From: Candidatus Iainarchaeum sp. | Lineage (GTDB): Archaea; Iainarchaeota; Iainarchaeia; Iainarchaeales; JACQJH01 | Assembly: GCA_016205145.1 (NCBI GenBank) | Contig: JACQJH010000002.1 | Coordinates: 489,696-553,695, forward strand | Reading direction: 5' to 3' | DNA length: 64,000 nt | Part shown: positions 1 through 64,000 of the stretch, one piece after another | Layout of the letters: every line of letters starts with the position of its first letter | Position numbering within the stretch: the stretch's first letter is position 1 | Made by a program: the position numbers and the translations under genes | Notes under the pieces: generated by a model | Told to the model about the DNA's origin: nothing | Seen by the model: only the letters and a program-made list of their open reading frames with translations | Databases searched by the model: none

Positions 1-414
1 CGGGTCCTTGTTCATGCGCGCGCTGCCGATGTTTATTCCGGCAAGCGTGAAAATCCTTTTCACCCCAAGCTTCTGGCAGGCCCCCACAACGGTTTCCGCG
101 AACTCGTAGTGTTCCTCTGAAAAGCCGCCGGCCATGTCAAGCGACGGCTGAACAGGCCCGGCCAAAAAAATGAAAGCCGTGCCCTTCACGTTTGACGCGA
201 ACATCTCGTCCTTGATGAGCTCGACAATGGAATCCTTTGTGTAAACGCTCGGCGGGAACGAATCGGAATAGATTTCCGCGACCTTCTCGGTTTTCAGCTG
301 CTTCAAAAGGTAATCGACGCAGATTTTTCCGACCAGGCCTATGCCGGGCAGGCCGGTTATCATGACCGCGTTCTTGAATTTTTTCTTTTTCAGGAATTTT
401 ATGACAGTGGCCAT
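1..414 (-). CDS. PAC2-family proteasome assembly chaperone-like protein (3' end truncated by window edge)
   Basis: The reverse-complement translation starts MATVIKFLKKKKFKNAVMITGLPGIGLVGKI..., an N-terminal glycine-rich motif typical of the PAC2/DUF75 family. The ORF is open to the window edge. Confidence 0.55.
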   Translation of the reverse strand, partial: MATVIKFLKKKKFKNAVMITGLPGIGLVGKICVDYLLKQLKTEKVAEIYSDSFPPSVYTKDSIVELIKDEMFASNVKGTAFIFLAGPVQPSLDMAGGFSEEHYEFAETVVGACQKLGVKRIFTLAGINIGSARMNKDP

Positions 415-421
415 TCCAGCA

Positions 422-1189
422 TCACGCCCTCTTGAACTCAAAGCTGCCGTTGGGTTTCACAGCCGACTCGATTGCCGAAGACACCTGCTTCAATGCGTGC
501 TCGGAAACCTTGAAATCATGCGACGTAATCTTCACGGAATACTTGCCGCCGCCCGAATAAAAGAGTTCGACCTGCACGCCTTTCGGGGAAGCGGACTCGC
601 CTTTCAGCATCGCATTCCTGACGACGCTCACGCCGTCAGAATCAAAGCTGTGCAAAACAAAAAATCCGCCGACCGACTTTTTCGGAATCTCAATGCTTTT
701 TTTGACAAGCTCGACAAACTGCTTGCGCACCGATGAATCGACCGATGACGCGGCTTCCTCGCCGTGAATCGCAATCTCAGGCATTGCGTCAAAAAAAGTG
801 CCGTACTCGGCTTCAAGGGGCTTGACGATTTTCAGCTGGGCGTCGGCAATGGAAATCCCCGCCAGCCTTGCAAACTGCTCGAGGAGCTTTGCAGACCTTT
901 TCTCCTGCTTCACGGATTCGATTTTCTGCCTCTGCTGTTCAGTTGAAACCTTTGCGAACGACAATTCGACCTGGCCTTCTACCTTGCCGCGCCCCATGAC
1001 CTTTGCAGCGCGCACCTGGCCTTCCTTGACAAAATTGCGGATATTCTTAATCCAGCTCGTGGCAACCTGGGAAATGTGCACAAAGCCCTCTATGCCGGGA
1101 TACTCTTCGAGTTCCACCATCACGCCGAAGTTCATTACCTTGCGGATCTTGCAGACGACTATTTCGTTGACTTCAGGCATTTTCGGCAT
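422..1189 (-). CDS. eif2a: translation initiation factor 2 alpha subunit (aIF2-alpha)
   Basis: 255 aa. N-terminal S1 domain (PEVNEIVVCKIRKV...GIEGFVHISQVA) followed by the helical and C-terminal alpha-beta domain architecture of e/aIF2-alpha. Confidence 0.85.
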   Translation of the reverse strand: MPKMPEVNEIVVCKIRKVMNFGVMVELEEYPGIEGFVHISQVATSWIKNIRNFVKEGQVRAAKVMGRGKVEGQVELSFAKVSTEQQRQKIESVKQEKRSAKLLEQFARLAGISIADAQLKIVKPLEAEYGTFFDAMPEIAIHGEEAASSVDSSVRKQFVELVKKSIEIPKKSVGGFFVLHSFDSDGVSVVRNAMLKGESASPKGVQVELFYSGGGKYSVKITSHDFKVSEHALKQVSSAIESAVKPNGSFEFKRA

Positions 1190-1237
1190 AAAAACCAGAA
1201 CAAAAGAATTGCAACAAAAACAGTATTTTAAAGGAAT

Positions 1238-1445
1238 ATGTAGCCGTCACGCCCGGCTAGTGCGAACTAAGGCTTATCATGGCAAAATCGCGATTTTGCC
1301 ATGTGCCCGGAATCTTGGGATTCCGGTGCATGCCGCTGCAATAAGCCGAGTAAGCTTTTTGCAAATAAGTGGCGTTGCAACAGCAACGCCACGCAAGGGG
1401 CGTGCGAGGGGCGAAAGCCCCTGCCTGCGCGCTGTTGCGCGTGAC
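1238..1445 (-). repeat. interspersed structured repeat family, copy (inverted orientation)
   Basis: Contains CCGGCTAGTGCGAACTAAGGC (compare copy 35745-35920 in reverse), GAGTAAGC, and the hairpins GGCGTTGCAACAGCAACGCC and GGGGCGTGCGAGGGGCGAAAGCCCC. Confidence 0.6.
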
Positions 1446-1488
1446 AAACCAAACAATAGATGAGACTCGCGAAGGAAGTAGCAAGATT

Positions 1489-2046
1489 TTATTTTTCAAC
1501 TACAAGCTTTCTTGACATAAGCAGTTCCGCGATCTTCTGCGGCAGTGGAATGACTTCGCCCTTCGAAAACGGCCCGTATTCCTTCATGTCGGTTCCGACA
1601 AAAGCAGGCACGTCCTTCAGCACGGAAAACAGTTCGCCGGAAGACGCCTCGGCAATGGAAAAGCTTTGGGTTTCACCGTCAAACAGTTCGGCAAGCGACT
1701 TCCTGTGCTCCGCCATCAGTTTGAGCAGTTCAATGAACGTCGCCTTTTCTTCGGAGGACACTTTCTGCAGGGCAACATCCCCGGTCCTTGACGCCACAAG
1801 CGCGCGGTTCAGGAGCTTTTTTTCGCGCAAGGCAAAGATTTCCTGCACCATTTTCTTGAGGTTCGAAAAATTCCTCGCCTTTGAAGTGGAAATGTCGCGC
1901 AAAGACTTCAGGTATTCCTCTTTTTCGGCTTTCATGAAGGCGTTGAGCTTTTCGAAGAAATCGTCGTCAACTTCGACAAGCTTGGAAGTGTTCTTTTCAA
2001 GCCTGTAAATGCGCCTAAGCTCGTCGTATGAAACGTTCAAAGCCAA
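1489..2046 (-). CDS. GINS complex subunit (Gins15/Gins51)
   Basis: 185 aa. The N-terminal YDELRRIYRLEK...DDFFEKL A-domain signature is typical of archaeal Gins51, and it lies immediately upstream of priS, the conserved archaeal arrangement. Confidence 0.7.
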   Translation of the reverse strand: MALNVSYDELRRIYRLEKNTSKLVEVDDDFFEKLNAFMKAEKEEYLKSLRDISTSKARNFSNLKKMVQEIFALREKKLLNRALVASRTGDVALQKVSSEEKATFIELLKLMAEHRKSLAELFDGETQSFSIAEASSGELFSVLKDVPAFVGTDMKEYGPFSKGEVIPLPQKIAELLMSRKLVVEK

Positions 2047-2094
2047 CCCCGAACAAAGAATGCTACAAAAACTGTTTAATAGATATTGCAGGGC

Positions 2095-3306
2095 CTAAAC
2101 AGGCTTTGCCCTGCCCGAAGCGACCAAAAATATCGCAGCGGACAGCGGAAGTTCCGTTTCAGCCTTGCGCATTTCCGCAAACTTTTCCCCTTTCAGGGAA
2201 AATTCCGGCGAAAAATCCACGAAAACCTTGGCGGGCTCGCGCCCGAAAACAACCGCGTCGGAGAAAGGGTCAAACTGTTTCAGCGCATCCAATGAAACTC
2301 TTTTCGCCTGGAAGCCCGTGCCGCCATGCAAAGTGTCGGGAACGCGCAGGATCTTGCTCTTGTCAAGCGAAGTCTGCCTGTCGACATTGAATGATTCGCA
2401 CAAAACCGTGAAATCGAAAATCTTTGGCCAGAAATCCTTTGTGTTCCTGCCCGAAGGCGAAACGAGGATGCCTTGCGAAAGCTTTTCAAGAAAATTGTCC
2501 CTTCCAGCCAAAAGTTCTTCGGCTTTTTTCTTGCTTATCCCGCCGATTGCCGCGACCTTTTCCGCGTTGCCCGCGCTGAAAAGGCTTTCAATGCCGGACA
2601 GGATTTTTTTCTGCCAGCCGAGGGCAATCTTCTTTTGCGGGCAATGGAATGCCTTGCCGATGCGCACAAATCCAAGTGCAGTGAGGTTGACGGAATGGCC
2701 AGTTAGATAGTCGAGCAGTTCTATGCGCCCGGCATGCGGCAAAGCGTTGATTTCCTCGCCGCGCAAATGCACGTGGTATCCGGCATTGCCCGAGAAGTTC
2801 ACGTCAAAGCCTGAAAACCCGAAGTCTTCCTCAAGCGCTTTGACAAGGCGAAAAACCTGGCTTTTGGTTTCGCCAAGGCATTCGTTGCAGAACATCTGCT
2901 TTACAGAGACAGGCGAACCGCAGGACGTGCAGTTCTCCACTTTTCCCGGGCCGCTGGAAAAACATTTCGGGCACAGCCAATAGTCATGGCGCTGCTTGCA
3001 GTCTGTCTGAATGTCGTCGGCGTCGAATTCATAGACGAGGTCGGCTGAAATGAAGCCTTTTGCTTCAATCGGCCTCGCCGCCGGCATTTTGTATTTTGCG
3101 CCCGAATAGGATACGAACAGCGGCACTTCTGAGCGGAGGAAAGCGTTGAATGCGTCATGGCTTGGAAATGCAAGGTGCCTCTGCGAAATCTTCAGGCCGA
3201 AAATGCCGCAGCCGAACTCCCTTTTCTCCGGTTCGGGCGGCTGGGAAACGAAATTTTTTTCGTAAAACTGCCTGAAATGCTGTTTCAGGAAATCCTCGGC
3301 ACGCAT
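2095..3306 (-). CDS. priS: DNA primase small (catalytic) subunit PriS
   Basis: 403 aa. Catalytic acidic motif (YEFDADD), a zinc-knuckle CPKC...CTSCG and the archaeo-eukaryotic primase fold signature; followed by priL. Confidence 0.85.
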   Translation of the reverse strand: MRAEDFLKQHFRQFYEKNFVSQPPEPEKREFGCGIFGLKISQRHLAFPSHDAFNAFLRSEVPLFVSYSGAKYKMPAARPIEAKGFISADLVYEFDADDIQTDCKQRHDYWLCPKCFSSGPGKVENCTSCGSPVSVKQMFCNECLGETKSQVFRLVKALEEDFGFSGFDVNFSGNAGYHVHLRGEEINALPHAGRIELLDYLTGHSVNLTALGFVRIGKAFHCPQKKIALGWQKKILSGIESLFSAGNAEKVAAIGGISKKKAEELLAGRDNFLEKLSQGILVSPSGRNTKDFWPKIFDFTVLCESFNVDRQTSLDKSKILRVPDTLHGGTGFQAKRVSLDALKQFDPFSDAVVFGREPAKVFVDFSPEFSLKGEKFAEMRKAETELPLSAAIFLVASGRAKPV

Positions 3307-3337
3307 GCAAGCATTCTTTGCCTAAAAGTAATAAAAA

Positions 3338-3425
3338 AGGTGCCGGGCACCCAACACAAAGCAGATGGGTATTGCAATGGCAATACCCGTCGTCGAACCA
3401 GCCGGACGAAACCGGCTTCAGCCGC
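3338..3425 (+). repeat. interspersed structured repeat family, short copy
   Basis: AAAGCAGATGG, hairpin GGGTATTGCAATGGCAATACCC, then CGTCGTCGAACCAGCCGGACGAAACCGGCTT. Preceded by the palindrome GGTGCCGGGCACC. Confidence 0.6.
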
Positions 3426-3642
3426 GCTTTGAGCCTATTATGGACGCAGATGAAAGTATTGCCGCCGACAGCACAACAAAGTTCGCTTCGGGCGAGAAAC
3501 CCAGGAGCTTTGCCGCAATCGAGATTATCGCAAGGTTTATGCCGAATGAAACCAGTCCGACGACCAGAAGCACGAACGCAGTCAAAACCACAAACGCAAG
3601 AGTTCCGACGCCAAGAGAAGCCCAGAAGCCCATCAAAACCAC
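3418..3642 (-). CDS. small hypothetical membrane protein (2 TM helices)
   Basis: 74-aa ORF that is hydrophobic throughout; the opposite-strand ORFs look like translation noise. Confidence 0.35.
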   Translation of the reverse strand: MVLMGFWASLGVGTLAFVVLTAFVLLVVGLVSFGINLAIISIAAKLLGFSPEANFVVLSAAILSSASIIGSKRG

Positions 3643-3690
3643 CCCAAAAAAAGCCGAAGCTTTCAGGAAGAATGAAAAGCGGAAAAATTT

Positions 3691-4857
3691 TTAAACGCTG
3701 TTTTCCGTGCTTTTTGGAAGCGGGGTTGCCGCAGTGCCATCATTGGCTGCTTTTTCCACGCCATTGGCGTTGCCCGTGCCATCCGTGCCGGCCGGGGCTG
3801 GCGGGGCGTTTTTTTTGCCGGAATCCTTTTTCAGTTCGCGCTGGTAAAACGAGACGGGATGGGAAACATTGCAGTCTTTTCCTTTCGGGCAAAAGCCGTA
3901 TTCCCTGACTTTTTTGCACGCCGGCGCGGACATCTGCTTTCCTACAATCCTCTTGACCTGGTATGCGGTCATCTTGCGGCTGAAATTCGGGGTTTTCGAG
4001 TAAAGCTCGACTATGTCCTCTTCGGGCATGCCGATTGACGACAAGAAGGCGGCAATGAAAAACCTGCCCATGTGCGGAACGTTTTTCCCTTCCAGCAAAT
4101 CAGAGTAAAGCGATGCCATGCAGTCCGGAAAAAGGTTGGGGTCGATTTTGCCCGACAGCTTGAGCTCGAAATCGCGTTCGCGCAAAGAGTTGAGGTGCGA
4201 GGAAACCTGCGACGCAATGCGCTTGAACGCGTTCGGCACTGCCGGCTGTTGGCCGGAAACGGATTCGAAAACGTTCCAGTAAACCTTTTCCGCCAGGAAA
4301 TGGCAGAACCCATTCTCGTCGAAAAAAACCCTGCCATCGGAAACCTTCTGGTTGACAAGCTTGAGGCTTTCGTCCCTGAAGCCTATGGACAGAAAATCCG
4401 GCAATGCAACTGAAACGAAAAAATCGGGGGAATCGGAAAGCGATGCGCTTATGCCAAGTTCGCCTGCAAGCTCCTGCGATGCCTTGCCGCGGTCCGGCTC
4501 ATCCTGCAAATTCTTAAACGTGTTTTTTGCGGTCCACGAGGCGAACTTCTTGTCCGCCTGCCCGTTTTTCATCTGCCCGAGAATGATTTTGGCGGCCGGA
4601 AAAGCCATTATTTCGCGTTCAAGGATTTCCTCCGATGAAACGTGTTCCAGGGGCTGCTGCTTGTCCTTCCACGCGCTCACGATCATGAAGACCGCGCGCT
4701 CTATTACGGGCCTGTTCTCGGCGGTTTCGTCAAGCGAAACATTGCTGTCCTTCAGTATGCGCATTGCGGCTGAGGAAAAAGGGTATTTCTGCGCGAACAA
4801 AAGATCCTGCGAAACCGGCATACAGGGAAGAATGCCTGAAAAACAATAAATAACCAT
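3691..4857 (-). CDS. priL: DNA primase large subunit PriL
   Basis: 388 aa. The C-terminal cysteine cluster (PACKKVREYGFCPKGKDC) fits an Fe-S domain, and it is adjacent to priS. The start is uncertain, and an unusual low-complexity Ala/Gly/Thr/Asn-rich tail follows. Confidence 0.75.
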   Translation of the reverse strand: MVIYCFSGILPCMPVSQDLLFAQKYPFSSAAMRILKDSNVSLDETAENRPVIERAVFMIVSAWKDKQQPLEHVSSEEILEREIMAFPAAKIILGQMKNGQADKKFASWTAKNTFKNLQDEPDRGKASQELAGELGISASLSDSPDFFVSVALPDFLSIGFRDESLKLVNQKVSDGRVFFDENGFCHFLAEKVYWNVFESVSGQQPAVPNAFKRIASQVSSHLNSLRERDFELKLSGKIDPNLFPDCMASLYSDLLEGKNVPHMGRFFIAAFLSSIGMPEEDIVELYSKTPNFSRKMTAYQVKRIVGKQMSAPACKKVREYGFCPKGKDCNVSHPVSFYQRELKKDSGKKNAPPAPAGTDGTGNANGVEKAANDGTAATPLPKSTENSV

Positions 4858-4924
4858 CCCGGACGCTAAAAGCTTAAAAGCCGGCAGACGAAAATGCTTA
4901 TGGCCGAAAGGCGAAAACCTGAAC

Positions 4925-5287
4925 GTGGAAGAAATGCCAGCAAGAACAGAGAGAAACGGAAACAGAAACGGGCGGCCGGAAAAGCCAAAGCCGGCAAGAC
5001 TCGGATTTTTTTTGCGAAGGAAAGCGGTTTCCGCCGAAAGAAGACTTTCAGCACAGGTGGCCGATGTTCAACTGCTGGAAAAGCGACTTGCCGGGGAAGA
5101 AAACGACGACAAGCGCAACGCCCTGCAGGCAATGCTTGGCTTGCGCCGGAAACAAGCTGCTTCGGCAATCCGCAGGGAAATGCCCGCACTCGAAGAAATG
5201 GCGGGAAGGCTCGAAGGCCTGCAGTCGGAAGAAGCGGAGCGCATTGCGCAAAAAATCAGGCAAATCATTGAATTCGGGCAGAATTGA
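4925..5287 (+). CDS. hypothetical highly charged coiled-coil protein
   Basis: 120-aa ORF in the priL-PCNA intergenic space. The second half is a plausible charged helix (LEKRLAGEENDDKRNALQAMLGLRRKQ...). The start is uncertain and an alternative Lys/Arg-rich frame (4894..5271) exists. Confidence 0.3.
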   Translation: MEEMPARTERNGNRNGRPEKPKPARLGFFLRRKAVSAERRLSAQVADVQLLEKRLAGEENDDKRNALQAMLGLRRKQAASAIRREMPALEEMAGRLEGLQSEEAERIAQKIRQIIEFGQN

Positions 5288-5303
5288 AAACAAAAAAAAA
5301 CGG

Positions 5304-6029
5304 TCAGAGTATCATGTGCGCCAGGTAAAAGTTTATTTCGGAGTCGCCGATCGGATACGAGATTTTCATCGGCGAATCGGTCTTGAGCTCAAGCAGGATT
5401 TTTTTGTCCGCGTCGGCCTCGCGCACGATGTTCTGCAAAAAATTCAGGGAATACTTGCTTTGGGTGTCGGCCGAGCTTTTCACGGAAACGCTTTTCCCGT
5501 TCGACTGGTCGCTGCGCATAGTTCCCTGGCTGCCCTTCGCCTCGATTGAAAGCTTGCCTTTTTTCACGTTTATGACGGCTGCGCTGCCGAACAAGGCAGC
5601 GTCTTTCAGGACTTCCCTGAAAATGCGCGCATTGATCTCGATGTGCGAGTCGAAGCCCACCTGCGGAACCTTCGGCTCTTCCTCGGAAACGTCTATGAGC
5701 GGCAGGCTGAATTTTCTCACCAGGTCGCCTTCAAAGGTCAAAGCCATCTCGTTTTCCGTAAGGTCGAGAACCATCCTGTCGCCGGGCAGTGCGCGCAGCA
5801 TTATTTTGGACAGCTCGGAAATGTCGACTCCTGCAAAAGCCGGCTCGACAGCATACCTGTCAAAAATCTTTTTGTCAAGGAAAAGGTCGACCAGCACAAT
5901 CTGGCTTGGGTCGATTGCCCTGAACAAAACGCCCTTGTCGGAAAAATGGAAATTGCCCTCCGAAATGAACGATGAAATCGCCTGCACCGCCTTCTGCCAC
6001 GAATCAAGCTTTTTGAGTTCAATCGCCAT
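5304..6029 (-). CDS. pcn: DNA polymerase sliding clamp PCNA (paralog 1)
   Basis: 241 aa, with PCNA-family motifs (FRAIDPSQIVLVDL, ...VRKFSLPLIDVSEEE...) across a two-domain clamp of the right length. Confidence 0.85.
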   Translation of the reverse strand: MAIELKKLDSWQKAVQAISSFISEGNFHFSDKGVLFRAIDPSQIVLVDLFLDKKIFDRYAVEPAFAGVDISELSKIMLRALPGDRMVLDLTENEMALTFEGDLVRKFSLPLIDVSEEEPKVPQVGFDSHIEINARIFREVLKDAALFGSAAVINVKKGKLSIEAKGSQGTMRSDQSNGKSVSVKSSADTQSKYSLNFLQNIVREADADKKILLELKTDSPMKISYPIGDSEINFYLAHMIL

Positions 6030-6071
6030 TCAAGTCAGAGATAAGTAAAGCAAAATATTGTTTAAATTGTT

Positions 6072-6539
6072 TTGCTGGCAACCATCTGCATGAAATCAGG
6101 CGTTTTCGCGTTTTTTATGCTGATGCTGGCACTTTCGGCATGCGTTGCGCCCGCCCAAAACAAATCAACAGCCGCAGGCGCCTGCCTTGAAAACGGGAAA
6201 TGCATTGACATCAGGATTGCGGATTCCGCTCAGGAACGGGAGCAGGGCTTGATGTTCGAAAAAAGCCTGCCGGAAAGCGGAGGCATGCTGTTCGTTTTCG
6301 AAAACGAAGGCCCGCACGCTTTCTGGATGAAAAACACGCTGATTCCCCTTGACATCATCTGGCTTGACACAGAAGGCAAAATAGTTTTCATGAGAGAAAA
6401 CGCTTTGCCGTGCAGGGAAGAGCCATGTGAAACATTTTTCCCGGACGCAAACGCCAGGTTCGTTCTGGAAACCAATTCAGGCTTTGCGGAAAAAAACGGC
6501 CTGGAAAAAGGGCGGAAAATTTCAATCAGCATTGGCTGA
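6072..6539 (+). CDS. DUF192 family protein with lipoprotein-like signal peptide
   Basis: 155 aa. An N-terminal hydrophobic segment ends in LSAC, and a DUF192 core is present (GLMF...LPE..GMLFVF...WMKNTLIPLDIIWLD). Confidence 0.65.
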   Translation: MLATICMKSGVFAFFMLMLALSACVAPAQNKSTAAGACLENGKCIDIRIADSAQEREQGLMFEKSLPESGGMLFVFENEGPHAFWMKNTLIPLDIIWLDTEGKIVFMRENALPCREEPCETFFPDANARFVLETNSGFAEKNGLEKGRKISISIG

Positions 6540-7346
6540 GCCCTGCGCTTTCAGGCACGCGCCTATCGCGGTTGCGATTCCTGCGTTTTTAGGAAAAACC
6601 AGATTTTTGCTGTAATAGCCGGCAACGGTCTGCATGCGTTTCCTGAACCCTTTGACTTCAGGGGTTTTCCCGACAACGACAATTTCATCCAAGCCTGCCG
6701 CGCGGCTGGCAAAAATTATCGAGACCGCGTTCACTTCAGCAACCATCTTCACGAGCGCTGCCGCAGCGTCCTCTTTTTTGGATGATGAAAGCTTCGCAAA
6801 ATTCGAGCCTGTCGCGCCGACCGGAACAACGCCTATGCCTTTGCCCATGATGTCGCCGACTGACAAATCGATTTTTTGCGCTCTGCCTTTTGCCGCAAGC
6901 GCCTCCAATTCAAAAACGTTTTTGGCGCCAAGCAGAAGACTTGCGAGGCCGAGCAGCGTTCCGCCGCCAACTCCGGTGCCGCCAAAATGCCTTGACTTCC
7001 CGTTCCGCATTTCAACTATGCAGGTGCCCGTGCCGAGGCTTGCAACCAAACAGCTCTTTTTGCCCGCAAGGAACGCGCCGCCCAGGCCGATCGCATCGAT
7101 TTCGGAAACGTGCCTGACAGGAACGCCGAAAACCTTTTTGCCGTGCAATTGCATTGACCTTCCGCCGGTGACCGCAACCGCCCGTATTTTTTCAAACGGC
7201 ATGCCGAGCGATTTCAGGAATTTTTGCATGCCGCGCACGGGCATTGCAGGAAAACTCCACGAACGCACGATTTTTCGTTTGCCGAACAGCACTATGTCAG
7301 TCGTCGAAGCGCCGAAGTCAATTCCCAAGACAAATAGTTTGCCCAT
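6522..7346 (-). CDS. type II (Fumble-family) pantothenate kinase-like ASKHA kinase
   Basis: 274 aa. ASKHA phosphate motifs GIDFGASTTD, GTGTCIVE and GGGTLLGLASLL (Fumble GGGT-LGL signature); it clusters with panC and panB. Confidence 0.5.
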   Translation of the reverse strand: MGKLFVLGIDFGASTTDIVLFGKRKIVRSWSFPAMPVRGMQKFLKSLGMPFEKIRAVAVTGGRSMQLHGKKVFGVPVRHVSEIDAIGLGGAFLAGKKSCLVASLGTGTCIVEMRNGKSRHFGGTGVGGGTLLGLASLLLGAKNVFELEALAAKGRAQKIDLSVGDIMGKGIGVVPVGATGSNFAKLSSSKKEDAAAALVKMVAEVNAVSIIFASRAAGLDEIVVVGKTPEVKGFRKRMQTVAGYYSKNLVFPKNAGIATAIGACLKAQGSANAD

Positions 7347-7363
7347 TTATCAGTTTCAGCCCT

Positions 7364-8857
7364 TTACGCATTTTCCTGCACGAACTGCACCAGGAGCCTC
7401 ACGCCGAATCCCGTCGCCCCGACCCAGGAGTATTGTTTCGGCGCCTTTTCGTTCCACGCAGTTCCCGCAATGTCCAAATGCACCCACGGCGTTTCGCCGA
7501 CGAATTTTGAAAGGAAGCCCGATGAGACGATCATGTCCGCAAACATGCTTTTGCCCAGATTTCTTACATCCGCAACGTCGCTTTTCGTCTGCTCCTTGTA
7601 TTCGTCATACAACGGCATTCTCCAGACGCGCTCGAAAATCTCCTGGCCGGTTTCAAACATTTTTTCCGCGAACTTGTCGTTGTTCGAAACCATGCCCGCG
7701 ACAAAATCGTCGAAAGTGCCGATGCAGCTTCCCGTGAGGGTTGCCGCGTCAACAATGAGCTTGGGCTTGATTTTTTCCGACGTGAACGCAAGCGCGTCCG
7801 CGAGAATAAGCCTTCCCTCGGCGTCAGTGTCAGCCACTTCGACGGTTTTGCCGGAATAAGACTTGATTATGCTGCCCGGCTTGTAGGATTTCGCGCCGAC
7901 CGCGTTTTCGACTATCGGCAAAACCGCGACGACGTTCACTTTCGCCTTCAGCTCAGCCAGGGATTTCACCGCCGCAAACATTGTTGCCGCGCCGGCCATG
8001 TCAAGCTTCATGTCCTTCATGTCCCTTGTCTTTATGTCCAAGCCGCCTGTGTCGAATGTTACCCCTTTGCCGACCAGAGCAATTTTGTCCTTTTTTGACT
8101 TGTTGCCGTTGTATTCCAATATGAGCATTCTTGGCGGGAATTCCGCGCCCTTGCCCACTGCAAGAATGAGGTTGAAGCCCTGCTTTGCAAGCTGTTGCGC
8201 CGTGAGTTCCCTGCATGAAACCCTCGCCCTTTTCGCCAAAGCCTTTATCTGCCTTGAAAACGTTTCGGTGTTCTTCTGCCAGGGGCTCTCGTTGACCATG
8301 TCGCGCACAAGGCAGACGTTGCTGCACACTATCGCGGTTTCCTTCACCGCCCTTTGCGCGGCGGCAATGTCCCCGGACTTCAGGATGACGGTAAAGGTTT
8401 TCACGTTGGAGCGCTCCTTCGCATCCTCAAGCAGATATTTGTCGAAACTGTAATGGCCGAGAATGGCGCCTTCAGTGATTGCCTGCAGTTCCTTTCCCTT
8501 TCCCTCGCCGAAGCCCTCAAGCGGGAACGCAACGGACGGATGCTCTATGCCGAGGCTTCTGCATGCCCTTGCAACGATTGCCGAAGCCTTGCGCAGCTTT
8601 TCAAGCGACAGCTCCTTCCTCTTGCCGAGGCCGAGCAAAAAAACGTTTTTTATTTTAGGAAGCGGTGCATTCGGAATGAGAAAGGCCTGGCCGTCCTTTC
8701 CTTCAAAGCCCTTTTTCGGAAGCGCCGCCTTGAACCTTGAAAAAAAGCCGTTGCCGGATTTTTTGAGTTCCTTCAGCTTTTCCTCTGAAACAAAAATTGC
8801 AAGCAGTTCAGTTTCCGCTTTTTCAAAATCCCCGGACTTGACGCGAACCTCGACCAT
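7364..8857 (-). CDS. pepA: leucyl aminopeptidase (M17 family)
   Basis: 497 aa. M17 catalytic signature VADTDAEGRLILADAL and the conserved C-terminal domain. Confidence 0.85.
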   Translation of the reverse strand: MVEVRVKSGDFEKAETELLAIFVSEEKLKELKKSGNGFFSRFKAALPKKGFEGKDGQAFLIPNAPLPKIKNVFLLGLGKRKELSLEKLRKASAIVARACRSLGIEHPSVAFPLEGFGEGKGKELQAITEGAILGHYSFDKYLLEDAKERSNVKTFTVILKSGDIAAAQRAVKETAIVCSNVCLVRDMVNESPWQKNTETFSRQIKALAKRARVSCRELTAQQLAKQGFNLILAVGKGAEFPPRMLILEYNGNKSKKDKIALVGKGVTFDTGGLDIKTRDMKDMKLDMAGAATMFAAVKSLAELKAKVNVVAVLPIVENAVGAKSYKPGSIIKSYSGKTVEVADTDAEGRLILADALAFTSEKIKPKLIVDAATLTGSCIGTFDDFVAGMVSNNDKFAEKMFETGQEIFERVWRMPLYDEYKEQTKSDVADVRNLGKSMFADMIVSSGFLSKFVGETPWVHLDIAGTAWNEKAPKQYSWVGATGFGVRLLVQFVQENA

Positions 8858-8906
8858 CCAATACCACCTTCAAAAAAAGAAAGCCGCACATTTTTAAAAG
8901 CCAACA

Positions 8907-9758
8907 TCATGCGGGAACGGAAACGGCAAGGTTGTCTATGAGCCTTGTCTTTCCGATGCGGCACGCGCAAAGCAAAACAGCCCCGCCTCGGATTTCCTTC
9001 AGCTCCGACAAATCCTTGGCATCGCGCACGGCGAAATACTCGGGCTTTGCCAGCGGCTCTTTCCCAAAAAAGCCTTTTGCAAAACCTTCAACCTCTGCGG
9101 GGCTTTTTTCGCCCGCCAGAATTTTTTCCTTTCCAGCGTTGAGCGCGCGGAACAAAACAGTTGCCGCTTTCCTCTCCCGCGCATCCAGGCGCGCGTTCCT
9201 GCTCGAAAGTGCCAAACCGTCTTTTTCGCGCACTGTCGGGCACACGACAACCGTGACAGGCAGGCTATGCGCGCGGACCATTTCTTTGACAACCAAAAAC
9301 TGCTGATAATCCTTATGGCCGAAGTACGCCTTGCCCGGAGAAACAATTTCGAAAAGCCTTTTGACGACCGCGCACACGCCCGCAAAATGCCCCGGCCGGA
9401 ATTTTCCCTCAAGCGTTTCCGCAACGGCGGGCGGCTTTACATCGGCATTGGTGCCGTGCGGATAGATTTCCTTTTCGGTTGGCGCGAAAACAAAATCAAC
9501 TTTTTCCTTTTCCAGCAGGCCGAGGTCTCTTTGCAAATCGCGCGGATAATTTTTCAGATCGCTCTTGTCGTTGAACTGCATCGGATTCACAAAAATCGAC
9601 ACTACGCAAAAATCGTTTTCCTGCCGGCATTTGCGCACCAATGACAAATGGCCTTCGTGCAAGGCGCCCATTGTGGGAACGAAGCCGACGCTTTTTCCCG
9701 GCTCATTCAGACGGGCGGCAGCCGCACGCATTTCCTGCGCGGATTTTACGACCTGCAT
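8907..9758 (-). CDS. panC: pantoate--beta-alanine ligase (pantothenate synthetase), bacterial type
   Basis: 283 aa. HIGH-like motif PTMGALHEGHLSL and a KMSKS-like region, colinear with bacterial PanC. Confidence 0.85.
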   Translation of the reverse strand: MQVVKSAQEMRAAAARLNEPGKSVGFVPTMGALHEGHLSLVRKCRQENDFCVVSIFVNPMQFNDKSDLKNYPRDLQRDLGLLEKEKVDFVFAPTEKEIYPHGTNADVKPPAVAETLEGKFRPGHFAGVCAVVKRLFEIVSPGKAYFGHKDYQQFLVVKEMVRAHSLPVTVVVCPTVREKDGLALSSRNARLDARERKAATVLFRALNAGKEKILAGEKSPAEVEGFAKGFFGKEPLAKPEYFAVRDAKDLSELKEIRGGAVLLCACRIGKTRLIDNLAVSVPA

Positions 9759-9786
9759 GGAATAAAGCTTGCGGAAAAAGGATTTT

Positions 9787-10554
9787 TTAATAGCTGTATT
9801 TTTTGCTTGGAAATTTCCCGCTTTTTACCTGATTGCCGAATTTTTCCGCTGCGCCGGAAATCTTTCCCCCGAGGTTGTCGAACCGCTTCACGAATTTCGG
9901 CTGGAAATCCGGCAGCAGGCCGAGAATGTCGTGCAGCACCAAAACCTGTCCATCACAGTGCCTTCCCGCGCCGATGCCGATTGTCGGAATGGCAAGGCAG
10001 TTAGTGATTTTTTTTGCGAGGCCGGACGGAACGCATTCCAGAACAAGCGCGAAACAGCCTTCCCTTTCAAGGCAGAGCGCGTCCTGCATAATTTTTTCCG
10101 CTTCTTCGGCATTCCTGCCTTTCACGGAAAAGTTTTCCGCTGTCTGCGGAGTCAGGCCGAGATGGCCGATGACCGGAATGCCGGCATCGCGGATGGCTTT
10201 TGCTATGCCATCGGAAAAGCCTTCAATTTTCACGCAATGGCAGCCTGCTTCCGAGAATTTTTTCGCGTTCTCGCCTGCAAGGTTTGAGTTCGTGAAAGAG
10301 CCGAACGGCATGTCCCCGATCACAAAGGATTTTTTGCACGCCCTTGCGACAGCCGCGGAATGCCGGAGCATTGTTTCCATTGAAACCGTCGAGGTTTTCG
10401 GCTCGCCGTAAACCACGTTGTTCAGGGAATCTCCGACAAGCAGGGCGTCAACCTTCGCGTCGACAAGCCGTGCAAAGGCATGGTCGTAGCAGGCAAGCAC
10501 GGAGATTTTTTCGCCGGACTTCTTCATTTCGGCAAACTTTTCGGAAATGTGCAT
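9787..10554 (-). CDS. panB: 3-methyl-2-oxobutanoate hydroxymethyltransferase
   Basis: PanB signatures (GDMPFGS, GIGAG..CDGQVLV). The likely start is the Met at MHISEKF, 16 codons inside the listed ORF, which avoids overlapping PCNA paralog 2. Confidence 0.8.
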   Translation of the reverse strand: MHISEKFAEMKKSGEKISVLACYDHAFARLVDAKVDALLVGDSLNNVVYGEPKTSTVSMETMLRHSAAVARACKKSFVIGDMPFGSFTNSNLAGENAKKFSEAGCHCVKIEGFSDGIAKAIRDAGIPVIGHLGLTPQTAENFSVKGRNAEEAEKIMQDALCLEREGCFALVLECVPSGLAKKITNCLAIPTIGIGAGRHCDGQVLVLHDILGLLPDFQPKFVKRFDNLGGKISGAAEKFGNQVKSGKFPSKKYSY

Positions 10555-10598
10555 GAAAAGCTTGTGCTGGAACAATTTGAAAAAGCTATTTGTCCCGC

Positions 10599-11345
10599 TC
10601 ACTCTGATTCTATGCGCGGCGCAAGGAAATAGGTTATGTCGGCCTTGCCGACCTTGTAGTTGACCTGGATGGGCGCGTTTGTTTTGAGGAAAACCTTGAC
10701 TTCGGTGTCAGAGGAAGCGGTTTTGAGCATGTCGGAAAGGTAGTCCAACGGGAACATGCTTTTAGCCTCGTCTTTCACTTTCATTTCGGTTATCGCCTTG
10801 TCGTCCTTCTGGGTTTCGCTGTTCAGTTCGCCCTTGCTTGAATGCGCCCTGACAAAAAACTTTTTGTTCTCGATGCCCAACGAAACGTGCGTTGAAATGA
10901 GCGCGGAATCCTTGAGCGCGTCCTGCAGGACCGAAGCCTTCATTGAAAGTTCCGCGTCGAAGTCTATGCGCGGACTCGGCAATTCGGAAGCGGAAATGTC
11001 TATCAAAGGCATGGAAAATTTTCTCACGGAAGAGCCCTTGAACGTGACGCTCAGATAGTTCTTGTCGTCCTCCAATGCCAGGTGCAGTTCGTCGCCGGCC
11101 TTCGACCTGGACATTATCTGGCCCAGGTAATCGAGGTCCAGGCCGAGCTTGGTTTTGCCGTCCAAATCGAATTTTTTGAAGGAATCCTTTTTGAGCGAGA
11201 AGTCGACCATTGAAATCTGGCTTGGGTCGGTCGCCCTCAATGACAAACCATTGGCGTCGAAGATGAATTCGGCCTCGTCGATCAGGACCGCGATTGAGTC
11301 GATGCATTTCTTGAAATCGTCGGCCTTTTCGAGCACTACGTCCAT
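10599..11345 (-). CDS. pcn: DNA polymerase sliding clamp PCNA (paralog 2)
   Basis: 248 aa. PCNA motifs (LRATDPSQISMVDF, VRKFSMPLIDISASE); only about 30% identical to paralog 1. Confidence 0.8.
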   Translation of the reverse strand: MDVVLEKADDFKKCIDSIAVLIDEAEFIFDANGLSLRATDPSQISMVDFSLKKDSFKKFDLDGKTKLGLDLDYLGQIMSRSKAGDELHLALEDDKNYLSVTFKGSSVRKFSMPLIDISASELPSPRIDFDAELSMKASVLQDALKDSALISTHVSLGIENKKFFVRAHSSKGELNSETQKDDKAITEMKVKDEAKSMFPLDYLSDMLKTASSDTEVKVFLKTNAPIQVNYKVGKADITYFLAPRIESE

Positions 11346-11399
11346 GAACAGATTTTACGGGAAGAGGTTTTAAAAAAAGAACTTAACCTCGTGGCAAAA

Positions 11400-11541
11400 A
11401 TCTACCCCGCAGGCACATGCATACTCGGCGTGCCGCACAGCGGCACGCCTTGGCTCCGAACCAGCCGCAGTTGCGAAGCCAGCGCCATGCAATGCATGGT
11501 GCGCGTACCAGCCGGACGAGACGGCTGCGGACGGAAGCGGC
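11400..11541 (+). repeat. interspersed structured repeat family, copy
   Basis: CATACTCGGCGT, hairpin GGCGTGCCGCACAGCGGCACGCC, ...GAACCAGCCG..., hairpin CCATGCAATGCATGG, ...GTACCAGCCGGACGAGACGGCTGCGG. Confidence 0.6.
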
Positions 11542-12315
11542 TCAGCAAATCAGGTCGTAGTCCGCCGGCAGCCTTCCGGTCGAAGCGAGGCCGAGCAGGT
11601 TGTCGAAAATCCAGAGCTTTGCGCAGCCGAGCACAGGGATCTGGAAGATTGCCTTGCCCTGCACTTGAGAGGCGTTGACCGGATAGAGCGTGATGCATGC
11701 CTGCTGTGAAACGCCGTTCACGATTTTGCCGCAGTCCGCGTCAAGAGTGTAATTCTGCTCGCTGTCGCCTTTTGTCAGGAGAAACGTTCCATCATTTGCA
11801 GCGAGTTTTGCCACGACGCGGTGGATTATCGGCCTGCCTGACGGGACAGCCGTGTAAACGACAATCGACCCGGTCTTTTCAACCGGAATTGTTTTGCCGT
11901 CCTTGAAAACGATTTTTTTCGCCTGCGGAATGCCATTCTCCATTTCAAACCTCAGCGACGCGAAATCGGAAAAAGGCGTGTTCGAAAGGCTTTGGCTTGG
12001 CATGGAAACTTCCGTTGCCTTGATGCCGTCCGGTCCGGCGCCGGCAAGCATTATGATGTCGCCGCGATGGTACAACGGTTTCATGGAGCCGGAAACGACT
12101 ATCATGAAAGGCGATTGCGTCTGCAGGATCATGCCCGCAATAGTGTATGCGAGCCAAGCGAAAACGAATGCGGAAACGATGTAAACTATTGTCGAGATTG
12201 CCGCGTTGTTTTTCGGGTTGACTGCCGGCATGACAAAGAGGTCGACGTAGTGGAACGGATCGAGCCATTTCAGCTTCTGCAGGATTGCATGGAATGGGCT
12301 TTGCTTGGCCGGCAT
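11542..12315 (-). CDS. signal peptidase I (archaeal/Sec11 type, S26 family)
   Basis: 257 aa. An N-terminal TM anchor is followed by the catalytic Ser motif VVSGSMKPLYHRGDII. Confidence 0.8.
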   Translation of the reverse strand: MPAKQSPFHAILQKLKWLDPFHYVDLFVMPAVNPKNNAAISTIVYIVSAFVFAWLAYTIAGMILQTQSPFMIVVSGSMKPLYHRGDIIMLAGAGPDGIKATEVSMPSQSLSNTPFSDFASLRFEMENGIPQAKKIVFKDGKTIPVEKTGSIVVYTAVPSGRPIIHRVVAKLAANDGTFLLTKGDSEQNYTLDADCGKIVNGVSQQACITLYPVNASQVQGKAIFQIPVLGCAKLWIFDNLLGLASTGRLPADYDLIC

Positions 12316-12341
12316 TTTTTCACGTCGGGCAGCCGGAAAGG

Positions 12342-12614
12342 CTACTTCGCCTTCTTTATTTCTTTCTTGAATTCGTCAAGCTTTTCGTCGACCCTTTTCA
12401 GGGCGTCGGAAAGCGCCTTTTTCGCCTGCTTGCCTTCCGTCTTCACAATGAACCTGCAGTCGTGGTCCATTGGATGATTGAGGGAATACGCCGCAAAGGA
12501 CACTTTCTCGTCTTCCAGTAGGGCTTCCCTCAGGAGATTGGGGAAAGTGTGCCTTTCGCCCTTGATTATGAATTCGGCAGAATTGTCCGAAGAATTCAGC
12601 ACTTCAAGTTCCAT
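12342..12614 (-). CDS. rpoL: DNA-directed RNA polymerase subunit L (Rpb11 homolog)
   Basis: 90 aa. RpoL signature (GERHTFPNLLREALLEDEKVSFAAYSLNHP); adjacent to csl4, as in many archaea. Confidence 0.8.
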   Translation of the reverse strand: MELEVLNSSDNSAEFIIKGERHTFPNLLREALLEDEKVSFAAYSLNHPMDHDCRFIVKTEGKQAKKALSDALKRVDEKLDEFKKEIKKAK

Positions 12615-12624
12615 TTATCGCACC

Positions 12625-13191
12625 TCATTTCAAAATATAATCTGAAGAAATTTTCCGCTGCTGCGTTGAGCCGCATGACAGGCATTTCAGGCCCTGGCCG
12701 AAAAGATGCAGCGGCTGCCTGCATTCCGTGCAGTAAGCCTTTATCACGCCCAGTGAATCGTCATTCGTGCTCACGTCGATCGCGAAAGGCGAGACCATTT
12801 CGGCTTTCCCCTTGACAAGGTCGCCTATCCTGAAAAAGTCTTTCAGGCTTTTCACGTATTCGCGCGCTACCATCCTGACCGGAATCATTGCAACGCCGAT
12901 GTGAACTGCCTTCTTTTTGCCGTCCTTTTCAGCCGAAATGATGTCAATCAGCACGGATGAGTCCTTGACAAGCCTGACTTTGCCGTAAACTATCGAGCCC
13001 CTGTCAAGCAATGCAACTTCGCGCTTTTTTTCGACGTTGACTTCCTTGAACCTTTGGTCAAACGAGACAAGGCCGATGGAATTGGACAGGATTTCGCCCT
13101 CGCATTCAAAGACGTTGCTGCCGGGAACGAATTCCTCGGCCGTCGACACGGCTTCGCCCGGCACGACGGGCTTTTGAGCATGTTTTTGCAT
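12625..13191 (-). CDS. csl4: exosome complex RNA-binding subunit Csl4
   Basis: S1 domain plus a C-terminal Zn-ribbon (CTECRQPLHLFGQGLKCLSCG). The start is probably the Met at MQKHAQKP, 23 codons inside the listed ORF. Confidence 0.7.
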   Translation of the reverse strand: MQKHAQKPVVPGEAVSTAEEFVPGSNVFECEGEILSNSIGLVSFDQRFKEVNVEKKREVALLDRGSIVYGKVRLVKDSSVLIDIISAEKDGKKKAVHIGVAMIPVRMVAREYVKSLKDFFRIGDLVKGKAEMVSPFAIDVSTNDDSLGVIKAYCTECRQPLHLFGQGLKCLSCGSTQQRKISSDYILK

Positions 13192-13293
13192 TGTATAACC
13201 CCAAAAATGGCGTTTTTGCGTTTTTCGGCCTGACCAAAAAAAACAGCTGAAAAACCGCAAACCGCAGAGAAAACCATTAAAACTGGTTAATAC

Positions 13294-13300
13294 TTTATAG
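13294..13300 (+). promoter_or_regulatory. archaeal TATA-like box for the SpoIIM-like gene
   Basis: TTTATAG lies about 28 bp upstream of ATG 13328. Confidence 0.35.
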
Positions 13301-13327
13301 AAATGGTAAGGAATTTAAAGGAACGGG

Positions 13328-14224
13328 TTGCCCTTGGTTTTGGAATCACTGATAGACACGGCCGCGGCAAAACGGCACCCTTTGGCCATTTTCCTGCTCG
13401 CCCTGGCCCTTTCCTCCGCGGCTTTCTGGATGGCATTTTTCACTTTCCCGGACTCGGCGAGCATACTGGCAATAGCATTCATCACCATAGCATTCGTGCC
13501 CATAATCCACTCCATCCTGGCTGAAACCGAGGAAGAGGAAGCGTTGGTGCCAAGCTGGTCGGTCGGCTTCCTGAGAAGGCATTTCGACGTCATCAAGATT
13601 TACGCCTGGCTTTTCCTCGGCGTTGTCGTAAGCTATTCGTTCTGGTTCGTGATCCTTCCAGGCGACGTGCACGCATCATTCTTCCAGGTCCAGGAAAAGG
13701 AGCTTGGGAAAATCACCACCATGAAGTCCACGCTTTCCGGAAACGCAAGCGGCGTGAAAAGCGTTGCCGAAAAGTGCGGCAGGGAATTCAGCTGCTGGTT
13801 CAACGTCATTTTCGTGAACAATGCGACAGTCCTGTTCTGGGCCGTGCTGTTCTCATTTGCAATGGGCGCCGGCGCGATTTTCCTGATAAGCTGGAACGCA
13901 TCAATAATCGGAGTTGTCATCGGCCGTGACATAATGGCGTTGTCATCGGCTTATTCGAATCTGGGCGAATACAGCCTTGCCGCGGCATTCCTGCACGGCC
14001 TGTTCAATGCAATTGGCTTCATTCCGCACGGCTTGCCCGAGATAACGGGCTATTTTTTGGGCGCAATCGCCGGCGGCATAATCAGCGCCGCGATTTCCAA
14101 GAAAAAGTTCCGGACCCACGAATTTGAAATAGTCGCAAAGGACGCCGCAGTGCTGGTGATGGCCGGAATACTGCTGCTGCTTCTCGGCGCCGCAATAGAG
14201 GCAAGCATAATAGCGGCTGTTTAG
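13328..14224 (+). CDS. SpoIIM-like membrane protein (DUF95)
   Basis: 298 aa, multi-TM. Conserved C-terminal motif LFNAIGFIPHGLPEITGYFLGAIAGG, typical of the stage II sporulation protein M family. Confidence 0.7.
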   Translation: MPLVLESLIDTAAAKRHPLAIFLLALALSSAAFWMAFFTFPDSASILAIAFITIAFVPIIHSILAETEEEEALVPSWSVGFLRRHFDVIKIYAWLFLGVVVSYSFWFVILPGDVHASFFQVQEKELGKITTMKSTLSGNASGVKSVAEKCGREFSCWFNVIFVNNATVLFWAVLFSFAMGAGAIFLISWNASIIGVVIGRDIMALSSAYSNLGEYSLAAAFLHGLFNAIGFIPHGLPEITGYFLGAIAGGIISAAISKKKFRTHEFEIVAKDAAVLVMAGILLLLLGAAIEASIIAAV

Positions 14225-14263
14225 TCTTGCTAAAAAAAAAGATGCAACGCACGTTTTGCAGCA

Positions 14264-15250
14264 TCAGGCATTCGCGTTTTCCAAAGCCATTTTTTTGAGC
14301 TTTGCCTCAACTGCTGAATCCACGGCTTTCTCAAAGGTTTTCTGGAACGGCGCAATCATCTGCTCGATGTCCTTTTCCCCCGCGGTTGAAGCGCCAATCT
14401 TGTCTGAAATGGAGTTGGCAATCCTGCTCAGCTCAAGCGGCAGGACAAATTTCGTGCTCTGGCCCCTTGAAAGCTCTTCAAGCGCCTTGATGTAGTAATA
14501 CGCGACCGTCTTGTCTGAAAGCTCCTTTGCCGCGGCATTGACTGCGCTGATTTCTTCCCTGTGGGCCTCGGCTTTCTGGATGCGCGCCAGTTTCTCCTGT
14601 TCCGCTGCCTTGAAGGCGTTGGTTGCGGCGAGGATTTCCTGCGGAATGTCGACGTCCTCGATTTCGACTTTCACTATCGATATGCCCCAGTCCTTTGATA
14701 TTTCCTCGACCTCGGATTTCAGGGCGCGGTTTATTTCCTCGATTTTTGAAACGACTTCGGGGACTTCCATGTCACCTATGACGTCACGCGTCGCTCCGAT
14801 GACATTCGCAACAACCGCTTCCTCGAAATTCTTGATGTTCACCACAGAGCTTACAACGCTCCCGTCATCCCTGCCCACATTCAGGAAGATTGCCTCCTTG
14901 ACCTTGAGCTCGATGTTGCCTTTTGTTATGACCTCGTACTTGGGCGTGAAAAGCGTTTTCGTGCGCAGGTCGACAATGACAAAGCTTTCAATGAATGGAA
15001 TGACAAAAGTCCAGCCCCTTCCCACCCGGTTCACTTTTCCGAAGCGGAAGATGACGGCGCGCTGGTAGTCCACGAGCAGCAGAAGCACCGGATACTTTGT
15101 GACCGCGAAAAGGAAAACTCCCAGGACAATTATCCACGGCAGGCTTGCCATTGCCGCGTCAAAGTTGACCATGAGCCAGACCGCGGCAAGAAGGAATGCC
15201 GCGAAAGCCCCTGCAATGATGCCGGATTTTACGCTTTTGCCCTCAACCAT
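14264..15250 (-). CDS. SPFH/band-7 (stomatin/prohibitin-like) membrane protein
   Basis: 328 aa. An N-terminal TM segment, then the band-7 domain (YQRAVIFRFGKV...), then a coiled-coil tail. Confidence 0.75.
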   Translation of the reverse strand: MVEGKSVKSGIIAGAFAAFLLAAVWLMVNFDAAMASLPWIIVLGVFLFAVTKYPVLLLLVDYQRAVIFRFGKVNRVGRGWTFVIPFIESFVIVDLRTKTLFTPKYEVITKGNIELKVKEAIFLNVGRDDGSVVSSVVNIKNFEEAVVANVIGATRDVIGDMEVPEVVSKIEEINRALKSEVEEISKDWGISIVKVEIEDVDIPQEILAATNAFKAAEQEKLARIQKAEAHREEISAVNAAAKELSDKTVAYYYIKALEELSRGQSTKFVLPLELSRIANSISDKIGASTAGEKDIEQMIAPFQKTFEKAVDSAVEAKLKKMALENANA

Positions 15251-15290
15251 GCCAATCAGCCGATACGGTTAATCAGTTAATACAGTATAC

Positions 15291-15298
15291 TTTATATA
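15291..15298 (+). promoter_or_regulatory. archaeal TATA box for the DUF373 gene
   Basis: TTTATATA lies about 30 bp upstream of ATG 15328, and the region just upstream of the TATA is purine-rich (BRE-like). Confidence 0.45.
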
Positions 15299-15327
15299 TT
15301 TCATGCAAAAATTTATTAATAAGCGCG

Positions 15328-16566
15328 TTGGCTTTTTGTGATAGCATGGCTGAAGAAAAAATCCTCGTCATCTGCGTTGACCGCGACGACGACCTTGGAA
15401 GGAAAACCGGGATACAGGGGCCGGTCATTGGCAGGGACGCAAACATCAAGGCCGCGACAAGGCTCATTCTCAAGGACCCCGAAGAAAACGATTCCAACAC
15501 AATGTTTGCGGCCGTGAAAAAATTCGACGAGGTAAGGAAATCAGCCGCTGCATGCGAGGTGGTGACGCTCACGGGCTACGGCAAGGCCGGCTTCAAGTCC
15601 GACAGGATTGTGGCGCAGCAGCTTGACGCCGTGCTCGAAAAATTCCCGGCCAACGGAATAGTGCTTGTAACCGACGGCGCCGAAGACGACCAGGTCATTC
15701 CCATACTGCAGGGCAGGGCAAGAATCATTTCAAAGGAAACAGTCATCATAAAGCAGGCGCAGGCAGTCGAATCAACGTTTTACACGATAAAAGAGGCGCT
15801 GAAAGACCCTTTCATTGCAAGGATTGCATTCGGAATTCCCGGACTGCTGTTATTGCTTTTCGGCCTGCTCGGCAACCTCAGCTTCCAGGTCATAGCATTC
15901 ATCGGCGGAACATATCTGCTGGTGAAAGGCTTCGGCATCGAGGAATGGGCCATAAGGGGATTCCACAGCGTCACTTCCTCGATTTCCGCGCAGAGAATCT
16001 CCTATCCGCTTTACCTTTCCGTGATTTTCATTCTCGGCTTCGGCGGAATGACCGCTTTCAACAAGTTCAACGAGCTTTCGGGCATAGAGCTTGTTGCAAG
16101 GGCAGTGATCACGGCGCAGTCAACATATCTTTTCATAGCGATTTCCGCTTTGCTCATTGTCGCGGCGAAAAGCGTCGACCTCATCCACCTCAAAAAGGCG
16201 CAGCACCTGCGCAAAATGCTTTTGTACGCGACCTCAACGCTTCTGGCGTGGTTCATACTCGACTCCGCAACACTGGTGGTGTTGGGCAGGGCCGACCTCA
16301 ACTGGTTCCTGTTCAGCGTGGGCTTCAGCATGTTCCTGCTGCTGCTTGCATTCAAGCTCTCCGAGATAATGGAAGTCAACTCGAAAGTGACGAGGCTGCT
16401 CGTCGGCCTGTCTGTTTACGCGAACGACGGAAGGTGGCTGGGCAAGGTAGAAAACGTCGACCGCGAAAAGCAGGAGATACTGTTCAAGGACAACGCGTCA
16501 AAGAAAAGCGTTTCCCTGAAAAAAAAGGAATTCGAAATAACCAAGGGCAGGATCCTGATAACCTGA
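15328..16566 (+). CDS. DUF373 family membrane protein
   Basis: 412 aa. N-terminal signature ILVICVDRDDDLGRK, a multi-TM core and a C-terminal soluble barrel-like domain. A TATA box at about 15291-15298 lies upstream. Confidence 0.7.
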   Translation: MAFCDSMAEEKILVICVDRDDDLGRKTGIQGPVIGRDANIKAATRLILKDPEENDSNTMFAAVKKFDEVRKSAAACEVVTLTGYGKAGFKSDRIVAQQLDAVLEKFPANGIVLVTDGAEDDQVIPILQGRARIISKETVIIKQAQAVESTFYTIKEALKDPFIARIAFGIPGLLLLLFGLLGNLSFQVIAFIGGTYLLVKGFGIEEWAIRGFHSVTSSISAQRISYPLYLSVIFILGFGGMTAFNKFNELSGIELVARAVITAQSTYLFIAISALLIVAAKSVDLIHLKKAQHLRKMLLYATSTLLAWFILDSATLVVLGRADLNWFLFSVGFSMFLLLLAFKLSEIMEVNSKVTRLLVGLSVYANDGRWLGKVENVDREKQEILFKDNASKKSVSLKKKEFEITKGRILIT

Positions 16567-16595
16567 TTCTTTCACATTGCCTGAAATTTAATACA

Positions 16596-16715
16596 AAAAA
16601 AGCAGACGGGTATCGGGCAAGCGGAATCGTCCAACCAATCACGCGCAACAGCGCGCAGCTCCATGCGAATGAAATGAGCATGGGGCGTCGGACCAGCCGG
16701 ACGAAATCGGCTTAA
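16596..16715 (+). repeat. interspersed structured repeat family, copy
   Basis: AAAGCAGACGGGTAT..., hairpin CGCGCAACAGCGCG, hairpin CCATGCGAATGAAATGAGCATGG, GGCGTCGGACCAGCCGGACGAAATCGGCTTAA. It supplies the stop codon of lonB. Confidence 0.6.
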
Positions 16716-18655
16716 TGCGCGGATTTTTGGGAGACCTTTTCAATATTTACGCCGCTAATCGACGGCAGGCTTTTCAGTATTTTTTTGAGCGACAGCAGCA
16801 TTGAATCCTTTTTCCTGGATTTCTCGAAAGCGTTCGCCAGCACGTCGGACAATGTCGAAACGGAAATTATTTTTATTTTGGCGAGTTCGGCTTCAGGCAG
16901 GACTATGTCCTCGCGGTTGGCCTTGGGCACGATGACTTCCTTGAAGCCCGCGCGGATTGCGGCGTGCACTTTTGAAGTAACGCCCCCGACGGGAAGCACT
17001 TCGCCGCGGACGGAGAGGCTGCCTGTCATTGCCAGGCTCTGCTTTACCGGAATGCCTTCAAGCGCTGAAATCACTGCCGTTGCGACGGACACCGAAGCGG
17101 AATCGCCTTCGACCCCTTCATAAGTCTGCAAAAACTGTATGTGCAGGTCGTGCTGGCTTATGTCCTTGCCGGAAATGCGCTTGATTATTGCGGAAACATT
17201 CTGCACGGCTTCGCGCGCAATCTCCCCAAGCTTTCCGGTCGCAATGACCCGGCCCTCGGACTTTGAAGCTGCCGGCGCGATTTCGGCCTCGATCGGCAGC
17301 ACAGTGCCCGCACTCCCGTCACCGGAAACTGCGAGGCCGTTGACCCTGCCGACAACCGCGCCCTCTGAAAGGTAAACTTCGTATTCGCGCTTGCTGTCGA
17401 TTATCTTGTCAACCATCTGCTGTTCCAGCGTTCTTGCGGACATCTTTGCCTCGATGACGTCCTGCGCCTCGACAAGCGAATGGCTTTTCTCCTTTGCAAT
17501 GTCGCCGGCCGCCCTGACAAGGCCGCCCAAATCGCGCAGTTTCAGTGTCAGCCTGACTTTCCTGTCGGCGCGCCTGCGCGCCTCGAAAATTATCAGGTCA
17601 ACGGCTTCCCTTGAAAAGTGCGGAATCTTGCCGTCCTTTTTGATTTCCTGGCAGACGAACTGCACTATCTTTGACCTGTTTTCGGGCGTGTCCGGCATGT
17701 CAATGTTCATGTAAACCTCGTAGCCGTAGCCCCTGATCCTTGAACGCAGGGCGGGATGCACTTTTTCCAAATCACGGTAGTTGCCCGCCGCGACAAGCAC
17801 GAAATCGCACGGCACGGGCTCGGTTCTCGTCATGGCGCCGGAGGACATTTCGCTCTGCCCCGTAATCGCATACTTTTTTTCCTGCATGGCCGTAAGCAGT
17901 TCCTGCTGTGCCTTGTATGAAAGCGTTGCAAGCTCGTCGACAAACAATACTCCGCCCGAAGCCTTGTGAATGAGGCCCGGCTCGACGCGCAGATGCGGGG
18001 GCGTGCCGAGGCCGCCTGACTGTAACGGGTCGTGGCGGACGTCGCCGAGCAGTGAGCCGGCCCTCGCGCCCGTTCCTTCAAAAAACGGCGCAAGCTTTTT
18101 GCCTGCATTGTCAACCAACAGCTTGGGCGTCCTTTTTTCCTCGCGGCTCCTCATCTGGTTGCCGACTGCAAAGCCCACTATCAGGAAGCCGCCCAGAATC
18201 ATCATCGCAGCCACGATCACGTCAGGCGCCCACTTGAAAAAATAGACGACCCAGACAATCAAAAACCAGCCCAGCGGAAACAGCATTGAAACGAGCCTGA
18301 AATTGTCGTCCGCGTGCTGTGCTTCAATCCTTTCCTTGTTCAAAATTTTCTGGCCCTCGCCCGCAGGAACCGGCCTCACCTTGGGATTGTTGGGATCAGT
18401 GTCGTTCGGGTAAATGAGTATGTCGCTCAGCTTCTGCACGGGCAGGACTTCCGACATTGCCAATGCAAGCATGCTCTTGCCTGTTCCGGGCTCGCCCACC
18501 AGAAGAACGTTTCTTTTCTGCGCGGCCGCCTTTCGGATGATGTCAACGCTCGAATCCTGGCCGATGACCTGGTTTATGGTCTTGTCGGAAACCGGGATTT
18601 CGGCTGTGGACCGGAAATTGAGGAAATCGGCCTTGTGCGGGGAAGACTTAGGCAT
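16712..18655 (-). CDS. lonB: archaeal-type Lon protease LonB (membrane-anchored)
   Basis: Walker [13 protein letters not shown], two TM helices inserted in the AAA+ module, and a C-terminal Lon protease domain with catalytic Ser ([16 protein letters not shown]). The start is set at MPKSSPHK; the listed ORF runs 104 codons further upstream into noise. Confidence 0.85.
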
Positions 18656-18664
18656 TAAAAGAGT

Positions 18665-18800
18665 TAGCCAAAAAAACATTAATAAATCAATCGCAGGCCC
18701 GGCGAAAAAACCGGAAAAATACGGCAAAACGCGAAGGCAAAAAAAGCGGAAAAACAGCCGCAAAAAAAAACAGGGCGGATGCGGGTAAAAAAGTCTCAAG
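18665..18800. promoter_or_regulatory. divergent promoter region with helically phased A-tracts (lonB / rnz)
   Basis: ccggcgAAAAAAccggAAAAAtacggcAAAAcgcgaaggcAAAAAAAgcggAAAAAcagccgcAAAAAAAAAcaggg: A-runs recur at about 10-11 bp intervals. Confidence 0.4.
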
Positions 18801-18809
18801 GGTTTTTGA

Positions 18810-19718
18810 ATGAATGCCAAAATAACCGTTCTGGGCACGAGCTGTTCTAATCCCACAAAGGAAAGGAACCTTTCAAGCGTCTGCCTCGAATTTGCAGGCA
18901 AGACGCTTTTGTTCGACTGCCCGGAGGGAACGCAGAGGCAGATGATGCTGGCAGGCGCGTCATACATGTCCGTCGACTATGTTTTCATCAGCCACTTCCA
19001 CGCCGACCACGTGCTCGGCCTTCCCGGAATGCTGGCAACAATGAGCATGCAGGGCAGGGACTGGCCGTTGCACGTCTTCGGGCCGCACGGCATTGAAAGG
19101 CAGATGGAAAAAGTGCTGAGCCTCGGCCTGCTGAAGCAGGGCTTTGAAATAATCTGCCACGAAGCGAAAAACGGCGGGATTCTCGCTGAAAAGGATTTCA
19201 CCATCGAAGCTGTCGGGTTAAGGCATGAAGTGCAGTGCTTCGGCTTCGTTTTCAGGGAAAAAAACAAGAGCGGCGAATTCCAGAGGCAATGGGCGGAAAA
19301 GCTCGGCATACCGGAAGGGCCGTTGTGGAGCAAACTGCAGAAAGGCGAAAACGCCGAGGCGAACGGAAAAACTTTCAGGCCCGAAGACGTGATGGACTAT
19401 TCGAAGGGAAGGAAGGGAAGGAAAATCTCCGTCATCATGGACACTTTGCCGGACGAAAAATATTTCCAGGCGATAATGGATTCCGACCTTTTGATTCACG
19501 AGTCAAGCTTTTTGCAGAAGCATGCGGAAAGGGCGAAGGAAACGAAGCACTCCACTGCAAAGCAGGCCGCGGAAGTCGCAAAAAAAACCAATGCGAAAAA
19601 ACTCCTGCTTTTGCACATCAGCCCGCGCTACCGCGGCGAAAAGGAAATGGAAGAGGAAGCGGAAAAGGTTTTCCCGCACGCGATTGTGGCGAGGGACCTC
19701 ATGCAAATCGAAATCTGA
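18810..19718 (+). CDS. rnz: ribonuclease Z (tRNA 3' endonuclease)
   Basis: 302 aa. Metallo-beta-lactamase motif ISHFHADH and tRNase Z length and architecture. Confidence 0.8.
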
Positions 19719-19753
19719 ACAAAAAAAGTTTCACTTCAAGCGGAAGGCAATTG

Positions 19754-20464
19754 CTATTTCAAATTGAAGGTTTGCCCCGGCGCGAGAATGACCGGCTTTG
19801 TTTTCAGGATGCTTTTCTCTATTTTCTGCCTGAACTCCTGCGGGTCCTGCTTTATGGTCTCGAAAGTGTTGTAGTGCATCGGAATCACATAATCCGGCTT
19901 CATTGTCTTGGTCGCGCGCACAGCATCGACGCAGTCCATTGTCTCGTTGCCGCCGATGGGCAGCAATGCGACGTTCGCCTTTATCTGCGAGAAGGTGTCC
20001 AAAAGCTGGGTGTCGCCGGCATGGTAAACCGTTGTTGTGTCGTCCGAAATCAGGAAACCCATCGGATAGAATGACTGGGGGTGATGCGCGTGCACGGCTT
20101 CGATGTGAAGGCCCCTGCAATTGATTTTTTTCGCAGTGTCAATCGAGTGCATCATCGGCTTCTGGAGCGAAAGCTGGTTCAGGATGGAATCGTGCGCCAC
20201 AACGCACGCGTTCGTCGACCTTGAGAGCCTTTCCACCATCTTCGGCTCGAAATGGTCGAAATGCTCGTGCGTTATGAGTATGACATCGGCCTTTTTCACG
20301 TCTTTTTCGGCGACCGGGCACTTTACGATGCGCTTGAACTCGCTGTTATGCGCGCAGACAAAAAAAGGGTCCACAAGGACGGTCTTGCCGGAAAAGTTGA
20401 GTTTGAAAAAAGCGTGGCCCAAAAACTGTACTTTCAGCGCCAAACAAACCACACCATTAATCAT
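19754..20464 (-). CDS. metal-dependent hydrolase (metallo-beta-lactamase fold, UPF0173-like)
   Basis: 236 aa. Motifs LITHEHFDH and YHAGDT. Confidence 0.7.
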   Translation of the reverse strand: MINGVVCLALKVQFLGHAFFKLNFSGKTVLVDPFFVCAHNSEFKRIVKCPVAEKDVKKADVILITHEHFDHFEPKMVERLSRSTNACVVAHDSILNQLSLQKPMMHSIDTAKKINCRGLHIEAVHAHHPQSFYPMGFLISDDTTTVYHAGDTQLLDTFSQIKANVALLPIGGNETMDCVDAVRATKTMKPDYVIPMHYNTFETIKQDPQEFRQKIEKSILKTKPVILAPGQTFNLK

Positions 20465-20504
20465 ATTGAACCGAGAGGAATATTAATACCTACTTTTCCT
20501 GCAG

Positions 20505-20706
20505 GCAAAAAAAAGCAGATGGTTACTGGGCGAATGCGACGCACCGGAACCCCAAGATTCTGGACACGTCCAAAGCAGATGGGTATTGCATCAGCAATGC
20601 CCCAGAATCCTAAGATTCTGGGCACGTCGCAAAATCCAAGATTTTGCGAAGTACCCGTCGTCGCTCCACGCAGCCGAAACTGCGTCCGGACGGAATCACC
20701 GGCTTG
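20505..20706 (+). repeat. interspersed structured repeat family, long copy with internal triplicated 20-bp motif
   Basis: AAAGCAGATGG, then AAAGCAGATGGGTATTGCATCAGCAATGCCCC, then three copies of C(C/T)AAGATT(C/T)TG(G/C)(G/A)... (ccaagattctggacacgtc, cctaagattctgggcacgtc, tccaagattttgcgaagtac), ...CGTCGTCG..., GCAGCCGAAACTGCG...CCGGCTT. Confidence 0.55.
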
Positions 20707-20755
20707 GAAAACTATTTATACAATAAATGCAGTTGAATTATCTGGGTGGATTGCA

Positions 20756-21571
20756 GTGGAATGTGCTGTTTTGAGCCGGCGGAAACTCTGCCTTGCAGTA
20801 TTGTTGCTTGCCGTCTTTTTCTCCGGGCTTGCGTTTGCCCAGTCCTATGAAATCCAAAAGCACGAAATAGAGATTACGCTCGGCGAAAACGGCGAAACCT
20901 CTGTTGCCGAAAGGTATTACCTGGACTTTCCGAACAGCCTCCAGCTCGAGCGGTTCAAGCAGAAAAGCGAGGAACTCGGCGTCGACCTCCAGAAATGGAG
21001 GGAATTCGACCCGAACATCAGGGTTTTCATCGGCGGCGAGGAGGATGTGAGAAGCGGGGTGCTCAGCTTTGACGGCGCGAAAAAGTTTTTGCAGCTGAGC
21101 TACGGCCTTGAAACCCCGGTCGTTTCAAAGACAAGCGAAACCGGCAGGATAACGACGTTCGAACTCAAAAAAAGCGCGCTCAAGGACTTCCGGACAGGGG
21201 ACACGACTGTCATTCCGGCAGGAACAAGCATAAAAATCAATTTCCCGAAGAATTCGGAAATAATCCAGCCGGTCCAGCCTGCCGCAAAAACAAGCGGCGA
21301 TTCAATCCAATGGACTGGCTATACGCGCTCGAACGCAGTCACGTTGTCATACAGGGTTTTCAAGGAGATTGCGCCGCAGTTCGAGCTGTCCGGCCTGCTC
21401 AAAGGCGCATTCGCAAGCAACGTCTTTCCGCTTGTAGTGCTTTTTGTCATCATCGTGAGCGCGATCGCTTATTCAAGGCGCAGGGCAATCGCGGACCGGA
21501 TCGAGGAATACGTTGTAGAGCACTCCGACTTGGAAGAGGAAACCTTCGAACAGGAAGAGGAAAACCAGTAG
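20756..21571 (+). CDS. hypothetical secreted protein with C-terminal TM anchor and acidic tail
   Basis: The listed ORF 20252..21571 overlaps the upstream hydrolase gene. An in-frame GTG at about 20756 gives a classical signal peptide (MECAVLSRRKLCLAVLLLAVFFSGLAFA-QS). A C-terminal TM helix is followed by EEETFEQEEENQ. Confidence 0.5.
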   Translation: MECAVLSRRKLCLAVLLLAVFFSGLAFAQSYEIQKHEIEITLGENGETSVAERYYLDFPNSLQLERFKQKSEELGVDLQKWREFDPNIRVFIGGEEDVRSGVLSFDGAKKFLQLSYGLETPVVSKTSETGRITTFELKKSALKDFRTGDTTVIPAGTSIKINFPKNSEIIQPVQPAAKTSGDSIQWTGYTRSNAVTLSYRVFKEIAPQFELSGLLKGAFASNVFPLVVLFVIIVSAIAYSRRRAIADRIEEYVVEHSDLEEETFEQEEENQ

Positions 21572-21599
21572 GCCCTGCCTTCAAGACCGCTGCTGAAGT

Positions 21600-21797
21600 T
21601 CAGCTTCCGATTTGTTCCAGTGAAAACGACGCGAAAAGCACGTTCGCCAGTATCCAGAAAAAAGCGACCGCGATTCCAAAACCGGTGAAGGCGGAGCTTT
21701 TCATGAAGCCGTGGCCTGCCCAGCCGAAAAGCACGGCGATTGCGTAAAGCAGCATGAGGAAAAAAAGCGACTGCACTGCGTTGCGTAGAAAGTTCAT
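21600..21797 (-). CDS. small hypothetical membrane protein
   Basis: 65 aa with two hydrophobic helices, immediately downstream of the tandem membrane-protein paralogs. Confidence 0.35.
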   Translation of the reverse strand: MNFLRNAVQSLFFLMLLYAIAVLFGWAGHGFMKSSAFTGFGIAVAFFWILANVLFASFSLEQIGS

Positions 21798-21806
21798 CGG
21801 GCCGCC

Positions 21807-22178
21807 TCAGAAGTTTATCCAGATGTTGTAAACGATTATGAGGAAAATCGCGGAGAATGCCACGACAAGGGGAAGGTAGGGCCTCAGCACGTCCACGTTT
21901 TCCGTGAAAATCGCGGTCGACATCCTTGTCAGGTACATCAGCGACAGGAAGGCGGCGGTGAAATAGACAAAGCCCGTGAAAGTGATGAAGTCGAAGAAGA
22001 CTATGAAAAGGAAGCCGTAGAGGATTGCGCCCATTGCGAAGTTTTTGCCGCTGAAAAGATAGTATGAGCCGGCGAGAAAGCCAAAAACCCAAATAATGTT
22101 GTTGGCGAAGAACAGGAAGATGTAGCCCAGGTCGAAAGCGAGAAGGTGCATCACCAAATCGAGGAAAACGAACGCCAT
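21807..22178 (-). CDS. hypothetical polytopic membrane protein (paralog A)
   Basis: Starts at the internal Met (MAFVFLDLVMHLLAFDLGYIFLFFANNIIWVFGFLAG...). It is a clear paralog of the adjacent 22342..22749 protein; the longer listed ORF upstream is Ser/Cys-rich noise. Confidence 0.55.
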   Translation of the reverse strand: MAFVFLDLVMHLLAFDLGYIFLFFANNIIWVFGFLAGSYYLFSGKNFAMGAILYGFLFIVFFDFITFTGFVYFTAAFLSLMYLTRMSTAIFTENVDVLRPYLPLVVAFSAIFLIIVYNIWINF

Positions 22179-22341
22179 GGTCACACCTTTATCAGCAGGC
22201 TCTCCACAAGCACCAGGAAGAAAACCACGATCAGTCCGGGCAGAGAGAAAAGCGCGTCCGCCACTATCCTGAAGAACAGCGCGTTGATCGCCGCCGCGGC
22301 CGCAAAAATCATTATTGTCCAGATGAGGATGTTGGCGAGGT

Positions 22342-22749
22342 TCATATCCTGATCCACCCCAGGAGCAAGGCGACGTTGAAGAGGATGAAGAAGCCGAAAG
22401 CGAAAACCTCGTTCCAGAGCACAAGGCTGCCGGACATTTCGGCATTGCTTTCAACGAAGTTGAGGAATGAAATCTTGGCCATGTAGTTGAGGAGCAGGAA
22501 TCCTCCGACAAGGAAAACCCAGCCTGAAAGGAAGGCGAAGGAATCCACAAGCGCGATTGAAAGGAAAATCAGCAGGCCTGCATACACGAAATTTTTTCCT
22601 CCGGCAACAAAAAAGGCGAGCGCAAGGAACGCGAAAACCCAGAGAAGGTTGTTCATCATGAAGACGAATAGCCAGCCGAGGTCGAAGGAAAGCAGGTGCC
22701 AAAGGATTTCCAGAAACACGACAACCGTAAAAAAATAGCCCAAAACCAC
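22342..22749 (-). CDS. hypothetical polytopic membrane protein (paralog B)
   Basis: 135 aa. Shares the HLLSFDLGWLFVFMMNNLLWVFAFLA motif with paralog A. Confidence 0.55.
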   Translation of the reverse strand: MVLGYFFTVVVFLEILWHLLSFDLGWLFVFMMNNLLWVFAFLALAFFVAGGKNFVYAGLLIFLSIALVDSFAFLSGWVFLVGGFLLLNYMAKISFLNFVESNAEMSGSLVLWNEVFAFGFFILFNVALLLGWIRI

Positions 22750-22866
22750 CTTAAATAGTTAACTAATTAATCAAATATAGTTATTGGCTGACCTGGCCGA
22801 TTGCCAGAAACCAGCCAAAAACAAAGGCTTAAATTTAGTTATATTGATATAATTATTTGGTTTTTT

Positions 22867-23088
22867 ATGGCTGAAATCACGGCACAGGTAAAGGAATGGG
22901 GGAAGTCTCTCGGCATAATCATACCGAAAAAGTCCGCGGACAGGGAAAAAATAAGGGCCGGCGACAAGGTAAGGGTATTGCTGCTCAGGCAGGCCAATCC
23001 GTTGCAGGAAACTTTCGGCATCGCCAAATTTTCGAAAAGCACGAAGGAAATACTTGACGAAGTCGATAAAGAGGCCTGGGATGCCTGA
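22867..23088 (+). CDS. vapB: AbrB/MazE/SpoVT-type antitoxin (VapB-like)
   Basis: Begins MAEITAQVKEWGKSLGIIIPKK (swapped-hairpin beta-barrel signature). Its stop overlaps the start of the downstream PIN gene. Confidence 0.65.
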   Translation: MAEITAQVKEWGKSLGIIIPKKSADREKIRAGDKVRVLLLRQANPLQETFGIAKFSKSTKEILDEVDKEAWDA

Positions 23089-23443
23089 AAACCTTTTCTT
23101 TTTCGACACCTACGCGTTCTTTGAAATTCTCGCGGGCAATCCGGCTTACAAAAGGTTTGAGTCGGCCGACGCCATAACCACTATTTTCAACCTCGCCGAA
23201 CTGAACTTTGCCCTGAAAAGGGAGGGCAAGGGCTTTGCAGACAAGATAACCAAAAAATACGAAGTCCTGCTTGTGGACGTCACAGCCGAAGACGTCTGCG
23301 AAGCAATGGACTTGCGCATGAAAAACAGAAAACTGTCCATTCCCGACGCAATCGGCTACACCGTGGCAAAACGGCATGGCGCAAAATTCCTGACCGGGGA
23401 CATGCAGTTTGAAAAAATGCCCGACACGGAATTCGTGAAATGA
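23081..23443 (+). CDS. vapC: PIN-domain ribonuclease toxin VapC
   Basis: Begins MPENLFFFDTYAFFEIL with the conserved acidic residues of a PIN domain. Its start overlaps the vapB stop by 8 nt. Confidence 0.65.
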   Translation: MPENLFFFDTYAFFEILAGNPAYKRFESADAITTIFNLAELNFALKREGKGFADKITKKYEVLLVDVTAEDVCEAMDLRMKNRKLSIPDAIGYTVAKRHGAKFLTGDMQFEKMPDTEFVK

Positions 23444-23444
23444 C

Positions 23445-23867
23445 TCAGGCTTGGGCGCGCTTTTTGCCGAAAACCCGGAGCTTTTTGATTTTGCCCTGGA
23501 AGGCAGGTTCAAACGGCAGTTTGAGCAGTTTCAAAAAGTTCTGCACCAGAAAGTCGTCCGTGACGACAGAAAAAGAAGCGCCTTCCGCCTTCAAATCCAT
23601 GGCCAGCGCGACAACGCAAAGGTCTGCTTTGCTGAGCTTGAAATAGTTTTTTTCCTTTGCAATCGCAGCCGCCTTCAGCAGGCTTTCTTTTGAAGGGTCG
23701 CGCACAAAAAGGCTGCCCTGCCTCATGCCAGTTTCAGCAACGCTTTTGGCGCGGAAATCCTTAAGTTCGTCAAGGCACACGTTCGCCATCACGTACTTTT
23801 CATTTTCGCGCAACTCGAAGTTCAAATCATTGATTATGGCGGAAGAATCGAGAAGGTAAAGCATCAA
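23445..23867 (-). CDS. PIN domain protein
   Basis: 140 aa. Begins MMLYLLDSSAIIND..., a PIN/Nob1-like fold signature with conserved Asp residues. Confidence 0.55.
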   Translation of the reverse strand: MMLYLLDSSAIINDLNFELRENEKYVMANVCLDELKDFRAKSVAETGMRQGSLFVRDPSKESLLKAAAIAKEKNYFKLSKADLCVVALAMDLKAEGASFSVVTDDFLVQNFLKLLKLPFEPAFQGKIKKLRVFGKKRAQA

Positions 23868-23921
23868 AGAAAGCTTATTAAAAAAAGGCTTTATATTATA
23901 GTGTTTTAACCCGGTGAAAAA

Positions 23922-25394
23922 ATGGAAAGCATCGAAGGCACTGCAAGGGCTTTGAGCGAAATCGAAAGGAAGGCGCTCAAACAGCTTGCCGGCGGAAAGG
24001 AAAAAACCGAGGAAACCGTTTGCTCGGAAGGCGGCATCAACATCGACTCAGTGCGGAGGGCGTTTGCCTGGCTGCAGCAGAAAGGCCTGATTGGGGTCAG
24101 GGAAGAAAAGGCACGCTCGGCCGAACTCACTCCCGCGGGAAAGGACTGCCTTGAAAAAGGCCTGCCCGAAAAAAGGCTTTTGAACTCGGTCCGGAAAAGC
24201 GGCGGAAAGCTTGCAATGAAGGACGCGCTTGCAAAAAGCGGCCTTGGAAAAGCCGAATTCGGATTCGCGCTCGGATGGAACAAGGCGAAAGCGTTCATCA
24301 TGGTCTTGCCCTCGGAGCAGGGCCCGGTGCTCGAACTCACGGAAGTCGCAAAAGAATTCGCGCAAAAAAAATCCGCTGAAGAGCAGGCGCTTGAAGCAAT
24401 TGAAACAGGCAGTATGCCGGAACAGGAAATTCTCGCAGAATTGGTGAAAAGGGGCATCTGCCAGGAGAAGGAAACTACGACGCGCACCGCCAAAATCAGC
24501 GATGCCGGCAGAAAGGCGCTTGAAATAATCGAAGGCAAAAGCGCCGCGGAAAGAACTTACAACATTTTCGACCCTGTGCCGAGAATGCTTGCCGGCAAAA
24601 GGCAGCCTTACATCCAGTTCCTTTCGCAGATCCGCAGGAAACTCGTCGAACTCGGCTTCCGGGAAATGCCCACCCGCTTAGTCGAACTGGAATTCTACAA
24701 TTTCGACGTTTTGTTCCAGCCGCAGAACCATCCCGCGCGCACCTGGACCGACACTTACCAGCTCAAGCGGCCGGTGCAGGGAAAACTGCCGGACAAGAAA
24801 CTGGTTGCATTGGTGAAACAGGCGCACGAAAGCGGCGGAAAAACGAAAAGTGCCGGGTGGAAATACGGCTGGAGCGAACAAATCGCGCAAAGGCTCATGC
24901 CATGCGCGCACGGCACTGCCGCATCTGCAAGGCAGGTTGCAGGCGGAGTGGAAGTGCCGGGAAAATACTTTGCATTGGCGCGCTGTTACAGGCCCGATGT
25001 TGTCGATGCGACGCATTTGAACGAGTTCAACCAGATGGAAGGCTTCATTGTCGACGAGAGCTTCAATTTCAGGCACCTGCTTGGAATGCTGAAACAGTTT
25101 GCAACCGAAATCGCGGGCGCGGAAGAAGTCAAATTTTATCCCGATTACTATCCTTTCACCGAACCATCGGTTCAGCTTTCCGCAAAGCACCCTACGCTTG
25201 GCTGGATTGAATTCGGCGGAGCCGGCATTTTCAGGCCGGAATTCACCGAACAGTTGGGAGTGAAAGGAAAATGCCTTGCATGGGGCCTCGGCATCGACAG
25301 GCTGGCAATGTTCAAGCTCGGAATCAAGGACATTCGCCAATTGTTTTCAACGGATTTGGAATGGCTGCGGAACGAAAAGATGGTGAGAGTTTGA
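23922..25394 (+). CDS. pheS: phenylalanine--tRNA ligase alpha subunit (archaeal/eukaryotic type)
   Basis: 490 aa. N-terminal winged-helix repeats, then a class II aaRS core (motif 2/3 region ...FNQMEGF..., GAGIFRPEF..., GWGLGIDRLAM). Confidence 0.85.
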   Translation: MESIEGTARALSEIERKALKQLAGGKEKTEETVCSEGGINIDSVRRAFAWLQQKGLIGVREEKARSAELTPAGKDCLEKGLPEKRLLNSVRKSGGKLAMKDALAKSGLGKAEFGFALGWNKAKAFIMVLPSEQGPVLELTEVAKEFAQKKSAEEQALEAIETGSMPEQEILAELVKRGICQEKETTTRTAKISDAGRKALEIIEGKSAAERTYNIFDPVPRMLAGKRQPYIQFLSQIRRKLVELGFREMPTRLVELEFYNFDVLFQPQNHPARTWTDTYQLKRPVQGKLPDKKLVALVKQAHESGGKTKSAGWKYGWSEQIAQRLMPCAHGTAASARQVAGGVEVPGKYFALARCYRPDVVDATHLNEFNQMEGFIVDESFNFRHLLGMLKQFATEIAGAEEVKFYPDYYPFTEPSVQLSAKHPTLGWIEFGGAGIFRPEFTEQLGVKGKCLAWGLGIDRLAMFKLGIKDIRQLFSTDLEWLRNEKMVRV

Positions 25395-25831
25395 CGAAGG
25401 AACCTGGCAGGCGAGTCAAACACCTTCCGTCAACGCAACTCAATGCAGAACTTGGCAGGACAGCGCAAACATTGCGAGAATTGAGCGAAGACCCGTTCCA
25501 GGGAAACGGGACAATTGTTGCAGAAAACCTGAGAGCGTTGGCCGAACTGTGGGCGGAGTATAATGCAAGGAACCATGTTGTCAGGATAAGAAACCCGGAA
25601 CTTGAAGCAATGGTTATCAACACGGTCGGCGAAGTTCTGGGAACATATCGCAACACCCGTCAACTGATAGCTTTAGAGAACACTTGGGGAATAAGGTTCG
25701 GGACGCATTCCGACATGGCGAGGGCCACAGAGCAGGCGCAAAACCACGGAGCCGCGCCGCGAAAGTCTTGGAGAGAAAGGCTAAAGCGGGTTGCCGGAAA
25801 AATTCTGCCGCACAGGAACCTGGGGAAGTGA
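25361..25831 (+). CDS. hypothetical protein in the pheS-pheT spacer (uncertain)
   Basis: An uninterrupted 186-codon frame fills the 440-bp pheS-pheT gap. The only ATG (about 25361) overlaps the pheS 3' end. The product is hydrophilic with no recognisable motifs; this could instead be an ncRNA locus. Confidence 0.25.
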   Translation: MAAERKDGESLTKEPGRRVKHLPSTQLNAELGRTAQTLRELSEDPFQGNGTIVAENLRALAELWAEYNARNHVVRIRNPELEAMVINTVGEVLGTYRNTRQLIALENTWGIRFGTHSDMARATEQAQNHGAAPRKSWRERLKRVAGKILPHRNLGK

Positions 25832-25836
25832 AAAAA

Positions 25837-27516
25837 ATGCCCACACTTGAAATCTCAAAATCCGATTTGGAAAGCCTTTGCGGAAAAAAGTTTTCGCCTG
25901 CCGAGCTGGAAGAGGCATTGCTTTGCGTGAAAGGCGAACTGGAATTAGTTGAGGGTGACAGGCTGCGCGTTGACGTCAAGGAAACCAACCGCCCGGACTT
26001 CTGGAGCACGGAGGGAATTGCGAGGCAGGTAAAAGGTTTTTTGGGAAAGGAAAAGGGCCTGCCAAAATTTTCCGTCAAAAAGGGAAGGGTTGAAATCTTT
26101 GTTGACAAAAGCGTTGAAAAAATCCGCCCGAAAATCGCGGGCGCGGTCGTCTGGGACGTGAAGGTAACGCCGAAACTGCTTGAGCAGATGATCCAATTGC
26201 AGGAAAAGGTCACGCTCACTTTCGGCAGGCGCAGGAAAGAGGCTGCGATCGGATTGTACGATTTTGACAGGATGAAGCCGCCAATACATTACAAGGCATT
26301 CCATCCGAGAAAGCTGAAATTCACTCCGCTTGACTTCAAAAACGAATTGGACTTGGACGAGATTCTGGAATTGCACCCCAAAGGCAGGGAATACGCGCAC
26401 CTTCTCAAGGACTTTCCTGCTTATCCGATTGTCATCGATTCCGCGAAAAATGTTGCAAGCATGCCGCCGGTAATCAACTCCGATTTCACGGGCAAGGTCA
26501 CTGAAAATACAAGAAACCTGTTTGTCGAAGTTACAGGTTCCGACCAGAACGCGGTGAACGTCGCGTTATGCGTGATGGTTTCCGCCTTGGCGGACAGGAA
26601 AGGCATTGTTGAAAGCGTTTCCGTGAAATACGGGAACAAAAAAATCGTTACACCTGACTTTTCCCCGAAAAAAATTCTGATAGGGCTGGATTACATCAAC
26701 GATATTTCCGGCCTCGAACTTTCGCAGAAGCAGGCAATCGAACTGCTCAAAAAAAGCCGCGTGGACGCGAAACCGAAAGGCAAAAGCATCGAAGTTTCGT
26801 ATCCTTCTTTCAGGCAGGACATACTGCATCCGGTCGATGTGGCAGAGGACATAATTGTTGCGTTCGGATACAACAAAATAAATCCGCTGCCGGTGAATGT
26901 TCCGACGATTGGCGCGGAAATGCAGGAAGCGAAACTGCATGAAATTGCCAGGGAAATTTGCGTCGGATTGTGCCTGCAGGAAGTCCTCACGTTTACCTTG
27001 ACGTCAAGGGAAAAGCAGGAGAAACTGATGGGGCTCAAGGGCGAAAGCTTTTCGGAAAAGCTTGCAAAAGAGGCCATGGGCGAAAGCTTTGTCGAAATCC
27101 TCAACCCGGTTTCCGAAAACTGGGCCGTTTACAGGAAAATGCTTGTGCCGGAACTGCTCGACTTCCTGGCAAAAAACAAGAACGTCGAATACCCGCAGAG
27201 GATATTTGAAATCGGAAAGGTTGTCAGCGAAAACCCGGAGAACGACAACGGAGTCGAGGAAAGAAATGTTCTGGCGGTTGCGATTGCAGGCCGCAAAACC
27301 AATTTCACTGAAATAAAGTCACTGCTCGAGGCAGTATGCTCAAACCTGGGCGTGAAGTGCCGGCTCGCGGAATCAAAAAGGGGGTTCCTCAGGAAGGGCA
27401 TGTCCGCGGAAATAACGGTTGAAGGAAAAAAAGGGTTTTTAGGCGAAGTCTCGGAGGAAACCCTGAAAGCCTTCGGGTTGGAGATGCCGGCAACGGTACT
27501 GGAAATGGAAATCTAA
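25837..27516 (+). CDS. pheT: phenylalanine--tRNA ligase beta subunit (archaeal type)
   Basis: Starts MPTLEISKSDLESL. B3/B4 and B5 domains followed by the catalytic-like domain, 559 aa. Confidence 0.85.
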   Translation: MPTLEISKSDLESLCGKKFSPAELEEALLCVKGELELVEGDRLRVDVKETNRPDFWSTEGIARQVKGFLGKEKGLPKFSVKKGRVEIFVDKSVEKIRPKIAGAVVWDVKVTPKLLEQMIQLQEKVTLTFGRRRKEAAIGLYDFDRMKPPIHYKAFHPRKLKFTPLDFKNELDLDEILELHPKGREYAHLLKDFPAYPIVIDSAKNVASMPPVINSDFTGKVTENTRNLFVEVTGSDQNAVNVALCVMVSALADRKGIVESVSVKYGNKKIVTPDFSPKKILIGLDYINDISGLELSQKQAIELLKKSRVDAKPKGKSIEVSYPSFRQDILHPVDVAEDIIVAFGYNKINPLPVNVPTIGAEMQEAKLHEIAREICVGLCLQEVLTFTLTSREKQEKLMGLKGESFSEKLAKEAMGESFVEILNPVSENWAVYRKMLVPELLDFLAKNKNVEYPQRIFEIGKVVSENPENDNGVEERNVLAVAIAGRKTNFTEIKSLLEAVCSNLGVKCRLAESKRGFLRKGMSAEITVEGKKGFLGEVSEETLKAFGLEMPATVLEMEI

Positions 27517-28919
27517 AAGAGCTTTGTCTGCTTTCCGGTTTCTTCTTCCGGCGCAGCCTGTTTTTCTTCCGCTTTTTCTGCCGGCTCGGGCACTTGCGTT
27601 TTTTGCAGGAATTTTCCGTCTACTCCCGCAAGGGCAGTCCTTTTTTCCAATAAGGATTTTGCCCTGATTTCCTGCGCCTGCTCCAGAATTGTTTTCACTT
27701 TTTTTGTTTCCGGTTTCGTTTCAAGCATGAAAGCGATTTCGTTTTCGTCCAGGTCGAAAGCCGCGGCGAGCCTTGGCGCAAACTCCTTGTTTTCGAACAG
27801 CATTTTGATGAAGGCGAGGTCGTGCACCATCACTTCTTTCGACGACGAATGCATTTTGCCGCCGATTTTTTTGCACATTCCCGCCTTGAGGGCCTTTTCA
27901 GCGCGGCCCGAGGAAAGCGTTCTCAGCAGCCTTGGGAACTGGTATTTTGCCCAGCCATGGTAGTCGTTGCTCCGCGAAAGCGCAACCCCCGCAGTGGAAA
28001 GGTCGGCGGCGTATTTCATCAGCACGTAATTCTGGCGCCGGAAAATCCTGCCGTTGAAAATGCTTGCCTTCGACAGGCAGTCGAAGCCCGCGGCCAGGTC
28101 TTCCTGCTTGGTGAACTCAACGGGAATGTTTTCCTCGACCCATCTTTCAAGCAGGTCCTGCGGAACCTCGCTTTCAAAGCGCGCACTCTGGCACTCGGCA
28201 AAGGTTTTCGCGCGGAAAATGCGCTGGAGAACGCTGAAAATGTTGTCCTGCCTGTTCCTTGAACCGAGGCCTTTCACGCTTTCCATTGAAACCCCGTCTG
28301 CGAGTGCCTGCAAATCAAGCAGTGCCGAGCGCAAATCACCGGCAGAGTTCTTTGCAAGCTCTTTCAGGGCTTCGTGGTCGAATGGAATGCTTTCCTTTTC
28401 GCAGATCTCGCCAAGGCGCTTTGCAATTGAAAGGTAATTTATTTTCTTGAACTGCACCAACTCCGCGGCCTGGCGCACAGGCCCGAGCTTCTGGTTCTCG
28501 TAAATGTCGTTTGCCGTGAGAATGACCGGGTTCTGCGATTCGCGGATGATTGAAAGGATCGCCCCAGCGCCGCCCCTGTCAACTGATTGCAGGCCGTCGA
28601 TTTCATCCAGCAGCACAAGCCGTTTCTGCCCTGAAAGGCTTGAGCCCTGCGAAGCCGCGCCTGCAAGCTTTTCGATTACGTCCTTCGAGCGCAGGTCGCT
28701 TGCATTCATTTCAAAGACCGACCAGCCGGAAAGTTTCGCGGTCAGCAGTGCAAGGCACGTTTTTCCCGTTCCGGTTGAGCCATACAAAAGCAGTGCCTTG
28801 CCTTTTTTGCCCGCATTCCAGTCGTCAGCCCATCTTCGCACGAATGAAACGGCTTCGGTGTTGCCCACGAATTCCGGAAAGGTTTGCGGTAAAAATTTGT
28901 CTGTGAAAAGCTCAGACAT
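27513..28919 (-). CDS. rfcL: replication factor C large subunit
   Basis: AAA+ clamp-loader motifs (LLYGSTGTGKT, DEID, sensor regions) and a charged C-terminal tail with a PCNA-binding-like end (...QTKLF). The start is set at MSELFTDKF. Confidence 0.8.
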   Translation of the reverse strand: MSELFTDKFLPQTFPEFVGNTEAVSFVRRWADDWNAGKKGKALLLYGSTGTGKTCLALLTAKLSGWSVFEMNASDLRSKDVIEKLAGAASQGSSLSGQKRLVLLDEIDGLQSVDRGGAGAILSIIRESQNPVILTANDIYENQKLGPVRQAAELVQFKKINYLSIAKRLGEICEKESIPFDHEALKELAKNSAGDLRSALLDLQALADGVSMESVKGLGSRNRQDNIFSVLQRIFRAKTFAECQSARFESEVPQDLLERWVEENIPVEFTKQEDLAAGFDCLSKASIFNGRIFRRQNYVLMKYAADLSTAGVALSRSNDYHGWAKYQFPRLLRTLSSGRAEKALKAGMCKKIGGKMHSSSKEVMVHDLAFIKMLFENKEFAPRLAAAFDLDENEIAFMLETKPETKKVKTILEQAQEIRAKSLLEKRTALAGVDGKFLQKTQVPEPAEKAEEKQAAPEEETGKQTKLF

Positions 28920-28980
28920 GAAACAATCTTGCCGGCAAAAGGGTATTATTTGTTTTGCAGGCAAAAATTGTGCGATTTGC

Positions 28981-30171
28981 ATGCTGTCAGGCATTGTCGG
29001 AAAACCGAATTCGGGCAAGAGCACTTTTTTCTGCGCTGCAACAATGGTTGACGCGGAAATCGGCAACAGGCCGTTCGTAACGATAAAGCCGAACCACGGC
29101 GTCGGCTACGTCGTTTCGGAAAATCCCGGAGTCGAAAGCCACAAGGTTCCGCAGCCCGTGAATTACAAATTCGAAAACGGCAAAAGTTATATTCCCGTGA
29201 AACTGCTTGACGTTGCCGGCCTTGTCGAAGGCGCCTGGCAGGGAAAAGGATTGGGCAACCAGTTCCTCAACGACCTGATACAGGCGGATGCCCTCATCCA
29301 CGTCCTTGACGCCTCCGGCTCCACCGACGCGGAAGGCAATGCAGTCGGCGCGGGAAACCACGATCCCGCGAAAGACGTGCTGTTCCTTGAGCGCGAAATG
29401 GATTACTGGATCAAAAGCATCCTGACGAAAAACTGGCAGAAGATTTCCAAGCAGGCGACCGTCACGAAAAAGGCCGCGGAAATCCTCGCATTGCAGCTCA
29501 CGGGTTTGGGCATAACCGAGGATGACATAAAAGAGGTGCTGAAAAAGGAAAATTTTTCCGCAGTGCCGGATGAATGGAACGAGGATGAAATTCTTCGGTT
29601 CAGTTCGAAGATTCGCGAAAAAAGCAAGCCCATGCTTATAGCCGCGAACAAGATGGATTTGCCGGCCGCGCGCGAAAACCTTGACAGGCTCAGGCACGAT
29701 TTTCCCGGCAAAATTTTCGTGGAATGCTGTGCCGAAGCCGAGCTTGCACTGCGGAAGGCGGACAGGGCCGGCGTGATAAAATATCTGCCGGGCGCAAAAG
29801 GCTTTGAAGTGCTCAAGGACCTGCCCGAAAAGCAGGTGAAGGCGCTTGACTTCATCAAGGCGGCTGTTCTCGAAAAGTTCGGTTCGACCGGCGTGCAGGA
29901 CTGCCTGAACAAAGCGGTTTTCGAACTGCTGGACCTGATAGCAGTATATCCCGTGCAGGACCAGAACAAATGGGTTTCAGGCAAGGGAAATTGCCTGCCG
30001 GACGCGTACCTTCTGAAGCGCGGCTCGAAGCCGAAAGACCTTGCGATAAAGATTCACACCGATTTCGGGCCGAAGTACATCGGCGCAATCGACTGCAAAA
30101 CGGGATTGAAGCTGGGAGAGGACGCGGAACTGAAGCACAACGACGTCGTCAAGATACTGCTCAAGAACTAA
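28981..30171 (+). CDS. Obg-like ATPase / YchF-family GTP-binding protein with C-terminal TGS domain
   Basis: Starts MLSGIVGKPNSGKSTFF (G1), G3 motif DVAGLVEGAWQGKGLGNQFL, and a C-terminal TGS-like domain. Divergent from rfcL. Confidence 0.75.
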   Translation: MLSGIVGKPNSGKSTFFCAATMVDAEIGNRPFVTIKPNHGVGYVVSENPGVESHKVPQPVNYKFENGKSYIPVKLLDVAGLVEGAWQGKGLGNQFLNDLIQADALIHVLDASGSTDAEGNAVGAGNHDPAKDVLFLEREMDYWIKSILTKNWQKISKQATVTKKAAEILALQLTGLGITEDDIKEVLKKENFSAVPDEWNEDEILRFSSKIREKSKPMLIAANKMDLPAARENLDRLRHDFPGKIFVECCAEAELALRKADRAGVIKYLPGAKGFEVLKDLPEKQVKALDFIKAAVLEKFGSTGVQDCLNKAVFELLDLIAVYPVQDQNKWVSGKGNCLPDAYLLKRGSKPKDLAIKIHTDFGPKYIGAIDCKTGLKLGEDAELKHNDVVKILLKN

Positions 30172-30277
30172 ACAGGAAAAAAAAGAACTAAAAAAAAGCA
30201 AAAAAAAACAGGAAAAGAAAAAAAAAGAAAATAAGAAAGAAACCGGGAAAGAAAAAACCCGGCAAATGAAAATCTAT
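30172..30277 (-). terminator. oligo-T (A-rich on + strand) tract downstream of the H1-like/coiled-coil gene
   Basis: About 100 bp that is more than 75% A on the + strand, so the minus-strand transcript is poly-U-rich, which is the archaeal intrinsic termination signal. It contains the CCGGG(n10)CCCGG mini-hairpin. Confidence 0.4.
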
Positions 30278-31969
30278 TCACTGGTTTTCTTTCTTGAACT
30301 TCTGCGCCTTTATTTCAGATTCGATCATTTCCGGCGTCACTGTCTGGTGGGCCAGAAGCTTGTTGCGCACGAACTCGTATGCCTTTACCGTGTCTTCCAG
30401 GTCAAGCTTGCGCTTGAAGCCGAGGCGCGCGATTTCCCTGAAGTACAGGTCGACAATGTCGTGCGCCACTTCGTCAACGCTTTTCTTTGCGATTGTCACT
30501 GTTTCCGGCTGCACTACAACCTTGGAGTCAATGACTTCCTTCAATTGCTGCTTGACTATGTCGAGCTCGTCGAAAATCCTTTTTTCGGTGAGCTTTGCCC
30601 TGTCATCATCCGATTGTGACAGGAACCTGTCCTCGAACTCGAGCATTTTGCGCCTGAGGTCGTCAACCTGCCTTGGCGAAGAATAGTCAGCCGGCAGAGC
30701 CGAAACCTTTTCTTCAAGGTCCGAGACTTTCAGCCTGATTTCCTTGACGCTTTCCGCTGAACCTGCTGTTGCAGAGGCTTCGCCGAGCTCGCTTTTCAGC
30801 CGGTCAAGCTTTTCGAAAATCCTCGCTTCGATGCCGTCGACCCTCTCATTGCTTGGCAGGCCAGCAACCTTTTCTTCAAGGCCGGAAACCCTTGCCTTCA
30901 GGTCGTTGACAGTGTCGTGCAAAGCTATTTCCTTGCTTGTCGGCGGAGCCGGCAATGGAATCGCTTCCGCAACTGCTTCCGGCTTTTTAGGCTCGGTTAT
31001 TTCGGTTTCGTTAACGGATGGCTTCGCTTCAGCCAGCACGGCAGGCCTTGCTTCGGCAACAACCGCAGGGGTTGGCCTGGCTTTTTCTTCAACCGGCGCT
31101 TCAAGCCTGTCGAGCCTGCTTTCGATTTTGCCGATCCTTATGCCGTGCACTTCCAGAGCAGAGGAAAAGTCGACAAACTTGCCCCGGATCAAAGTCTTTA
31201 TTTCCTCGACCGTGCCCTTCGTTTCCTCAGGCGGCCTTGAAACAAGCGCCTTGATTTCTGTCAGGCTCCTGGTGTTGGCTTCGACTACTCTTTCAACCTC
31301 GCCGAACTTGTCGGAGAAGCCTTTCAAATTATTTTTTGTCTGTGTTTCAAGCTTGTTGAGCGTGGTGGAAACCTTTGAAACCTTCAAAATTTCCTTTTTC
31401 AGCTTTTTCAGGGAACCGGCCTGCCTTTTTTCGCGCTTCAATGCAGCCTTCTTGTTGGCGTCAATCGTTTTTTTGACTGAGCCGACCCTTACAGCGAAAA
31501 TCTTCGAGCTGACCGGAAGCGGCTTCCTTCTCTTCACCGGCTTTTTCTGCGCGGGCCTTTTTGCAACCGCCGGCTTTACGACAGCAGGCTTTATTGCCCT
31601 TGCTTTCGCCGGCCTTGCAATCTTTCCTGCAGCCCTGGCGGGCCTTGGTTTTGCAGCAGCCCTTTTAACAGCCCTTTTAACAGAAGCTTTCACGGGCCTT
31701 GCAGTTCTTATGGCGGGTTTTTTCGCGGCCTTTCGCCTTGAAGCTCTTTTCGGCACGGCCTTTGCGACAGGCTGCCTTGCAACACCCTTTGTCTGCTCAA
31801 GCTGTTTCAGCGCCTTTTCCGCCGCCTTCCCGGCTTCAACGGCTTCCTTCACAACCGGCTTGATGTTTTCAATAGCTACCTTTTTTCGGATAAGAGCTCT
31901 CTTCGCCAAAACACCACCCCAACAAAAATTATAACATGAAGTATAGCGCATGTTTATGTTTAAAAACAT
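30278..31969 (-). CDS. histone H1-like basic (Ala/Lys/Pro/Arg-rich) N-terminal region fused to a long coiled-coil; hypothetical chromatin or structural protein
   Basis: 563-aa ORF. Residues about 60-150 are KAVPKRASRRKAAKKPAIRTARPVKASVKRAVKRAAAKPRPARAAGKIARPAKARAIKPAVVKPAVAKRPAQKKPVKRRKP. The rest is coiled-coil with an internal repeat of about 50 aa (RVSGLEEKVAGLP... / KVSDLEEKVSALP...). The true start may be a TTG about 75 nt inside, downstream of a TATA-like box at about 31925. Confidence 0.7.
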   Translation of the reverse strand: MFLNINMRYTSCYNFCWGGVLAKRALIRKKVAIENIKPVVKEAVEAGKAAEKALKQLEQTKGVARQPVAKAVPKRASRRKAAKKPAIRTARPVKASVKRAVKRAAAKPRPARAAGKIARPAKARAIKPAVVKPAVAKRPAQKKPVKRRKPLPVSSKIFAVRVGSVKKTIDANKKAALKREKRQAGSLKKLKKEILKVSKVSTTLNKLETQTKNNLKGFSDKFGEVERVVEANTRSLTEIKALVSRPPEETKGTVEEIKTLIRGKFVDFSSALEVHGIRIGKIESRLDRLEAPVEEKARPTPAVVAEARPAVLAEAKPSVNETEITEPKKPEAVAEAIPLPAPPTSKEIALHDTVNDLKARVSGLEEKVAGLPSNERVDGIEARIFEKLDRLKSELGEASATAGSAESVKEIRLKVSDLEEKVSALPADYSSPRQVDDLRRKMLEFEDRFLSQSDDDRAKLTEKRIFDELDIVKQQLKEVIDSKVVVQPETVTIAKKSVDEVAHDIVDLYFREIARLGFKRKLDLEDTVKAYEFVRNKLLAHQTVTPEMIESEIKAQKFKKENQ

Positions 31970-32005
31970 TTCACCGCGCAGAGTTAATCTGGGGGAGGCG
32001 TTTTT

Positions 32006-32386
32006 ATGGTTTTGGACAAGCAGGAACTCGCTTTGGAGATAACAAAAATCTACTATTACAATCTCGCATCAAAGGGCGCCAAGGAAAGCATCAACGCCGA
32101 AAACATCCTTGACACTTACAATTACGCATTGCTTTTGCTCAACGAAAAGTTGCAGGAAAGAAAGGAAACTGCAAAAGCCGCAACGGAATTGAAACTGCCG
32201 GCGGCGCCGCAGGTTTCCGAAAGCGGTTTTTCGTACACAAACCAGAAGGGCATAACATATTATCTGCACCAGAAGGGCAGGCTGTTTTACTTCTCAAAGG
32301 ACAGCAGAAGCTCAATCGTTGTCCCGCAGGGCTACCGCATAAAGGAAAACCCGCGCACCGGCCTGCCGTTCATAACGAAAAAGTGA
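32006..32386 (+). CDS. hypothetical protein
   Basis: 126-aa ORF divergent from the H1-like gene, with no recognisable motifs. Confidence 0.45.
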   Translation: MVLDKQELALEITKIYYYNLASKGAKESINAENILDTYNYALLLLNEKLQERKETAKAATELKLPAAPQVSESGFSYTNQKGITYYLHQKGRLFYFSKDSRSSIVVPQGYRIKENPRTGLPFITKK

Positions 32387-32389
32387 GGG

Positions 32390-33244
32390 CTATTCGCCAA
32401 TTGACTTTGTCAGGTCGGGCCTCACAAGCCTTCCGAGCACGTTCAGGCGCCTGAGGCTTTCAAGCAGCTGTTCCCGTGAAATGCCCAGGCGCATGACATG
32501 CGGCTCGGAAAACAGGCCGTCAAGTGTTTCAATGCCTTCCGTGCGGCACGCGCGCAAAACTTTCAAATCCTGCATTGCCTTATGCCGCGCCGGGTCGTTT
32601 GTTTCAAGCGAAAACACTGCATGGCTTTTCGGCTCCGGCCGACCGGAAGCAAACGGGCCTTCCCTGACAAGCAAATCGAATTCCCTTTTGTTCCAGGACG
32701 CGCCATAAGCGCGCGCAATCACAGCCAGTACATTCCGTTCAAATCCAACATTATCCGGATTGGAAATAACTATTTTTGCCCCTTTGCGGTTCAGAAGGCT
32801 GCGCAACAACGACAATGGCAGGCCACCGCCCCAATACAGCGGAAAAGGCTCGAATGAAACGCTCCAGTCAAACCTGTTTTTGGAAAGTGGAATCCTTGAC
32901 GCTTCACGCGTCCTGAACGAACGGATGCGCGTGCCCTCAGGATTCTGCTCCTGCAAAAGCCTTGCACGCCGCACCATGCCGGCGGAAGCGTCCGTGAAAT
33001 GGACTTCCGCCTGTTCCGCCAAAGCCTTTGCCCAATTGCCGGTGTAGCCGGCGAAAAAAAGAATTTTGCTGCCAGGCTCAATGCCGAGATGATGTAAAAG
33101 GCGCGGATCCGCAGGCACTGTTGCCTGGGCCGCTCTCACGCTCGGCACAGACCAAGGATCCGCATCAGCAAAGATTTTCACCTCGTGCGGAACAAGAAAA
33201 CGCCGTCGCCTTGCACGCGGTGGTTCCGAAGCCAAACCAATCAC
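32390..33244 (-). CDS. hypothetical protein, possible Rossmann-fold SAM-dependent methyltransferase-like
   Basis: 284 aa, Arg-rich and relatively GC-rich. Weak motif-I-like segment GSKILFFAGYTGNWAKALAEQAEVHFTDAS; immediately downstream of orc1/cdc6. Confidence 0.4.
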   Translation of the reverse strand: MIGLASEPPRARRRRFLVPHEVKIFADADPWSVPSVRAAQATVPADPRLLHHLGIEPGSKILFFAGYTGNWAKALAEQAEVHFTDASAGMVRRARLLQEQNPEGTRIRSFRTREASRIPLSKNRFDWSVSFEPFPLYWGGGLPLSLLRSLLNRKGAKIVISNPDNVGFERNVLAVIARAYGASWNKREFDLLVREGPFASGRPEPKSHAVFSLETNDPARHKAMQDLKVLRACRTEGIETLDGLFSEPHVMRLGISREQLLESLRRLNVLGRLVRPDLTKSIGE

Positions 33245-34416
33245 GCCTTTTTCTGCGCGCCGGCAACATTCGGGGAATTTCCTGCCGCGTGCAGCTTTTT
33301 CATTTCCTCTGAAAGCAATGCTGAAGAAACCGCGAGTGAAATCTTGCGGGACTTGCCATGCATTCCGCTTTCAACGAGCGGCGCGCTGACAAGGTTCAAA
33401 TGCTCAAGCTTTGAAACAATGTCGCGAAATCTCCTCAATGAAAGCTTTTGCCCGGACTTCTCCGAAAACGCCTTGAAAAGCTCGCCTGACAGCGCATCGT
33501 CATGCGAACAAAGCAATTGCAAAACCAGGAGTTCGGAATCATTCAGCGAGGGAAGGACTTTTTTGAACGGGTGCTCGTCGACAAGCGCGAACGCCTTTTT
33601 CAGGTGCAGAATGGAAACCTTCTGCGAATTCTCCTTTTCAGCTTCCTTGCCCGCGCGCCACAAACATTCAATCGCAATCCTCGCGTCCCCGCCAAGGCGC
33701 GAGGCATGGCCGGCCGCGACGTTTATGACTTCATCGTCAAGGCTTCCCGGCAGGAACGCATACTTGCACCTTTCCGCAAGTATGTCCTTCAGCTGCTTCG
33801 GTGAATAGGGGTTGAAGGCAATGTCCTGCACGTGCAATGAACTTCTCACGCGCTCGTCAAGCCTTGAAACCAGTGCGGGGTCGTTTGAAATCAGTATGAG
33901 GCCGAAGCGCTTGTCGCAAAACTCTATGACGCGCAGGAGGTCATAGAAAACCTTGGCCTCTTCCGGCTCGGCAAGCAGCTGTTCCGCCTCATCCAGCACA
34001 ACTATCGGAGCAAAATCCGCTTTTTTGAGCATTTCAAGGATTTTCGAATACACCTCGTCGGTTGCGATCCCGCGCCTCGGCACAGCCGCCTTCAAAAAGT
34101 TTGCGATTGCCGACAGGATCGAGTGGCGGGAATTGTACTCAAAGCAGTTCAGGTAAAGGCCTTTCGCCCTGTCCGAAAATTCCTCAAGCTCGTTCAAAAC
34201 GAATTTGACGCTCGCGGTCTTTCCCGTTCCGGTTTTCCCGAAAACAAAAACGTGCTGCGGCTTCTTGCCCTCTGAAACCGGTTTCAATGCAAAGACAAGC
34301 GCGTCGATTTCCGCATCCCTGTGCGGCAGGACAGCCGGCACATGCTCAGGGTACAGCACTGCCTCGCTGCGGAAAACCTGAGCTTCCCTGCCCTTTCTCT
34401 CGAAAACATTCGGCAT
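33241..34416 (-). CDS. cdc6: Orc1/Cdc6 replication initiator
   Basis: 391 aa. AAA+ Walker A VFVFGKTGTGKT, Walker B VVLDEAE, and a C-terminal winged-helix domain. Confidence 0.85.
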   Translation of the reverse strand: MPNVFERKGREAQVFRSEAVLYPEHVPAVLPHRDAEIDALVFALKPVSEGKKPQHVFVFGKTGTGKTASVKFVLNELEEFSDRAKGLYLNCFEYNSRHSILSAIANFLKAAVPRRGIATDEVYSKILEMLKKADFAPIVVLDEAEQLLAEPEEAKVFYDLLRVIEFCDKRFGLILISNDPALVSRLDERVRSSLHVQDIAFNPYSPKQLKDILAERCKYAFLPGSLDDEVINVAAGHASRLGGDARIAIECLWRAGKEAEKENSQKVSILHLKKAFALVDEHPFKKVLPSLNDSELLVLQLLCSHDDALSGELFKAFSEKSGQKLSLRRFRDIVSKLEHLNLVSAPLVESGMHGKSRKISLAVSSALLSEEMKKLHAAGNSPNVAGAQKKA

Positions 34417-34449
34417 GCAGAAAAGATATTGCTTAAAACGGATAAAAAT

Positions 34450-34630
34450 GCATCGGGCGGCGGTTTCGTCCGCAGCCGGTTCCGTCCGGCTGGTTCGGAA
34501 CCAAGGCGTATCACTGTTGTGATACGCCGAGTAAGTAACATTAAAGTTTTCGGGGGCGTGCGAGACGCGGAGCTCCCTGGTCGGGATTAAGGCTTATTGC
34601 TGCTACAATAAGCCGGGTAAGCGACAGTAA
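34450..34630 (-). repeat. interspersed structured repeat family, copy or copies (inverted orientation) upstream of orc1/cdc6
   Basis: CAGCCGGTTCCGTCCGGCTGG, GGCGTATCACTGTTGTGATACGCCGAGTAAG, GGGGCGTGCGAGACGCGG, GGCTTATTGCTGCTACAATAAGCCGGGTAAGC. Confidence 0.55.
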
Positions 34631-34730
34631 AAAAAATTTGGAGCTGCAGTAAAAGTACCCGCTGCGCGAGAGCCCGTCTGCCCGCAAAAAAAAAACAAGC
34701 TTTTAATACAACCTGAAACAAGATTATTGG

Positions 34731-34900
34731 CATGAGGTTCGGCGAAGGCATTTTTGACAGGGTTTCGGCTGAAAAAATCATGCTCGGCATCGTTCTGCTT
34801 ATTGCAATAATCGCCTTGCTCGCAATAATCGCGAATTCCGCGAACACCACGGTTTCAAGCGCCTCGCATTCGGTTTCCGCGATTTCCGGCGGCCTCAACA
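34731..34900 (+). CDS. small hydrophobic peptide (56 aa), hypothetical
   Basis: ATG at about 34731; product MRFGEGIFDRVSAEKIMLGIVLLIAIIALLAIIANSANTTVSSASHSVSAISGGLNKLA. It sits between orc1 and nfo, below the ORF-track length cutoff. Confidence 0.25.
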
Positions 34901-34915
34901 AGCTTGCGTGATTGC

Positions 34916-35743
34916 ATGGCAAAACAGGGACTTTTGTTTGGCACGGCGGGAATGCCCCTCTCCTACAAAGGCAGGAGCGAGGGCGCAATGCCTTTCATCA
35001 AAAGCCTCGGCCTGGATGCAATGGAAATAGAGTTCGTGCGCGGCGTTTACATGAAAGAGGCGCAGGCGGAGGCATTGGGAAAGGCGGCGGAGGAAAACGG
35101 CATCACTTTGACGGTGCACGCGCCATATTACATCAACCTGAATTCGGAAAAAAAGCAGACTGTCGGCATGAGCAAAAGCTTCGTCTTTGAAAGCGCGCGC
35201 ATCGGCGCGATAGCCGGCGCAAAATCCATCTGCTTCCACGCAGGCTATTACGTCAAGGCGACGCCGGAGGAAACGTACGCGAACATAAAAAAGGCGGTCT
35301 CGGAAATACTTGACAAAATGAAATCGGAGGGCGTGAAAACCGTTCTCGCGCCGGAAGTCAGCGGAAAGAAAAGCCAGTTCGGGTCGCTCGAAGAAGTCAT
35401 TGCTTTGGGAAAGGAACTGGATGGCGTGCAGCCTTGCATCGATTTCGCGCACCTGCACGCGCGGACCGGCGGCAAAATGACTTCGCTGCAGGAATTCGAA
35501 GCAGTGCTCAGGCAGTTGCCCAAAAAATGGCTCGATTTCCTGCACGTCCACATGTCAGGCATGAATTTCGGCGAAAAAGGCGAAAAAAACCACCTCGTTT
35601 TCGGCGACCCCGGCAACAGGTTCCACTTCGAGCCGGCAATCCAGGCATTCAAAAAGCTCGGAGTGAAAGGCGTTGTGGTCTGCGAATCGCCGAACGTCGA
35701 GGAAGACGCATTGAAAATGAAAAACTGTTATTTACAGAAATAA
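34916..35743 (+). CDS. nfo: apurinic/apyrimidinic endonuclease, endonuclease IV family (xylose-isomerase-like TIM barrel)
   Basis: Begins LLFGTAGMP...; metal-binding motifs HAPYYINLNS and SICFHAGYY; about 275 aa. Confidence 0.65.
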   Translation: MAKQGLLFGTAGMPLSYKGRSEGAMPFIKSLGLDAMEIEFVRGVYMKEAQAEALGKAAEENGITLTVHAPYYINLNSEKKQTVGMSKSFVFESARIGAIAGAKSICFHAGYYVKATPEETYANIKKAVSEILDKMKSEGVKTVLAPEVSGKKSQFGSLEEVIALGKELDGVQPCIDFAHLHARTGGKMTSLQEFEAVLRQLPKKWLDFLHVHMSGMNFGEKGEKNHLVFGDPGNRFHFEPAIQAFKKLGVKGVVVCESPNVEEDALKMKNCYLQK

Positions 35744-35744
35744 T

Positions 35745-35920
35745 CCAGCCAAGCCGGATTTCGCCACCAGTCCGGCCTATGCGAGCAGGGCAGTGCCTTG
35801 CAAACCCCTTGCGTGGTATTGCTTGCGCAATACCACTTATGCACAAACAGCATACTCGGCGTATTGCAACAGCAATACGCCTTAGTTCGTACCAGCCGGA
35901 CGAGACGGCTGCGGGCGAAA
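35745..35920 (+). repeat. interspersed structured repeat family, copy
   Basis: Hairpins GTGGTATTGCTTGCGCAATACCAC and GGCGTATTGCAACAGCAATACGCC flank CATACTCGG, then TTAGTTCGTACCAGCCGGACGAGACGGCTGCGGGCG. Confidence 0.6.
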
Positions 35921-35964
35921 CCGCCGGGAAATATATATAAACATGGCCGCGAAATAATTATTCT

Positions 35965-36243
35965 ATGCACTATTCGCCAGGCAGCCCGGCTGACCGGTGG
36001 TATAACCGGCTTGGGGCATGGATAACGAGGAGCATCCAGCGCTTTGTCGGGTTCCTGTTCCTGCTGCTTGCAGCCGGCATAATCATCGGCGTCTTTGTCG
36101 CGACAAACAGGCCCCAGTACATAATCCCTGTTGTTCTCGCGCCAATCCTTATCGCATTGCTGTCCTATTATAGCAGGGGCATCGCAATCCTGATTTTTAT
36201 ACTGTTCATTCTGGGCTTTTTCGGTTTCTTTGCAGTACTGTGA
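35965..36243 (+). CDS. small hypothetical membrane protein
   Basis: 92 aa with two hydrophobic helices, immediately upstream of the ArsR-like regulator. Confidence 0.4.
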   Translation: MHYSPGSPADRWYNRLGAWITRSIQRFVGFLFLLLAAGIIIGVFVATNRPQYIIPVVLAPILIALLSYYSRGIAILIFILFILGFFGFFAVL

Positions 36244-36253
36244 GCGGAGCAAA

Positions 36254-36814
36254 ATGGACGTAACATTGTCGCACAGCGATTTCAAGGCGTTGTCCTCGGG
36301 CACGCGCGCGAAAATCCTGAAGCTGCTCGCGGAACGCAATCACACTATGTCCGAGATTTCAAAAAAGCTCGGCCTTGCAGCGCCCACAGTGAAACAGCAC
36401 CTTGACATGCTGTCCGGAGCCGGGCTCATAGAACCGGTCGGGGAAAACAGGAAATGGAAGTATTATGCTCTGTCAAGGAAAGGCAGGGGCATAATCCAGA
36501 AAAACGACTCTACAAACATCCTCATTGTAATGGCGGCAACGTTCGTTGCATTGGTTGTCATGCTTTTCAATCTTGTCGGCCAGTTCGGCAGAACTGCCGT
36601 GCCATTGCAGGCAATGCAGAAGACCGCCTCCGAAAGCGGCATTGCCGGAAGCGCCGCCGATGCCCTTCGGACGGAAACTGCCACAGTGCCGCAGACGATT
36701 CCTGCACCGGCGGGCTTCGACCCAATTGTCCTGAACGCCATAATAGTCATTGCCCTTGTGATTGCCCTGGCATATCTTCTTTCGCGATTGTCGAAAAAAG
36801 GCGAAGGAATTTAA
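36254..36814 (+). CDS. ArsR/SmtB-family winged-HTH regulator with C-terminal transmembrane segments
   Basis: HTH region (SDFKALSSGTRAKILKLLAERNHTMSEISKKLGLAAPTVKQHLDMLSGAGLI) and two predicted TM helices. The start is set at MDVTLSHSD. Confidence 0.65.
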   Translation: MDVTLSHSDFKALSSGTRAKILKLLAERNHTMSEISKKLGLAAPTVKQHLDMLSGAGLIEPVGENRKWKYYALSRKGRGIIQKNDSTNILIVMAATFVALVVMLFNLVGQFGRTAVPLQAMQKTASESGIAGSAADALRTETATVPQTIPAPAGFDPIVLNAIIVIALVIALAYLLSRLSKKGEGI

Positions 36815-36835
36815 GGTTGGCCTTCCGGCAATCCT

Positions 36836-37417
36836 TTGATGCGCGGAAAAGGCTTTTTCGCTTTTGTTCTGGTAATTTTCTTCCTGCTCGCCGCAACGGA
36901 GTCGGCGGGCAGGCAATCCTCCTCGTTCCGCTCGTTCTCCGAAGCGCATCGCATTGCAATGGAGCTTGAAAGCCAGAACATGCTCCGGTCGAACGTTGAA
37001 AACAACCTCGATTTTGTCGTGGAAAAAACAATGCGCAGGCAGATTCTCCTCGGAAGCACGGATCCGGCGCAATTGAAGCTTGCGCTGGACGAAAAGGTTT
37101 TTTCCTTTTTCCTGGAAACGCAAAAAAATGCACGGCCGCGAAACCTCGAATTCTCCGGAGCAACGGTTTACGGAAACCGGTATTCTGAAAACGCCGGCGC
37201 GGCGGCGCAGGAAAAACTTTCAATGGAATTCATTGGCCGGAATTCGGTTGCGTTCGTGGAACTGGCCGGCGGGGCATGGATTGCGGAATACCATTTTTCC
37301 GGCGGGCTTTACAGGAACAGCGCAGTGATTGGCCGGATTGTCTCCGAAGACAATGAAACCATGACGGTTTTTTTCCTGCCTGCAGGGTACTCTAAAACAG
37401 TTGTGGTGGTCGGTTGA
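36836..37417 (+). CDS. type IV pilin-like protein (class III signal peptide)
   Basis: The N-terminus MMRGKG-FFAFVLVIFFLLAATE has a basic residue plus Gly followed by a hydrophobic stretch. It is first in a block of four overlapping + strand genes. Confidence 0.45.
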   Translation: MMRGKGFFAFVLVIFFLLAATESAGRQSSSFRSFSEAHRIAMELESQNMLRSNVENNLDFVVEKTMRRQILLGSTDPAQLKLALDEKVFSFFLETQKNARPRNLEFSGATVYGNRYSENAGAAAQEKLSMEFIGRNSVAFVELAGGAWIAEYHFSGGLYRNSAVIGRIVSEDNETMTVFFLPAGYSKTVVVVG

Positions 37418-37755
37418 GCAATGGCCAGGCAAGCGTGGAAGCGATGGCCGCGATTGCGCTGATTCTTTCCGCTGCGGCGTTTTTCCTGTCCGGGCAGGCG
37501 CTTTTGGAGAACGCGGTTTCCGAAGCCGAAAAAAAGCTTGTCGCGAAAGCCGAAGCGCAGTCATGCGCGATTGTGGCGGACGCGGTTTTCAGCAATTCCC
37601 TCGGCTTTTCCGGAAAATACGGATGCGCTCCAACCGCCGGGGGAGTTGAAGGAATGGCTTTCGGAAAAACCGCTTCGGAAAAAACCCTGTCGGAAAAGTC
37701 CGCGGCATCAGGAGATGGGGGCCTTGAAACAATGGCACCGGAACATTATGCCTGA
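37414..37755 (+). CDS. type IV pilin-like protein (class III signal peptide)
   Basis: N-terminus MSNGQASVEAMAAIALILSAAAFF, with the characteristic GQ(A/S)..E motif cleaved by prepilin peptidases. Confidence 0.6.
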   Translation: MSNGQASVEAMAAIALILSAAAFFLSGQALLENAVSEAEKKLVAKAEAQSCAIVADAVFSNSLGFSGKYGCAPTAGGVEGMAFGKTASEKTLSEKSAASGDGGLETMAPEHYA

Positions 37756-38215
37756 ACAAAACCAGGGCGGGGCATTCTTTTCCGCCGACCTGGCGATAGC
37801 GTTCGTGAGCCTTGCGTTCCTGTTTTTCCTGGTTTCCGAAACGCGCATTTCAGGCCTCAACGAAAAAACCGCGGAAAGCGAAAGCGTTTCCATGCAGAAA
37901 ACCGCGTTTTTCCTCGCCGACTCCATGGTGAAAAACCGCGATGAAAACAACGCATTGCTTGGAATGGCTGCATTCAATGCCGGGGCGGGGCGCGTTGAAA
38001 GCAATGCCCTGCCTGAAAGCCTTGAAGGCATGCGGTTTGCGCAGTTGCGCGGAAGCATTTTTGTCGAAAGCGTTTCAATCGCGTATTTTGACGGGAACTC
38101 CGTGGAAATATTCCGTGATGCGCGTGCCGGCGCGAAAAACTGCATTGCGACCGAAAGGCTTGTTCTCAGAGGCATGAAAAAGGCGCTTCTCAGGGCAAGG
38201 GTTTGCGGTGAATGA
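37748..38215 (+). CDS. type IV pilin-like protein (class III signal peptide)
   Basis: Start at the internal Met (MPEQNQGGAFFSADLAIAFVSLAFLFFLV). It overlaps the previous stop in an ATGCCTGA arrangement. Confidence 0.5.
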   Translation: MPEQNQGGAFFSADLAIAFVSLAFLFFLVSETRISGLNEKTAESESVSMQKTAFFLADSMVKNRDENNALLGMAAFNAGAGRVESNALPESLEGMRFAQLRGSIFVESVSIAYFDGNSVEIFRDARAGAKNCIATERLVLRGMKKALLRARVCGE

Positions 38216-38588
38216 ATTGGGGAAAGGATTTTACCTGTCAATGGAGGCCGCAGTGAGCCTCCTGCTGTTTTCGGCTGCGGTCCTGGCACTCCAGCCGCCG
38301 CCCGCCAAAAGCCTCTCTGATTTATACGTGCTGCAGAAGGAAAACGACTTGCTGAAAATCTGGGTTAAAGAGGCAAAATTTGAAATTCAGGAAATGGAAA
38401 AAGATTTCCTGTTTTCCTTTCCCGGCCGCCATGGTTTTGTCTCAATCAACGGGAAAACATTTGAAGCAGGCACGCCTGAGAATGCCCGGGAATGCGGGGA
38501 TTTTGCCGTGTCTCAAGCGTTTTTCCTCGACGAAAATCTCAAAAAAACCGTGTTAAGGGTCGGCGTTTGCGCGGACAACGCCGCCTGA
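38208..38588 (+). CDS. type IV pilin-like protein (class III signal peptide)
   Basis: N-terminus MNELGKG-FYLSMEAAVSLLLFSAAVLAL (KG then a Glu at +5, classic prepilin). Confidence 0.6.
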   Translation: MNELGKGFYLSMEAAVSLLLFSAAVLALQPPPAKSLSDLYVLQKENDLLKIWVKEAKFEIQEMEKDFLFSFPGRHGFVSINGKTFEAGTPENARECGDFAVSQAFFLDENLKKTVLRVGVCADNAA

Positions 38589-38972
38589 CTTTTCAAGCGC
38601 CACAACGGATTTTGGCGGAAGAAAAAAATCAAAGTCTTCCATCCGGCCCGAAAGTTCAGTTGAAAGTGTTTTGGAGAATTCTTCCCCGCTGCCGGACGCC
38701 GCGTTCAGGGAAATTTCGAGCATTCCTGCATTTGAGGATGCGCGCCATTCAGCCGAGTTTTGCGCGGCAATCGTTTTCCTTGACCCGTCCGCCAGGACAG
38801 CGAGTTCCATTGAAGCTGCCGAAAGCCTGTCCGCGAACGACCTTGCCTTGGCGGTTTCAGAAGAAGCCTGGGCAAGCCAGAGCGTTTTGTCCCACGCAAA
38901 GGCAAAAACAGCGAGAAGTGCAAGGCCTGCCGCAAGCAGGAGCAGGAATTCCATGCTCGCCTGCCCCTGCAT
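38553..38972 (-). CDS. type IV pilin-like protein (class III signal peptide)
   Basis: Internal start MQGQASMEFLLLLAAGLALLAVFAFAW. Convergent with the + strand pilin block. Confidence 0.55.
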   Translation of the reverse strand: MQGQASMEFLLLLAAGLALLAVFAFAWDKTLWLAQASSETAKARSFADRLSAASMELAVLADGSRKTIAAQNSAEWRASSNAGMLEISLNAASGSGEEFSKTLSTELSGRMEDFDFFLPPKSVVALEKSGGVVRANADP

Positions 38973-39036
38973 GCCCTGCCCGCGTTTTGCGGGGAGAATG
39001 GCCGTTGTCTCACACGCAGCCACGCCAAGCACCACT

Positions 39037-39228
39037 TCAGATTTCGTCTATTTTCTTGAAAATTTCGCCGGTCTTCTTGTTTATGACCTTTGCGCCCTCG
39101 CTGCCAGTTTCCTGCAATTGCGAGACGAGCAGCAAAACCATTGCGACCACCGCGGCCAAAACTATTATGAGTTCGACGGAAATCTGGCCGTGCTCTTCGG
39201 AAAAAATTTGCGAAAGTGCCCGAAACAT
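39037..39228 (-). CDS. short type IV pilin-like protein (63 aa)
   Basis: ...HGQISVELIIVLAAVVAMVLLLVSQL, a prepilin-type signal with a short mature domain. Confidence 0.5.
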   Translation of the reverse strand: MFRALSQIFSEEHGQISVELIIVLAAVVAMVLLLVSQLQETGSEGAKVINKKTGEIFKKIDEI

Positions 39229-39348
39229 GACGGAACCGTTTGCGGAAAAGTTTTAAAGGCAACGCAGGAATTCGACGATTGCCATACCGCGCCGGCGGTA
39301 TTGGAAAAAAAACGGGAAAAAAGTTATTAATGGTTCGATGCAATATCC

Positions 39349-39990
39349 TTGCCTATGGAAGCCAAATTAAGCGTATTCGACTGGCCGTCGCTGATTGATG
39401 ACAGGGAAAAACGGGATTTGCTTATTGCGTGGGTTGCCTTGTCAATCGCGTTCGGATTGAGCTTTGCCCGTAACGGCGGCCTGCTGTTTTCCTTTGCGAC
39501 AAGCTTTCTCGCGGTCGGCACCGGCTTCATTTTCCATGAGCTCGGCCACAAGTTTGCCGGCATACATTACGGCGCAAGCGCGGGCTTCAGGAAATGGGAT
39601 TTCGGCCTGGGCCTGGCCTTGCTGCTCGGCGCGATGTCTTTCTTCACGGGCTTCGGATTCATTTTCGCGGCTCCCGGCGCGACGTACATCTATTCCGAAA
39701 GCATTTCAAGGAAGCAGAACGGCTTAATCTCGCTTGTCGGCCCGGCAATCAACATTGCCCTGGCGCTAGCGCTTTTCCTGTTGAGCATTTTTTCCGCGAT
39801 GTTTTTCCCTTCCGGGCTCATTGCCGGCGTCCTGCTGTTTGCCGCGATAATCAACCTCTACCTTGCGTTTTTCAACATGCTGCCGATTCCGCCGCTTGAC
39901 GGCAGCAAGGTCATAGTCTGGAACCCGGTAATCTGGGGCGTTGTTTTCGTGCCGCTGCTTTTCCTGTTCTATTTTTCGGGCATACTTTGA
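39349..39990 (+). CDS. site-2 protease family (M50) intramembrane metalloprotease
   Basis: 213 aa. HELGH zinc motif, a multi-TM core and the LPIPPLDGSKV motif. Confidence 0.8.
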   Translation: MPMEAKLSVFDWPSLIDDREKRDLLIAWVALSIAFGLSFARNGGLLFSFATSFLAVGTGFIFHELGHKFAGIHYGASAGFRKWDFGLGLALLLGAMSFFTGFGFIFAAPGATYIYSESISRKQNGLISLVGPAINIALALALFLLSIFSAMFFPSGLIAGVLLFAAIINLYLAFFNMLPIPPLDGSKVIVWNPVIWGVVFVPLLFLFYFSGIL

Positions 39991-40137
39991 AATCAGAATT
40001 AGAAATTAATCGTGCAGAATTTATCTGACGTAAAAACTATCTGACATAGCTCGGCCTGAAATCAAAACTATGGCAGGGGGCTCCGCCCCCTCGCACGCCC
40101 CTGGAAAAAAAACTATCTCACGTAGCTTGGCCTGAAA
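39991..40137. repeat. tandem degenerate repeats at the convergent M50/cdc48 gene ends, including a recoded duplicate of the last 8 codons plus stop of cdc48
   Basis: Three copies of (C/T)TATCT(G/C)AC(G/A)TA and three of TGAAATC(A/C)(G/A)AA(T/C). The segment 40035-40062 on the minus strand reads gat ttc agg ccg agc tat gtc aga tag (DFRPSYVR*). That matches the real cdc48 terminus at about 40112-40138 apart from 4 synonymous changes. A GC hairpin GGGGGCTCCGCCCCC lies between the copies. Confidence 0.55.
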
Positions 40138-42506
40138 TCCGAATAGTGGTCTTCGAAGCTTTCGTAGGCTTCCTCGGTTTCTTCGTTGACGGATGGCCTG
40201 ACTTTTTTGAGCGCATCCGCAAAGTCTTCCGGAAGAACCTGCTTTGCCTTCATCTTGTTCTTGTCCAGGGAAATCAGCGCGGCTTCCCTCACCAACCCTT
40301 CCAGGTCGGCGCCGGAAAACCCTCTTGTCTGGCCGGCAATGGCCTCAAGGGAAACTTCCTTTGACAGTGGAACGTTTCTTGTGTGGATTTTCAGGATTGC
40401 AAGCCTGCCTTTCTCGTCCGGAGCATTCACCTTTATGAGCTTGTCAATCCTGCCCGGCCTGAGCAAGCCCTGGTCGATTAAATCCGGCCGGTTCGTCGCG
40501 GCGATGAAGACGACGTTTTTCAGCGCCTCCACTCCGTCAAGCTCGGTCAAAAGCTGGTTCACCACTCTTTCGGTCACTCCGGAATCCGTTACCGAGCCGC
40601 GCCTTGATGCAATCGAATCGATTTCGTCGAAGAAAACTATGACGGGCGCGGTCTGCCTCGCCTTCCTGAAAATCTGCCTTATGCCCTTCTCGCTTTCCCC
40701 CACCCATTTGCTTATAAGTTCGGGGCCTTTCACTGAAATGAAGTTGGCCTCGCTTTCCGTTGCGACCGCCTTCGCCAGAAGCGTCTTTCCCGTTCCGGGC
40801 GGGCCGAACAACAATACTCCGGTCGGAGGCCTTATCCCCATTTTCTTGAAAACATCAGGGTATTTGAGCGGCCATTCGATTGCCTGCATCAGTTCTGCTT
40901 TGACTGCGTCAAGCGCCCCGACCTGCGACCATTTCACGTTCGGAATCTCGATTGTTATCTCGCGCAAGGCGGATGGCTGCACGTCCTTCAGTGCGTCCTG
41001 GAAATCGCGTTTCATTACTTCCATGCTTTCAAGCAATTCAGCGGGAATCGTGTCCTCGTTGAGGTTGATTTTCGGAAGGTAGCGGCGCAATGCCTTCATT
41101 GCCGCTTCCTTTGTCAGGCTTTCAAGGTCAGCGCCGACAAAGCCGTGCGTTATCCCCGCATAATAGTCGAGGTCGAAATCGTTTTCCTTGACAAGCTTTT
41201 CCTCGACAAGCGTTTTCAGGCACGGAAAATACGTTTCATCGAACGCCTTGTCCCGTTCCCTTGCATTCAGCTCTTTTTCGCGCAATGCCCTCTTCAACTC
41301 GTCCTTTTCAAATTTGGAGTTGGAATTGAAGGCGTCAAGGATTTTTTCCTCGGTTGCGGAAAGCCTGCGCTTGGACTCGTTGCCGTGCGAAAAGAATTTC
41401 GCCAGGGGCATGCCGCGCGTGTGGATCTGCAGAATGTTCTTGCGCGAGTTCCTGTCAGGGACCCCGAACTCTATTTCGCGGTCAAACCGCCCCGGCCTGC
41501 GCAGTGCCTCGTCAATCGAGTTGACCCGGTTTGTGGCGGCAATCACGACAACGTTCCCCCGCGCCTCGAGGCCGTCCATGAGTGAAAGGATTTGCGCCAC
41601 AACCCTGCGCTCCACCTCTCCAATGACCTCGTCGCGCTTGGGCGCAATCGCGTCGATTTCGTCGAAAAATATTATCGAAGGCGCGTTTTCCTCGGCTTCC
41701 TTGAAAATGTCCCTGATCCTTTCCTCGGCCTCGCCGACAAACTTGCTCATTATGCTCGGAGAGCTCACTGAAATGAAATGCGCGTTGGTTTCATTTGCCA
41801 CGGCTTTTGCGAGCAGTGTCTTTCCGGTTCCGGGCGGGCCGAACAACAGCACTCCTTTTGGCGGAATGATGCCGAGCTTGCGGAAAATCTCAGGATGCTT
41901 CATCGGCAGTTCTATGAGCTCGCGCACCTTGGTTATCTGCTCGTCCAATCCTCCGATGTCCTCGTATGCGACCTGCGGAATCCCCTCCAGCTCGCCTTTC
42001 ACCGGCTTGTCTTTCAGCACAAGCTGCGTAAAATCAGTTATTTTGACAATGCCTTTCGGCGCGGTTTCAATGACCTTGTAGACAAAGCCGGAGCCGAAAG
42101 CCGAAACCCAGACGCTGTCGCCCCTTACAACCGGCCTGCCGAGAAAGCTTTTTTTGAGTATGCGGTCGTAGCCTGACGCGATTATGCGGACTTCCTGAGT
42201 CGGGGCAAGGGTTATTTTCTGCGCCTCCCTTACCTCAGCCTTGCGCACTGAAACCTTTTCGCCCAGGCCTACCCCCGCATTGCGCCTGATGTAGGAGTCC
42301 ATGCGGATAACGCCCTTGCCTTCATCCTCGGCGCGCGCCGGCCAGATGACTGCGGCGGTGCGCTTTGAGCCCTCGATTTCAACGATGTCGCCGGAAGTGA
42401 CGTCAAGAGACTGCTTTGTCACCCTGTCAAGCATGACAATGTTGCGGCCGACGTGAGTGGGGTCGGCTTCCTCGACTTTCAGGACAATTTCCCTGCTTTC
42501 AGGCAT
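40113..42506 (-). CDS. cdc48: Cdc48/VCP-like AAA+ ATPase (N domain plus two AAA modules)
   Basis: 797 aa. Two Walker A/B sets ([17 protein letters not shown] twice; DEID twice) and the C-terminal motif DFRPSYVR. Confidence 0.9.
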
Positions 42507-42557
42507 AAAAGCTCCCGAAAAAGATAGAACATGAAAAGGATTAAAAAACGGAGCCGG

Positions 42558-43391
42558 TCAGTTCACTGTTTTCACTTCGATGCCGCCGTTCGGAAGCATT
42601 GACATTATCTCGTCAAGGGCAACGCATTTCCTGCCGAACTTTTTTTCGAATTCGGACAGGATTTTTTTAGCGCAGTCGCTTTTCTGCATTGCGCCCTGCC
42701 TGAGCAGTACGGAAAAAGCCGCGTGTTTTTTCACCGCCGCACCAGGCCCGGAAACAACGCGCAGCCCTCCATCGGTCTTTTCCACGCCGATTGAAAGGCC
42801 GATGGGCGTTTTCCTGAACCACTGCCTGTCGCCGTAAACCATGAACGCGCCTTTTCCGATGCTTTCCCCTGATTTCGCGGACTTTGAAACCTGTTCCGGG
42901 GAAGCCGAATAGACGTCGACGCTGGAAAGCTTCTGCTCCCATGCCTTTGAAAAGGATGCCGCGAAAATTGCCGCTTCCTCAAGCGTCTGCCGGGGCGCAT
43001 TGCCGCTTTCGCATTTCACTATGCAGTGCGGGGCGCCGAAAACCTCGGCGTGGAAAAAAACGTCGGCCGGAAGCATGTGCTTTTTGATTGCTGTTTCATT
43101 GCTTTTCGCGTCCCTTCCGCCGATGACAAGAAAGTTGTCGCTTGAAAAAAACCAGTGGAAGGCCTCGAACCATTCCTTTTTGCGTTTCCTTGAAGGCACC
43201 AGCCTGCCTGACTCGGCTGAGAGGCCCAGCGTTTTTTTCTCGAGGGCTGCAATCCTGTCCCTTATCGCGCTTTCGGCTTCCGCCAGCCCTTCAAGCTTTT
43301 TTTTGGCGGCCTTGCCCCTGCCGAAATAATCGGATGCGTTCTGCTGCAAAGACTTTGAAAGGCTTAGTTTCAGGCGCATGTTCTCACTCAA
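42558..43391 (-). CDS. NFACT-R (DUF814) domain protein, short RqcH/NEMF-like
   Basis: 277 aa. Coiled-coil, then WFEAFHWFFSSDNFLVIGGRDAKSNETAIKKHMLPADVFFHAEVFGAPHCIV (NFACT-R core), then a C-terminal domain. It lacks the N-terminal half of full-length NEMF/Rqc2 homologs. Confidence 0.6.
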   Translation of the reverse strand: MSENMRLKLSLSKSLQQNASDYFGRGKAAKKKLEGLAEAESAIRDRIAALEKKTLGLSAESGRLVPSRKRKKEWFEAFHWFFSSDNFLVIGGRDAKSNETAIKKHMLPADVFFHAEVFGAPHCIVKCESGNAPRQTLEEAAIFAASFSKAWEQKLSSVDVYSASPEQVSKSAKSGESIGKGAFMVYGDRQWFRKTPIGLSIGVEKTDGGLRVVSGPGAAVKKHAAFSVLLRQGAMQKSDCAKKILSEFEKKFGRKCVALDEIMSMLPNGGIEVKTVN

Positions 43392-43908
43392 GGCCGCGCT
43401 TCAGTTTGACAAGCTGCACTATCGACTTGGTGCGTGAAACGTTTTTATAATGCGGTTCCGTCGCGTAAATAATCTGCTTGTCCTTTATCAGGTCGTACAT
43501 TCCGGGGATCTGCTCGTAATAGCGCTGCATGTTGTGGTGATAGCTTTCAACGTCCTTGTAGATGTGCCTCAGCATCAGGTTCCACGTGCCGGAACCGATT
43601 ATCGGGGAGACGCGATAAATGTGCGGGTCCTTCTGCGCCATTGCCTGCAATTTCGCAAAAACGTCCTTCTTGGACAAGTCAGCCTGCACTATTTCCATTG
43701 TCTCGAGATTGTAGCCCATTTTCCTGAAATTGAATTTCGGGCCGAAGCCTTCAAGCATGCCCTGCGCTTTCAAAAAGTCAATCGAAGACACAATCGTTGC
43801 CTTGTGGAAGCCCGTGAGCCGCTTTATTTCACTCAGATTGGGCGCAACTGCATTCTTCGAAAGCAGAGCCTCAAGAATCTTTATCCTGACGTCGTCGTCA
43901 AACCGCAT
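43384..43908 (-). CDS. Lrp/AsnC-like transcription regulator (HTH plus RAM-like domain)
   Basis: Start set at MRFDDDVRIKILEALL; winged-HTH followed by a small alpha/beta domain. The upstream region is AT-rich. Confidence 0.55.
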   Translation of the reverse strand: MRFDDDVRIKILEALLSKNAVAPNLSEIKRLTGFHKATIVSSIDFLKAQGMLEGFGPKFNFRKMGYNLETMEIVQADLSKKDVFAKLQAMAQKDPHIYRVSPIIGSGTWNLMLRHIYKDVESYHHNMQRYYEQIPGMYDLIKDKQIIYATEPHYKNVSRTKSIVQLVKLKRGLE

Positions 43909-44029
43909 CCCGGTAGGCAAAAAAACACCTCTTTTATATCCAATAAGCATAGTAGAACTTATTATTAATGTAATTTTATTGCATGCAAAAACGGACAATA
44001 CTTATTAATGCAGACACCGAGTATTTTAT

Positions 44030-44170
44030 TGTGAATTACTAAGGGGGGATCAAATCCTAAATCAACAGAATTCACAACTGAAACAAAAAAGGGACAGGTA
44101 GGGAACGCTCACCAGGCGGTTTGGAACAAGTGTCCATTTGAAGGCTCCCTACCTCTGTCTCTTAAAATCT
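44030..44170. other. two stem-loops in the topA/lrp-like intergenic region (possible terminator, regulatory element or small RNA)
   Basis: Inverted repeat TTGTGAATT(...30 nt...)AATTCACAA, and the long hairpin GGGACAGGTAGGGAAC(...about 40 nt...)GGCTCCCTACCTCTGTCTC. The flanks are AT-rich. Confidence 0.4.
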
Positions 44171-44191
44171 TTTAAAAAAAACAGCCCATTT

Positions 44192-46276
44192 TTAGCTTTT
44201 GTCCGCCGCATTTCCGGGTGCAGCTTTGCTTTTATCTGAATTGTCGTCCTTCTTTTTCCAGTCCTTTTTCGAGACGCACCCCATGTTCAGGCACATCGTG
44301 TAGGAAAAGCGCTGCGACAAAACCTTCACCATGGGCGCATTGCATTCCTTGCAGAACTCGTTCAACGGGGTTATGCTGCCCTTCTGCGGTAAAGGATACG
44401 AATTCGTGCACTTCGGGTAATTGGAGCAGCCCACGAACCTTTTCCCGGTTTTGCCGTGCCTCAAAATGAGGTTGCCGCCGCAACCATCCTTGTTGCAGGC
44501 GCTGACAATCGAGTCGTCGCGCAAGGCGCTTCTTAAGCCGGCCGCGATGCTGTCGCGGTGCTGGAGCAGTATTCCGAGGTTGGCGAGCAGTGAATCAGTG
44601 CTTTGGTCCACGACCTCCGCTTTCGTCTTCTTTCCCGCCGCAATGAAATCCATTTCGGTTTCAAGGTCGGCAGTGAATTTCGGCCTCACTATTTCCTTGT
44701 CGTATTTTTCAATCGAGTCGATGACCGCAAATGCTATCTTGTTTGGAACAATCGATGACTTGCCGGAAACGTACTTTCTCTGGAACAGCTTCTGGATTAT
44801 CGCGGGCCTTGTCGATTTCGTGCCGAGGTTGTGGCTTTCCATCAGCGAAATGAGCGAGCCCTCCGAATACCGGCCGGGCGGCTCGGTCTGCTTTGAAAGC
44901 AGGTCGAGCTTTTTCAGCAGCACTTCATCTCCTTCGGCGAGCGGCGGCAGTATAACCTCGCTTGCCTTTGAATAAGGATAGAATTCCTTCCAGCCCTTTT
45001 TTATGAAAACCTGGCCCCTTGCGACAAAGGGTTCGTCTTTCATGAGGATTTCCACTGAAAGGTTTTCCGTCTGGGCGTCCTCGGCGAGGGTTGCGAAAAA
45101 GTGCCTGCATACAAGCTCGTAAACCTTCCACTCGTCAGCCGAGATTTTTTCGCGCTGGCACGCCGAAACCGGGTGGATTGGCGGGTGGTCGGTTGTTTCC
45201 TTCGGCCCGCGCGACGGAACAGGCTCTTTTTTTGCCAGAAGCTGTTCTGCCATTGAATGGAATTCGGAAACCTCGCGCAAGGCCTGCAATATCTGCCTCA
45301 GGTCGAGGTTTTTGGGATAGACCGTGTTGTCGGTCCTCGGATACGAAATGAAGCCGTTCGTGTAAAGGCTTTCCGCAAGCGACATTGCCCTGCTTGCGGA
45401 AATGCCGATGCCCGTGGCGGCGCGCAAAAAGCCAGTGGTGTTGAATGGAATCGGCCTGCTAAGCGTCTTTTTCGTCTTTGAAACCTTCGAGACAACGCAT
45501 TTTTCCTGCCTTTTCGCCAGAACCTTTTCGGCTTCCTCCCTTTTCAGGAACCTGCCCTTCTTGTGCGAGGCCTCGAACCCCTTTTTGTCCTTTTCAAACA
45601 ATGCCAAGAGCTCCCAGTAAGGGGTTGACTCGAATTTCATTCTCGCCTTTTCCCTTTCGACTATTAGCCAGAGGGTGGGGCCCTGCACTCTCCCCATTGA
45701 CAGGAATTCCTTGCCCATCCTGCCCGCCATCAGCGAAAGAAATCTTGTGAGAACGGCGCCGAATACAAGGTCTATTTCCCTGCGCGCATCCGCGGAATCC
45801 GCAAAATTGTAGTCTACGTTGCCGAGCCTGGAAAAAGCCTCCTTTATGTCCTTGTCGATTATCGCGGAAAAATTGGCGCGCTTTATTTCGGCCTTGCCGT
45901 TTTTTTCCTTCACAAAGCGCAACGCCTCCACTCCGATGCTTTCGCCTTCCCTGTCGGAATCGGTTGCGACAATCACCGTGTCAACCTGCTGGCCGGCCCT
46001 GCGCAGCAAATCGCAGATGCGCTTTTCCGTTTCAACGTAATCAATCGGCGCCTTCGCCAGCTGCTTCAGGTCGGTGCCAAGCCAGCTTGAAAATTTTTTC
46101 GGGAAGTCCACGTCGACAATGTGGCCGCGCAATGGAACGACCACTGCCTTCCTGCCGGAATAATCGAATTCAAAAAGCTGGGCCATTCCTTCAATCTTCG
46201 TGGCAACCCTGCCGCCGGCAAGGATTTCCGCAATCCTCTTGCCGGCAATGGCCTTTTCGGAAATAATCAGTATCAT
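44192..46276 (-). CDS. topA: DNA topoisomerase, type IA (Topo I/III family) with C-terminal zinc ribbons
   Basis: Start at MILIISEKAIAGKRIAEIL; TOPRIM motif IVATDSDREGE; C-terminal Cys4 ribbons (CNKDGCGG...CSNYPKC, CKECN...CLNMGC). The listed ORF extends 26 codons further upstream. Confidence 0.85.
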   Translation of the reverse strand: MILIISEKAIAGKRIAEILAGGRVATKIEGMAQLFEFDYSGRKAVVVPLRGHIVDVDFPKKFSSWLGTDLKQLAKAPIDYVETEKRICDLLRRAGQQVDTVIVATDSDREGESIGVEALRFVKEKNGKAEIKRANFSAIIDKDIKEAFSRLGNVDYNFADSADARREIDLVFGAVLTRFLSLMAGRMGKEFLSMGRVQGPTLWLIVEREKARMKFESTPYWELLALFEKDKKGFEASHKKGRFLKREEAEKVLAKRQEKCVVSKVSKTKKTLSRPIPFNTTGFLRAATGIGISASRAMSLAESLYTNGFISYPRTDNTVYPKNLDLRQILQALREVSEFHSMAEQLLAKKEPVPSRGPKETTDHPPIHPVSACQREKISADEWKVYELVCRHFFATLAEDAQTENLSVEILMKDEPFVARGQVFIKKGWKEFYPYSKASEVILPPLAEGDEVLLKKLDLLSKQTEPPGRYSEGSLISLMESHNLGTKSTRPAIIQKLFQRKYVSGKSSIVPNKIAFAVIDSIEKYDKEIVRPKFTADLETEMDFIAAGKKTKAEVVDQSTDSLLANLGILLQHRDSIAAGLRSALRDDSIVSACNKDGCGGNLILRHGKTGKRFVGCSNYPKCTNSYPLPQKGSITPLNEFCKECNAPMVKVLSQRFSYTMCLNMGCVSKKDWKKKDDNSDKSKAAPGNAADKS

Positions 46277-46350
46277 CGGAAACAAAGCAAATTCAAGAGC
46301 AAAAGGAATAAAAACCGGAAAGAAAAAACGGCGAACCGCGAAGCCAAAAG

Positions 46351-47097
46351 TCAAAGCCGGGCATTTCCGGAATTAAATTCTATGACCTTATTCCACAGTA
46401 TAGCACCATTTTTGTTACAAAAATCGTTAATGAACTCTCCGGTAAACTTGTTTATAACTTCGCTCTTGCGTTGTCTGAAAGAATCATTGAGTTTTTTAGA
46501 TCGATATCCTATCGGGTCAACTATCAGAATATAGAAATCCTTGGTTCCGCTTATCCTATTCCAGAAATTCTGACCGCACATTTGGGTTATGAAACCTTTC
46601 TTCACCAATGTTTTCTGATTTCCATACGATATGCCCAAAATGCACTGAACATCAGATATATTCCTGTTCTGCTTCACTATACGCATTGCGGTTTTGAAAT
46701 CATTTTCCAATGCTTTCCATTGGCTGCTATTGCCCCAATTCAATCCAGACTTTACAGATACCAGATGTCTCGTTTTCTTTGTTTGAAATTCAAAATCAAT
46801 CCCTGATGCAGAAGATTTCGTTGCGTTAAGGGTTTTTTCCGCGACAAAAATTGCCAAGTGCTCCAAAAATTCTCCAAAAATCTCTTCCTCTGATGAAGAT
46901 AACTTGGCGTCCAGTATAGATGTAACTAGCTCGCTTGCGGTTACAAGATTTTTCGCCCTATATAAGTAAGGATTCTTCCGCTTCAAGAGTTCTTTGAGGC
47001 TTGTTTTTTCCAAACTCTGTAGGCGTGCGGTGTGAAATTCTGCTATGTGTTCTTTCACAAAATCTTCCACTTCGTCCAATTGGATTTTTTTCATCAA
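46351..47097 (-). CDS. putative type II restriction endonuclease (hypothetical, AT-rich)
   Basis: 248-aa ORF immediately downstream of, and overlapping, a DNA methyltransferase in a sharply AT-rich segment. No family-diagnostic motif was recognised; the call rests on context. Confidence 0.45.
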   Translation of the reverse strand: MMKKIQLDEVEDFVKEHIAEFHTARLQSLEKTSLKELLKRKNPYLYRAKNLVTASELVTSILDAKLSSSEEEIFGEFLEHLAIFVAEKTLNATKSSASGIDFEFQTKKTRHLVSVKSGLNWGNSSQWKALENDFKTAMRIVKQNRNISDVQCILGISYGNQKTLVKKGFITQMCGQNFWNRISGTKDFYILIVDPIGYRSKKLNDSFRQRKSEVINKFTGEFINDFCNKNGAILWNKVIEFNSGNARL

Positions 47098-47992
47098 ATA
47101 ACCTCTTTTCTGCTACCTTTTTATATTCTGACAATATGTCAATCATAAGGTAATTTCTGTTGAGCCTAAGGCATGCTACTCCCGTAGTCCCAGAACCTGC
47201 AAAAGGGTCCAAAACCAAATCATTTTCTTTTGTAAATAGGCGGATAAACCACGTCGGGAGGTCAACCGGAAACACAGCACTATGGTTCTTGTTGCCGCAT
47301 TCCGTCGGCATGTGCAGAACATTTGAAGGATAAACTTTGGATTTACCGACCCAGTTTGCTATCTTCTTGCCAAATCCGCTGCCAACCTTTGAGGTGGCGC
47401 GTCTCAAATCACTGGCGCTTAAATTCGCGAGACGCGTTTTGGACCATTCCCCAACAGGCACCATGACCTCTTCCTGATACATTCTGAACTTTTTTGATTT
47501 GTTGAACTGCAGGCACCGTTCCCAAGCATCCCTAAACCTGTTCGGCCACTTGCCAGGGTGGGTATTCTTCTTGTGCCAAATGAACTCTTCAGTCCATAGC
47601 CAACCCTGAGTCTTTAACTCTTTTATCAAATCCAAGACGTAAGTATGGCGTTCCCCGTTTTCAACCCTTTCTTTGATATTAAGAATAAATGTGCCTGTGG
47701 GCTTCAAAACCCGCAAAAATTCTTTTGATTTAGGCAAAAACCATTCCACATATTCATCCGGTGCGATGCCCCCATACGTGTTTTTCCTGCTGTCGGCATA
47801 TGGGGGGGAGGTCACAATGAGATTCACTGAGTTATCGGGAACTTCTTTTAGCATTTGCCCACAGTCGCCAGTGAGATACTGGTTTACGAATGCATTGGGC
47901 GCGTTTTTACCCATATTTTCTATTATGCCGGATTGTCCTATTAAAGCATAGTTATCAGGATAAACCGTTTTTGTTTCAGAACTACCCAACAT
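46958..47992 (-). CDS. DNA methyltransferase, N6-adenine/N4-cytosine class (beta group)
   Basis: 344 aa. Motif IV (N)LIVTSPPY precedes motif I DPFAGSGTTGVA (beta-class order), with a ParB/N-terminal-like target-recognition region. Confidence 0.8.
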   Translation of the reverse strand: MLGSSETKTVYPDNYALIGQSGIIENMGKNAPNAFVNQYLTGDCGQMLKEVPDNSVNLIVTSPPYADSRKNTYGGIAPDEYVEWFLPKSKEFLRVLKPTGTFILNIKERVENGERHTYVLDLIKELKTQGWLWTEEFIWHKKNTHPGKWPNRFRDAWERCLQFNKSKKFRMYQEEVMVPVGEWSKTRLANLSASDLRRATSKVGSGFGKKIANWVGKSKVYPSNVLHMPTECGNKNHSAVFPVDLPTWFIRLFTKENDLVLDPFAGSGTTGVACLRLNRNYLMIDILSEYKKVAEKRLFDEKNPIGRSGRFCERTHSRISHRTPTEFGKNKPQRTLEAEESLLI

Positions 47993-48088
47993 TATCCACC
48001 CATAAAAAATTGCAAAAGTGATTTTTAAATGCTTGCATGGCGGATTTCCGCTCAGATTAAATAAACCGATTGGCGCGGCTACCGCGGA

Positions 48089-48571
48089 CTACAATTTTTT
48101 CTGCAGGCTCTGGCTCGGCAGGATTGCGGTCTTGGAAATTTCCGACATTACGACAAGGGTTTTCACGTCGATTATGCCGTCGACCAGGCCGACCTTGTTT
48201 ATGAGCGATTCCGCGCTTTCAAGGTCGGAAACGACTATTTTTGCGAGAAGGTTGTATTCGCCCAGGACCTGGTAAAGCTCGACAATGGAATCCATTGCCA
48301 GCAGTTTTTTTATCACGTCGCGGTTCTTGGAGATTTCGGAGCGCATCTGCACGTAAATCGGGTTTTCGAAGCCCAGCGCCTTGAAGTTGAGGTTGGCCGT
48401 TATCGATGAGACGATTCCGCGCTTTTTGAGCATTTCAACGCGCTTCTTGATCGCGACGTCCGTCAGCTTCGCCTGGCGGGCAATCGCGGAAAACGACGCC
48501 CTGCCATCCGAAAGCAGCGCTTCCAAAATGATGCGGTCTATCCTGTCAAGCTCGACGCGCCTCAAAACCAA
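48089..48571 (-). CDS. lrp: Lrp/AsnC family transcriptional regulator
   Basis: 160 aa. HTH (DRIDRIILEALLSDGRASFSAIARQAKLTDVAIKKRVEML) plus a RAM domain. Confidence 0.8.
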   Translation of the reverse strand: MVLRRVELDRIDRIILEALLSDGRASFSAIARQAKLTDVAIKKRVEMLKKRGIVSSITANLNFKALGFENPIYVQMRSEISKNRDVIKKLLAMDSIVELYQVLGEYNLLAKIVVSDLESAESLINKVGLVDGIIDVKTLVVMSEISKTAILPSQSLQKKL

Positions 48572-48698
48572 CCCCGTTAACTATTCTAACTACAAGTGCT
48601 TAAAAATTTAGCTTTTCTAAATGCGCCAGCCGGCTTCGGGGGATAGCAAACCAAAAAGCCCGCTGGTGTTTAATCTGTTTGCTGGCAGGATTTATTGT

Positions 48699-50321
48699 AT
48701 GCCGGGCGAAAACGTCGTCATCGACGAAATAATCGAGAAAATCGCAAAGGAATGCGAGGAAGCCAAGGCGACAAAATGGGACATAATCAGGATTGTGAAG
48801 GAACTCGAAAGCGAGAAAGGCGCGGACATGGAAAGCATGCGCCAGAAGGCGCTTGAAATCCTTGAAAGGCTCAATCCGGAAGCGGCGAGGATTTACGCCT
48901 CATTCTACAGGATGTCCGTGCACAACTCCCAGCAGGAAATAAGGCCTTTTGACCGCGGCAACATCGTGAAGTCATTGCTGCGCGAAACAAAGATTTCGAG
49001 GAGCGCGGCCGAAAAAATCGGAAGCGAAGTCGAGGACAGGCTCAAGGACCACAAAATAGCCTATCTTACAACCTCGCTCATCAGGGAAATGGCGAACGCA
49101 AAGCTCCTCGAATACGGCCTTGAAGACGTGCGCAACGAGTACGCGAGGGTCGGGCTGCCGGTGTTCGACTTGGAAAAAAAAATACTCAAAAACGAGACAG
49201 GCCTGGAGGAAGCGTTCGAGGAATTCAGCCTTGTCAGGGCAATCCCAAAAGAGCTCAGCGAACTCCATTTCAATTCCGAAATTTTCATAGACGACCTTGC
49301 GGGCTTCGCGAGCAGGGCGCTCGCATGCTCCGTTTCAGTCGGCAGGCAGAAAACCGCCTTGCACGCGCTCAGGGAATTTTCGATGAAAAGCAGGCAGCTT
49401 GACGGCCTTTTCCTGCACAACGCGTGCTTCGATTCGTTCAACCATTCGTTTTCCGGAAGCCCTGACTGCCAGCAGGCATTCGTTGCGGCTGAAACCTGCC
49501 AGTCGCTGCTGCAGAGAAACGGTTCCAGGGGCTGCATCGGCCTGTCCCTGTTCGCGCCCCCGGAATTGAAGCTCAAGGACGCGGAAAAAAAGGCCGCGGC
49601 AGATTTTGCCGAGGCCTTCGCATCCGAATCCGCGAAAAATCCGCAGGACTGCTTTTCATTGAAGGCATCTGTTGACGACCAGTTCAAGCACAAGCTGTTG
49701 AGCGATGGCGCGAAAAGGAAAATCACGTTCATCAACTGCACCGAACGCAACAACCTTGCGTTCTGCAACGACCTCTGCTCGGAAAAAAACGCAATTCTCT
49801 GCTCGGTTTCAATCAACCTGCACAGGATTTGCCTCGAAAGCCCGCGCAACGAAACAGTGTTTTTTGAGGGCCTGACGGAAAGCATGGCGGCCGCAAAACA
49901 ATTATGCGAACTCAAGGCGGGGCTGCTCGCAAAAAAGCCGGATTTTGAGAAATTCTCGTTCCAGCCCGACGGAATGGAAAAAATAGTTGCCTTGTCGCCG
50001 CCAACCGAGGCGGCCGGCATTCTTGCAGAAAATGCGGATGCCCATGAGCGGGTGGCGTTGGCGGAAAAAATCGTGAAACATGCGATGGCGGAGTTCCCGG
50101 AAGCGCAAATAAGGCCCCTGCATTCCCAGGAAGCCAGGAAGAGATTCCAGAAGGCCTGCAGGGAAAAATTCGGGTTCGAGGCGGAAATGGATGACCGGCC
50201 ACAGCTTTGCCAGAAAAGCGGGTTCCTGGCGAAAAACTTTGTTGCCGTTGCACAGGCGAGGAGCGTCAATGAATTCGAAGAACTGCTGAAAAAAGGCGTG
50301 CCGCTTATAAGGCTCGTTTAA
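48699..50321 (+). CDS. ATP-cone domain-containing protein, uncharacterized (540 aa)
   Basis: Residues about 95-175 match the ATP-cone pattern (RPFDRGNIVKSLL...YLTTSLIREMANAKLLEYGLEDVRNEYARVG). The remaining about 370 aa are Cys-rich with no glycyl-radical or P-loop motif. The start is set at MPGENVVIDEII. Confidence 0.6.
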   Translation: MPGENVVIDEIIEKIAKECEEAKATKWDIIRIVKELESEKGADMESMRQKALEILERLNPEAARIYASFYRMSVHNSQQEIRPFDRGNIVKSLLRETKISRSAAEKIGSEVEDRLKDHKIAYLTTSLIREMANAKLLEYGLEDVRNEYARVGLPVFDLEKKILKNETGLEEAFEEFSLVRAIPKELSELHFNSEIFIDDLAGFASRALACSVSVGRQKTALHALREFSMKSRQLDGLFLHNACFDSFNHSFSGSPDCQQAFVAAETCQSLLQRNGSRGCIGLSLFAPPELKLKDAEKKAAADFAEAFASESAKNPQDCFSLKASVDDQFKHKLLSDGAKRKITFINCTERNNLAFCNDLCSEKNAILCSVSINLHRICLESPRNETVFFEGLTESMAAAKQLCELKAGLLAKKPDFEKFSFQPDGMEKIVALSPPTEAAGILAENADAHERVALAEKIVKHAMAEFPEAQIRPLHSQEARKRFQKACREKFGFEAEMDDRPQLCQKSGFLAKNFVAVAQARSVNEFEELLKKGVPLIRLV

Positions 50322-50328
50322 GCGAAAA

Positions 50329-51078
50329 CTAATGCCTGACGTTGCGCGGCCTCAGCTTCTCGTGGTGCTTTATTATCTCAAACTTCATCATGTAAACGTA
50401 GGTTTTCAGCATTTCCGTGAACGGAACAATGAAAACCAGCACCAAAAACAGCGAAACGAATTTTCCCAACAGCAAAAAGGAGTCGAAGGCGAATTCCAAA
50501 ACCAATGCGGCGGCCATCAGCGCGGTCGGCACAACCAGGGAAACAAGGAACAGCCTCGGGTTCCTGAGCGCGAACTCCGCGCTGCTGTAAACCGAGTTCT
50601 CGACTGATTCCTCGTCCACGACAATCGCCTGCGGCACGAAAAAAACCGCGGATGAAACCAGGAAAACGATTATTGCCGCAACCCAGACCGGAAGGCCCGC
50701 GAAAACAATCCCGAAGGAGACAAGAGAAAGGAAAACCGTGTAGAGAAGGAAAAACGCGAAAAGCTTTGACGAGAACTTCTGCACCATTTCGGACAGGTAG
50801 TATTCGACGCGCATGGAACTCAATTCCTTGCGCACCGAGAAAACCGTCAGGGAAACGAAAAAGGCGAAGACCGCGGTGAAGATTGCGAGAGCCGCGAACT
50901 CAAGTATGAGGATTTCAGGCGAATATGCGTTGAAATTGTAGTCGAAAAGCAGGCTTCCGGATGAAATGAAAACATTGGGAAACAGGGAGAAAACGAATGC
51001 GAAAACGAGGAGGATGGCAAATGCCAGTGCAACCTTGAAGTTCTTTTTGTAAAGCTCGAAAACGTCCGACAAAACCAT
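50329..51078 (-). CDS. hypothetical polytopic membrane protein
   Basis: 249 aa with about 6 hydrophobic helices and no recognisable family motif. Confidence 0.55.
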   Translation of the reverse strand: MVLSDVFELYKKNFKVALAFAILLVFAFVFSLFPNVFISSGSLLFDYNFNAYSPEILILEFAALAIFTAVFAFFVSLTVFSVRKELSSMRVEYYLSEMVQKFSSKLFAFFLLYTVFLSLVSFGIVFAGLPVWVAAIIVFLVSSAVFFVPQAIVVDEESVENSVYSSAEFALRNPRLFLVSLVVPTALMAAALVLEFAFDSFLLLGKFVSLFLVLVFIVPFTEMLKTYVYMMKFEIIKHHEKLRPRNVRH

Positions 51079-51236
51079 GCGAAAACCGGAACAATAATAG
51101 CATCAAAAGGGAATAAAAAACGTGTTGGATGGCTTTCATGGCATTCCAGCCGGATTAACGCGAAGGCCAGAACGCAGCATGCCTTCAACGAAGGCCTTCT
51201 GGCAGGGAACAAAAAAAAGCCGGATTCCCGCGAGGG

Positions 51237-51839
51237 CTAGAAGAAGCCTTTTTCTTCAAGTTTCGCGATTATTGCAGCCGAAGCCCATGCAAGGATGCCG
51301 GACCACATGAACAGCGCGAACGGGCTTGACTGGAAGCGTTCGGAAAAGTTTTCAACCATGAACTGCTTGCCCTGGCTTGCAAGCGATTCGCGCAATGCGT
51401 TGCAGTGGTCGTTTGAAAAGCAGAATGCCTGGCCCTGCGCGCCGGAAAGCTCGACAATGTTCTGCACGTACCAGAAAAACGCGATGTAAAATGCAAGAAA
51501 GCAAAGTATGACAAGGGCGATTGGAAAAACGGGGGAGAGGCCCTGCTTTGTCTCGAAGTAATCGTCGTACCAGCCTATGAAATAATATGCGAGGAAAAAT
51601 CCTGCCAGCGGAACGAGCCAGAACATGAGGCTCTGGAATTCCATGAGCGGCAGAAGGAAGTTGAGCGGCGGAATGTTCTGCACAACCGCGCGGAGGGAAT
51701 CGCGCGCCATGGAAAAGCCCACGAGTATGCCGTAAGAGAAAAGGAAAAGGCAGGCAAAGACTATTTTCCTGCTGGCGGAGCCGCCGCCCTTCTTTTCATT
51801 TGATTCGCCTTTTGACATGCCATCACAAAAAAAAGTCAT
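51237..51839 (-). CDS. hypothetical polytopic membrane protein
   Basis: 200 aa with 4-5 hydrophobic helices and aromatic-rich loops. The start is uncertain (MSKGESNEKK is an alternative). Confidence 0.5.
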   Translation of the reverse strand: MTFFCDGMSKGESNEKKGGGSASRKIVFACLFLFSYGILVGFSMARDSLRAVVQNIPPLNFLLPLMEFQSLMFWLVPLAGFFLAYYFIGWYDDYFETKQGLSPVFPIALVILCFLAFYIAFFWYVQNIVELSGAQGQAFCFSNDHCNALRESLASQGKQFMVENFSERFQSSPFALFMWSGILAWASAAIIAKLEEKGFF

Positions 51840-52180
51840 TTAGCCTTTTCAAGCTTTACAGCCGTGCCGTAAACAAGGAATTCCACGCCGCCTGGAACAA
51901 CTACTGAGGAGACAAAGCGCACGTCAATGATTGCGTCAGCGCCGACAAGCTCAGCGTTCCTCCGCAGCTTTTCAATGGCGTTGTGCCTGACCTCGTCGAA
52001 AAGCGAGGCATATTCCTTTATTTCGCCGCCCCCAAGAAAGCGGAACATCGCCACTATGTCCTTGAAAATTGACCTTGCGCGGATGTCCGAACCCCACACC
52101 AATCCGAGCACTTCGGAAACCCTTTGGCCAGGCAAAGCGCTTGCCGTTATTATCGGCAGGAAATCCTTTTCGTTTTCCAT
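51836..52180 (-). CDS. YbjQ/UPF0145 family protein
   Basis: 114 aa. Family pattern ...GLVWGSDIRARSIFKDIVAMFRFLGGGEIKEY...AELVGADAIIDVRF...VYGTAVK. Confidence 0.7.
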   Translation of the reverse strand: MENEKDFLPIITASALPGQRVSEVLGLVWGSDIRARSIFKDIVAMFRFLGGGEIKEYASLFDEVRHNAIEKLRRNAELVGADAIIDVRFVSSVVVPGGVEFLVYGTAVKLEKAK

Positions 52181-52271
52181 TGCACCACCAAGATATTGGT
52201 CAGGTGGAGTTTTTAATTGTTATCCAGAAGAGTTTTAGATTAGCCCTTGGTGCGGCAAAAAGGTTTTTGGC

Positions 52272-53237
52272 ATGACGATTGAACTGCCCTGGATTGAAAA
52301 ATACAGGCCGACCACGCTGTCCGAAGTAGTGGGCCACGAGGAAATAACCCGGCGCCTGAAAAGCTACGTTGACAGGAAAAACGTGCCCAACCTCATGTTT
52401 TCCGGTCCGGCGGGGGTGGGAAAAACCTCCGCAGCAGTCTCCCTTGCAAAAGAGCTTTACGGAAAAGAATTCGAGCGCAACTTCCTTGAGTTAAACGCGA
52501 GTGATGAAAGGGGCATTGATGTCGTAAGGAACACAATCAAGGACTTTGCGCGGACGCTTGCGTTTGACGCGAACTTCAAAATCATTTTTCTCGACGAAAG
52601 CGACGCCCTGACAACCGATGCGCAGCAGGCCCTTCGCAGGACAATGGAACGGTATACGAGAACGTGCCGCTTCATCCTGTCATGCAACTATTCAAGCAGG
52701 CTGATAGAGCCGATACAGAGCAGGTGCGTTGTTTTCAGGTTCACGCCTTTGCCTGCAACGCAGGTAGCGAACAAGCTTAAGGAAATAGCGGAAAAGGAAA
52801 AAGTTGAAATCGAGGAAGACGCTGTCAAGGCCATGATTTACGTCAGCGAAGGCGACCTGCGAAAGGCGATAAACATTCTGCAGGCGTCGGCAAGCCTTGA
52901 GGGAAAAGTGAAAGAGGAAACAGTTTACAGCGTTTCAAGCCGCGCCAAACCAAAAGAAGTGAGGGAAATGATTGCATTCGGCCTGGAAGGAAAATTCAAG
53001 GAAGCGCGGGAAAAGCTCGACACGCTCATGTTCCAGCACGGAATGTCGGGCGAGGATGTCATAGGCCAGCTTTACAAGGAAACAATGGCTTTGCCGGAAG
53101 AGGAACTGCCAAGCAAAACAAAAATCGAGCTTGCAAACATCATAGGCGAATACAATTTCAGGCTGGTTGAAGGCGGGAACGAGCGCATACAGCTTGAAGC
53201 GCTCCTGGCGCAGTTCGGAAAATTCGCGAAAAAATAG
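52272..53237 (+). CDS. rfcS: replication factor C small subunit
   Basis: 321 aa. The RFC box starts PWIEKYRP, then Walker A SGPAGVGKTS, DEAD-like FLDESD, the SRC motif (SCNYSS) and sensor 2. Confidence 0.9.
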   Translation: MTIELPWIEKYRPTTLSEVVGHEEITRRLKSYVDRKNVPNLMFSGPAGVGKTSAAVSLAKELYGKEFERNFLELNASDERGIDVVRNTIKDFARTLAFDANFKIIFLDESDALTTDAQQALRRTMERYTRTCRFILSCNYSSRLIEPIQSRCVVFRFTPLPATQVANKLKEIAEKEKVEIEEDAVKAMIYVSEGDLRKAINILQASASLEGKVKEETVYSVSSRAKPKEVREMIAFGLEGKFKEAREKLDTLMFQHGMSGEDVIGQLYKETMALPEEELPSKTKIELANIIGEYNFRLVEGGNERIQLEALLAQFGKFAKK

Positions 53238-53273
53238 CTGTTTTTAAATATGCGTTGTAATACAATGTATTAC

Positions 53274-53567
53274 ATGGAAACCGTTTCTTTGAGGCTTGAC
53301 CCGGCTCTGGCGAGGCGCATCGAAAAGGAGATGGCCTCCGCAGGATATTCCACTAAAACCGAATTCATCCGTGAGGCAATACGGAACCGGCTCTCGGAAA
53401 TCGAAGAGCGCAGGAAAGCCGAATGGGAACGGCTGGCGGCAATGCGCGGCATCCTGAAAGGCAAGGGAAAAGCCAAAACGGATGAGGAATTCAGGAAAAT
53501 AAGAATCGAGGCAGCCGAGAAATACATTAATGAATTGGAAAAAAAGTTTGAACTCAATCAAAAATGA
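53274..53567 (+). CDS. ribbon-helix-helix (CopG-like) protein, putative antitoxin
   Basis: Starts METVSLRLDPALARRIEKEM...TKTEFIREAIRNRL, an RHH DNA-binding signature, with a charged C-terminal tail. Confidence 0.55.
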   Translation: METVSLRLDPALARRIEKEMASAGYSTKTEFIREAIRNRLSEIEERRKAEWERLAAMRGILKGKGKAKTDEEFRKIRIEAAEKYINELEKKFELNQK

Positions 53568-53976
53568 CTTCTTCCGGCAAAAGCACTTCAACAATTCCCG
53601 TCAGGCTTTGAAAATGCCCGTCCCTTGAAACCATGACCGCCCTGTTATCCCTCGCGACAAGTGCGTGAAGGATATCGGCATAATGCGCCCCTTTTATCTC
53701 CAGGGAAAGCCTTTTTGCTTCGGAAATCTGCCCCGCGGAAATTTCAAGCCGCAGGATATTCTCATTGAAAGGGGCAAACATTTGCCCAATCCGCTCGCTT
53801 GAATAATCGTGCCCAAGCTCCATGACAACCAAATCAGAATACAAAATAAGCGAATCGTTTTCAACGCACTGTTTCAAAAAATCAAAAGCGAACATTCCAA
53901 GCGGCCTCAACCCGTCACTTCTGTCCTCAAAGTAGTCGCGCCAGACGGAAGTGTCAACGTAAAAGCGCTTTTCCAT
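53554..53976 (-). CDS. PIN domain protein (VapC-like)
   Basis: Start at MEKRFYVDTSVW with conserved PIN acidic residues. It converges on and overlaps the RHH gene by 14 nt. Confidence 0.55.
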   Translation of the reverse strand: MEKRFYVDTSVWRDYFEDRSDGLRPLGMFAFDFLKQCVENDSLILYSDLVVMELGHDYSSERIGQMFAPFNENILRLEISAGQISEAKRLSLEIKGAHYADILHALVARDNRAVMVSRDGHFQSLTGIVEVLLPEEVIFD

Positions 53977-54052
53977 GACCGCTTTGGCAGGCAACACGCA
54001 TTAAAAGGCTTGGTGAATTTCGGCGATTGCAGAAGCGCATTGCCGCAAAAAG

Positions 54053-55306
54053 TCAAACCCATTGAAGGATTTTCTTCTGGTGTTTCAGGGCGTCGTACAA
54101 AACGCTTTTTTTCCTGTAAGTTTCAATGGGCACGACAAGCTTTGACTTCAGGAAAGCGAATGCCAGGTCAATGCCGGAAAATGCAAGCGGTTTTTTCTGC
54201 AGGGCGTGGCGCACGTTCTCGCGGATTTGCCAGGTTCCAAGAGGAACGTCGTAGCCCTTGCCTATTTCCCTGAAAACAATCGCCGCGCCCTGCCTTTTCT
54301 CCCTGCGCAAATACTCGCAGACAGCAAGCCTCGCCGAATAGTATGCGCCCGTAATGTTGTCGGCATAGTTTTTCCTGCCCGAAAAAAACTCGAAATCGTG
54401 CGCGACGTGGAAATCGGTTGCGTTCGGCGTCCACACCCCGCCCGGCATCCATGTTTCCATCATTTCAAACGACCATTCATTCGGCAGAAGCATCACCCAG
54501 AAATTGTTGTCAAGGTAATTGGAATTGAACAGCCTGATTTCGGAAAGCTGGGGAAGATATTTGACTTTTTCAAGCAGCTGTTTTGAAACCGTGTCGTCCA
54601 CTGCAGTGATCGACCACCTGGTCGGGACGAATTTCCTGTTCTTTTTCACGCCCAGGGTGCCGGCGGACAAAAGCTTGTAAAGGAAATGCACCGGCAGGCC
54701 GTCAGTATAGAGTTCCTGCATTGCGGTCGTTGATTTTGCATCCGTGTCCGAGACAAGGTAGTCGACTTTTGTCGGAATGCTTGGGTTTGATTCGAACGAA
54801 AATTTTTCCATGGCGGCTGAGGGGCCCATCGGCGCGAAAAGGTCGGAAAAGGAAGAGCCGAGTTTCGGCTTGTCCTTGAGTTTGACGTCAAGGTCAACCT
54901 GTTTTTCGGACATGGCGATTTCCTGTATGGCGGCAACGTCATATGTCGGGTTTGACGCGGAGTGCACGGAAACTTTTTTGTTGGAGCGGAACAGCTGCTG
55001 GCGAAAGCCTAGAATTTCGCTTGACGGAAGCCCATACCATTGTTCGGGATTGTCAAGAAACGCGGCGTCTTCGACGAGTTGCGGCGGAGACAATGGTGCG
55101 ATGTCAACCTGCGGATAGTTTTTCCACGCAACGAAAATTGACGGAGGGGAGGAGCCGACAAACTCCTTGGCATCGAATAGCCTCTGCGTTGCCCGCTTTT
55201 TTTCAAAGCGGTCAAGCAATGGGCAGGACGGAAGATTGCACCACAGCCTGCCCTTGCACGGAACGCAGATGCCCGGCGTTGGCACGAATGAAGGCGAAGC
55301 CTGCAT
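54053..55306 (-). CDS. Nre-family (DUF650/DUF651-like) putative DNA repair protein with N-terminal Cys cluster
   Basis: 417 aa from the internal Met (MQASPSF...). N-terminal CVPCKGRLWCNLPSCP looks Zn-binding, about 400 aa, next-but-one to rfcS. The family call rests on architecture and context. The listed ORF extends 233 codons further into the oppositely oriented spermidine-synthase-like gene. Confidence 0.4.
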   Translation of the reverse strand: MQASPSFVPTPGICVPCKGRLWCNLPSCPLLDRFEKKRATQRLFDAKEFVGSSPPSIFVAWKNYPQVDIAPLSPPQLVEDAAFLDNPEQWYGLPSSEILGFRQQLFRSNKKVSVHSASNPTYDVAAIQEIAMSEKQVDLDVKLKDKPKLGSSFSDLFAPMGPSAAMEKFSFESNPSIPTKVDYLVSDTDAKSTTAMQELYTDGLPVHFLYKLLSAGTLGVKKNRKFVPTRWSITAVDDTVSKQLLEKVKYLPQLSEIRLFNSNYLDNNFWVMLLPNEWSFEMMETWMPGGVWTPNATDFHVAHDFEFFSGRKNYADNITGAYYSARLAVCEYLRREKRQGAAIVFREIGKGYDVPLGTWQIRENVRHALQKKPLAFSGIDLAFAFLKSKLVVPIETYRKKSVLYDALKHQKKILQWV

Positions 55307-55421
55307 GAAATAGTGAAGTTTTGAAGGTTTTTTAAGCCGCTCCAAGCAGGTTTCCCATGAAAGAGGATCTATGGCTGGACACACAACAAATTTAATAATC
55401 GAATAACGCATAGAATATTGA

Positions 55422-57449
55422 ATGAGAAAATCTGACGTTTTCGGCTTGTTTTTGATCAGTTTTTTGACGCTTTTTTTTGAACTGGCCATGATCCGGTGGA
55501 TTCCTGGAACCGTTGCCGCAATCGGATATTTCACCAACCTTATTCTGATTTCAAGTTTTCTTGGAATGGGGCTCGGCTGCCTGCTTGCCGGCAGGAAGGA
55601 TTTTTCGCGCTTTTTGCCGGCACTTTTTTTCGCAACGGTGATTGTTGCAGTGCTGATAAAAAAAATCGGGGTTGCCCCGAGCCAAAACCTGTCGGATTTC
55701 ATTTTCGTGGATTTTTCCGGCCAAGCCCTGCCGTTGATTCTTGTCATGCCGCTTGTGTTTTTCGTCAATTTCCTGTTTTTTGTCCCACTGGGACAAATCC
55801 TGGGCAGGTTCTTTGAAAAATTCCAGCCACTGAGGGCATATGCCATAAACATTCTGGGCGCAATAGCGGGCATAGTGGTTTTCACTTTGTTGTCGTTCCT
55901 GTCAGTTCCGCCGGTCGCATGGTTTTCCGTGGGCGCAGCCTGCACTCTCTGGTTCCTCAGGGGCAAAAAAATCCATTTTGTTTCCGGAATCCTGTTTTTT
56001 GCCATAGCGCTGTCGGTAATCGTAATTGTTGCCGAAAATGAGGTCTGGTCGCCTTACCAGAAGCTTGTCGTGACGCCGGAAACCGGAAACAATTATTTTT
56101 CTTTGACCGTTAACAACAATTATTACCTGAGCGCAACCAAATTCGACCAGCAGACGATAAAAAAATATGAGATAAACAAGGCATGGGCCGAAATATACAA
56201 TCTGCCATATGAATTTGCCCAGCCAAAAGATGTCCTAATCCTTGGAAGCGGCGGTGCAAACGACCTGTTTTTTGCGCTGAAAAGCGGGGCCGAACACATT
56301 GATGCAGTTGAAATTGACCAAAAAATAGTCGAAATATCATCCCAAAAAAGAAAGGACGGTGCATATGGCGATTCCAGAGTCAGCATAATCGTGGACGATG
56401 CCAGGACATACCTTAAAAGCACGGACAAAAAATACGACCTCATAGTCTACGGTTTTCTGGACTCGCACAGGCTGTTTTCCACGATGGCGAACGTCCGGCT
56501 TGACAACTTTGTTTATACTCTGGAAGGAATAAACGAGGCCAAAAAGAGGCTTAAGGACGGCGGGGTGATTTCCCTGTCTTTTTTTGCCAACAGGGAATGG
56601 GTGGCGCAGAAGCTCTTCGACCTGTTAAGCGAAAATTTCGGGCAGAAACCTCTTGTTTTCGAGTCAGCCGCCATGCCATCGGAAAAGGTAATGCTTGTAA
56701 CCAACACGTCCGGCGGGCTATTGAAGGAAAACGTCCCGAATTTCAATGAAACTTCAGGGGCATATGCGAAAAACAGCGGAAAATACAAGGTGCCGAGCGA
56801 CAACTGGCCTTACCTGTACCTTGAAAACAATTTCATTCCGCCGGAATACATAATAATCCTCATCATCATATTTGCTGCAAGTGCGGCGGCTGTTTTCTTT
56901 TCAATCAAATCAGGCGCTGATGCAGGCATCCTTGGCAACCTGCAGTTTTTCTTTTTGGGCGCCGCATTCATGCTTTTGGAGACCAAAAGCATCGTGGAAT
57001 TATCCCTGATTTTCGGAACAAACTGGTTTGTGAACGCCGTGGTCATAACATTCATACTAGTCATGATTTTGGCCGCAAACTTGTTCGTAATAAAATTCAA
57101 TCCTAAAAAAATCCGTTACTTTTACGCATTGCTGTTTTTGACCCTGATTTTCAATTTCATTTTTCCGCCAAAAAACATTCCGTTTGACAATCCGGTGATA
57201 AGGCTTATTGCCCCGGCGTTCATTGCCACGTTGCCCATATTTTTTGCAGGACTGGTTTTTTCCTCGCTTTTCAAAAAAACCAAAAATGCAAGCCTTTCTT
57301 TGGGCCTGAATATCCTTGGCGGGGTACTTGGCGGGTTCCTGGAGTACGCCTCGCTCATTTTCGGCATAGGGCACATCATATTATTGGCGGTTATCCTATA
57401 TGTTCTCTCAATGGCGTTCGCTGGATTGCTGGGTTTCGGAAAAGATTAG
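55422..57449 (+). CDS. membrane-bound spermidine synthase-like protein (polytopic TM domains flanking an aminopropyltransferase/SAM-MTase fold)
   Basis: 675 aa. A central Rossmann region (DVLILGSGGANDLFFALKSGAEHIDAVEIDQKIVEIS...YDLIVYGFLDSH) is flanked by about 7 N-terminal and about 6 C-terminal TM helices. Confidence 0.7.
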   Translation: MRKSDVFGLFLISFLTLFFELAMIRWIPGTVAAIGYFTNLILISSFLGMGLGCLLAGRKDFSRFLPALFFATVIVAVLIKKIGVAPSQNLSDFIFVDFSGQALPLILVMPLVFFVNFLFFVPLGQILGRFFEKFQPLRAYAINILGAIAGIVVFTLLSFLSVPPVAWFSVGAACTLWFLRGKKIHFVSGILFFAIALSVIVIVAENEVWSPYQKLVVTPETGNNYFSLTVNNNYYLSATKFDQQTIKKYEINKAWAEIYNLPYEFAQPKDVLILGSGGANDLFFALKSGAEHIDAVEIDQKIVEISSQKRKDGAYGDSRVSIIVDDARTYLKSTDKKYDLIVYGFLDSHRLFSTMANVRLDNFVYTLEGINEAKKRLKDGGVISLSFFANREWVAQKLFDLLSENFGQKPLVFESAAMPSEKVMLVTNTSGGLLKENVPNFNETSGAYAKNSGKYKVPSDNWPYLYLENNFIPPEYIIILIIIFAASAAAVFFSIKSGADAGILGNLQFFFLGAAFMLLETKSIVELSLIFGTNWFVNAVVITFILVMILAANLFVIKFNPKKIRYFYALLFLTLIFNFIFPPKNIPFDNPVIRLIAPAFIATLPIFFAGLVFSSLFKKTKNASLSLGLNILGGVLGGFLEYASLIFGIGHIILLAVILYVLSMAFAGLLGFGKD

Positions 57450-57500
57450 ATTCAAATGCCAAATCAACATTTTTATGCGTTTCACTGAATAGGTTATACC

Positions 57501-59414
57501 ATGGCCGAAAAGCAGATTGAACTTGAGTTCCCCGACGGCGGCAAAAAGAAATTCGCGAAAGGCATTACCGGCGCGGAAATTGCCAAGGGAATAGGCGAAG
57601 GCTTGGCACGCGCGGCGCTTTCCGTGAAAGTTGACAATGAAGTCCTGGATTTGTCAAGGCCGATTGAAAAAAGCGGGAAGTTTGAGGTTCTCACGGAAAA
57701 AAGCCCCGACGGCCTGAGGACAATGTGGCATTCCACTTCGCATGTCATGGCCGAGGCAGTGCTGGAACTGTTTCCCGAAGCCAAGCCGACCATCGGCCCT
57801 TCGATTGACGAGGGATTCTATTATGATTTTGATGTGAAGCATCCTTTTTCGCCCGAAGACCTGGAAAAAATCGAAGGCAGGATGAAGGAGATTGTGAAAA
57901 AAGACGAGCACTTCGAGCGCAGGGAAATCAGCAGGAAGGAAGCCCTTGAAATGTTCAAAAAAAATTCTTACAAGGTTGAATTGATCAAAGAACTGCCGGA
58001 AGGCGAAACCATTTCAGTTTACCAGGACGGCAAGTTTACCGACCTCTGTTCCGGGCCGCACATTCCAAACACCGGGCGCATCAAGGCGGTCAAGCTTTTG
58101 AAATCGTCCGGCGCGTATTGGCGGGGCAGTGAAAAGAACAGGATGCTGCAGAGGATTTACGGCATCAGTTTCCCCGAAGAGAAAAAGCTGAAAGAGTTTG
58201 TGGCGCAAAAGGAAGAGGCCGCGAAAAGAAACCATTTGAAGCTTGGCAGGGAGCTTGACCTTTTTTCGATGCAGGAAGAGGCGCCCGGCTGCGTTTTTTT
58301 CCATCCGAACGGAATGGTAATCTGGAACGAGCTCATGAAATTCTGGCGCGAAGAGCATTTCAAAGCGGGATATGACGAAATAAAGACGCCAGAAATAATG
58401 AAGCAAAAGCTCTGGGAGAAGTCGGGGCACTGGGACCACTACAAGGACAACATGTATTTCACGAAAATCGACGACGAGGATTTTGCCGTAAAGCCCATGA
58501 ACTGCCCCGGCGGAATTCTTGTATTCAGGTCGAAAAGGCACAGTTATCGCGATTTGCCTTTGAGGCTTGCCGAAGTGGGAACAGTGCACAGGCACGAAAA
58601 GTCGGGCGTTTTGAATGGGCTGTTCCGTGTGAGAAGGTTCACTCAGGATGACGCGCACCTCTACTGCACCGAGGAGCAGATAATGCAGGAAGTCAATGGC
58701 ATCATCGGCCTCATCGACAAGATGTATTCCGTTTTCGGTTTCTCTTACCGCGTCGAATTGTCGACGAGGCCTGAGAAGGCGATGGGTTCGAAGGAGGCAT
58801 GGGACCACGCCGAAGGCGAACTCAAAAAGGCGCTGAACGAGGCGGGCGTGGAATTCAAAATCAATGAAGGCGACGGCGCGTTCTACGGCCCGAAAATAGA
58901 CTTCCACATCCGCGATTCTTTGGGGAGAACATGGCAGTGCGCGACAATCCAGCTCGACTACCAGATGCCCGAAAAGTTCGAACTTTATTATATTGGAAAG
59001 GACGACAAGGAGCACAGGCCGATCATGCTGCACAGGGTTATCTTCGGCTCTGTTGAAAGGTTCATCGGCATACTCATAGAGCATTTCGGCGGAAATTTTC
59101 CGTTATGGCTTTCCCCGGTGCAGGTCAAAGTGCTTCCTGTGAGCGACAAGTTCAACGATTATGCGAAAAAAGTGCATGGACAATTGAGGCAAAATTTTAT
59201 CCGCAGCGAACTCGACGACAGGCAGGAAACCGTTTCCTACAAGGTCAGGGACGCGGAACTGAGGAAAATTCCTTTCACGCTCACTGTGGGGCAGAGGGAA
59301 GAGGAATCAGAAACTGTTGCCGTAAGGGACAAAAGCGGAAAGGTTTCCGTGCAAAAACTCGATACATTCACTGCCGGGCTTGCGGAAAAAACCGGTAAAA
59401 GGGAAAATGCCTGA
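57501..59414 (+). CDS. thrS: threonine--tRNA ligase, bacterial/eukaryotic-type (TGS plus N2 editing domain)
   Basis: 637 aa. N-terminal TGS, editing-domain HxxxH (HSTSHVMAEAV), class II motifs (FRVRRFTQDDAHLY, GPKIDFH..., HRVIFGSVERFIGILIEHFGG) and an anticodon-binding domain. Confidence 0.9.
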   Translation: MAEKQIELEFPDGGKKKFAKGITGAEIAKGIGEGLARAALSVKVDNEVLDLSRPIEKSGKFEVLTEKSPDGLRTMWHSTSHVMAEAVLELFPEAKPTIGPSIDEGFYYDFDVKHPFSPEDLEKIEGRMKEIVKKDEHFERREISRKEALEMFKKNSYKVELIKELPEGETISVYQDGKFTDLCSGPHIPNTGRIKAVKLLKSSGAYWRGSEKNRMLQRIYGISFPEEKKLKEFVAQKEEAAKRNHLKLGRELDLFSMQEEAPGCVFFHPNGMVIWNELMKFWREEHFKAGYDEIKTPEIMKQKLWEKSGHWDHYKDNMYFTKIDDEDFAVKPMNCPGGILVFRSKRHSYRDLPLRLAEVGTVHRHEKSGVLNGLFRVRRFTQDDAHLYCTEEQIMQEVNGIIGLIDKMYSVFGFSYRVELSTRPEKAMGSKEAWDHAEGELKKALNEAGVEFKINEGDGAFYGPKIDFHIRDSLGRTWQCATIQLDYQMPEKFELYYIGKDDKEHRPIMLHRVIFGSVERFIGILIEHFGGNFPLWLSPVQVKVLPVSDKFNDYAKKVHGQLRQNFIRSELDDRQETVSYKVRDAELRKIPFTLTVGQREEESETVAVRDKSGKVSVQKLDTFTAGLAEKTGKRENA

Positions 59415-59442
59415 AAAACACGCGGGCAGTAAATCTTTTTTT

Positions 59443-59853
59443 TCAGGAAACCACTTGGACTGTCACAGGATCATAACCTGTGGTTGCCTTGACCTTTGCC
59501 GCTGTGCCGGAAACAATGTCGGAGCGGATGTCGCTTGGCAGGCCAGCCGGGCTGATGTAGGCTGTTATCGTGATGCGTTTCCCGGAAGCGGGCGGGGCGT
59601 TCGCATGTTCTTGGAAGTCAAGCTTTTCAAGCAGGAAAACCGTGTCGGCTTTCTGCAGCCTTGCGAGAATGTCGGTTTTCGCTGTCAGCAAAGCCTTTGT
59701 CGAATCGTTGATTGCCAGAAAATAGCTTAAAGCGACAAGCGAGAGGCCGATGACGACAACCGCTATAAGCAATGCCTCAAAGCTAATCTGTCCTTTTTTG
59801 TTCAAGAGAGCACCTTCAGATCGGCACGTTAAGCGAAACCCCGCCGGAGTCAT
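59443..59853 (-). CDS. type IV pilin-like protein (class III signal peptide)
   Basis: ...NKKGQISFEALLIAVVVIGLSLVALSYFL. The start is probably an internal TTG just before NKKGQ (about 59808). Confidence 0.55.
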   Translation of the reverse strand: MTPAGFRLTCRSEGALLNKKGQISFEALLIAVVVIGLSLVALSYFLAINDSTKALLTAKTDILARLQKADTVFLLEKLDFQEHANAPPASGKRITITAYISPAGLPSDIRSDIVSGTAAKVKATTGYDPVTVQVVS

Positions 59854-60322
59854 TCTGGATTGCTATGCGCAGGCTTGCGGGACCGGTTATGGGTGCGGAA
59901 ATGTTGCCGCAGGAATTGATATTTTTTATGAACGTTGCCTCGCCCACGCACTTGTTGATGTTGCCCGTGCCGTCATTCTGGCATGCCGGCGGCTCTTTTC
60001 CCGGGCCGAGCTTTGCGCTGAGGCTTGCCTTAAACGTGATTTTTGACGGACTGCATTCTATCGTTGCTTCTGCCGGAATGAAGACGTTGATCGTTTCCTT
60101 CGCCTCGCCAGAGGAAGTGAGGATGGCATTTGTGGCCGAAGCGATTTTGTCCGCGGCAAGCCTCGCCTGCCCGACCCTTGCAACGTCTTTCGCGGATTCA
60201 GCCGCAATAGTGATGTTCGGCTGGACGTAGCCCACGATGTAGACAAGCGAAATGAGCACAATCATTATGAATTCGATTGACGCCTGGCCCTTCCTGTTTT
60301 TCAGAAACCCAAAATTTTCCAC
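59816..60322 (-). CDS. type IV pilin-like protein (class III signal peptide)
   Basis: MENFGFLKNRKGQASIEFIMIVLISLVYIVGY..., followed by a Cys-containing mature domain. Confidence 0.6.
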   Translation of the reverse strand: MENFGFLKNRKGQASIEFIMIVLISLVYIVGYVQPNITIAAESAKDVARVGQARLAADKIASATNAILTSSGEAKETINVFIPAEATIECSPSKITFKASLSAKLGPGKEPPACQNDGTGNINKCVGEATFIKNINSCGNISAPITGPASLRIAIQNDSGGVSLNVPI

Positions 60323-61422
60323 AGCAAATCACCCGCAATGCCAAGCAAGACGAACGCAATCAGGACCGAGGGCGCAAAGGCCGCGCTCTTCTTGACCAGG
60401 ATTTTTTCCGGAATGCGTTTTTCCATGCATAATTTTTTCAGCTCCGAAAGCTCTTCTTCAGTCAGGCCGCGCGCCTTGATGCTCGACGCAATCTCCCTTC
60501 CCTGGGGCTTTAGCTCGGACAGAAGGGATTCTAATTTATTGGCTTTTAAGTGGTTAATAATTGTTTTTATTGAAAGCGGCTCCTTTTCCGCCACATTGCC
60601 GTCGGAAAGCAGGAAAAAGCTTTTCGCGGGAATGTCGCCTTCCGCCAGCTCGCTGACGGGCTTCTCCTCAACCAAAAACCGCTTTGAAACCGCGAAAAGC
60701 TTTAAGAAAATGTAAACAAGCGAAATTGCCGCGGTTGAAGCCAGAAAGCCGGAAAGCGCCGGCAAAAGGCTCTGCCACAATGCAAACGCAAACAATCCCG
60801 CCGACACTGCCGGTTTTGCCTTGGCCGGCAGGAAAGCCGCAATGAAAAGCAGCGGCAGCACCAGAATCTGCGGCAAACCGAACAAAACCAGGACCGCGTT
60901 CAAGCCCAGGGCAAGGGCAATGATTTTTGCAGTCGAAACAACCGTGCCCCTGACGCTTTCAAAGATTTCCCTGCGCGCAACCGCGTCCGATTGCAGGCCG
61001 CGCACGGCAATCATCGCGCCGAAAGGCATGACCGAAAAAACCGAGAAAATGAAAAGCGTGAGCGGAAAAATTGGAAGGGGAATCGCCTGCAGCAGCGGAA
61101 TTCCAAGCAATGCGCCGGCAACCGCGGGATTGAACGGGTTCGCGAAGGCAAGCGCCGTGAACAGTTTCACGTCCCCGCCGGCCCAGACGCCGAGCTTCCA
61201 CAGAAGCCACGAAACGCAAAAAGTCGCAATTCCCAAAGCAATCGAAAACCCCAGAATTGACCAGTCGGATTTCACAAACGATTCGGTTGTTTTGGATGCC
61301 AGCGCAAAAGCAATCAGCGAATACGTCAATTTGTTCGGGATTAGCCTTTCTCTCAAATCAATGATTGACGCAACGGCAAGGACTGCAAGCGAAACAAGGT
61401 AGTTTGCCAGAACAAAAAGCAT
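60301..61422 (-). CDS. prepilin/preflagellin peptidase (A24 family) with C-terminal extension
   Basis: Start at MLFVLANYLV. The two catalytic Asp motifs are present (IIDLRERLIPNKL and WAGGDVKLFTALAF); about 8 TM helices, then a soluble C-terminal domain. Confidence 0.75.
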   Translation of the reverse strand: MLFVLANYLVSLAVLAVASIIDLRERLIPNKLTYSLIAFALASKTTESFVKSDWSILGFSIALGIATFCVSWLLWKLGVWAGGDVKLFTALAFANPFNPAVAGALLGIPLLQAIPLPIFPLTLFIFSVFSVMPFGAMIAVRGLQSDAVARREIFESVRGTVVSTAKIIALALGLNAVLVLFGLPQILVLPLLFIAAFLPAKAKPAVSAGLFAFALWQSLLPALSGFLASTAAISLVYIFLKLFAVSKRFLVEEKPVSELAEGDIPAKSFFLLSDGNVAEKEPLSIKTIINHLKANKLESLLSELKPQGREIASSIKARGLTEEELSELKKLCMEKRIPEKILVKKSAAFAPSVLIAFVLLGIAGDLLWKILGF

Positions 61423-61524
61423 TGCATTCCACACCTGCACAAAAAAAACTTGCCTATTAAAAGAAAGGGCGGCGCAAATAAAAGGCTTATGAAGGCCACG
61501 CAATCATTTTGTGAATAGGCAGGC

Positions 61525-61716
61525 TTACTGCATAAGCGAAGTGATGGTTTCGCTGCGGTAGGTCAGGATGTCAGCCTGCGCCTTGGTTGCAACGGAAACG
61601 ATTGCATTGATTAGAAGCGCGGCTGCAATCGCAAGGAGGATTCCGAACAATGCCGTCAGAAGGTATTCAAAAGCCGTTTGGCCGCGCTCATCCACTGGCA
61701 ACACCTTAAACTCCAT
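61525..61716 (-). CDS. short type IV pilin (63 aa)
   Basis: MEFKVLPVDERGQTAFEYLLTALFGILLAIAAALLINAIV..., a class III signal peptide. Confidence 0.55.
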   Translation of the reverse strand: MEFKVLPVDERGQTAFEYLLTALFGILLAIAAALLINAIVSVATKAQADILTYRSETITSLMQ

Positions 61717-61870
61717 TGACCGTGTTGAGGAAATTCGTCAGCTGCTGGTTTCCCTGCTGCTTGGTCGGCCCGATGAAGTTCGTGATAACCACGATTACAA
61801 CCGCGGCAATCAAAACGGCTGCCGCAATCAGCAGAAGGTATTCCAGTGCGCCTTGACCTTTCGAATCCAT
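61706..61870 (-). CDS. ultra-short Flp-like type IV pilin (tandem copy 1)
   Basis: MDSKGQGALEYLLLIAAAVLIAAVVIVVI... The N-terminus is almost identical to the next two genes, and the C-terminus is variable. Confidence 0.6.
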   Translation of the reverse strand: MDSKGQGALEYLLLIAAAVLIAAVVIVVITNFIGPTKQQGNQQLTNFLNTVNGV

Positions 61871-61884
61871 TGGTTTCACCAAAA

Positions 61885-62061
61885 TCATGCGACGTTCCCC
61901 AAATTTGCAAGACTTGAGTTGTACGTGCCCTGGGAATTTTCAATGCTGCCTTTGCCGCTGCTTGCAGAGCTTGTCAGCAGTATTATGACGACTGCCGCAA
62001 TCAGCACAGCCGCACCAATCAGCAGCAGATACTCCAATGCCCCTTGACCTTTCGAATCCAT
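61885..62061 (-). CDS. ultra-short Flp-like type IV pilin (tandem copy 2)
   Basis: Internal start MDSKGQGALEYLLLIGAAVLIAAVVIILL..., about 58 aa. Confidence 0.6.
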   Translation of the reverse strand: MDSKGQGALEYLLLIGAAVLIAAVVIILLTSSASSGKGSIENSQGTYNSSLANLGNVA

Positions 62062-62123
62062 TTCAACACCACCGGTTTTTTTAAGAATAAAAAAAAGGCC
62101 AGCGAGTGGCCTTCTCTGCCAGT

Positions 62124-62306
62124 TCATGGAGTGAGCTGGTTTTGCAGGTTTGACTGCGCTTCCGTAGCGGTATTAGCCGATGTCTCAGCTGTGGTTTTGC
62201 CCGACTGCCCTATGTTCGTCAGCAGCACTATTACGACTGCCGCAATCAGCACAGCCGCACCAATCAGCAGCAGATACTCCAAAGCGCCCTGTCCATTAGA
62301 ATCCAT
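62124..62306 (-). CDS. ultra-short Flp-like type IV pilin (tandem copy 3)
   Basis: Internal start MDSNGQGALEYLLLIGAAVLIAAVVIVLL..., about 60 aa. Confidence 0.6.
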   Translation of the reverse strand: MDSNGQGALEYLLLIGAAVLIAAVVIVLLTNIGQSGKTTAETSANTATEAQSNLQNQLTP

Positions 62307-62322
62307 TTTTTCAACCTCCAAT

Positions 62323-62487
62323 TTAACCGTTTAAAACCTGTTGCTCCCTGTTGGCGAGTTCGTTCTGAACCGCTTTTGGCACAGATTTTAAGTATAAAGC
62401 AACGACCAAGGCTACGACAATGGCTGCGGCGATCATAAGCAGCACTTCGATTGAGGCCTGCCCGAGTTCCTCCGAAAAAAGGCTCAT
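62323..62487 (-). CDS. short type IV pilin-like protein
   Basis: Internal start MSLFSEELGQASIEVLLMIAAAIVVALVVALYL... Confidence 0.5.
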   Translation of the reverse strand: MSLFSEELGQASIEVLLMIAAAIVVALVVALYLKSVPKAVQNELANREQQVLNG

Positions 62488-63416
62488 ATCACGCCACCAA
62501 ACAGTCCAACCGACAGGATTTTTGCCGCAAAATAACAAACAAACGCAAGTAATAGAAGGATTGGGATGTATATAATACTTTTGCTCATTTTTCCGTCGCG
62601 CATAAGCGAAAGCATGAATCCGACGGCAAGAATTTCAACTGCGATATACGCCTGCATGAGCAGCACTATGAGGTCCTTAACTGCGACTGCCTGCGCCCTT
62701 GCCGCGAGGCCGATGTCAAGGCCCTGTGAGGCCGAAACCACAAGGAACGAAATGATTGTCGAAACGATGCCGAAAATGAGCGGCGCCACAATCGCGCCGG
62801 CGGCAACCATGAACATGACCTGCATCGTGGTTTTCGCCTTGCGCTCCTGCCCTATGCGGTAAATTTCGCGGATGTCGTCGGAAATCTCCTCAAGAACGTC
62901 GGCAAGGCCCGCGCCTGCCTTGATCGAATCGATTATGACGATGATTGACCTGCTTACAAGCCTTGAATCGATGTTTTCGGAAAAGCTTTTCAGGGAATTC
63001 TCAAGGTTTTCGCCTTCCTCAAGCTTCCTCAAAACATTGTTCATCTCCTTTGCCAAAGGCCCGTATTCGGCGTTCGCAATCTCCCGCAAAGCATATTCGT
63101 ATGTGCCGCCCGCGTTAAGCGTGTCAGCCATCTGTTTCAGGGCTTCCGGCAGTGCCTTTTCAATGGCGTCAATGCGCTGCATTGCCTTCAGGTAAGGATA
63201 ACCCAAAAACAGGTCCAATGCGACAATTGGAATGACCGCGACAAAAATCCTGAGCTCGTCGAACAAACCGGCAACGCTGAGGAAAAAGAACGTGAGAACC
63301 GCGAAGATGATTGCGAGCGCCACGGCCATGGCGATGAAAACCCCCGCGTCCACTTTCAGGCCGGCCTGCTTCAAATAGCCCTGGTACTTTTCAACTAGTG
63401 TCTGCTCCTGTTCCAT
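62484..63416 (-). CDS. type II secretion system F-domain membrane protein (TadC/FlaJ-like pilus platform)
   Basis: 310 aa. T2SS-F domain architecture: TM helices, a cytoplasmic helical domain (...LKQMADTLNAGGTYEYALREIA...) and C-terminal TM helices. Confidence 0.7.
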   Translation of the reverse strand: MEQEQTLVEKYQGYLKQAGLKVDAGVFIAMAVALAIIFAVLTFFFLSVAGLFDELRIFVAVIPIVALDLFLGYPYLKAMQRIDAIEKALPEALKQMADTLNAGGTYEYALREIANAEYGPLAKEMNNVLRKLEEGENLENSLKSFSENIDSRLVSRSIIVIIDSIKAGAGLADVLEEISDDIREIYRIGQERKAKTTMQVMFMVAAGAIVAPLIFGIVSTIISFLVVSASQGLDIGLAARAQAVAVKDLIVLLMQAYIAVEILAVGFMLSLMRDGKMSKSIIYIPILLLLAFVCYFAAKILSVGLFGGVI

Positions 63417-63419
63417 ATT

Positions 63420-64000
63420 TCAAGACCTCGGCTGGCTGATTGCAATGTACGCTATGAGAGTTGCAAGCACTATCGGCATTATGACAAGATAAATGACCGC
63501 GATGTTCTCCGGCGCGAGCGGCAGAACCGAGAAAATGCTGCTGCCGCTGCCGATCTGCAAAGGCGTGTTCCTGACTCCGCCGAGAATTGCGATGAAAACC
63601 GGCAGGACAATGGCGATGAAAATGAATATGACCCCGAAAAAGTTGAGCGCTTCCGCAAAGGCCTGGATTCTCGCCCTCAATTCGAACGAAACGTCTTCCG
63701 CGATTGTTTCCATGACATCGGAAAGGTTGCCCCCGGTCTTCAGCGCCCTGATTATGTGCAGCAGGGCACTCCTCAACGCAACGGACTGCGTGCGCAAGGC
63801 GAGGTTCCGCAACGCATCCTTGGTGTCGGTGCCCTCCTCTATCTGCGTGACAACCCACGAGAATTCCTCGGACAAAGCGCCGTAACCTGCGGTTGCAATC
63901 GCCTGGATTGTGCGGTAAAGGCTTATCCCGGCTTTAAGCTCGGTCGCCATGTGCCTCAAAGCGAAAGGCATTTCCCTTGTCACCGCCTCGCCGCGCATCT
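63420..64000 (-). CDS. second T2SS-F domain membrane protein (TadB-like), 5' end beyond window
   Basis: ORF open to the window edge. Contains ...LRHMATELKAGISLYRTIQAIA...LRSALLHIIRALKTGGNLSDVMETIAE..., typical of T2SS-F. Confidence 0.6.
   Translation of the reverse strand, partial: MRGEAVTREMPFALRHMATELKAGISLYRTIQAIATAGYGALSEEFSWVVTQIEEGTDTKDALRNLALRTQSVALRSALLHIIRALKTGGNLSDVMETIAEDVSFELRARIQAFAEALNFFGVIFIFIAIVLPVFIAILGGVRNTPLQIGSGSSIFSVLPLAPENIAVIYLVIMPIVLATLIAYIAISQPRS

Follow-up and report, generated by a model that had tools for sequence, protein, structure and literature searches.

Mosaic palindromic repeats in a DPANN archaeon, probably selfish DNA of the REP/BIME/MITE kind

What are the hairpin-bearing repeats that recur between the genes of this tiny-genome Diapherotrites/Iainarchaeota (DPANN) archaeon? 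The whole stretch of DNA analysed here (64 kb) is referred to as the window. A preliminary description reported at least seven copies, filling most large intergenic gaps. The seven loci and every hairpin listed there are present in the sequence as claimed, and an eighth, partial copy was added at 40072–40104. Modules are common to these eight intergenic loci (c1–c8), in both orientations. The repeat family is real, and it is apparently undescribed so far: no published description turned up in the literature searched, and Rfam gave no match to the copies at gathering or permissive thresholds. The copies probably belong to a family of mosaic palindromic repeats that is non-autonomous and represents selfish DNA of the REP/BIME/MITE kind. 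All eight loci are located within the first 40 kb. The filling of large gaps holds for 1–40 kb but not elsewhere, where about 12 gaps of at least 90 bp (e.g. 25395–25683, 43999–44191 and 51079–51236) lack the element according to a crude gene call. A covariance model search of the window detected no copies beyond 36 kb.

Every copy is built as a string of short hairpin modules, and both the module make-up and the length (about 60 to 250 nt) are variable. The outer boundary of the element is the strongly conserved terminal hairpin M3, and a second copy of the motif (M3') is often located next to it. The M3 consensus is CGNACCAGCCGGACGRRA(N)CGGCT, with the terminal hairpin CGNACCAGCCG-GACGRRA(N)-CGGCT, and M3 always faces outward. 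The preliminary description regarded several modules as shared. This is correct for M3, which is present in all of c1–c7 (degenerate or interrupted in c1 and c5), whereas AAAGCAGAYGG is restricted to the short forms c2, c4 and c5, and the CWTACTCGG...CCTTAG box is found in c1, c3, c6 and c7 only. The sequence CCAGCCGGACGA occurs four times exactly and once with one mismatch in the window. With up to two mismatches, 19 matches were found against 5.9 expected, and 19 was reached in none of 100 shuffles.

The long form c1 (1238–1450, minus strand) lies between GINS51 and eIF2alpha. On the minus strand, the hairpin CGCGC-AACA-GCGCG is followed by M0, M1, M2, whose stem encloses two additional nested hairpins, and an M3 variant (CGCACTAGCCGGGCGTGACGGCT, 1242–1264), with the TATA-like box of eIF2alpha 9 nt downstream. 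The ends of c1 are complementary (GTCACGC and GCGTGAC). The long form c6 (34455–34700, minus strand) is located in a 487-bp gap upstream of cdc6/orc1 and consists of M2, M0, M2, M3 (34474–34497) and M3' (34458–34473), which lies 9 nt before the TATA-like box preceding cdc6. The long form c7 (35745–35927, plus strand) begins 1 nt past the AP-endonuclease stop codon with an inverted M3'/M3-like left end (35745–35785), followed by M0, M1 (35813–35836), M2 (35851–35890), M3 (35888–35910) and M3' (35911–35925); a TATA-like box is found 4 nt beyond c7, and the two ends of the copy are inverted repeats about 35 nt long. The plus-strand copy c3 (11420–11541) contains M2 (11420–11458), a half-M3 (CGAACCAGCCG), an M4 unit holding the hairpin 11484–11504, M3 (11504–11526) and M3' (11527–11541), which abuts the stop codon of the minus-strand gene 11542–12315.

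The short forms are all on the plus strand. In c2 (3358–3417), AAAGCAGA (3358–3365), a hairpin (3367–3388), CGTCG and M3 (3394–3417) are arranged in this order; the 5' end adjoins the PriS promoter, and M3 extends on its outer side right up to the stop codon (3418–3420) of a 74-aa minus-strand ORF. In c4 (16599–16712), between the convergent DUF373 and lonB genes, AAAGCAGA (16599–16606) is followed by three hairpins and M3 (16689–16712). A copy had been said to supply the lonB stop codon, and the terminal T of M3 (16712), the final base of c4, indeed pairs with the last A of the TAA codon. A similar contribution of M3-type motifs is also seen at the stop codons ending at 3418 and 11542. In c5 (20512–20706), AAAGCAGATGG is present twice (at 20512 and 20572), paired AATC-type hairpins (20601–20649) are enclosed by a retained closing stem, and M3 is split by a 16–17-nt hairpin (ACGCAG-CCGAAA-CTGCGT), its end lying 8 nt before a TATA-like box. 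The fragment c8 (40037–40139, minus strand) contains an M0-type hairpin module (40072–40104) bracketed by a 27-nt direct repeat (40037–40063 and 40113–40139), which is the duplicated 3' end and stop codon of the CDC48-like minus-strand gene 40113–42506.

Perfect hairpins of 8 bp or more number 22 in the window, compared with 13–17 in five approximately dinucleotide-preserving shuffles (custom script). Of these 22, 11 fall within the eight gaps that bear elements, which together span 1,687 bp or 2.6% of the window. In the alignment of 14 hairpin modules, 94% of the cells are paired and double-sided changes are observed in nine of nine inner stem pairs. This covariation was matched in none of 500 shuffles, and slid controls pair in 26–47% of the cells. 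These results bear out the earlier claim of compensatory, fold-preserving changes. The stem of M3 itself shows no covariation; the motif is identical at 23 of 23 positions in the window and in loci L018, L039, L092, L121 and L149 from elsewhere, which range from 40 to 54% GC.

Comparison with other genomes shows that the copies originate via insertion or recombination. Two junctions are comparable in relatives, and both lack copies there. The lonB/DUF373 junction is element-free in relatives with 73–75% identical LonB; L080, with a 4-bp overlap of lonB and DUF373, has an empty junction at the place of c4. The c3 junction has no element at the corresponding site in L079 and L080, and the M3 motif and hairpin modules are absent throughout both. 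The metagenome locus L092 (335–462) is 98.4% identical to 35796–35923 of c7, with unrelated flanks. The only clean comparison of a filled with an empty site is ncsA/ttuA of L136, in which 21 extra in-frame codons (a 63-nt copy) correspond to M4 and M3 modules. The insert is absent in six of six aligned homologues, including the window genome's orthologue P0123/L147 and P0122/L148, and the loop at this position is also much shorter in the M. maripaludis enzyme of solved structure. The empty site GATG(G/A)AACCGGC matches the 3' half of M3 at 10–11 of 12 positions. L147 is a short-read (Logan) contig of 1,976 bp from this organism, with the ncsA orthologue of the window genome, and both of its ends break off within elements. 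In this contig, three inverted M3-type hairpins begin 1 nt past tRNA-Val, and unrelated hairpins follow the same tRNA in L136. Copies in other genomes are also found at tRNA flanks and after a TFB-like gene, and in L149 the 563 nt that separate two tRNA-Pro genes are made up entirely of family modules.

The preliminary description left three options: a noncoding RNA, REP/MITE-like elements or protein-binding sites. REP/MITE-like elements are favoured by the insertion polymorphism, the near-identical copy elsewhere, the in-frame gene insertion, the inverted termini (c7, c1 and L149) and the assembly breaks within copies. The covarying stems might be taken to mean that the loci are genes of a trans-acting small structured RNA family, and the folds in plus orientation are more stable than shuffles (z of -2.3 to -6.2). 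In L039 and L149, M3 abuts a tRNA 5' end with no room for a promoter, so the element must be transcribed there, as leader or spacer of the tRNA, and might act as RNA. However, both strands fold almost equally. The hairpins are nearly perfect palindromes with 381 Watson–Crick, nine G·T and seven A·C pairs in the M3-sense orientation, a slight G·T excess that gives no strand signal. RNAalifold predicted no long-range structure, only local hairpins; copies face either way with respect to promoters and neighbouring genes, and length and module content vary. As Rfam also gave no match and copies are missing at both comparable junctions, with one lying within an ORF, we regard RNA genes as very unlikely, and the evidence favours selfish insertion elements, an archaeal counterpart of REP/BIME or MITE, over a small RNA gene family. 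There is likewise little chance that the copies represent decayed or miniature integrative elements, for which a tyrosine or serine integrase acting at tRNA or protein gene 3' ends would have left att duplications. Some short inserts lie between duplicated gene 3' ends that extend exactly to the gene terminus: 20 nt of tRNA-Gly in L039, 13–14 nt of an intron-bearing tRNA in L121, the 9-nt end of the first tRNA-Pro in L149 (GCAGCCCCA), present three times in tandem, and the 27 nt of the window's CDC48-like gene. Nevertheless, c1–c7 lack flanking duplications, with no target-site duplication of fixed length, and the L039 and L121 inserts are other hairpins, not family modules. No viral contig with modules was found. 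Transposase, integrase and reverse-transcriptase domains were found in none of 40 ORFs scanned in the window and four related loci, except for weak IstB_IS21 (AAA-ATPase) cross-matches in clamp-loader-like and CDC48-like proteins; Pfam matches of the scanned ORFs adjoining copies, where there were any, were to metabolic or housekeeping domains. The search for a mobilising gene, negative in the window, covered 64 kb; the contig is 637 kb long and may itself be less than the whole genome. The variable length of the flanking duplications (8 to 27 nt) points to insertion by an integrase-like or template-switch route and away from a classical DDE transposase.

The copies adjoin stop codons, the ends of tRNAs and BRE/TATA-like promoter boxes. 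Such precise positions could speak for host-selected cis-acting signals that spread through usefulness, as has been proposed for some REP functions. An inverted M3 or M3' starts 0–3 nt past stop codons in c2, c3, c4 and L092, and likewise past the tRNAs of L018, L147, the first tRNA-Pro of L149 and the duplicated tRNA 3' end in L121; it could be a 3'-end/terminator signal or a stabiliser. In inverted orientation, c4 and c5 end with CCRTCTGC and a run of 7–8 T, and c2 has TTT only, then a further hairpin and a run of six T. In the opposite orientation, M3 or M3' stops 4–11 nt before the TATA-like box in c1, c5, c6, c7, L067 and L087, where it could be an insulator or a candidate protein-binding site. 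The invariance of M3 across 40–54% GC, with no covariation in its stem, is in line with such signals. We nevertheless consider them unlikely to explain the family: the equivalent junctions of relatives function without the element, one copy lies within a coding sequence, the majority of the window genes are element-free, and near-zero spacers mean that exact abutment is expected of any tolerated insertion. Host signals would account for where copies persist, not for how near-identical ones appear at new loci. The position of c6 upstream of cdc6/orc1, several replication genes in the first 35 kb and the confinement of all eight loci to the first 40 kb raise the thought that M3 is a putative Orc1/Cdc6 site and that the copies mark a replication-origin region. 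M3 bears a loose likeness to the ORB core (CCAG..GGA..CGAAAC), which is a lead only, and two indels are needed to fit it. The copies are dispersed over 40 kb, not grouped at an unwinding element, they occur elsewhere at tRNA flanks, after the TFB-like gene and inside ncsA, and the GC skew of the window is uninformative; we thus give an origin function hardly any likelihood.

If the repeats are selfish insertion elements, copies would survive at positions that the compact genome can tolerate, within the few nucleotides from a gene end to the next promoter, and the exact abutment to genes would follow from this persistence. The in-frame copy would be tolerated in a presumably permissive protein loop. 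The complementarity of the stems may be kept since the fold is needed for spread or tolerance. The fold could form in single-stranded DNA recognised by a hairpin-specific recombinase, as in REP/RAYT and IS200/IS605, or alternatively in 3' untranslated RNA. The recognition site is probably the invariant M3, although its cross-genus conservation could instead reflect a host function.

The repeats resemble several known systems. Like Sulfolobus and haloarchaeal MITEs and the Neisseria Correia elements, they are 60–250 nt long, non-coding and intergenic, differ in presence between relatives, and have a copy number high enough to break short-read assemblies. Long copies have an inverted version at the opposite end, with clear inverted termini in only three (c7, c1 and L149); the ends of L149 unit A are complementary (CGAACGC and GCGTTCG), and their differences from those of c1 are compensated. 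In contrast to MITEs, fixed target-site duplications are lacking, the short forms have no terminal inverted repeat, and the modular variable interior is unlike deletion derivatives of one IS. The copies are not fragments of a known IS or MITE, their hairpins are conserved, and we know of no parent IS. The exact gene 3'-end duplication downstream of an insert and the tandem accretion at one tRNA recall tRNA integrative elements, but the inserts are 50–200 nt without an integrase, and most window copies lack duplications. In ncsA of L136, the in-frame insertion adds a peptide loop of 21 aa, as Rickettsia palindromic elements do. The two are unrelated in sequence, and the L136 insertion is the one intragenic case found among mostly intergenic copies. 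BOX of Streptococcus pneumoniae is also intergenic, has no known transposase, and combines conserved end modules with a variable number of internal hairpin modules, but its sequences are unrelated, its host is bacterial and its module order is fixed, whereas several orders and nestings are found here.

Bacterial REP/BIME sequences and REPINs are mobilised by RAYT, an IS200/IS605-type HUH transposase. Our repeats differ in their archaeal host (no archaeal REP/RAYT system was found described in the literature searched), in having many hairpin modules per element instead of one REP type, in lacking a GTAG head (CGTC/GACG motifs are present but form no fixed head), and in the lack of a RAYT-like gene within the 64 kb searched. 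They share with REP/BIME and REPINs extragenic palindromes that are short, rich in GC and almost perfect, with compensated changes in the stems, mosaics in both orientations, a location in 3' untranslated regions near stop codons, a non-autonomous nature, a conserved tag beside the hairpin and inverted doublets, of which c7 is REPIN-like.

The seven intergenic loci (c1–c7, 1238–35927) and all the hairpins listed for them in the preliminary description were each found in the window as described. According to repeat finding and BLAST, the loci are linked to one another in both orientations, and an eighth, partial copy is present at 40072–40104. The 12-mer CCAGCCGGACGA has four exact matches in the window and a fifth with one mismatch. 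Allowing up to two mismatches raises the count to 19, where 5.9 would be expected and each of 100 shuffles gave fewer. The window has 22 perfect hairpins of 8 bp or longer, compared with 13–17 in five approximately dinucleotide-preserving shuffles made with our own script. Half of the 22 fall in the eight element-bearing gaps, which together make up 1,687 bp. The hairpins have stems of 8–11 bp and loops of 3–6 nt. The stems had been described as variable yet complementary, and this is borne out by the covariation of 14 hairpin modules aligned across the window and related loci: 94% of the cells are paired, each of the nine inner pairs has changed on both sides, none of 500 shuffles reaches the observed values, and slid controls pair in 26–47% of the cells. 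The filling of most large gaps holds for the first 40 kb and not for the rest of the window. A covariance model of the hairpin module gives nothing past 36 kb in the window, and about 12 other gaps of at least 90 bp, according to a crude gene call, have no copy.

Modules common to all copies had also been proposed; instead, the copies take two forms. The short form (c2, c4 and c5) consists of AAAGCAGAYGG, one or more hairpins, CGTCG and the module M3. The long form (c1, c6, c7 and partly c3) runs M2, M0, M1, M2, M3 and M3'. M3 (CGNACCAGCCG-GACGRRA(N)-CGGCT) is the outer module and the most conserved piece, a 5–6-bp hairpin with an invariant stem sequence. A second hairpin that shares its loop, M3' (GCGG-ACGAAA-CCGC), often comes next. 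Conserved flanks surround the internal hairpin modules: M2 is CWTACTCGGC-stem-loop-stem-GCCTTAGTTCG, M1 is CTTGCGTGG...CCACTTAT, M0 is GGGGC-loop-GCCCC-TCGCACGCCCC, and M4 is GCGARGCCAG-hairpin. A pair of 'AATC' hairpins forms a further internal unit. The number and order of the modules vary widely between copies. In c1, c5 and the metagenome locus L121, modules sit within the retained closing stem of another hairpin. M4 lies between duplicated M3 5' halves in c3, L121 and a second metagenome locus, L087, and the genome contig L018 likewise has a duplicated M3 5' half. The start of c7 is an inverted M3'/M3-like sequence, and thus an inverted repeat of ~35 nt is formed at the ends of c7. c1 and unit A of L149, a locus with two tRNA-Pro genes, have 7-nt complementary termini that differ between the two in a compensated way. 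No terminal inverted repeat was found in the short forms c2, c4 and c5.

In scans with the exact M3 pattern, the real matches are all in archaeal contigs. Those in genome contigs are L018, L039 and L067 (Iainarchaeum or uncultured archaeon), and those in metagenomes are L087, L092, L120, L121 and L136. In the scan of genome contigs, 75 of the 78 matches are due to chance and lie mostly in bacterial genomes. The metagenome scan gave 62 matches in total. Those in L096 and L111, both inside a gene, are probably due to chance, and the other matches outside the family are chance hits that lie mainly in GC-rich sequence. The 23-mer CGTACCAGCCGGACGAGACGGCT is shared without any change by the window, L018, L039, L092, L121 and L149, loci with 40–54% GC. 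No module was found by four scans of viral contigs. Two viral M3-pattern matches are in contigs of 64% GC without any other module, 72 matches to the gapped M2 pattern are without a hairpin, and the M0 pattern gave none. A protein search with the translated element gave no match. A HMMER search of representative proteins with a translated copy gave one real spurious ORF, P0242 (205 aa), which led to L149. An enrichment test showed no clear excess of stem-NCGRRA-stem mini-hairpins outside the elements. Our literature search found no description of the motif or of DPANN or archaeal hairpin repeats, and as far as it shows, REP-like elements with recombinases have apparently not been described in Archaea.

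The window (51% GC) carries genes for eIF2alpha, GINS51, PriS, PriL, PCNA, Cdc6/Orc1, a clamp-loader-like protein, a topoisomerase, a CDC48-like protein and an aminoacyl-tRNA synthetase. GINS51, PriS, PriL, PCNA and the clamp-loader-like ATPase are within the first 30 kb. The 487-bp gap upstream of the Cdc6/Orc1 gene (33241–34416, minus strand; gene and gap together 33241–34903) holds copy c6 and A/T runs, and is a candidate replication origin. A small ORF (3418–3642, minus strand) between PriL and c2, whose stop codon abuts M3, encodes a hydrophobic product of 74 aa, probably a membrane protein. Very A-rich, low-complexity direct repeats of the AAACAGGAAAA type, unrelated to the hairpin family, are located between genes or at gene ends (30160–30275 and 18707–18775). 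A type II restriction-modification pair, probably acquired horizontally, occupies a low-GC (43%) stretch at 46351–47992. The called ORFs of its EcoO109I-like endonuclease (46351–47097, minus strand) and N6/N4 DNA methylase (46958–47992, minus strand) overlap by 140 nt, and therefore one start is probably miscalled. The gene of an A24-family prepilin/preflagellin peptidase (60301–61503, minus strand) is adjoined by three copies of a 91-nt repeat (61782–62308, 75–90% identical; whole region 60301–62334). On the minus strand, this repeat seems to code for short, putatively pilin-like paralogues whose N-termini resemble class III signal peptides.

The LonB gene (16712–18967, minus strand) allows comparison with relatives. 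Its product is 100% identical to a GenBank protein from a 'Candidatus Diapherotrites archaeon' MAG, encoded on a 637-kb contig, and the next best proteins are 73–76% identical. The gene order around lonB is largely kept in relatives with 73–75% identical LonB (loci L079 and L080), and their lonB/DUF373 junction is without an element; in L080 the genes overlap by 4 bp. The spacer beside PCNA is 36 nt in L080 and ~120 nt in L079. Neither the M3 motif nor any hairpin module was found anywhere in these 20-kb loci. At its lonB/DUF373 junction (9800–11021), L079 has four small ORFs (70–120 aa, no Pfam match on record) and no hairpin element; these ORFs suggest that the junction is a recurrent insertion site. 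The copy in L092 is 98.4% identical to c7 over 128 nt, and its neighbouring genes are unrelated: on one side a fragment of a class I tRNA ligase, on the other an ORF without a Pfam match. The ncsA/ttuA-type tRNA thiolase gene of L136 has an in-frame insert of 63 nt, built from M4 and M3. This insert is absent from all six aligned homologues, including the window genome's orthologue P0123 (L147) and P0122 (L148). At the insert position, the loop of the solved M. maripaludis enzyme is much shorter (6 residues versus 30). The empty site is GATG(G/A)AACCGGC, and 10–11 of its 12 positions match the M3 3' half. Thus, the insertion happened beside M3-like sequence.

Further copies are located at tRNA genes. 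L147, the short-read contig of 1,976 bp that carries the window genome's ncsA orthologue, breaks within family copies at both ends: it begins inside an inverted M2/M0 and finishes inside inverted M3 hairpins, which start 1 nt after tRNA-Val. The same tRNA in L136 is followed by unrelated hairpins. In L149, family modules make up all 563 nt of the spacer that separates tRNA-Pro(TGG) from tRNA-Pro(GGG). The spacer opens with an inverted M3 variant, 1 nt from the first tRNA-Pro, and M3 closes it 1 nt before the second. Three repeats of the first tRNA's 3' end (GCAGCCCCA) occur, each of them preceding a further unit. Exact gene 3' ends are duplicated around short inserts in L039 (20 nt), in L121 (13–14 nt) and at the CDC48-like gene (27 nt). 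Direct repeats of at least 10 nt do not flank c1–c7; elsewhere the repeats are 9, 13–14, 20 and 27 nt. These comparisons show that the family spreads by insertion, and we infer that the hairpin fold has a role in the spread.

In L039 (6976–7147, minus strand), tRNA-Gly(GCC) is followed by a hairpin-rich insert of 78 nt, whose hairpins are other than the family modules, and by the duplicated tRNA 3' end (TTCGAATCCCGACGGTCGCA). L121 has an intron-containing tRNA of 125 nt (1284–1518; Rfam tRNA, 45 bits), missed by ARAGORN, and the duplicate of its 3' terminus is located ~98 nt downstream, around another hairpin insert. ARAGORN also misses an apparent tRNA in L018 (83–245, minus strand), which has a long insertion, probably an intron of ~90 nt, and a 3' end 3 nt from an inverted M3. 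At the CDC48-like gene (40020–40139), the duplicated last 27 nt include the stop codon and recur 76 nt downstream. A further partial copy (TATCTGACGTA) is present at 40022, and a T-run follows each copy. These duplications look like repeated insertion or slippage at the gene 3' end.

At c2, c3, c4 and L092, a stop codon lies against the outer end of M3 or M3' (0–1 nt, or shared bases); in L018, L039, L147 and L149 this neighbour is a tRNA end. In L121, M3/M3' is ~25 nt after the duplicated tRNA 3' end, and a further hairpin lies within these ~25 nt. In the other orientation, M3 or M3' ends 4–11 nt before a TATA-like box at c1, c5, c6, c7, L067 and L087. Stop codons and tRNA flanks are thus partly built from these repeats. 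A host function of the terminal hairpin is the main rival explanation, and M3 as an origin-recognition-box site is a weak rival. The genomes of the relatives have near-zero spacers, and we infer that insertion is tolerated only in the short stretch that separates a stop codon from the following BRE/TATA. So few tolerated sites would give exact abutment without special targeting.

A small ncRNA gene family, one of the options named in the preliminary description, is not supported by the results. The copies are in mixed orientation to their neighbours: three (c1, c4 and c7) are downstream of a gene and in sense to it, two (c2 and c3) are antisense, and two (c5 and c6) are flanked by divergent genes. 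The predicted folds of the two strands are about equally good. The stems contain 381 Watson–Crick, 9 G·T and 7 A·C pairs; G·T pairs are about as few as A·C pairs, so there is no strand signal. RNAalifold on seven copies finds a local hairpin only and no long-range pairs. Rfam scans of the window and eight related loci turned up no relevant family: there was no match to the elements at the gathering score, and permissive scans gave only chance-level matches on the elements (best RtT, 28 bits versus a gathering score of 45). A tRNA or split tRNA was rejected, as ARAGORN finds no tRNA in the window and the adjacent tRNAs in L039, L147 and L149 are complete. A tRNA intron was rejected as well: the predicted fold of the L136 insert, which keeps the reading frame open, has no bulge-helix-bulge (3-nt bulge, 4-bp helix, 3-nt bulge). 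Likeness to K-turn/K-loop, H/ACA, C/D-box, hammerhead-core or RNase P P4/CR-V elements, judged by eye, fails across the copies.

The genomes of DPANN archaea are among the most compact known and are usually called streamlined. Over the first 40 kb of the window the repeats fill most larger gaps; they also enter coding sequences and fragment short-read assemblies. Given such a dense family, selfish DNA still spreads in compact DPANN genomes. Breaks in fragmented MAGs of these lineages probably fall at such repeats, and gene callers make spurious ORFs from them, such as P0242. The invariant 23-nt terminal hairpin, common to genomes of differing base composition, is a handle for finding the enzyme or host factor that recognizes it.

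Domain scans of 40 ORFs from the window, which is about one tenth of the 637-kb contig, and from four related loci gave no transposase, integrase or reverse-transcriptase domain. No IS was found in the window. A TnpB/IS200-IS605 omega-RNA was rejected, since the scanned ORFs beside the copies have no TnpB or TnpA domain. Terminal inverted repeats are present in c7 (~35 nt), c1 and L149 unit A (7 nt each) and absent from c2, c4 and c5, and no target-site duplication of fixed length is present. The variable duplications, the short forms without terminal inverted repeats and the one clean insertion, beside M3-like sequence, argue against a classical DDE-type MITE, and other routes fit them better. 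These would be a single-strand recombinase specific for hairpins (like that of REP/RAYT or IS200/IS605), an att-based process of integrase type, or template switching at palindromes. We consider it fairly probable that the family is a non-autonomous REP/BIME/MITE-like selfish repeat that is recognized through the M3 hairpin. A rather doubtful reading is that Iainarchaeota have an archaeal counterpart of REPIN-RAYT or a transposase-free templated insertion, M3 being the site of a class-conserved hairpin-specific recombinase or nuclease. Such an enzyme would insert modular hairpin cassettes at M3-like sequences (GAYGRAAYCGGC) and at exact 3' ends of tRNA and protein genes, and in doing so would duplicate 8–27 target nt; in turn, the terminal hairpins may serve the host as brackets around its transcription units.

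In the REP/REPIN-RAYT system, a single-copy RAYT (Y1 HUH transposase) gene is flanked by the repeats. The repeat family described here shares with this system short (20–40 nt) imperfect extragenic repeated palindromes with compensated stem variation. REP palindromes have a conserved GTAG (or CGTC) tetranucleotide head at one end (PMC3733652). Here, in contrast, no GTAG adjoins the hairpins. CGTC follows the short-form hairpin (CCCGTCGTCG) and the M3 loop contains GACG, but neither of them heads all the palindromes consistently. Mosaic palindromic repeats are well known in bacteria, and MITEs in some archaea. The present family is set apart by its host phylum, by its modular build with one invariant terminal hairpin, and by having neither a GTAG head nor a fixed duplication.

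Follow-up and report, generated by a model that had tools for sequence, protein, structure and literature searches.

The locus analysed here raises the question of why an archaeon would keep two sliding clamps, with pantothenate/CoA genes lying between them. The window, that is, the whole 64,000-nucleotide stretch of DNA analysed, belongs to the chromosome of an Iainarchaeia ('Ca. Diapherotrites', DPANN) archaeon. The explanation that we consider probable comprises (i) an ancient tandem duplication, (ii) two specialised clamps, and (iii) a variable spacer carrying CoA cargo of partly bacterial origin.

Architecture of the Two Clamps

Two open reading frames on the minus strand encode sliding-clamp paralogs, the diverged PCNA-A (5304-6029; 241 aa; C-terminus YLAHMIL-COOH) and the canonical PCNA-B (10599-11345; 248 aa; C-terminus FLAPRIESE). 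Both are full-length PCNAs at exactly the predicted coordinates, each comprising PCNA_N and PCNA_C Pfam domains (2e-10 and 4.6e-08 in PCNA-A; 5.8e-15 and 3e-09 in PCNA-B), together with the PCNA motifs FRAIDPSQIVLVD / LRATDPSQISMVD and VRKFSLPLID / VRKFSMPLID. PCNA-B exceeds the TIGR00590 cut-off (119.1 against 99.1) and PCNA-A falls slightly below it (97.4); in addition, PCNA-B matches P. furiosus PCNA (1GE8) over its full length with 153 bits. The paralogs share 33% identity over the full length (BLASTP, 80/245, E 1e-48; profile-profile comparison, E 5.8e-55), in agreement with the original prediction of about 30% and of old paralogs as opposed to a recent duplication.

The AF2 models of PCNA-B (pLDDT 92.2) and PCNA-A (pLDDT 90.9, pTM 0.87) are of high confidence, the latter displaying four helices and an unstructured connector (residues 111-127). 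Foldseek superposes the PCNA-A model on Thermococcus PCNA with a TM of 0.93 and an rmsd of 1.8 Å, the best structural matches being T. kodakarensis 3LX1 and 3LX2 (TM 0.93 each). In PCNA-A, the residues corresponding to P. furiosus R82, R109, and D147 show 100% conservation, and the inner helices carry 5.3 K+R compared with 3.0 in PCNA-B. PCNA-A keeps the full clamp architecture, including both domains, connector loop, basic inner helices, and core trimer-interface residues; the proposal that it is a clamp and not a pseudo-clamp is supported by a predicted fold that includes the connector loop.

Conservation and Gene Order across Iainarchaeia

The PCNA pair is found in conserved synteny throughout the class Iainarchaeia and is not a property of a single genome. 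Each paralog has hundreds of orthologs with 53-66% identity (58-66% for PCNA-B in Iainarchaeia), and A-type PCNA occurs in at least 144 GTDB species, among them Ca. Iainarchaeum andersonii, the complete AR10 genome, and Ca. Forterrea. In 58 of 80 loci, PCNA-B is the upstream member of a same-strand pair, separated from PCNA-A by 57 bp to 7.9 kb; in seven species the distance is as short as 57-99 bp, in keeping with a tandem origin. PCNA-B is missing in only 4 of the 80 where at least 8 kb of upstream sequence is present. The layout is unchanged in a deep lineage (L005) with a PCNA-A 41% identical to that of the window; a related lineage (L006) displays a single PCNA, in the B position and with the canonical tail LAPRVD. 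Identity between the paralogs within a genome ranges from 27 to 41%. The mean p-distance is 0.427 for each family, with r = 0.75, the two clamps being equally constrained and evolving at the same rate; a 32-sequence alignment of PCNA-A contains 35 invariant and 36 nearly invariant columns. No description of the pair in Iainarchaeia was found in the literature searched; the pantothenate/CoA genes in the gap are ordinary.

The flanking genes are all on the minus strand. PCNA-B is preceded by Csl4 (12625-13260; ECR1_N Pfam label in relatives), Rpo11/L (12342-12614; RNA_pol_L Pfam label in relatives), and an archaeal signal-peptidase-like gene (11542-12315; TIGR02228, 62.5 above 51.85), a string whose order is kept in nearly all relatives (80 loci). 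Downstream of PCNA-A lie (i) priL, encoding the primase large subunit (3691-4857; Pfam DNA_primase_lrg, 3.5e-20); (ii) priS, encoding the small subunit (2095-3306), with a weak Pfam DNA_primase_S hit (6.1e-05) and 38-51% tblastn matches to PF01896 genes of relatives; and (iii) Gins51 (1489-2046), S27e (1257-1499), and aIF2-alpha (422-1189), assigned by tblastn matches to the PF22090 Gins51_C, PF01667 S27e, and PF07541 eIF2-alpha genes of two related loci (L001 and L003). A PCNA-primase-GINS/translation supercluster has been described (PMC2643942). Between PCNA-A and PriL the median distance is 85 bp, with 40 of 73 loci at or below 100 bp; in the window it is 446 bp, so that co-transcription there is uncertain. 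In general, PCNA-A would head a tight PCNA-A-priL unit, and PCNA-B would close the Csl4-RpoL-signal peptidase-PCNA-B string.

Partner-Binding Face and Oligomeric State

Comparison of the two families highlights 15 discriminating sites, conserved within each family, six of which map to the Q-pocket and the C-terminal tail. At the positions equivalent to human PCNA A208, Y211, P253, K254, and E256, PCNA-A displays S, F, H, M, and L-COOH, and PCNA-B displays P, Y, P, R, and E. The tail LAHM[IL]L-COOH ends 114 of 120 PCNA-A proteins (the final residues being variously L or I), and LAPR[IVL][ED] is found in 119 of 120 PCNA-B proteins. As judged from these substitutions, the differences are concentrated on the partner-binding face, with a PIP/Q-pocket that appears remodelled in PCNA-A. 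The cell would thus run two clamps with the PIP-motif partners divided between them, PCNA-B serving the canonical clients and PCNA-A a subset that would recognise the hydrophobic His-Met-Ile-Leu tail and is possibly linked to primase.

The most likely arrangement is one in which A3 and B3 form distinct rings and RFC loads both. The strongest competitor is a single ring of mixed composition (A2B or AB2), comparable in function to the PCNA1-2-3 heterotrimer of Crenarchaeota, which we regard as possible though unlikely; that each subunit type would offer a different docking site on such a shared clamp is equally tentative. Virtually every member of the class retains both genes, often 57-99 bp apart on one strand, an arrangement compatible with stoichiometric co-expression, but in more than half of the species 1-8 kb of unrelated cargo, in many cases on the opposite strand, lies between them, so the pair need not be co-transcribed. 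PCNA-A and PCNA-B have the same R-x-F-S-x-P-L-I-D interface strand and the same residues at the positions of R82, R109, and D147, which makes cross-pairing sterically plausible, and the equal rates and correlated pairwise A/B distances also fit a mixed ring; nevertheless, a three-fold assembly of two subunit types demands that one of them make both homo- and hetero-contacts, and homotrimers would then be possible as well. Sulfolobus offers a precedent, as cited in PMC3914693, but PCNA-A bears no particular resemblance to the crenarchaeal subunits: the A-family profile gives Thermococcales PCNA 172 bits and Sso PCNA2 110 bits. Finally, PCNA-B residues K82 and D142, which correspond to the interface residues K84 and D143 of P. 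furiosus, are lost jointly in at least 3-4 separate lineages, and A135 does not track the B82/B142 changes in three of these lineages; this covariation, comprising few events, is a hint of a B:B contact. Taken together, the sequences slightly favour separate homotrimers over a mixed A/B ring.

A Variable Spacer and Its Pantothenate/CoA Cargo

The spacer between PCNA-B and PCNA-A varies more than any other junction in the cluster, with a median of 1.07 kb (above 1 kb in 32 of 62 loci) compared with a PriS-Gins51 gap of 0 bp. A Pfam census of this spacer discloses rpiB as the commonest cargo, otherwise transporters and other genes; the PriL|PriS junction is a second variable slot, both slots accommodating metabolic and transport genes. 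The spacer would represent the boundary of two transcription units, filled differently by lineage, a position at which insertions would be tolerated. Since the cargo elsewhere is unrelated, there is no evidence that CoA synthesis and replication are functionally connected.

The gap in the window contains four minus-strand genes, as proposed, together with an opposite-strand gene that the proposal had missed. The panB gene, encoding ketopantoate hydroxymethyltransferase (9787-10554; Pfam Pantoate_transf, 7.3e-91; TIGR00222, 261.9 above 207.55), comprises 255 aa from the ATG at 10554, as also called on an independent assembly (L089); if translation began instead at the GTG at 10602, the gene would extend 4 nt into PCNA-B. 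The panC gene (8907-9758; Pfam Pantoate_ligase, 2.4e-102) encodes a pantoate-beta-alanine ligase, the bacterial/eukaryotic pantothenate synthetase, which contains PTMGALHEGHLSL and exceeds the TIGR00018 cut-off (314.1 against 212.75). The pepA gene, encoding an M17 leucyl aminopeptidase (7364-8857; Pfam Peptidase_M17, 4e-112, plus the N-terminal domain), is absent from the inter-PCNA gap in all 80 related loci. The candidate panK, of a divergent type II (Fumble family; 6522-7346; Pfam Fumble, 2.3e-18), aligns end to end with the NF009842 type II PanK model below its cut-off (187.6 against 234) and is distant from human PanK3 (44 bits) and S. aureus type II PanK (39 bits); its orthologs adjoin PCNA-A in L003, L010, L012, L016, L017, L020, L041, L069, L080, and L087, with or without panB/panC/coaBC. 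The additional gene, DUF192 (6072-6539, probable start 6090, plus strand; Pfam DUF192, 1.3e-33), called as 149 aa in L090, is divergent from PCNA-A, was not found in the other loci examined, and interrupts any panK-to-PCNA-A read-through.

PanC is of the bacterial type, as predicted: besides its TIGR00018 match, it is 100% identical to a protein of an NCBI 'Candidatus Diapherotrites archaeon' MAG, and all other named homologs, at 47-55% identity, are bacterial. PanB, on the other hand, loses its role as a bacterial marker, because archaea using PoK/PPS need ketopantoate hydroxymethyltransferase too; it is PanC and PanK alone that set the bacterial reaction order apart (PMC6650551, PMC7883664). 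The placement of PanC among bacterial sequences points to a transfer from Bacteria that is real but old, not a recent insertion. Thus, the idea of a horizontally acquired CoA module at a replication locus holds as regards the bacterial PanC and the position of the cargo, but the module is older than this genome, and its insertion here is contradicted by panB-panC-panK lying between the two PCNAs in six other species (L012, L016, L017, L020, L080, and L087), preceded by coaBC in L016 and L020.

A recent genome-specific insertion, or mis-assembled contaminating bacterial DNA, would account for the uniformly bacterial named PanC neighbours and for the restriction of pepA and DUF192 in the gap to the window lineage; nevertheless, we consider it quite improbable, given these six loci and the following observations: (i) beyond an 85%-identical sequence, the nearest PanC (P0243, 54%) comes from one such locus, L087, with the order panB-panC-panK-PCNA-A; (ii) the same gene order and junctions recur, with ~100% identity, in two public assemblies made independently (Logan SRR12113385 and SRR12113383), so no chimeric assembly is involved; and (iii) GC content is uniform, about 0.52-0.53, across the pan-cluster junctions, and no flanking repeats were seen around the cluster. 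The old-transfer reading leaves room for a complex history. The pan module occupies the spacer only in a weakly supported subclade that includes the window organism (38% bootstrap for the pan-bearing loci plus the window), and monophyly of iainarchaeial PanC is unsupported (bootstraps of 49.5% and 7.5%), so multiple acquisitions or a replacement may have occurred. The subclade cargo would be a pantothenate/CoA module with the bacterial reaction order (PanB, PanC, and type-II PanK, with CoaBC in relatives), of which at least PanC would have come from Bacteria long ago, pepA and DUF192 probably being later, lineage-specific additions.

Origin of PCNA-A

With a profile of the A family, the best non-A matches are the co-resident B proteins (189-227 bits), which outscore 145 of 149 other PCNA representatives, a comparison set picked by similarity to B and therefore biasing this test. 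In a neighbor-joining tree of PCNAs, bootstrap values joining PCNA-A to PCNA-B or to any outgroup do not exceed 7%. A-type PCNA was not found among 2.9 million viral contigs. Because its best non-A matches are resident B proteins and no A-type PCNA turned up in those contigs, PCNA-A is most likely a diverged in-paralog, at variance with the suggestion of differently sourced genes. Its derivation from a B-like ancestor also fits the single PCNA of L006, which holds the B position and has the canonical tail. A single ancient tandem duplication inside the PCNA-primase-GINS-S27e-aIF2alpha supercluster, in the common ancestor of the class or earlier, would have produced both genes, with PCNA-B retaining the canonical sequence and PCNA-A diverging early and then remaining frozen.

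A degenerating or non-clamp copy that plays no part on DNA would explain the loss of the canonical A-P-[KR] tail residues and the lower family-model scores of PCNA-A, but is very improbable for a gene with an intact ORF in 144 species, the invariant columns and B-like rate described above, a confidently predicted full PCNA fold with its connector loop, conserved core interface residues, and inner helices more basic than those of PCNA-B. The proposal that PCNA-A is a 'shell' copy from a virus, plasmid, or distant lineage, serving that element and not the chromosome, is largely refuted and has a negligible probability: PCNA-A is the more divergent copy, slightly under the TIGR00590 cut-off, and extra non-crenarchaeotal PCNAs are usually attributed to mobile elements (PMC3914693), but it adjoins priL at the same core chromosomal position in 73 loci across the class, changes at the rate of PCNA-B, has its closest relatives outside the A family in resident B proteins, has no counterpart in the viral contigs, and lies in a locus of uniform GC content where no integrase or flanking att-like repeat was seen.

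Comparison with Known Systems

Like Sulfolobus PCNA1/2/3, the Iainarchaeia clamps are vertically inherited paralogs fixed in a whole lineage, probably arising from gene duplication and not from mobile elements, with sequence differences that suggest a division of PIP partners between them. The heterotrimer of Sulfolobus is represented by PDB 2HII, 2IX2, and 2NTI, and its genes are dispersed. Unlike the three Sulfolobus paralogs, those of Iainarchaeia are two, in tandem or near-tandem, probably of independent origin with no specific affinity to PCNA1, 2, or 3, and the LAHMIL-COOH tail of PCNA-A is unique.

T. kodakarensis PCNA1 (TK0535) and PCNA2 (TK0582) each form homotrimers and likewise represent two full-length PCNAs in a euryarchaeal-type organism. 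TK0582, part of the integrated viral element TKV3, is dispensable and strain-specific (PMC3914693), whereas PCNA-A is a class-wide core gene adjoining priL and shows no mobile-element signatures.

Regarding CoA synthesis, a PS plus PanK route replaces PoK plus PPS in Picrophilus torridus/Thermoplasmatales, mirrored by PoK/PPS in Poribacteria (PMC6650551, PMC7883664). The window resembles this case in an archaeal candidate pantothenate kinase, here with PanC, the bacterial/eukaryotic reaction order being explained by horizontal transfer; unlike the type-I-like PanK of Picrophilus, the candidate kinase is a divergent type II (Fumble), PanC is also present, and the pan genes are patchy inside one DPANN class.

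The PCNA-PriS-Gins15/L44E-S27E-aIF2alpha-Nop10 (PPsG-LSIN) supercluster and the PCNA-PriL adjacency are known in Euryarchaeota (Berthon et al. 2008, PMC2643942). The window preserves a similar series, PCNA-A-priL-priS-gins51-S27e-aIF2alpha, in one orientation; unlike PPsG-LSIN, the Iainarchaeia cluster contains a duplicated PCNA and the variable slots B|A and PriL|PriS.

Gene Organization of the Locus

In transcription order along the reverse strand, the locus comprises genes for (i) Csl4 (12625-13260), Rpo11/L (12342-12614), and an archaeal signal-peptidase-like protein (11542-12315); (ii) the canonical clamp paralog PCNA-B (10599-11345, 248 aa); (iii) PanB (9787-10554), which passes its NCBIfam equivalog cut-off, PanC (8907-9758), the M17 leucyl aminopeptidase PepA (7364-8857), and a divergent PanK-like protein of the Fumble/type-II kind (6522-7346), which stays under its NCBIfam model cut-off; (iv) the diverged clamp paralog PCNA-A (5304-6029, 241 aa), followed by PriL (3691-4857); and (v) a 74-aa membrane ORF with two predicted hydrophobic helices (3418-3642), PriS (2095-3306), and finally Gins51, S27e, and aIF2-alpha (422-2046). 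The original prediction was correct on both PCNA ORFs and the motifs it quoted for them, each ORF matching Pfam PCNA_N and PCNA_C, and on all the genes it listed between the two, its only omission being a DUF192 gene on the forward strand (6072/6090-6539) between panK and PCNA-A. The paralogs align end to end with 33% identity (E 1e-48), and their profile-profile comparison gives an E of 5.8e-55. Every junction is reproduced at ~100% identity in two independent assemblies from other sequencing runs, SRR12113385 and SRR12113383, and GC is flat across the arrangement (0.52-0.53); the arrangement is therefore real.

The PPsG-LSIN replication/translation supercluster is defined by PCNA, PriS, and Gins15/51 genes that share their orientation with those for S27E and aIF2-alpha (PMC2643942), and the window fits it, with PCNA-A, PriL, PriS, Gins51, S27e, and aIF2-alpha on one strand in that order. 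The remainder of the window is ordinary archaeal chromosome, including PheRS, ThrRS, Cdc6/Orc1, Cdc48, topoisomerase IA, and one RFC small subunit, among others.

Two Intact Clamps of Equal Constraint

Both ORFs encode the two-domain PCNA chain of ~245 aa, and their AF2 models (pLDDT 90.9 for PCNA-A and 92.2 for PCNA-B; pTM 0.87 each) display the same order of strands and helices with a β-α-β topology, the PCNA-A model matching Thermococcus PCNA in Foldseek with a TM of 0.93. Functional positions were mapped via reference sequences that had been checked against PDB entries 1GE8 (P. furiosus; one residue corrected for the mapping) and 1AXC (identical). The connector loops (residues 111-127 in PCNA-A and 114-130 in PCNA-B) are unstructured linkers of normal length, aligning without gaps to those of the P. 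furiosus and human clamps. At the subunit interface, the equivalents of P. furiosus R82, R109, and D147 are 100% conserved in both families; the D143 equivalent is Glu in PCNA-A (100%) and Asp in PCNA-B (64%), and the K84 equivalent is Leu or Met in PCNA-A and Lys in PCNA-B. The monomeric mutants 1IZ5 and 3A2F occur among the Foldseek matches, consistent with D143 and D147 as interface residues. The inner helices carry on average 5.3 Lys and Arg residues in PCNA-A and 3.0 in PCNA-B, compared to 5 in P. furiosus and 7 in human PCNA; the equivalents of K77, R149, and K217 are basic in PCNA-A and those of R149 and K217 in PCNA-B, with the human K77 position kept as Lys in PCNA-A and occupied by Gln in PCNA-B. 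In addition, the hydrophobic pocket residues (equivalents of M40, V45, L47, and P234) are conservatively kept in PCNA-A. With connector loop and hydrophobic pocket positions conservatively kept, neither paralog corresponds to the pseudo-clamp lacking one of them that the original prediction had itself named as a threat to the clamp interpretation.

Across 55 genomes carrying both genes, the mean pairwise p-distance is 0.427 for either paralog, the two sets of distances correlate (r = 0.75), and the within-genome identity of PCNA-A to PCNA-B stays between 27 and 41%. The equal distances and the steady divergence show that neither gene conversion nor relaxed constraint is at work.

A Non-canonical Docking Site in PCNA-A

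The difference between the paralogs concentrates elsewhere. Among the columns that are at least 85% conserved within each family and hold different residues in the two, 15 in total, six fall at the positions of T206, A208, Y211, P253, K254, and E256 of human PCNA, which belong to the Q-pocket and to the C-terminal tail holding the PIP peptide in place. The corresponding residues read P-Y-...-L-A-P-R-I-E in PCNA-B and S-F-...-L-A-H-M-I-L, up to the chain end, in PCNA-A, the equivalents of both A208 and Y211 being changed in the latter. The canonical L-A-P-[KR]-[IV]-[ED] tail is thus present in PCNA-B (LAPRIE) and absent from PCNA-A, where H238 and M239 are invariant and the chain ends in I-L-COOH. 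An LAHM[IL][LI] terminus closes 114 of 120 PCNA-A homologs and also the deep A-like representatives, whereas LAPR[IVL][ED] is found in 119 of 120 PCNA-B homologs and in all nearby outgroups. PCNA-A is, as judged from these residues, a PCNA with an altered, non-canonical docking site.

Against the TIGR00590 cut-off of 99.1 bits, PCNA-B scores 119.1 and PCNA-A 97.4, 1.7 bits short, which may explain why several NCBI records of PCNA-A homologs are named 'hypothetical protein'. A copy of this type can escape some annotations and could confuse single-copy marker sets.

Conservation of the Clamp Pair Across Iainarchaeia

Orthologs sharing 53-66% identity number in the hundreds for either paralog, and the named homologs of both come mostly from metagenome-assembled genomes of Diapherotrites/Iainarchaeum or from ones labeled 'archaeon' only, with one Micrarchaeota label. 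When one genome per GTDB species was scanned with the A-family alignment, 144 species proved to encode an A-type protein. The window proteins were mapped onto the 80 best loci, among them those of Ca. Iainarchaeum andersonii, the complete AR10 genome, and Ca. Forterrea. A co-oriented PCNA-B gene is found upstream of PCNA-A in 58 of these 80, and the other 22 comprise 18 loci with less than 5 kb of upstream sequence and four with at least 8 kb upstream yet without PCNA-B. The clamp pair is a class-wide feature of Iainarchaeia, whose genomes span ~1.2 Mb (1.24 Mb in the complete AR10 genome, CP010424).

The conserved order is DUF373-Band7-SpoIIM-Csl4-RpoL-SigPep-B-[gap]-A-PriL-[gap]-PriS-Gins51-S27e-aIF2alpha, which represents the Iainarchaeial form of the PCNA-PriS-Gins15 / S27E-aIF2alpha supercluster and of the adjacency of PCNA and PriL, both known from Berthon et al. 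(PMC2643942). The same B-cargo-A-PriL layout occurs in a deep lineage whose PCNA-A is only 41% identical to that of the window, and the related L006 lineage, whose PCNA cluster includes the NCBI proteins HNW05415.1 and HRS42978.1, has a single PCNA, located at the PCNA-B position and bearing the canonical tail. The distance from PCNA-A to priL has a median of 85 bp, being at most 100 bp in 40 of 73 loci, with a 4-nt overlap in several pairs; it amounts to 446 bp in the window.

The same PCNA-B/PCNA-A/primase synteny was also seen on six contigs (L027, L037, L039, L072, L011, and L023) deposited as 'Falkowbacteria bacterium', 'Chloroflexi/Chloroflexota bacterium', 'Thaumarchaeota archaeon', or 'Micrarchaeota archaeon', which are probably mis-binned or mislabeled.

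Outside Crenarchaeota, to which multi-copy core PCNA has been ascribed, additional copies have been put down to mobile elements, with a single PCNA reconstructed for the last archaeal common ancestor, Euryarchaeota, and other phyla (PMC3914693). A 2025 replisome survey including Iainarchaeia describes PCNA as 'mostly single-copied', and its text holds no discussion of the Iainarchaeial pair (PMC12680538). Literature searches on PCNA together with Diapherotrites, Iainarchaeota, or DPANN, and on pantothenate in Diapherotrites, brought up no account of either the pair or the pantothenate genes. The Iainarchaeial pair resembles the crenarchaeal PCNAs in being a paralog set fixed in a lineage, but it lies outside the crenarchaeal families and carries its own signature tail; unlike the PCNAs of mobile elements, it occupies a core chromosomal position. 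Lineage-fixed chromosomal PCNA paralogs have so far been seen as a crenarchaeal peculiarity, and an independent second case, shared by a whole class of DPANN archaea with small genomes, would let nature show how the clients of a homotrimeric clamp come to be divided. The finding is solid and broad but extends an established theme, and from it we infer the functional claims that follow. The observation behind the original prediction is confirmed, and its interpretation is supported in part only.

Proposed Client Partitioning and Possible Ring Compositions

The focus of the change at the docking site, together with the intact clamp body, points to a partitioning of PIP-motif clients between PCNA-A and PCNA-B, in which the clients would be split between two clamps. 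The altered Q-pocket and C-terminal tail provide a clean sequence signature that is testable with peptides.

The two clamps could act as separate homotrimers or share a mixed, heteromeric A/B ring, the latter seeming plausible but less likely to us. Near-universal co-retention of both genes, the frequent tight tandem spacing, and an interface strand identical in the two paralogs keep a mixed ring plausible, but two observations lean toward separate homotrimers. First, the PCNA-B equivalents of P. furiosus K84 and D143 (K82 and D142) have been lost together in at least three to four separate lineages, which suggests a B:B contact. Second, unrelated genes hold PCNA-A and PCNA-B 1-8 kb apart in more than half of the species, which means that strict co-expression has not been kept. 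Covariation between the paralogs is too thin to choose between hetero- and homo-oligomers: the co-change of the ion-pair positions A135, B82, and B142 maps to a single clade and counts as one event, and the recurrent pairing is B82-B142 alone.

That clade (the Forterrea-like loci L044-L065) shows, on one branch, A135 changed from Arg to a non-basic residue, B82 from Lys to Gln, and B142 from Asp to Ser or Asn, and it is also where PCNA-B and PCNA-A lie closest together, with 57-99 bp between them in several members. As a single event the change is statistically uninterpretable; the clade is nevertheless the one of choice for examining A:B contacts.

Beyond client partitioning as such, a bolder and correspondingly doubtful proposal is that Iainarchaeia evolved a two-subunit clamp system independently of Crenarchaeota, be it a mixed A/B ring or a dedicated second clamp whose invariant His-Met-Ile-Leu tail would bind one particular client through a PIP motif of non-canonical type, for instance primase, as PCNA-A precedes the gene for its large subunit. 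If true, either form would constitute a second, independent archaeal case of clamp subfunctionalization.

Origin of PCNA-A

The distance from PCNA-B to PCNA-A ranges continuously from 57 bp to 7.9 kb, and the spacing of 57-99 bp seen in seven species fits a tandem duplication. In a bootstrapped NJ tree of 160 sequences, the PCNA-A clade, including three deep representatives, and the PCNA-B clade each receive 100% bootstrap, with no deeper node resolved. The A-family profile scores the co-resident PCNA-B at 189-227 bits, beaten only by four A-like sequences among 149 other PCNA representatives, which were chosen by similarity to PCNA-B and thus call for caution on the score asymmetry; by the B-family profile, many outside PCNAs outscore PCNA-A. 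Such an asymmetry is expected if PCNA-A arose by duplication of a B-like ancestor and then diverged fast. A scan of a viral contig collection yielded no A-type PCNA, no integrase or mobile-element features flank either PCNA gene, and a repeat search found no att-like repeats, its sole hit being 37 nt around the RKFSxPLID motif over which the PCNA genes have remained similar. The two had been described as either old paralogs or differently sourced. The first description is right; the second is unlikely, as the tandem spacing, the profile asymmetry, and the lack of viral or mobile signal all speak against a different source for PCNA-A.

Orthology to individual crenarchaeal clamps was considered, a single-sequence PDB search having likened PCNA-A to Sso PCNA2 and PCNA-B to PCNA3. 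The profile search removed this signal, the PCNA-A profile giving 165-172 bits for Thermococcales PCNA against 110 for Sso PCNA2, and the NJ tree contains no supported link of either paralog to PCNA1, 2, or 3. A mobile-element ('shell') PCNA is made very unlikely by the core position in 73 loci, the absence of viral-contig matches, and the lack of flanking repeats or integrase.

The Variable Spacer and Its Pantothenate Genes

The B|A junction is the most variable of the cluster; its median length is 1.07 kb, and 32 of 62 loci have more than 1 kb here. The other variable slot is PriL|PriS (more than 1 kb in 15 of 62), and PriS-Gins51 has a median gap of 0 bp. In the related locus L001, the PriL|PriS slot (11780-18199) holds genes for a cation ATPase, a Na/Ca exchanger, a mechanosensitive channel, and CorA. 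A Pfam census of 123 ORFs from the B|A gap disclosed 16 loci with rpiB, which runs on the opposite strand wherever it was mapped, together with (i) ion channels, Na/Ca exchangers, HAD hydrolases, ABC transporters, and cation-efflux proteins and (ii) isochorismatase, flavin reductase, DsbA, and radical-SAM proteins; PanB, PanC, and Fumble occupy the gap of only a few loci. The simplest reading is that the gap marks the boundary of two transcription units, where insertions are harmless, and nothing found in this analysis links CoA synthesis functionally to the clamps.

In a locus tree of concatenated PCNA-A, PCNA-B, and PriL, the window and those pan-bearing loci that the tree contains fall in one clade of 16 leaves (weak, 38% bootstrap), outside of which the gap has rpiB, is nearly empty, or carries other cargo. 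Within this clade the gap contains coaBC-panB-panC-panK in L016 and L020; panB-panC-panK in L012, L017, L080, and L087; panK only in L003, L010, and L041 (and in L069, where the contig ends just upstream); panB only in L037; and none of these genes in the others. De novo (coaBC-panB-panC-panK), salvage-only (panK), and no-gene states thus alternate among close relatives, which bears on DPANN host dependence. A pepA gene and a DUF192 gene in the gap are unique to the window's lineage; PepA is without an obvious role in pantothenate or CoA synthesis.

PanC matches TIGR00018 end to end with 314.1 bits against a cut-off of 212.75. The PanK-like protein reaches 187.6 bits with the type-II model NF009842 (cut-off 234), aligned over residues 6-268 of 274, and 39-44 bits with solved PanKs in the PDB; the assignment is supported by panB, panC, and coaBC as its conserved neighbors, making this Fumble-like protein a candidate divergent type-II pantothenate kinase. 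A Pfam scan of 40 ORFs within the 64 kb of the window, part of a contig of at least 637 kb, revealed no pantoate kinase or phosphopantothenate synthetase (PoK/PPS), no ketopantoate reductase, and no β-alanine source.

Most archaea use the PoK/PPS route (PMC6650551, PMC7883664). PanC is identical to a protein of an NCBI metagenome-assembled genome labeled 'Candidatus Diapherotrites archaeon'. The named PanC neighbors at 47-55% identity are all bacterial (Anaerolineae/Chloroflexota, Nitrospirae, Thermoflexus, and others), and one further neighbor lies in a plainly bacterial panB-panE-panC-coaX context with fmt. In the PanC tree, the window sequence groups first with an 85%-identical relative and then with PanC of L087 (62% bootstrap), whose gene order is panB-panC-panK-PCNA-A; the Iainarchaeial PanCs are not robustly monophyletic (bootstrap 7.5-62%). 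The homologs of PanC thus speak for its old bacterial origin, within a poorly resolved tree, and the grouping with L087 indicates descent of the module within the clade rather than its insertion into this genome. Of the proposal of a horizontally acquired CoA module, an ancient bacterial source is supported for PanC, and a local insertion is not; PanB, read in the same proposal as bacterial in type, is not diagnostic, because PoK/PPS archaea also need it. The kinase partner of PanC is type III in the bacterial neighbor and type-II-like in Iainarchaeia, which hints at a piecemeal assembly of the module. With this module, Iainarchaeia probably join the short list of archaea known to use the bacterial pantothenate synthetase/PanK order.

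Additional Features of the Window

No tRNA genes and no Rfam families at the gathering threshold were detected in the whole 64-kb window. The 446-bp spacer between PCNA-A and priL (4858-5303), long against the 85-bp median of relatives, is purine-rich, and its ORFs, including a charged 120-aa one (4925-5287, forward strand), have no counterpart in related loci. The 74-aa ORF between priL and priS has counterparts at 47-55% identity in L010, L012, L016, and L017, and on the opposite strand in L080, and probably encodes a real small membrane protein. The part of the window with the lowest GC (46-48 kb; 0.43 vs ~0.52) contains a gene for an N6/N4 DNA methyltransferase (46958-47992; Pfam N6_N4_Mtase, 3e-43) and may be a foreign restriction-modification or mobile island. 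The region 33241-34904 comprises the Cdc6/Orc1 gene (33241-34416, reverse strand), ~490 bp of intergenic sequence, and an EndoIV-like gene, the intergenic region being a candidate replication origin ~22 kb from the PCNA/primase cluster.

Follow-up and report, generated by a model that had tools for sequence, protein, structure and literature searches.

A highly basic Iainarchaeota protein with a previously undescribed C-terminal domain, a candidate DNA-associated scaffold encoded near cdc6

Disordered tracts that are rich in alanine, lysine or arginine, and proline and that contain no acidic residues are found in DNA-condensing proteins, namely, in the C-terminal domain of eukaryotic linker histone H1, in chlamydial Hc1/Hc2, in the tail of mycobacterial HupB, and in Pseudomonas AlgP. 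In RacA of Bacillus subtilis, an N-terminal DNA-binding module, which is a specific HTH, is followed by a coiled coil and a C-terminal partner-binding region. With regard to genomic position, the closest described system is the haloarchaeal oapABC (arvABC) cluster, which is lineage-wide, is strongly syntenic with orc1/cdc6, was of initially unknown function, and was first suspected of a role in replication (PMC7921747). This cluster encodes a small GTPase, a DUF2073 protein, and a DUF2072 zinc-ribbon protein; its product OapA turned out to be a vesicle-forming GTPase (PMC10927574). Here we compare these systems with a protein encoded in a 64,000-nucleotide stretch of DNA (the window, to which all coordinates refer) from an uncultivated Iainarchaeota (Diapherotrites) archaeon.

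The gene lies in a minus-strand ORF that is open without interruption from 30278 to 31969, and it is a genuine, conserved gene of this archaeon. Its product is identical (100%, full length) to the NCBI entry [quoted passage not shown] (MAG; P0001). Low-complexity candidates dominated a word-based homolog search with the full protein, from which three proteins (P0001 to P0003) were recovered, and full-length orthologs at 64% and 39% identity keep the N terminus, the rod, and the C-terminal domain in one frame. A search for homologs in related archaeal genomes, as proposed in the original prediction, found these full-length orthologs together with the wider domain family described below.

Although the ORF of the original prediction is real, translation most likely starts at TTG 31909, which gives a product of 543 aa rather than 563 aa (CDS 30278..31909, minus strand; stop codon at 30278-30280). 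We favor this start because it is that of NCBI model P0001, because the orthologs P0002 and P0003 begin at the equivalent position in an alignment of the three, and because a run that may serve as a Shine-Dalgarno sequence (GGGGTGGTG) lies at 31912-31920. The 20 codons that precede TTG 31909 in the reported ORF (31910..31969, minus strand) have no counterpart in the orthologs; judging from the sequence, they are probably not translated and are probably the 5' leader and promoter, with TATA-like runs at 31953-31964 (TTTAAACATAAA) and 31926-31934 (TTATAATTT) as putative promoter elements. A T-rich tract of ~100 nt follows the stop codon (30172..30277, minus strand); it has several T5 to T9 runs and a short hairpin, and its position in the convergent gap to ychF makes it a likely archaeal terminator. 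The earlier claim of an independent transcription unit agrees with this T-rich tract and with the orientation of the flanking genes (ychF convergent and a 126-aa gene divergent), which makes the gene monocistronic. Scans of the entire window for Rfam families and tRNAs gave no matches.

The protein is modular. AF2 modeled the full-length protein with low confidence (pLDDT 60.8, from an alignment of three sequences), and the single segments were predicted as follows. Residues 1 to 45 (31775..31909, minus strand) are an amphipathic helix that is (near-)invariant in the three orthologs, and AF2 places a helix at residues 2 to 40 with a pLDDT of 70 to 78. Residues 46 to 132 (31514..31774, minus strand) are a basic low-complexity tract of 87 aa, which contains 26% alanine, 21% lysine, 16% arginine, and 15% proline, has no aspartate or glutamate, and has a net charge of +32 and a pI of 12. 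It is predicted to be disordered (pLDDT of <50 over residues 40 to 124), and its length varies among the three orthologs (about 87, 70, and 25 aa). The original prediction described this region as a repeat array resembling H1, Hc1, and AlgP tails. The tract itself was confirmed, but it is not a regular array, since TRF detects one 12-nt duplication in it. That duplication is an exact tandem copy of CAGCCCTTTTAA (x2.2, 31657..31683), just as had been reported; it encodes VKRA-VKRA and is likely a trace of expansion by slippage.

The remainder of the protein had been described as ~400 residues of coiled coil. Long helical segments are indeed predicted, but the description overstates their extent, since AF2 divides this region into a rod of 138 aa, a disordered linker, five short helices, and a separate three-helix domain. 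The rod (residues 133 to 270; 31100..31513, minus strand) is conserved in the orthologs and consists of helices at residues 133 to 224 (92 residues) and 234 to 270, with a pLDDT of about 80 and hydrophobic spacing that is heptad-like by a heuristic measure. It is followed by an acidic linker of 54 aa rich in proline, glutamate, and alanine (residues 271 to 324; 30938..31099, minus strand), which varies in length among orthologs and is predicted to be disordered (AF2, residues 271 to 319), and then by a segmented helical region of ~137 aa (residues 325 to 461; 30527..30937, minus strand), for which AF2 predicts five helices of 19 to 28 residues each. This region contains the internal duplicated block that was originally reported: residues 331 to 377 align with residues 386 to 432 (30779-30919 and 30614-30754) with a local alignment score of 72, compared with 24.7 ± 4.6 for 500 shuffles. 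Part of the duplication is a lineage-specific insertion, and P0002 lacks about 26 residues there. At the DNA level, the reported pair of 50-nt direct repeats is present but is shorter than stated (about 34 aligned nt, 88% identity), and there is a second pair of 47 nt with 70% identity (30560-30606 and 30803-30849). In Pfam, the protein has weak, sub-threshold matches to coiled-coil DUFs (DUF2730 and DUF7310).

Compared with the tails of H1, Hc1/Hc2, HupB, and AlgP, the tract has the same disordered, alanine-, lysine/arginine-, and proline-rich composition, and a comparable action, charge-driven and sequence-independent binding and condensation of polyanions, would be expected of it. However, its arginine is nearly as frequent as its lysine, and it lies near the N terminus and precedes about 400 aa of other modules. 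Unlike H1 and HupB, the protein has neither a winged-helix globular domain nor an HU fold. The likeness to H1, Hc1, and AlgP is thus one of composition and does not extend to a model-level match in Pfam or NCBIfam. No Linker_histone winged helix was matched in Pfam (hmmscan, E ≤ 0.1), and AF2 predicts only helices and disorder; the Hc1/HC2 profiles (PF07382 and related) gave no match at E ≤ 0.1; and an AlgP-type KPAA array was found neither by the TRF/repeat search nor as an NCBIfam match. Pfam and NCBIfam contain no match to an SMC/Rad50-type ATPase or SMC domain in the protein. These comparisons place the protein outside the H1, Hc1/Hc2, and SMC families. No domain match to the histone fold, Alba, Cren7, Sul7d, or MC1 was found, and nothing in Pfam or NCBIfam was above the cut-off for histone, Alba, Cren7, or Sul7, in agreement with the view that this is not a standard archaeal chromatin protein. 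The order of its modules matches that of RacA and makes DNA bridging or tethering plausible, but there is no sequence or fold relationship between the two; RacA has a specific HTH where the Iainarchaeota protein has a nonspecific basic tract.

The most conserved part of the protein, which was overlooked in the original prediction, is its C-terminal domain (residues 478 to 543, ~65 aa; 30281..30478, minus strand; core motif AHDIVDLYFREIARLGFKRKLDLEDTVKAYEFV). From an alignment of 50 sequences, AF2 predicts three helices within residues 478 to 541 with a pLDDT of 88.4. In an exhaustive HMMER search, 70 of the 73 matches were through this domain alone (profile positions about 317 to 376). The domain family comprises 93 copies across 79 proteins, and the window protein matches its HMM with an E value of 2e-21. 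The core motif spans about 44 aa, A-x-x-[IL]-V-x-L-Y-F-x-E-[IV]-A-R-x-G-F-K-R-x-L-x-L-[DE]-x-x-[IV]-x-A-Y, and all of its near-invariant columns are present in the window protein. The three-helix domain has no match in Pfam, NCBIfam, PHROG, or PDB. Scans of the window protein, its neighbor, and family members against Pfam, NCBIfam, and PHROG gave nothing above the cut-off, and searches of PDB by sequence and by profile, for which the C-terminal 113 aa, the full alignment, the domain alignment, and the YNxF motif alignment served as queries, yielded matches at chance level only. We considered a histone-fold reading of the domain and rejected it on the basis of the helix lengths and the absence of histone matches. 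In a genome scan the family was found at 66 species-level loci, nearly all of which are labeled Iainarchaeum, ainarchaeum, Forterrea, Diapherotrites, or unclassified archaeon; a scan of viral contigs found no relatives, and no description of the family was found in the literature on Diapherotrites/DPANN chromatin, Iainarchaeota cdc6, or archaeal H1-like coiled-coil proteins. The domain therefore defines an unannotated, previously undescribed family that is almost restricted to Iainarchaeota.

What precedes the domain differs among its relatives, whose N-terminal regions contain 26 to 46% lysine plus arginine. The order of basic tail, coiled coil, and domain recurs in P0005, P0006, and P0008, but neither the tails nor the rods of these proteins can be aligned with those of the window protein; P0006 also has an HC2 match of 29.6 bits, which is below the cut-off of 40. 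Many long paralogs carry K/R-rich repeats and one to three copies of a motif, K/R-x-x-S-[AE]-Y-N-x-F-[IVM]...G-K-T-F...A-V..W (the YNxF motif), that resembles the "PSAYNRFI" start of YABBY proteins and helix 1 of HMG boxes. YABBY is matched by 9 of the 28 motif copies (best E value, 0.008) and HMG_box_2 by 2 of the 28, all below threshold, and the motif alignment has no PDB profile match. In contrast, the YNxF motif is wholly absent from the window protein, as it is from all of P0001 to P0008 by both regular expression and alignment, and the KTRTI-type basic repeats of the long proteins were not found in the window protein either. When it is compared with the typical long proteins by hhalign, the domain aligns with 97% probability and nothing outside the domain aligns.

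A second copy of the domain is encoded next door. The 126-aa gene (32006..32386, plus strand), which is divergent from the gene under study, carries a divergent copy at residues 3 to 54 (local hmmsearch E value, 8.7e-7), and its protein family aligns with the domain alignment by hhalign with a probability of 96.4% and an E value of 1.2e-9. The C-terminal half of the 126-aa protein is a separate module, YYLHQKGRLFYFSKD...ENxRTGLPF. The two genes are conserved together in L001 and L002. In the usual layout of the family, cdc6 is followed by a long, very basic protein whose domain is C-terminal, an ~100-aa protein whose domain is N-terminal, and ychF. Compared with this, the domain-bearing second gene of the window is divergent in sequence, is on the opposite strand, and lies upstream rather than downstream. 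The window thus contains a rearranged pair, in which the protein under study takes the place of the long protein and the divergent 126-aa gene provides the second domain copy. Other arrangements also occur: at 17 loci (L052 to L068) there is a single protein whose domain scores as the short type, mostly behind a long basic N-terminal region; P0009 has two domains in a row, the first of the long type and the second of the short type; and at L087 a tandem two-domain protein is found between cdc6 and ychF. These forms favor the view that the long and short proteins work jointly.

We consider it about an even bet (probability of roughly 0.5) that the window protein is a DNA-associated, self-associating scaffold that pairs with the small partner, and that it is a modular, lineage-specific structural protein of Iainarchaeota. 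The basic tract would bind DNA nonspecifically through charge, as the tails of H1, Hc1, or HupB do, and the rods, the two helical regions on either side of the acidic linker, would mediate dimerization or higher-order self-association. Self-associated rods would give an assembly with several DNA-binding tails that could bridge or condense DNA. The C-terminal domain would be a protein-protein module that either pairs with the small partner's copy or anchors the two proteins to a shared target. Because the cdc6 neighborhood is invariant, the most plausible site of action of the module is the chromosome, where it would serve nucleoid organization or origin-proximal architecture; the filament and nucleoid-anchoring roles of the original prediction are conjectures of the same kind. 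Points that weigh against this scaffold reading are the low confidence of the full-length AF2 model, the absence from the window protein of the YNxF motif of its paralogs, and three observations described below, namely, the synteny of the whole gene block, the Oap/Arv precedent, and the negative search for origin repeats. Since Diapherotrites encode histones (PMC6136690), the protein would be an accessory factor and not the main chromatin protein.

The same neighborhood raises the question of whether the family is instead an accessory of replication initiation, which would bind either Orc1/Cdc6 or the DNA of the origin and would help in loading, tethering, or regulating the initiator as a phylum-specific functional analog of WhiP/Cdt1-like or origin-associated factors. 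In the window, the gene order is cdc6 (33241..34416, minus strand; Pfam Cdc6_lid, AAA_22, and Cdc6_C, and synteny), a methyltransferase-like gene, the 126-aa gene, the gene under study, and ychF (which ends at 30171), within a PheT-Cdc6-[pair]-YchF-RFC-L string. The family is directly downstream of cdc6 on the same strand at 57 of the 66 species-level genome loci, with a median gap of 106 nt; 60 of these loci are informative in having ≥1 kb of upstream sequence, which makes the count 57 of 60, and the same arrangement is present at 26 of the 27 metagenome loci with enough upstream sequence. In some species (L042, L045, L047, L051, L054, L066, and L070) the minimal unit is cdc6 plus the short domain protein, and the same block contains a replication gene, that for the RFC large subunit. 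However, the whole PheT-Cdc6-...-YchF-RFC-L block is syntenic throughout the phylum, so that a position beside cdc6 may be a matter of inheritance and not of a functional link, and the case of Oap/Arv is a precedent for being misled by synteny with orc1 (PMC10927574). The Iainarchaeota pair has no homology to that cluster, and neither the window protein nor its neighbor has a small GTPase, DUF2073, or DUF2072 match in Pfam or NCBIfam; the pair consists of highly basic proteins that have a three-helix domain in common and are encoded downstream of cdc6 and on its strand. Further points against an initiation role are that the family has no detectable similarity to known replication factors in Pfam, NCBIfam, or PDB; that in the window a SAM-dependent methyltransferase-like gene (32390..33244, minus strand; Pfam Methyltransf_25), which occurs in this genome only and is absent from L001 and all other loci, separates the pair from cdc6, and transcription is independent; that the genes for P0006 and P0008, which share the architecture, do not adjoin cdc6; and that neither ORB-like repeats nor an origin were detected in the part of the window around cdc6, nor any ORB-like repeat families in six intergenic regions of other loci. 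Taken together, these observations make an initiation accessory rather unlikely. We are similarly doubtful of a more specific form of the idea, according to which the domain proteins would be a phylum-specific Orc1/Cdc6 partner module whose long DNA-binding and small subunits heterodimerize via the shared domain and organize or tether origin-proximal DNA or regulate the initiator; the window protein would then be derived, with an H1-like tail and an extended rod in place of the YABBY/HMG-like module.

RNA, polyphosphate, and acidic proteins are further ligands of polycationic tracts, and it is composition only that suggests DNA binding for this one. The scaffold might therefore act elsewhere, either with another polyanion such as RNA, ribosomes, or polyphosphate as the ligand of the tract (a proposal made for AlgP) or as a coiled-coil filament of the cytoskeleton, the division machinery, or the envelope, in which case the position beside cdc6 would be a historical accident. 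The long helical segments and the weak DUF matches are consistent with this. There are also precedents, namely, an H1-like protein that is reported to organize polyP granules (PMC9239181) and the vesiculation GTPase OapA (PMC10927574). Nevertheless, the long paralogs bear modules typical of DNA-architectural proteins (the YABBY- and HMG-box-like YNxF motif and the K/R-rich repeats), neither a signal peptide nor a transmembrane segment nor a membrane-targeting module was found in the window protein from its composition or the AF2 model, and the synteny with cdc6 extends across the phylum and is unusually tight, so that we regard a role away from DNA as improbable.

Finally, a spurious, frameshifted, or misassembled gene whose basic tract comes from the wrong reading frame, as might be suspected from the shadow ORF that the low-complexity sequence creates on the opposite strand (30744-31934, plus strand, 396 aa) and from the appearance of the relative L002 as two ORFs, is refuted almost with certainty by the ortholog alignment, in which the modules are conserved in frame, the basic tract is kept in the independent orthologs P0002 and P0003, and the domain belongs to a large family. 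A pseudogene or frameshift in L002 was itself rejected, since what separates the two ORFs is a stretch of 10 N, a scaffold gap that falls at the position of the proline-, glutamate-, and alanine-rich linker.

The DPANN archaea, including Iainarchaeota, have small genomes and are uncultivated, and to our knowledge almost nothing is known of their chromosome organization and replication beyond homology to model archaea. A family that has no counterpart in Pfam, NCBIfam, PHROG, or PDB and that is found beside orc1/cdc6 in nearly every sampled species offers a concrete, testable candidate for a chromosome or replication factor specific to this lineage. Within the family, the window protein illustrates an exchange of modules, in which an H1-like tail and rod stand in for a YABBY/HMG-like motif while the C-terminal domain and the genomic position are retained. 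If the proposed role is refuted, the family would be a second case, after Oap/Arv, of misleading synteny with orc1. If the domain proteins are indeed partners of Orc1/Cdc6, they would represent a new class of archaeal replication or chromosome-organization factor, possibly with an archaeal DNA-binding motif of the YABBY/HMG type, and either this role or one in DNA bridging would bring a new class of protein to the biology of archaeal chromatin and replication.

The target gene lies in an uninterrupted ORF of 563 codons (30278 to 31969, minus strand). The public record identical to its product is a protein of 543 aa ([quoted passage not shown] on a 637-kb contig), which begins at a TTG at 31909. 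The orthologues P0002 and P0003 have the same opening residues as this model, a Shine-Dalgarno-like run (GGGGTGGTG) lies 2 to 10 nt upstream of the TTG, and TATA-like AT-rich runs are found farther upstream. Based on these features, the first 20 codons of the ORF are probably leader, so that the reading frame of the original prediction stands, but its length is more likely 543 aa than 563 aa. The stop codon is directly followed by a T-rich tract of ~100 nt, as predicted. Since ychF is convergent with the target and a 126-aa ORF is divergent from it, the gene is monocistronic by arrangement, which bears out its description as an independent transcription unit. An antisense "shadow" ORF through the target (30744 to 31934, plus strand; 396 aa, rich in A, S, L, and F) was rejected as a gene, being a by-product of biased composition.

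On the basis of AF2 and an alignment of three full-length orthologues (64% and 39% identity), we distinguish six parts of the protein. The N terminus is a conserved helix (residues 1 to 45). It is followed by a disordered basic tract (residues 46 to 132; ~87, 70, and 25 aa among the orthologues), a conserved helical rod (residues 133 to 270) in which one helix is predicted to span 92 residues, a disordered and variable Pro/Glu/Ala acidic linker (residues 271 to 324), five short helices bearing an internal duplication (residues 325 to 461), and the most conserved segment of the protein (residues 478 to 543). The ~400-residue coiled coil originally proposed was thus overstated. The Ala/Lys/Pro/Arg-rich region is confirmed: the basic tract contains 26% A, 21% K, 16% R, and 15% P, with no acidic residues and a net charge of +32, and the predicted tandem 12-mer is present as exact copies at 31657 to 31683, encoding VKRA-VKRA. 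The internal protein duplication is also genuine, with an alignment score of 72 versus 24.7 ± 4.6 for shuffles; in the DNA it is shorter than the 50-nt direct repeats proposed, covering ~34 nt with 88% identity, and another repeat pair (47 nt, 70% identity) is found further downstream. P0002 lacks an insertion of ~26 residues within the 325-to-461 segment. A fourth orthologue, at the locus of a relative (L002), is seemingly split (272 aa and 184 aa, P0004). We rejected a true split, because the interruption is a run of 10 N (~1441 to 1450) exactly within the Pro/Glu/Ala linker, which suggests that this low-complexity linker is difficult to assemble.

An exhaustive HMMER search with a profile of target residues 129 to 543 against 1.84 billion representative proteins gave 73 matches, all of which, except for 3 close orthologues, are confined to the last 45 to 135 profile positions. 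A locally built HMM of this C-terminal domain finds 93 copies among 79 proteins. In a 50-sequence alignment (A3), the core comprises ~44 residues (EEvA.rlV.LYF.EIARLGFKR.LDLD..INAY.Y.L) with near-invariant A, Y, F, E, A, R, G, K, R, L, L, A, and Y, and AF2 on A3 gives a confident three-helix domain (pLDDT, 88.4). The domain is roughly charge neutral and has a conserved hydrophobic/aromatic face. That of the target is a separate subtype (AH.IV...LEDT...VTPEMIE), common to the relatives P0005 to P0008.

Relatives were sought, as the original prediction had proposed, in one genome for each GTDB species, and 66 loci were returned, nearly all from MAGs labeled Iainarchaeum, ainarchaeum, Forterrea, Diapherotrites, AR10, or unclassified archaeon; viral contigs scanned for the domain family gave no matches. 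When ORFs were called in the loci and searched with the neighboring proteins of the window, a conserved gene string emerged: PheT, Cdc6, a long protein (~250 to 410 aa, domain C-terminal), a short protein (~80 to 130 aa, domain N-terminal), YchF (opposite strand), and the RFC large subunit. A same-strand cdc6 lies upstream in 57 of the 66 loci, or in 57 of 60 when only loci with ≥1 kb of upstream sequence are counted; the median gap is 106 nt (≤200 nt in 35 loci). An independent metagenome scan agrees (26 of 27 informative loci). P0005 (251 aa), which is more distant and has the target's architecture, is directly downstream of cdc6; P0006 and P0008, equally of this architecture and more distant, are not. 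At L056 (CP064981, a complete Iainarchaeum chromosome; 3723 to 5237), the domain gene is within ~400 bp of deposited position 1, and no cdc6 was seen in the 3.7 kb upstream. In a species subgroup (L042, L045, L047, L051, L054, L066, and L070), cdc6 is followed by the short protein alone (98 to 121 aa, K-rich N terminus; gene at ~4900 to 5250 in each), and PheT follows on the opposite strand. What is minimally conserved beside cdc6 is therefore a short-type domain protein with the tail ..EE..L..E[TS]K..LFP.

The window carries this string inverted: Cdc6 (33241 to 34416), a methyltransferase insert, the 126-aa gene, the target, YchF, RFC large subunit, and PheT. The inserted gene (32390 to 33244, minus strand) is SAM-methyltransferase-like (Methyltransf_25), with a 4-nt overlap between its stop and the cdc6 region. 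Neither L001, a close relative with otherwise the arrangement of the window, nor any other locus examined has this gene, which makes it look lineage specific, an insertion into a string that is conserved elsewhere. The mechanical ORFs for RFC large subunit (27513 to 29066, minus strand) and the YchF/YGR210-like GTPase (28504 to 30171, plus strand) overlap by ~560 nt. Since homologue alignments begin at about residues 50 and 160, respectively, we place the true starts near 28919 and 28981; the genes are then divergent and separated by a spacer of ~60 nt. Between cdc6 (start at 34416, minus strand) and a 59-aa ORF/endonuclease IV is a cluster of GC-rich, near-perfect hairpins (34455 to 34610; e.g., GGCGTATCAC-n4-GTGATACGCC and GGCTTATTG-n6-CAATAAGCC) with folding z-scores of −3.6 (plus strand) and −5.6 (minus strand). 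This region has no Rfam match and its sequence is unconserved in L001; candidate explanations are an ncRNA, clustered terminators, or palindromes related to an origin.

The divergently transcribed 126-aa ORF (32006 to 32386, plus strand) matches the domain HMM (E = 8.7e-7), and when its four homologues are combined into a profile, this profile aligns with A3 at 96.4% probability (E = 1.2e-9). By these profile matches, the window holds the long and small domain pair found elsewhere in the phylum, rearranged and diverged. Residues ~73 to 126 of this neighbor form a conserved module (YTN..G..YYLHQKGRLFYFSKD....P.GY.v.EN.RTGLPF..KK) that also stands alone in the 71-aa P0083 and has no match in Pfam even at E ≤ 10, which makes it a small domain without a family assignment. 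In 17 loci (L052 to L068), the domain of a single protein scores as short type, and most of these proteins have a long basic stretch N-terminal to it; P0009 has tandem domains, long type and then short type; and at L087 a tandem two-domain protein fills the slot between cdc6 and ychF. This Rosetta-stone-type evidence, which is not proof, suggests that long and short proteins work together. The target has the domain motif, the cdc6-ychF position, and the paired paralogue by which we define the family, and is a member of it. Both the domain and its cdc6-linked module are previously undescribed.

Outside the domain, hhalign gives no alignment of the target family to typical long proteins. Even so, these long proteins resemble one another in character, with N-terminal regions of 26 to 46% K+R, short coiled coils, and KTRTI-VK-VP-type basic repeats. 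In L012 (3702 to 4940), L024 (3751 to 4995), and similar loci, up to ~8 such repeats (KYRTRTIKAKPEI / KTRTIVKRVP) stand in tandem, and their alternation of charged with hydrophobic residues suggests an extended basic beta-like array, for DNA binding or as a spacer. Most long members, though not the target, carry 1 to 3 copies of a YNxF motif (..KR.PSAYNQFI..Q...GKTF.QAV.LW). It occurs as KRRPSAYNQFIGSQMRLGKTF.QAVALWK in L049 (4156 to 4971; AR10 complete genome) and in ~40 other loci (e.g., L012 3702 to 4940 and L013 3548 to 4714). Sub-threshold matches to the plant YABBY domain (9 of 28 copies; best E, 0.008) plus the HMG box (2 of 28), with no match in the PDB, offer as a lead only that this may be an unrecognized archaeal DNA-binding motif. 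In P0006, the domain occurs together with a long coiled coil and a tail that is H1/HC2-like (PF07382, sub-threshold). The recurrence of polycationic region, rod, and domain with nonhomologous fillings argues that this architecture is itself under selection.

On the demonstrated modules, family, synteny, and partner paralogue we base the reading, with a probability of about 0.5, that the target is a DNA-associated scaffold. The basic tract would bind DNA electrostatically, and the rods would self-associate into an assembly with several tails, able to bridge or condense DNA. Through its three-helix domain, the target would most likely contact another protein, either the small partner or a target common to both, and the cdc6 neighborhood would point to a chromosomal role. 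Since histones are encoded by Diapherotrites (PMC6136690), the target can be no more than an accessory factor of chromatin. A more specific reading, with the domain family as an Orc1/Cdc6 accessory factor, we consider unlikely. Similarly doubtful is a scaffold not acting on DNA, with the target binding RNA or polyP or serving a cytoskeletal role. Caution is due in reading function from this position: because synteny in the phylum extends over the entire block, the adjacency may be inherited rather than functional, and haloarchaeal oapABC genes, which also adjoin an origin, were once suspected of a replication role (PMC7921747), yet OapA is a vesiculating GTPase (PMC10927574). Searches of the cdc6 surroundings in the window and of six intergenic regions at other loci found no origin repeats. 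A frameshift or assembly artefact is excluded, since the basic tract is in frame and is kept as a basic tract in independent assemblies.

Among known proteins, the target would work like the H1, Hc1/Hc2, HupB-tail, and AlgP group but is not a member: the predicted likeness holds for composition and fails for family profiles and globular domains, which the target lacks. The heads of SMC/Rad50 are absent, and the module order recalls that of RacA-type DNA-binding coiled-coil adaptors. The target may well be a basic-tailed, DNA-associated scaffold with a new domain in a new cdc6-linked module. For these uncultivated organisms, the domain family and its cdc6 synteny are surprising and testable, with a function that we infer.
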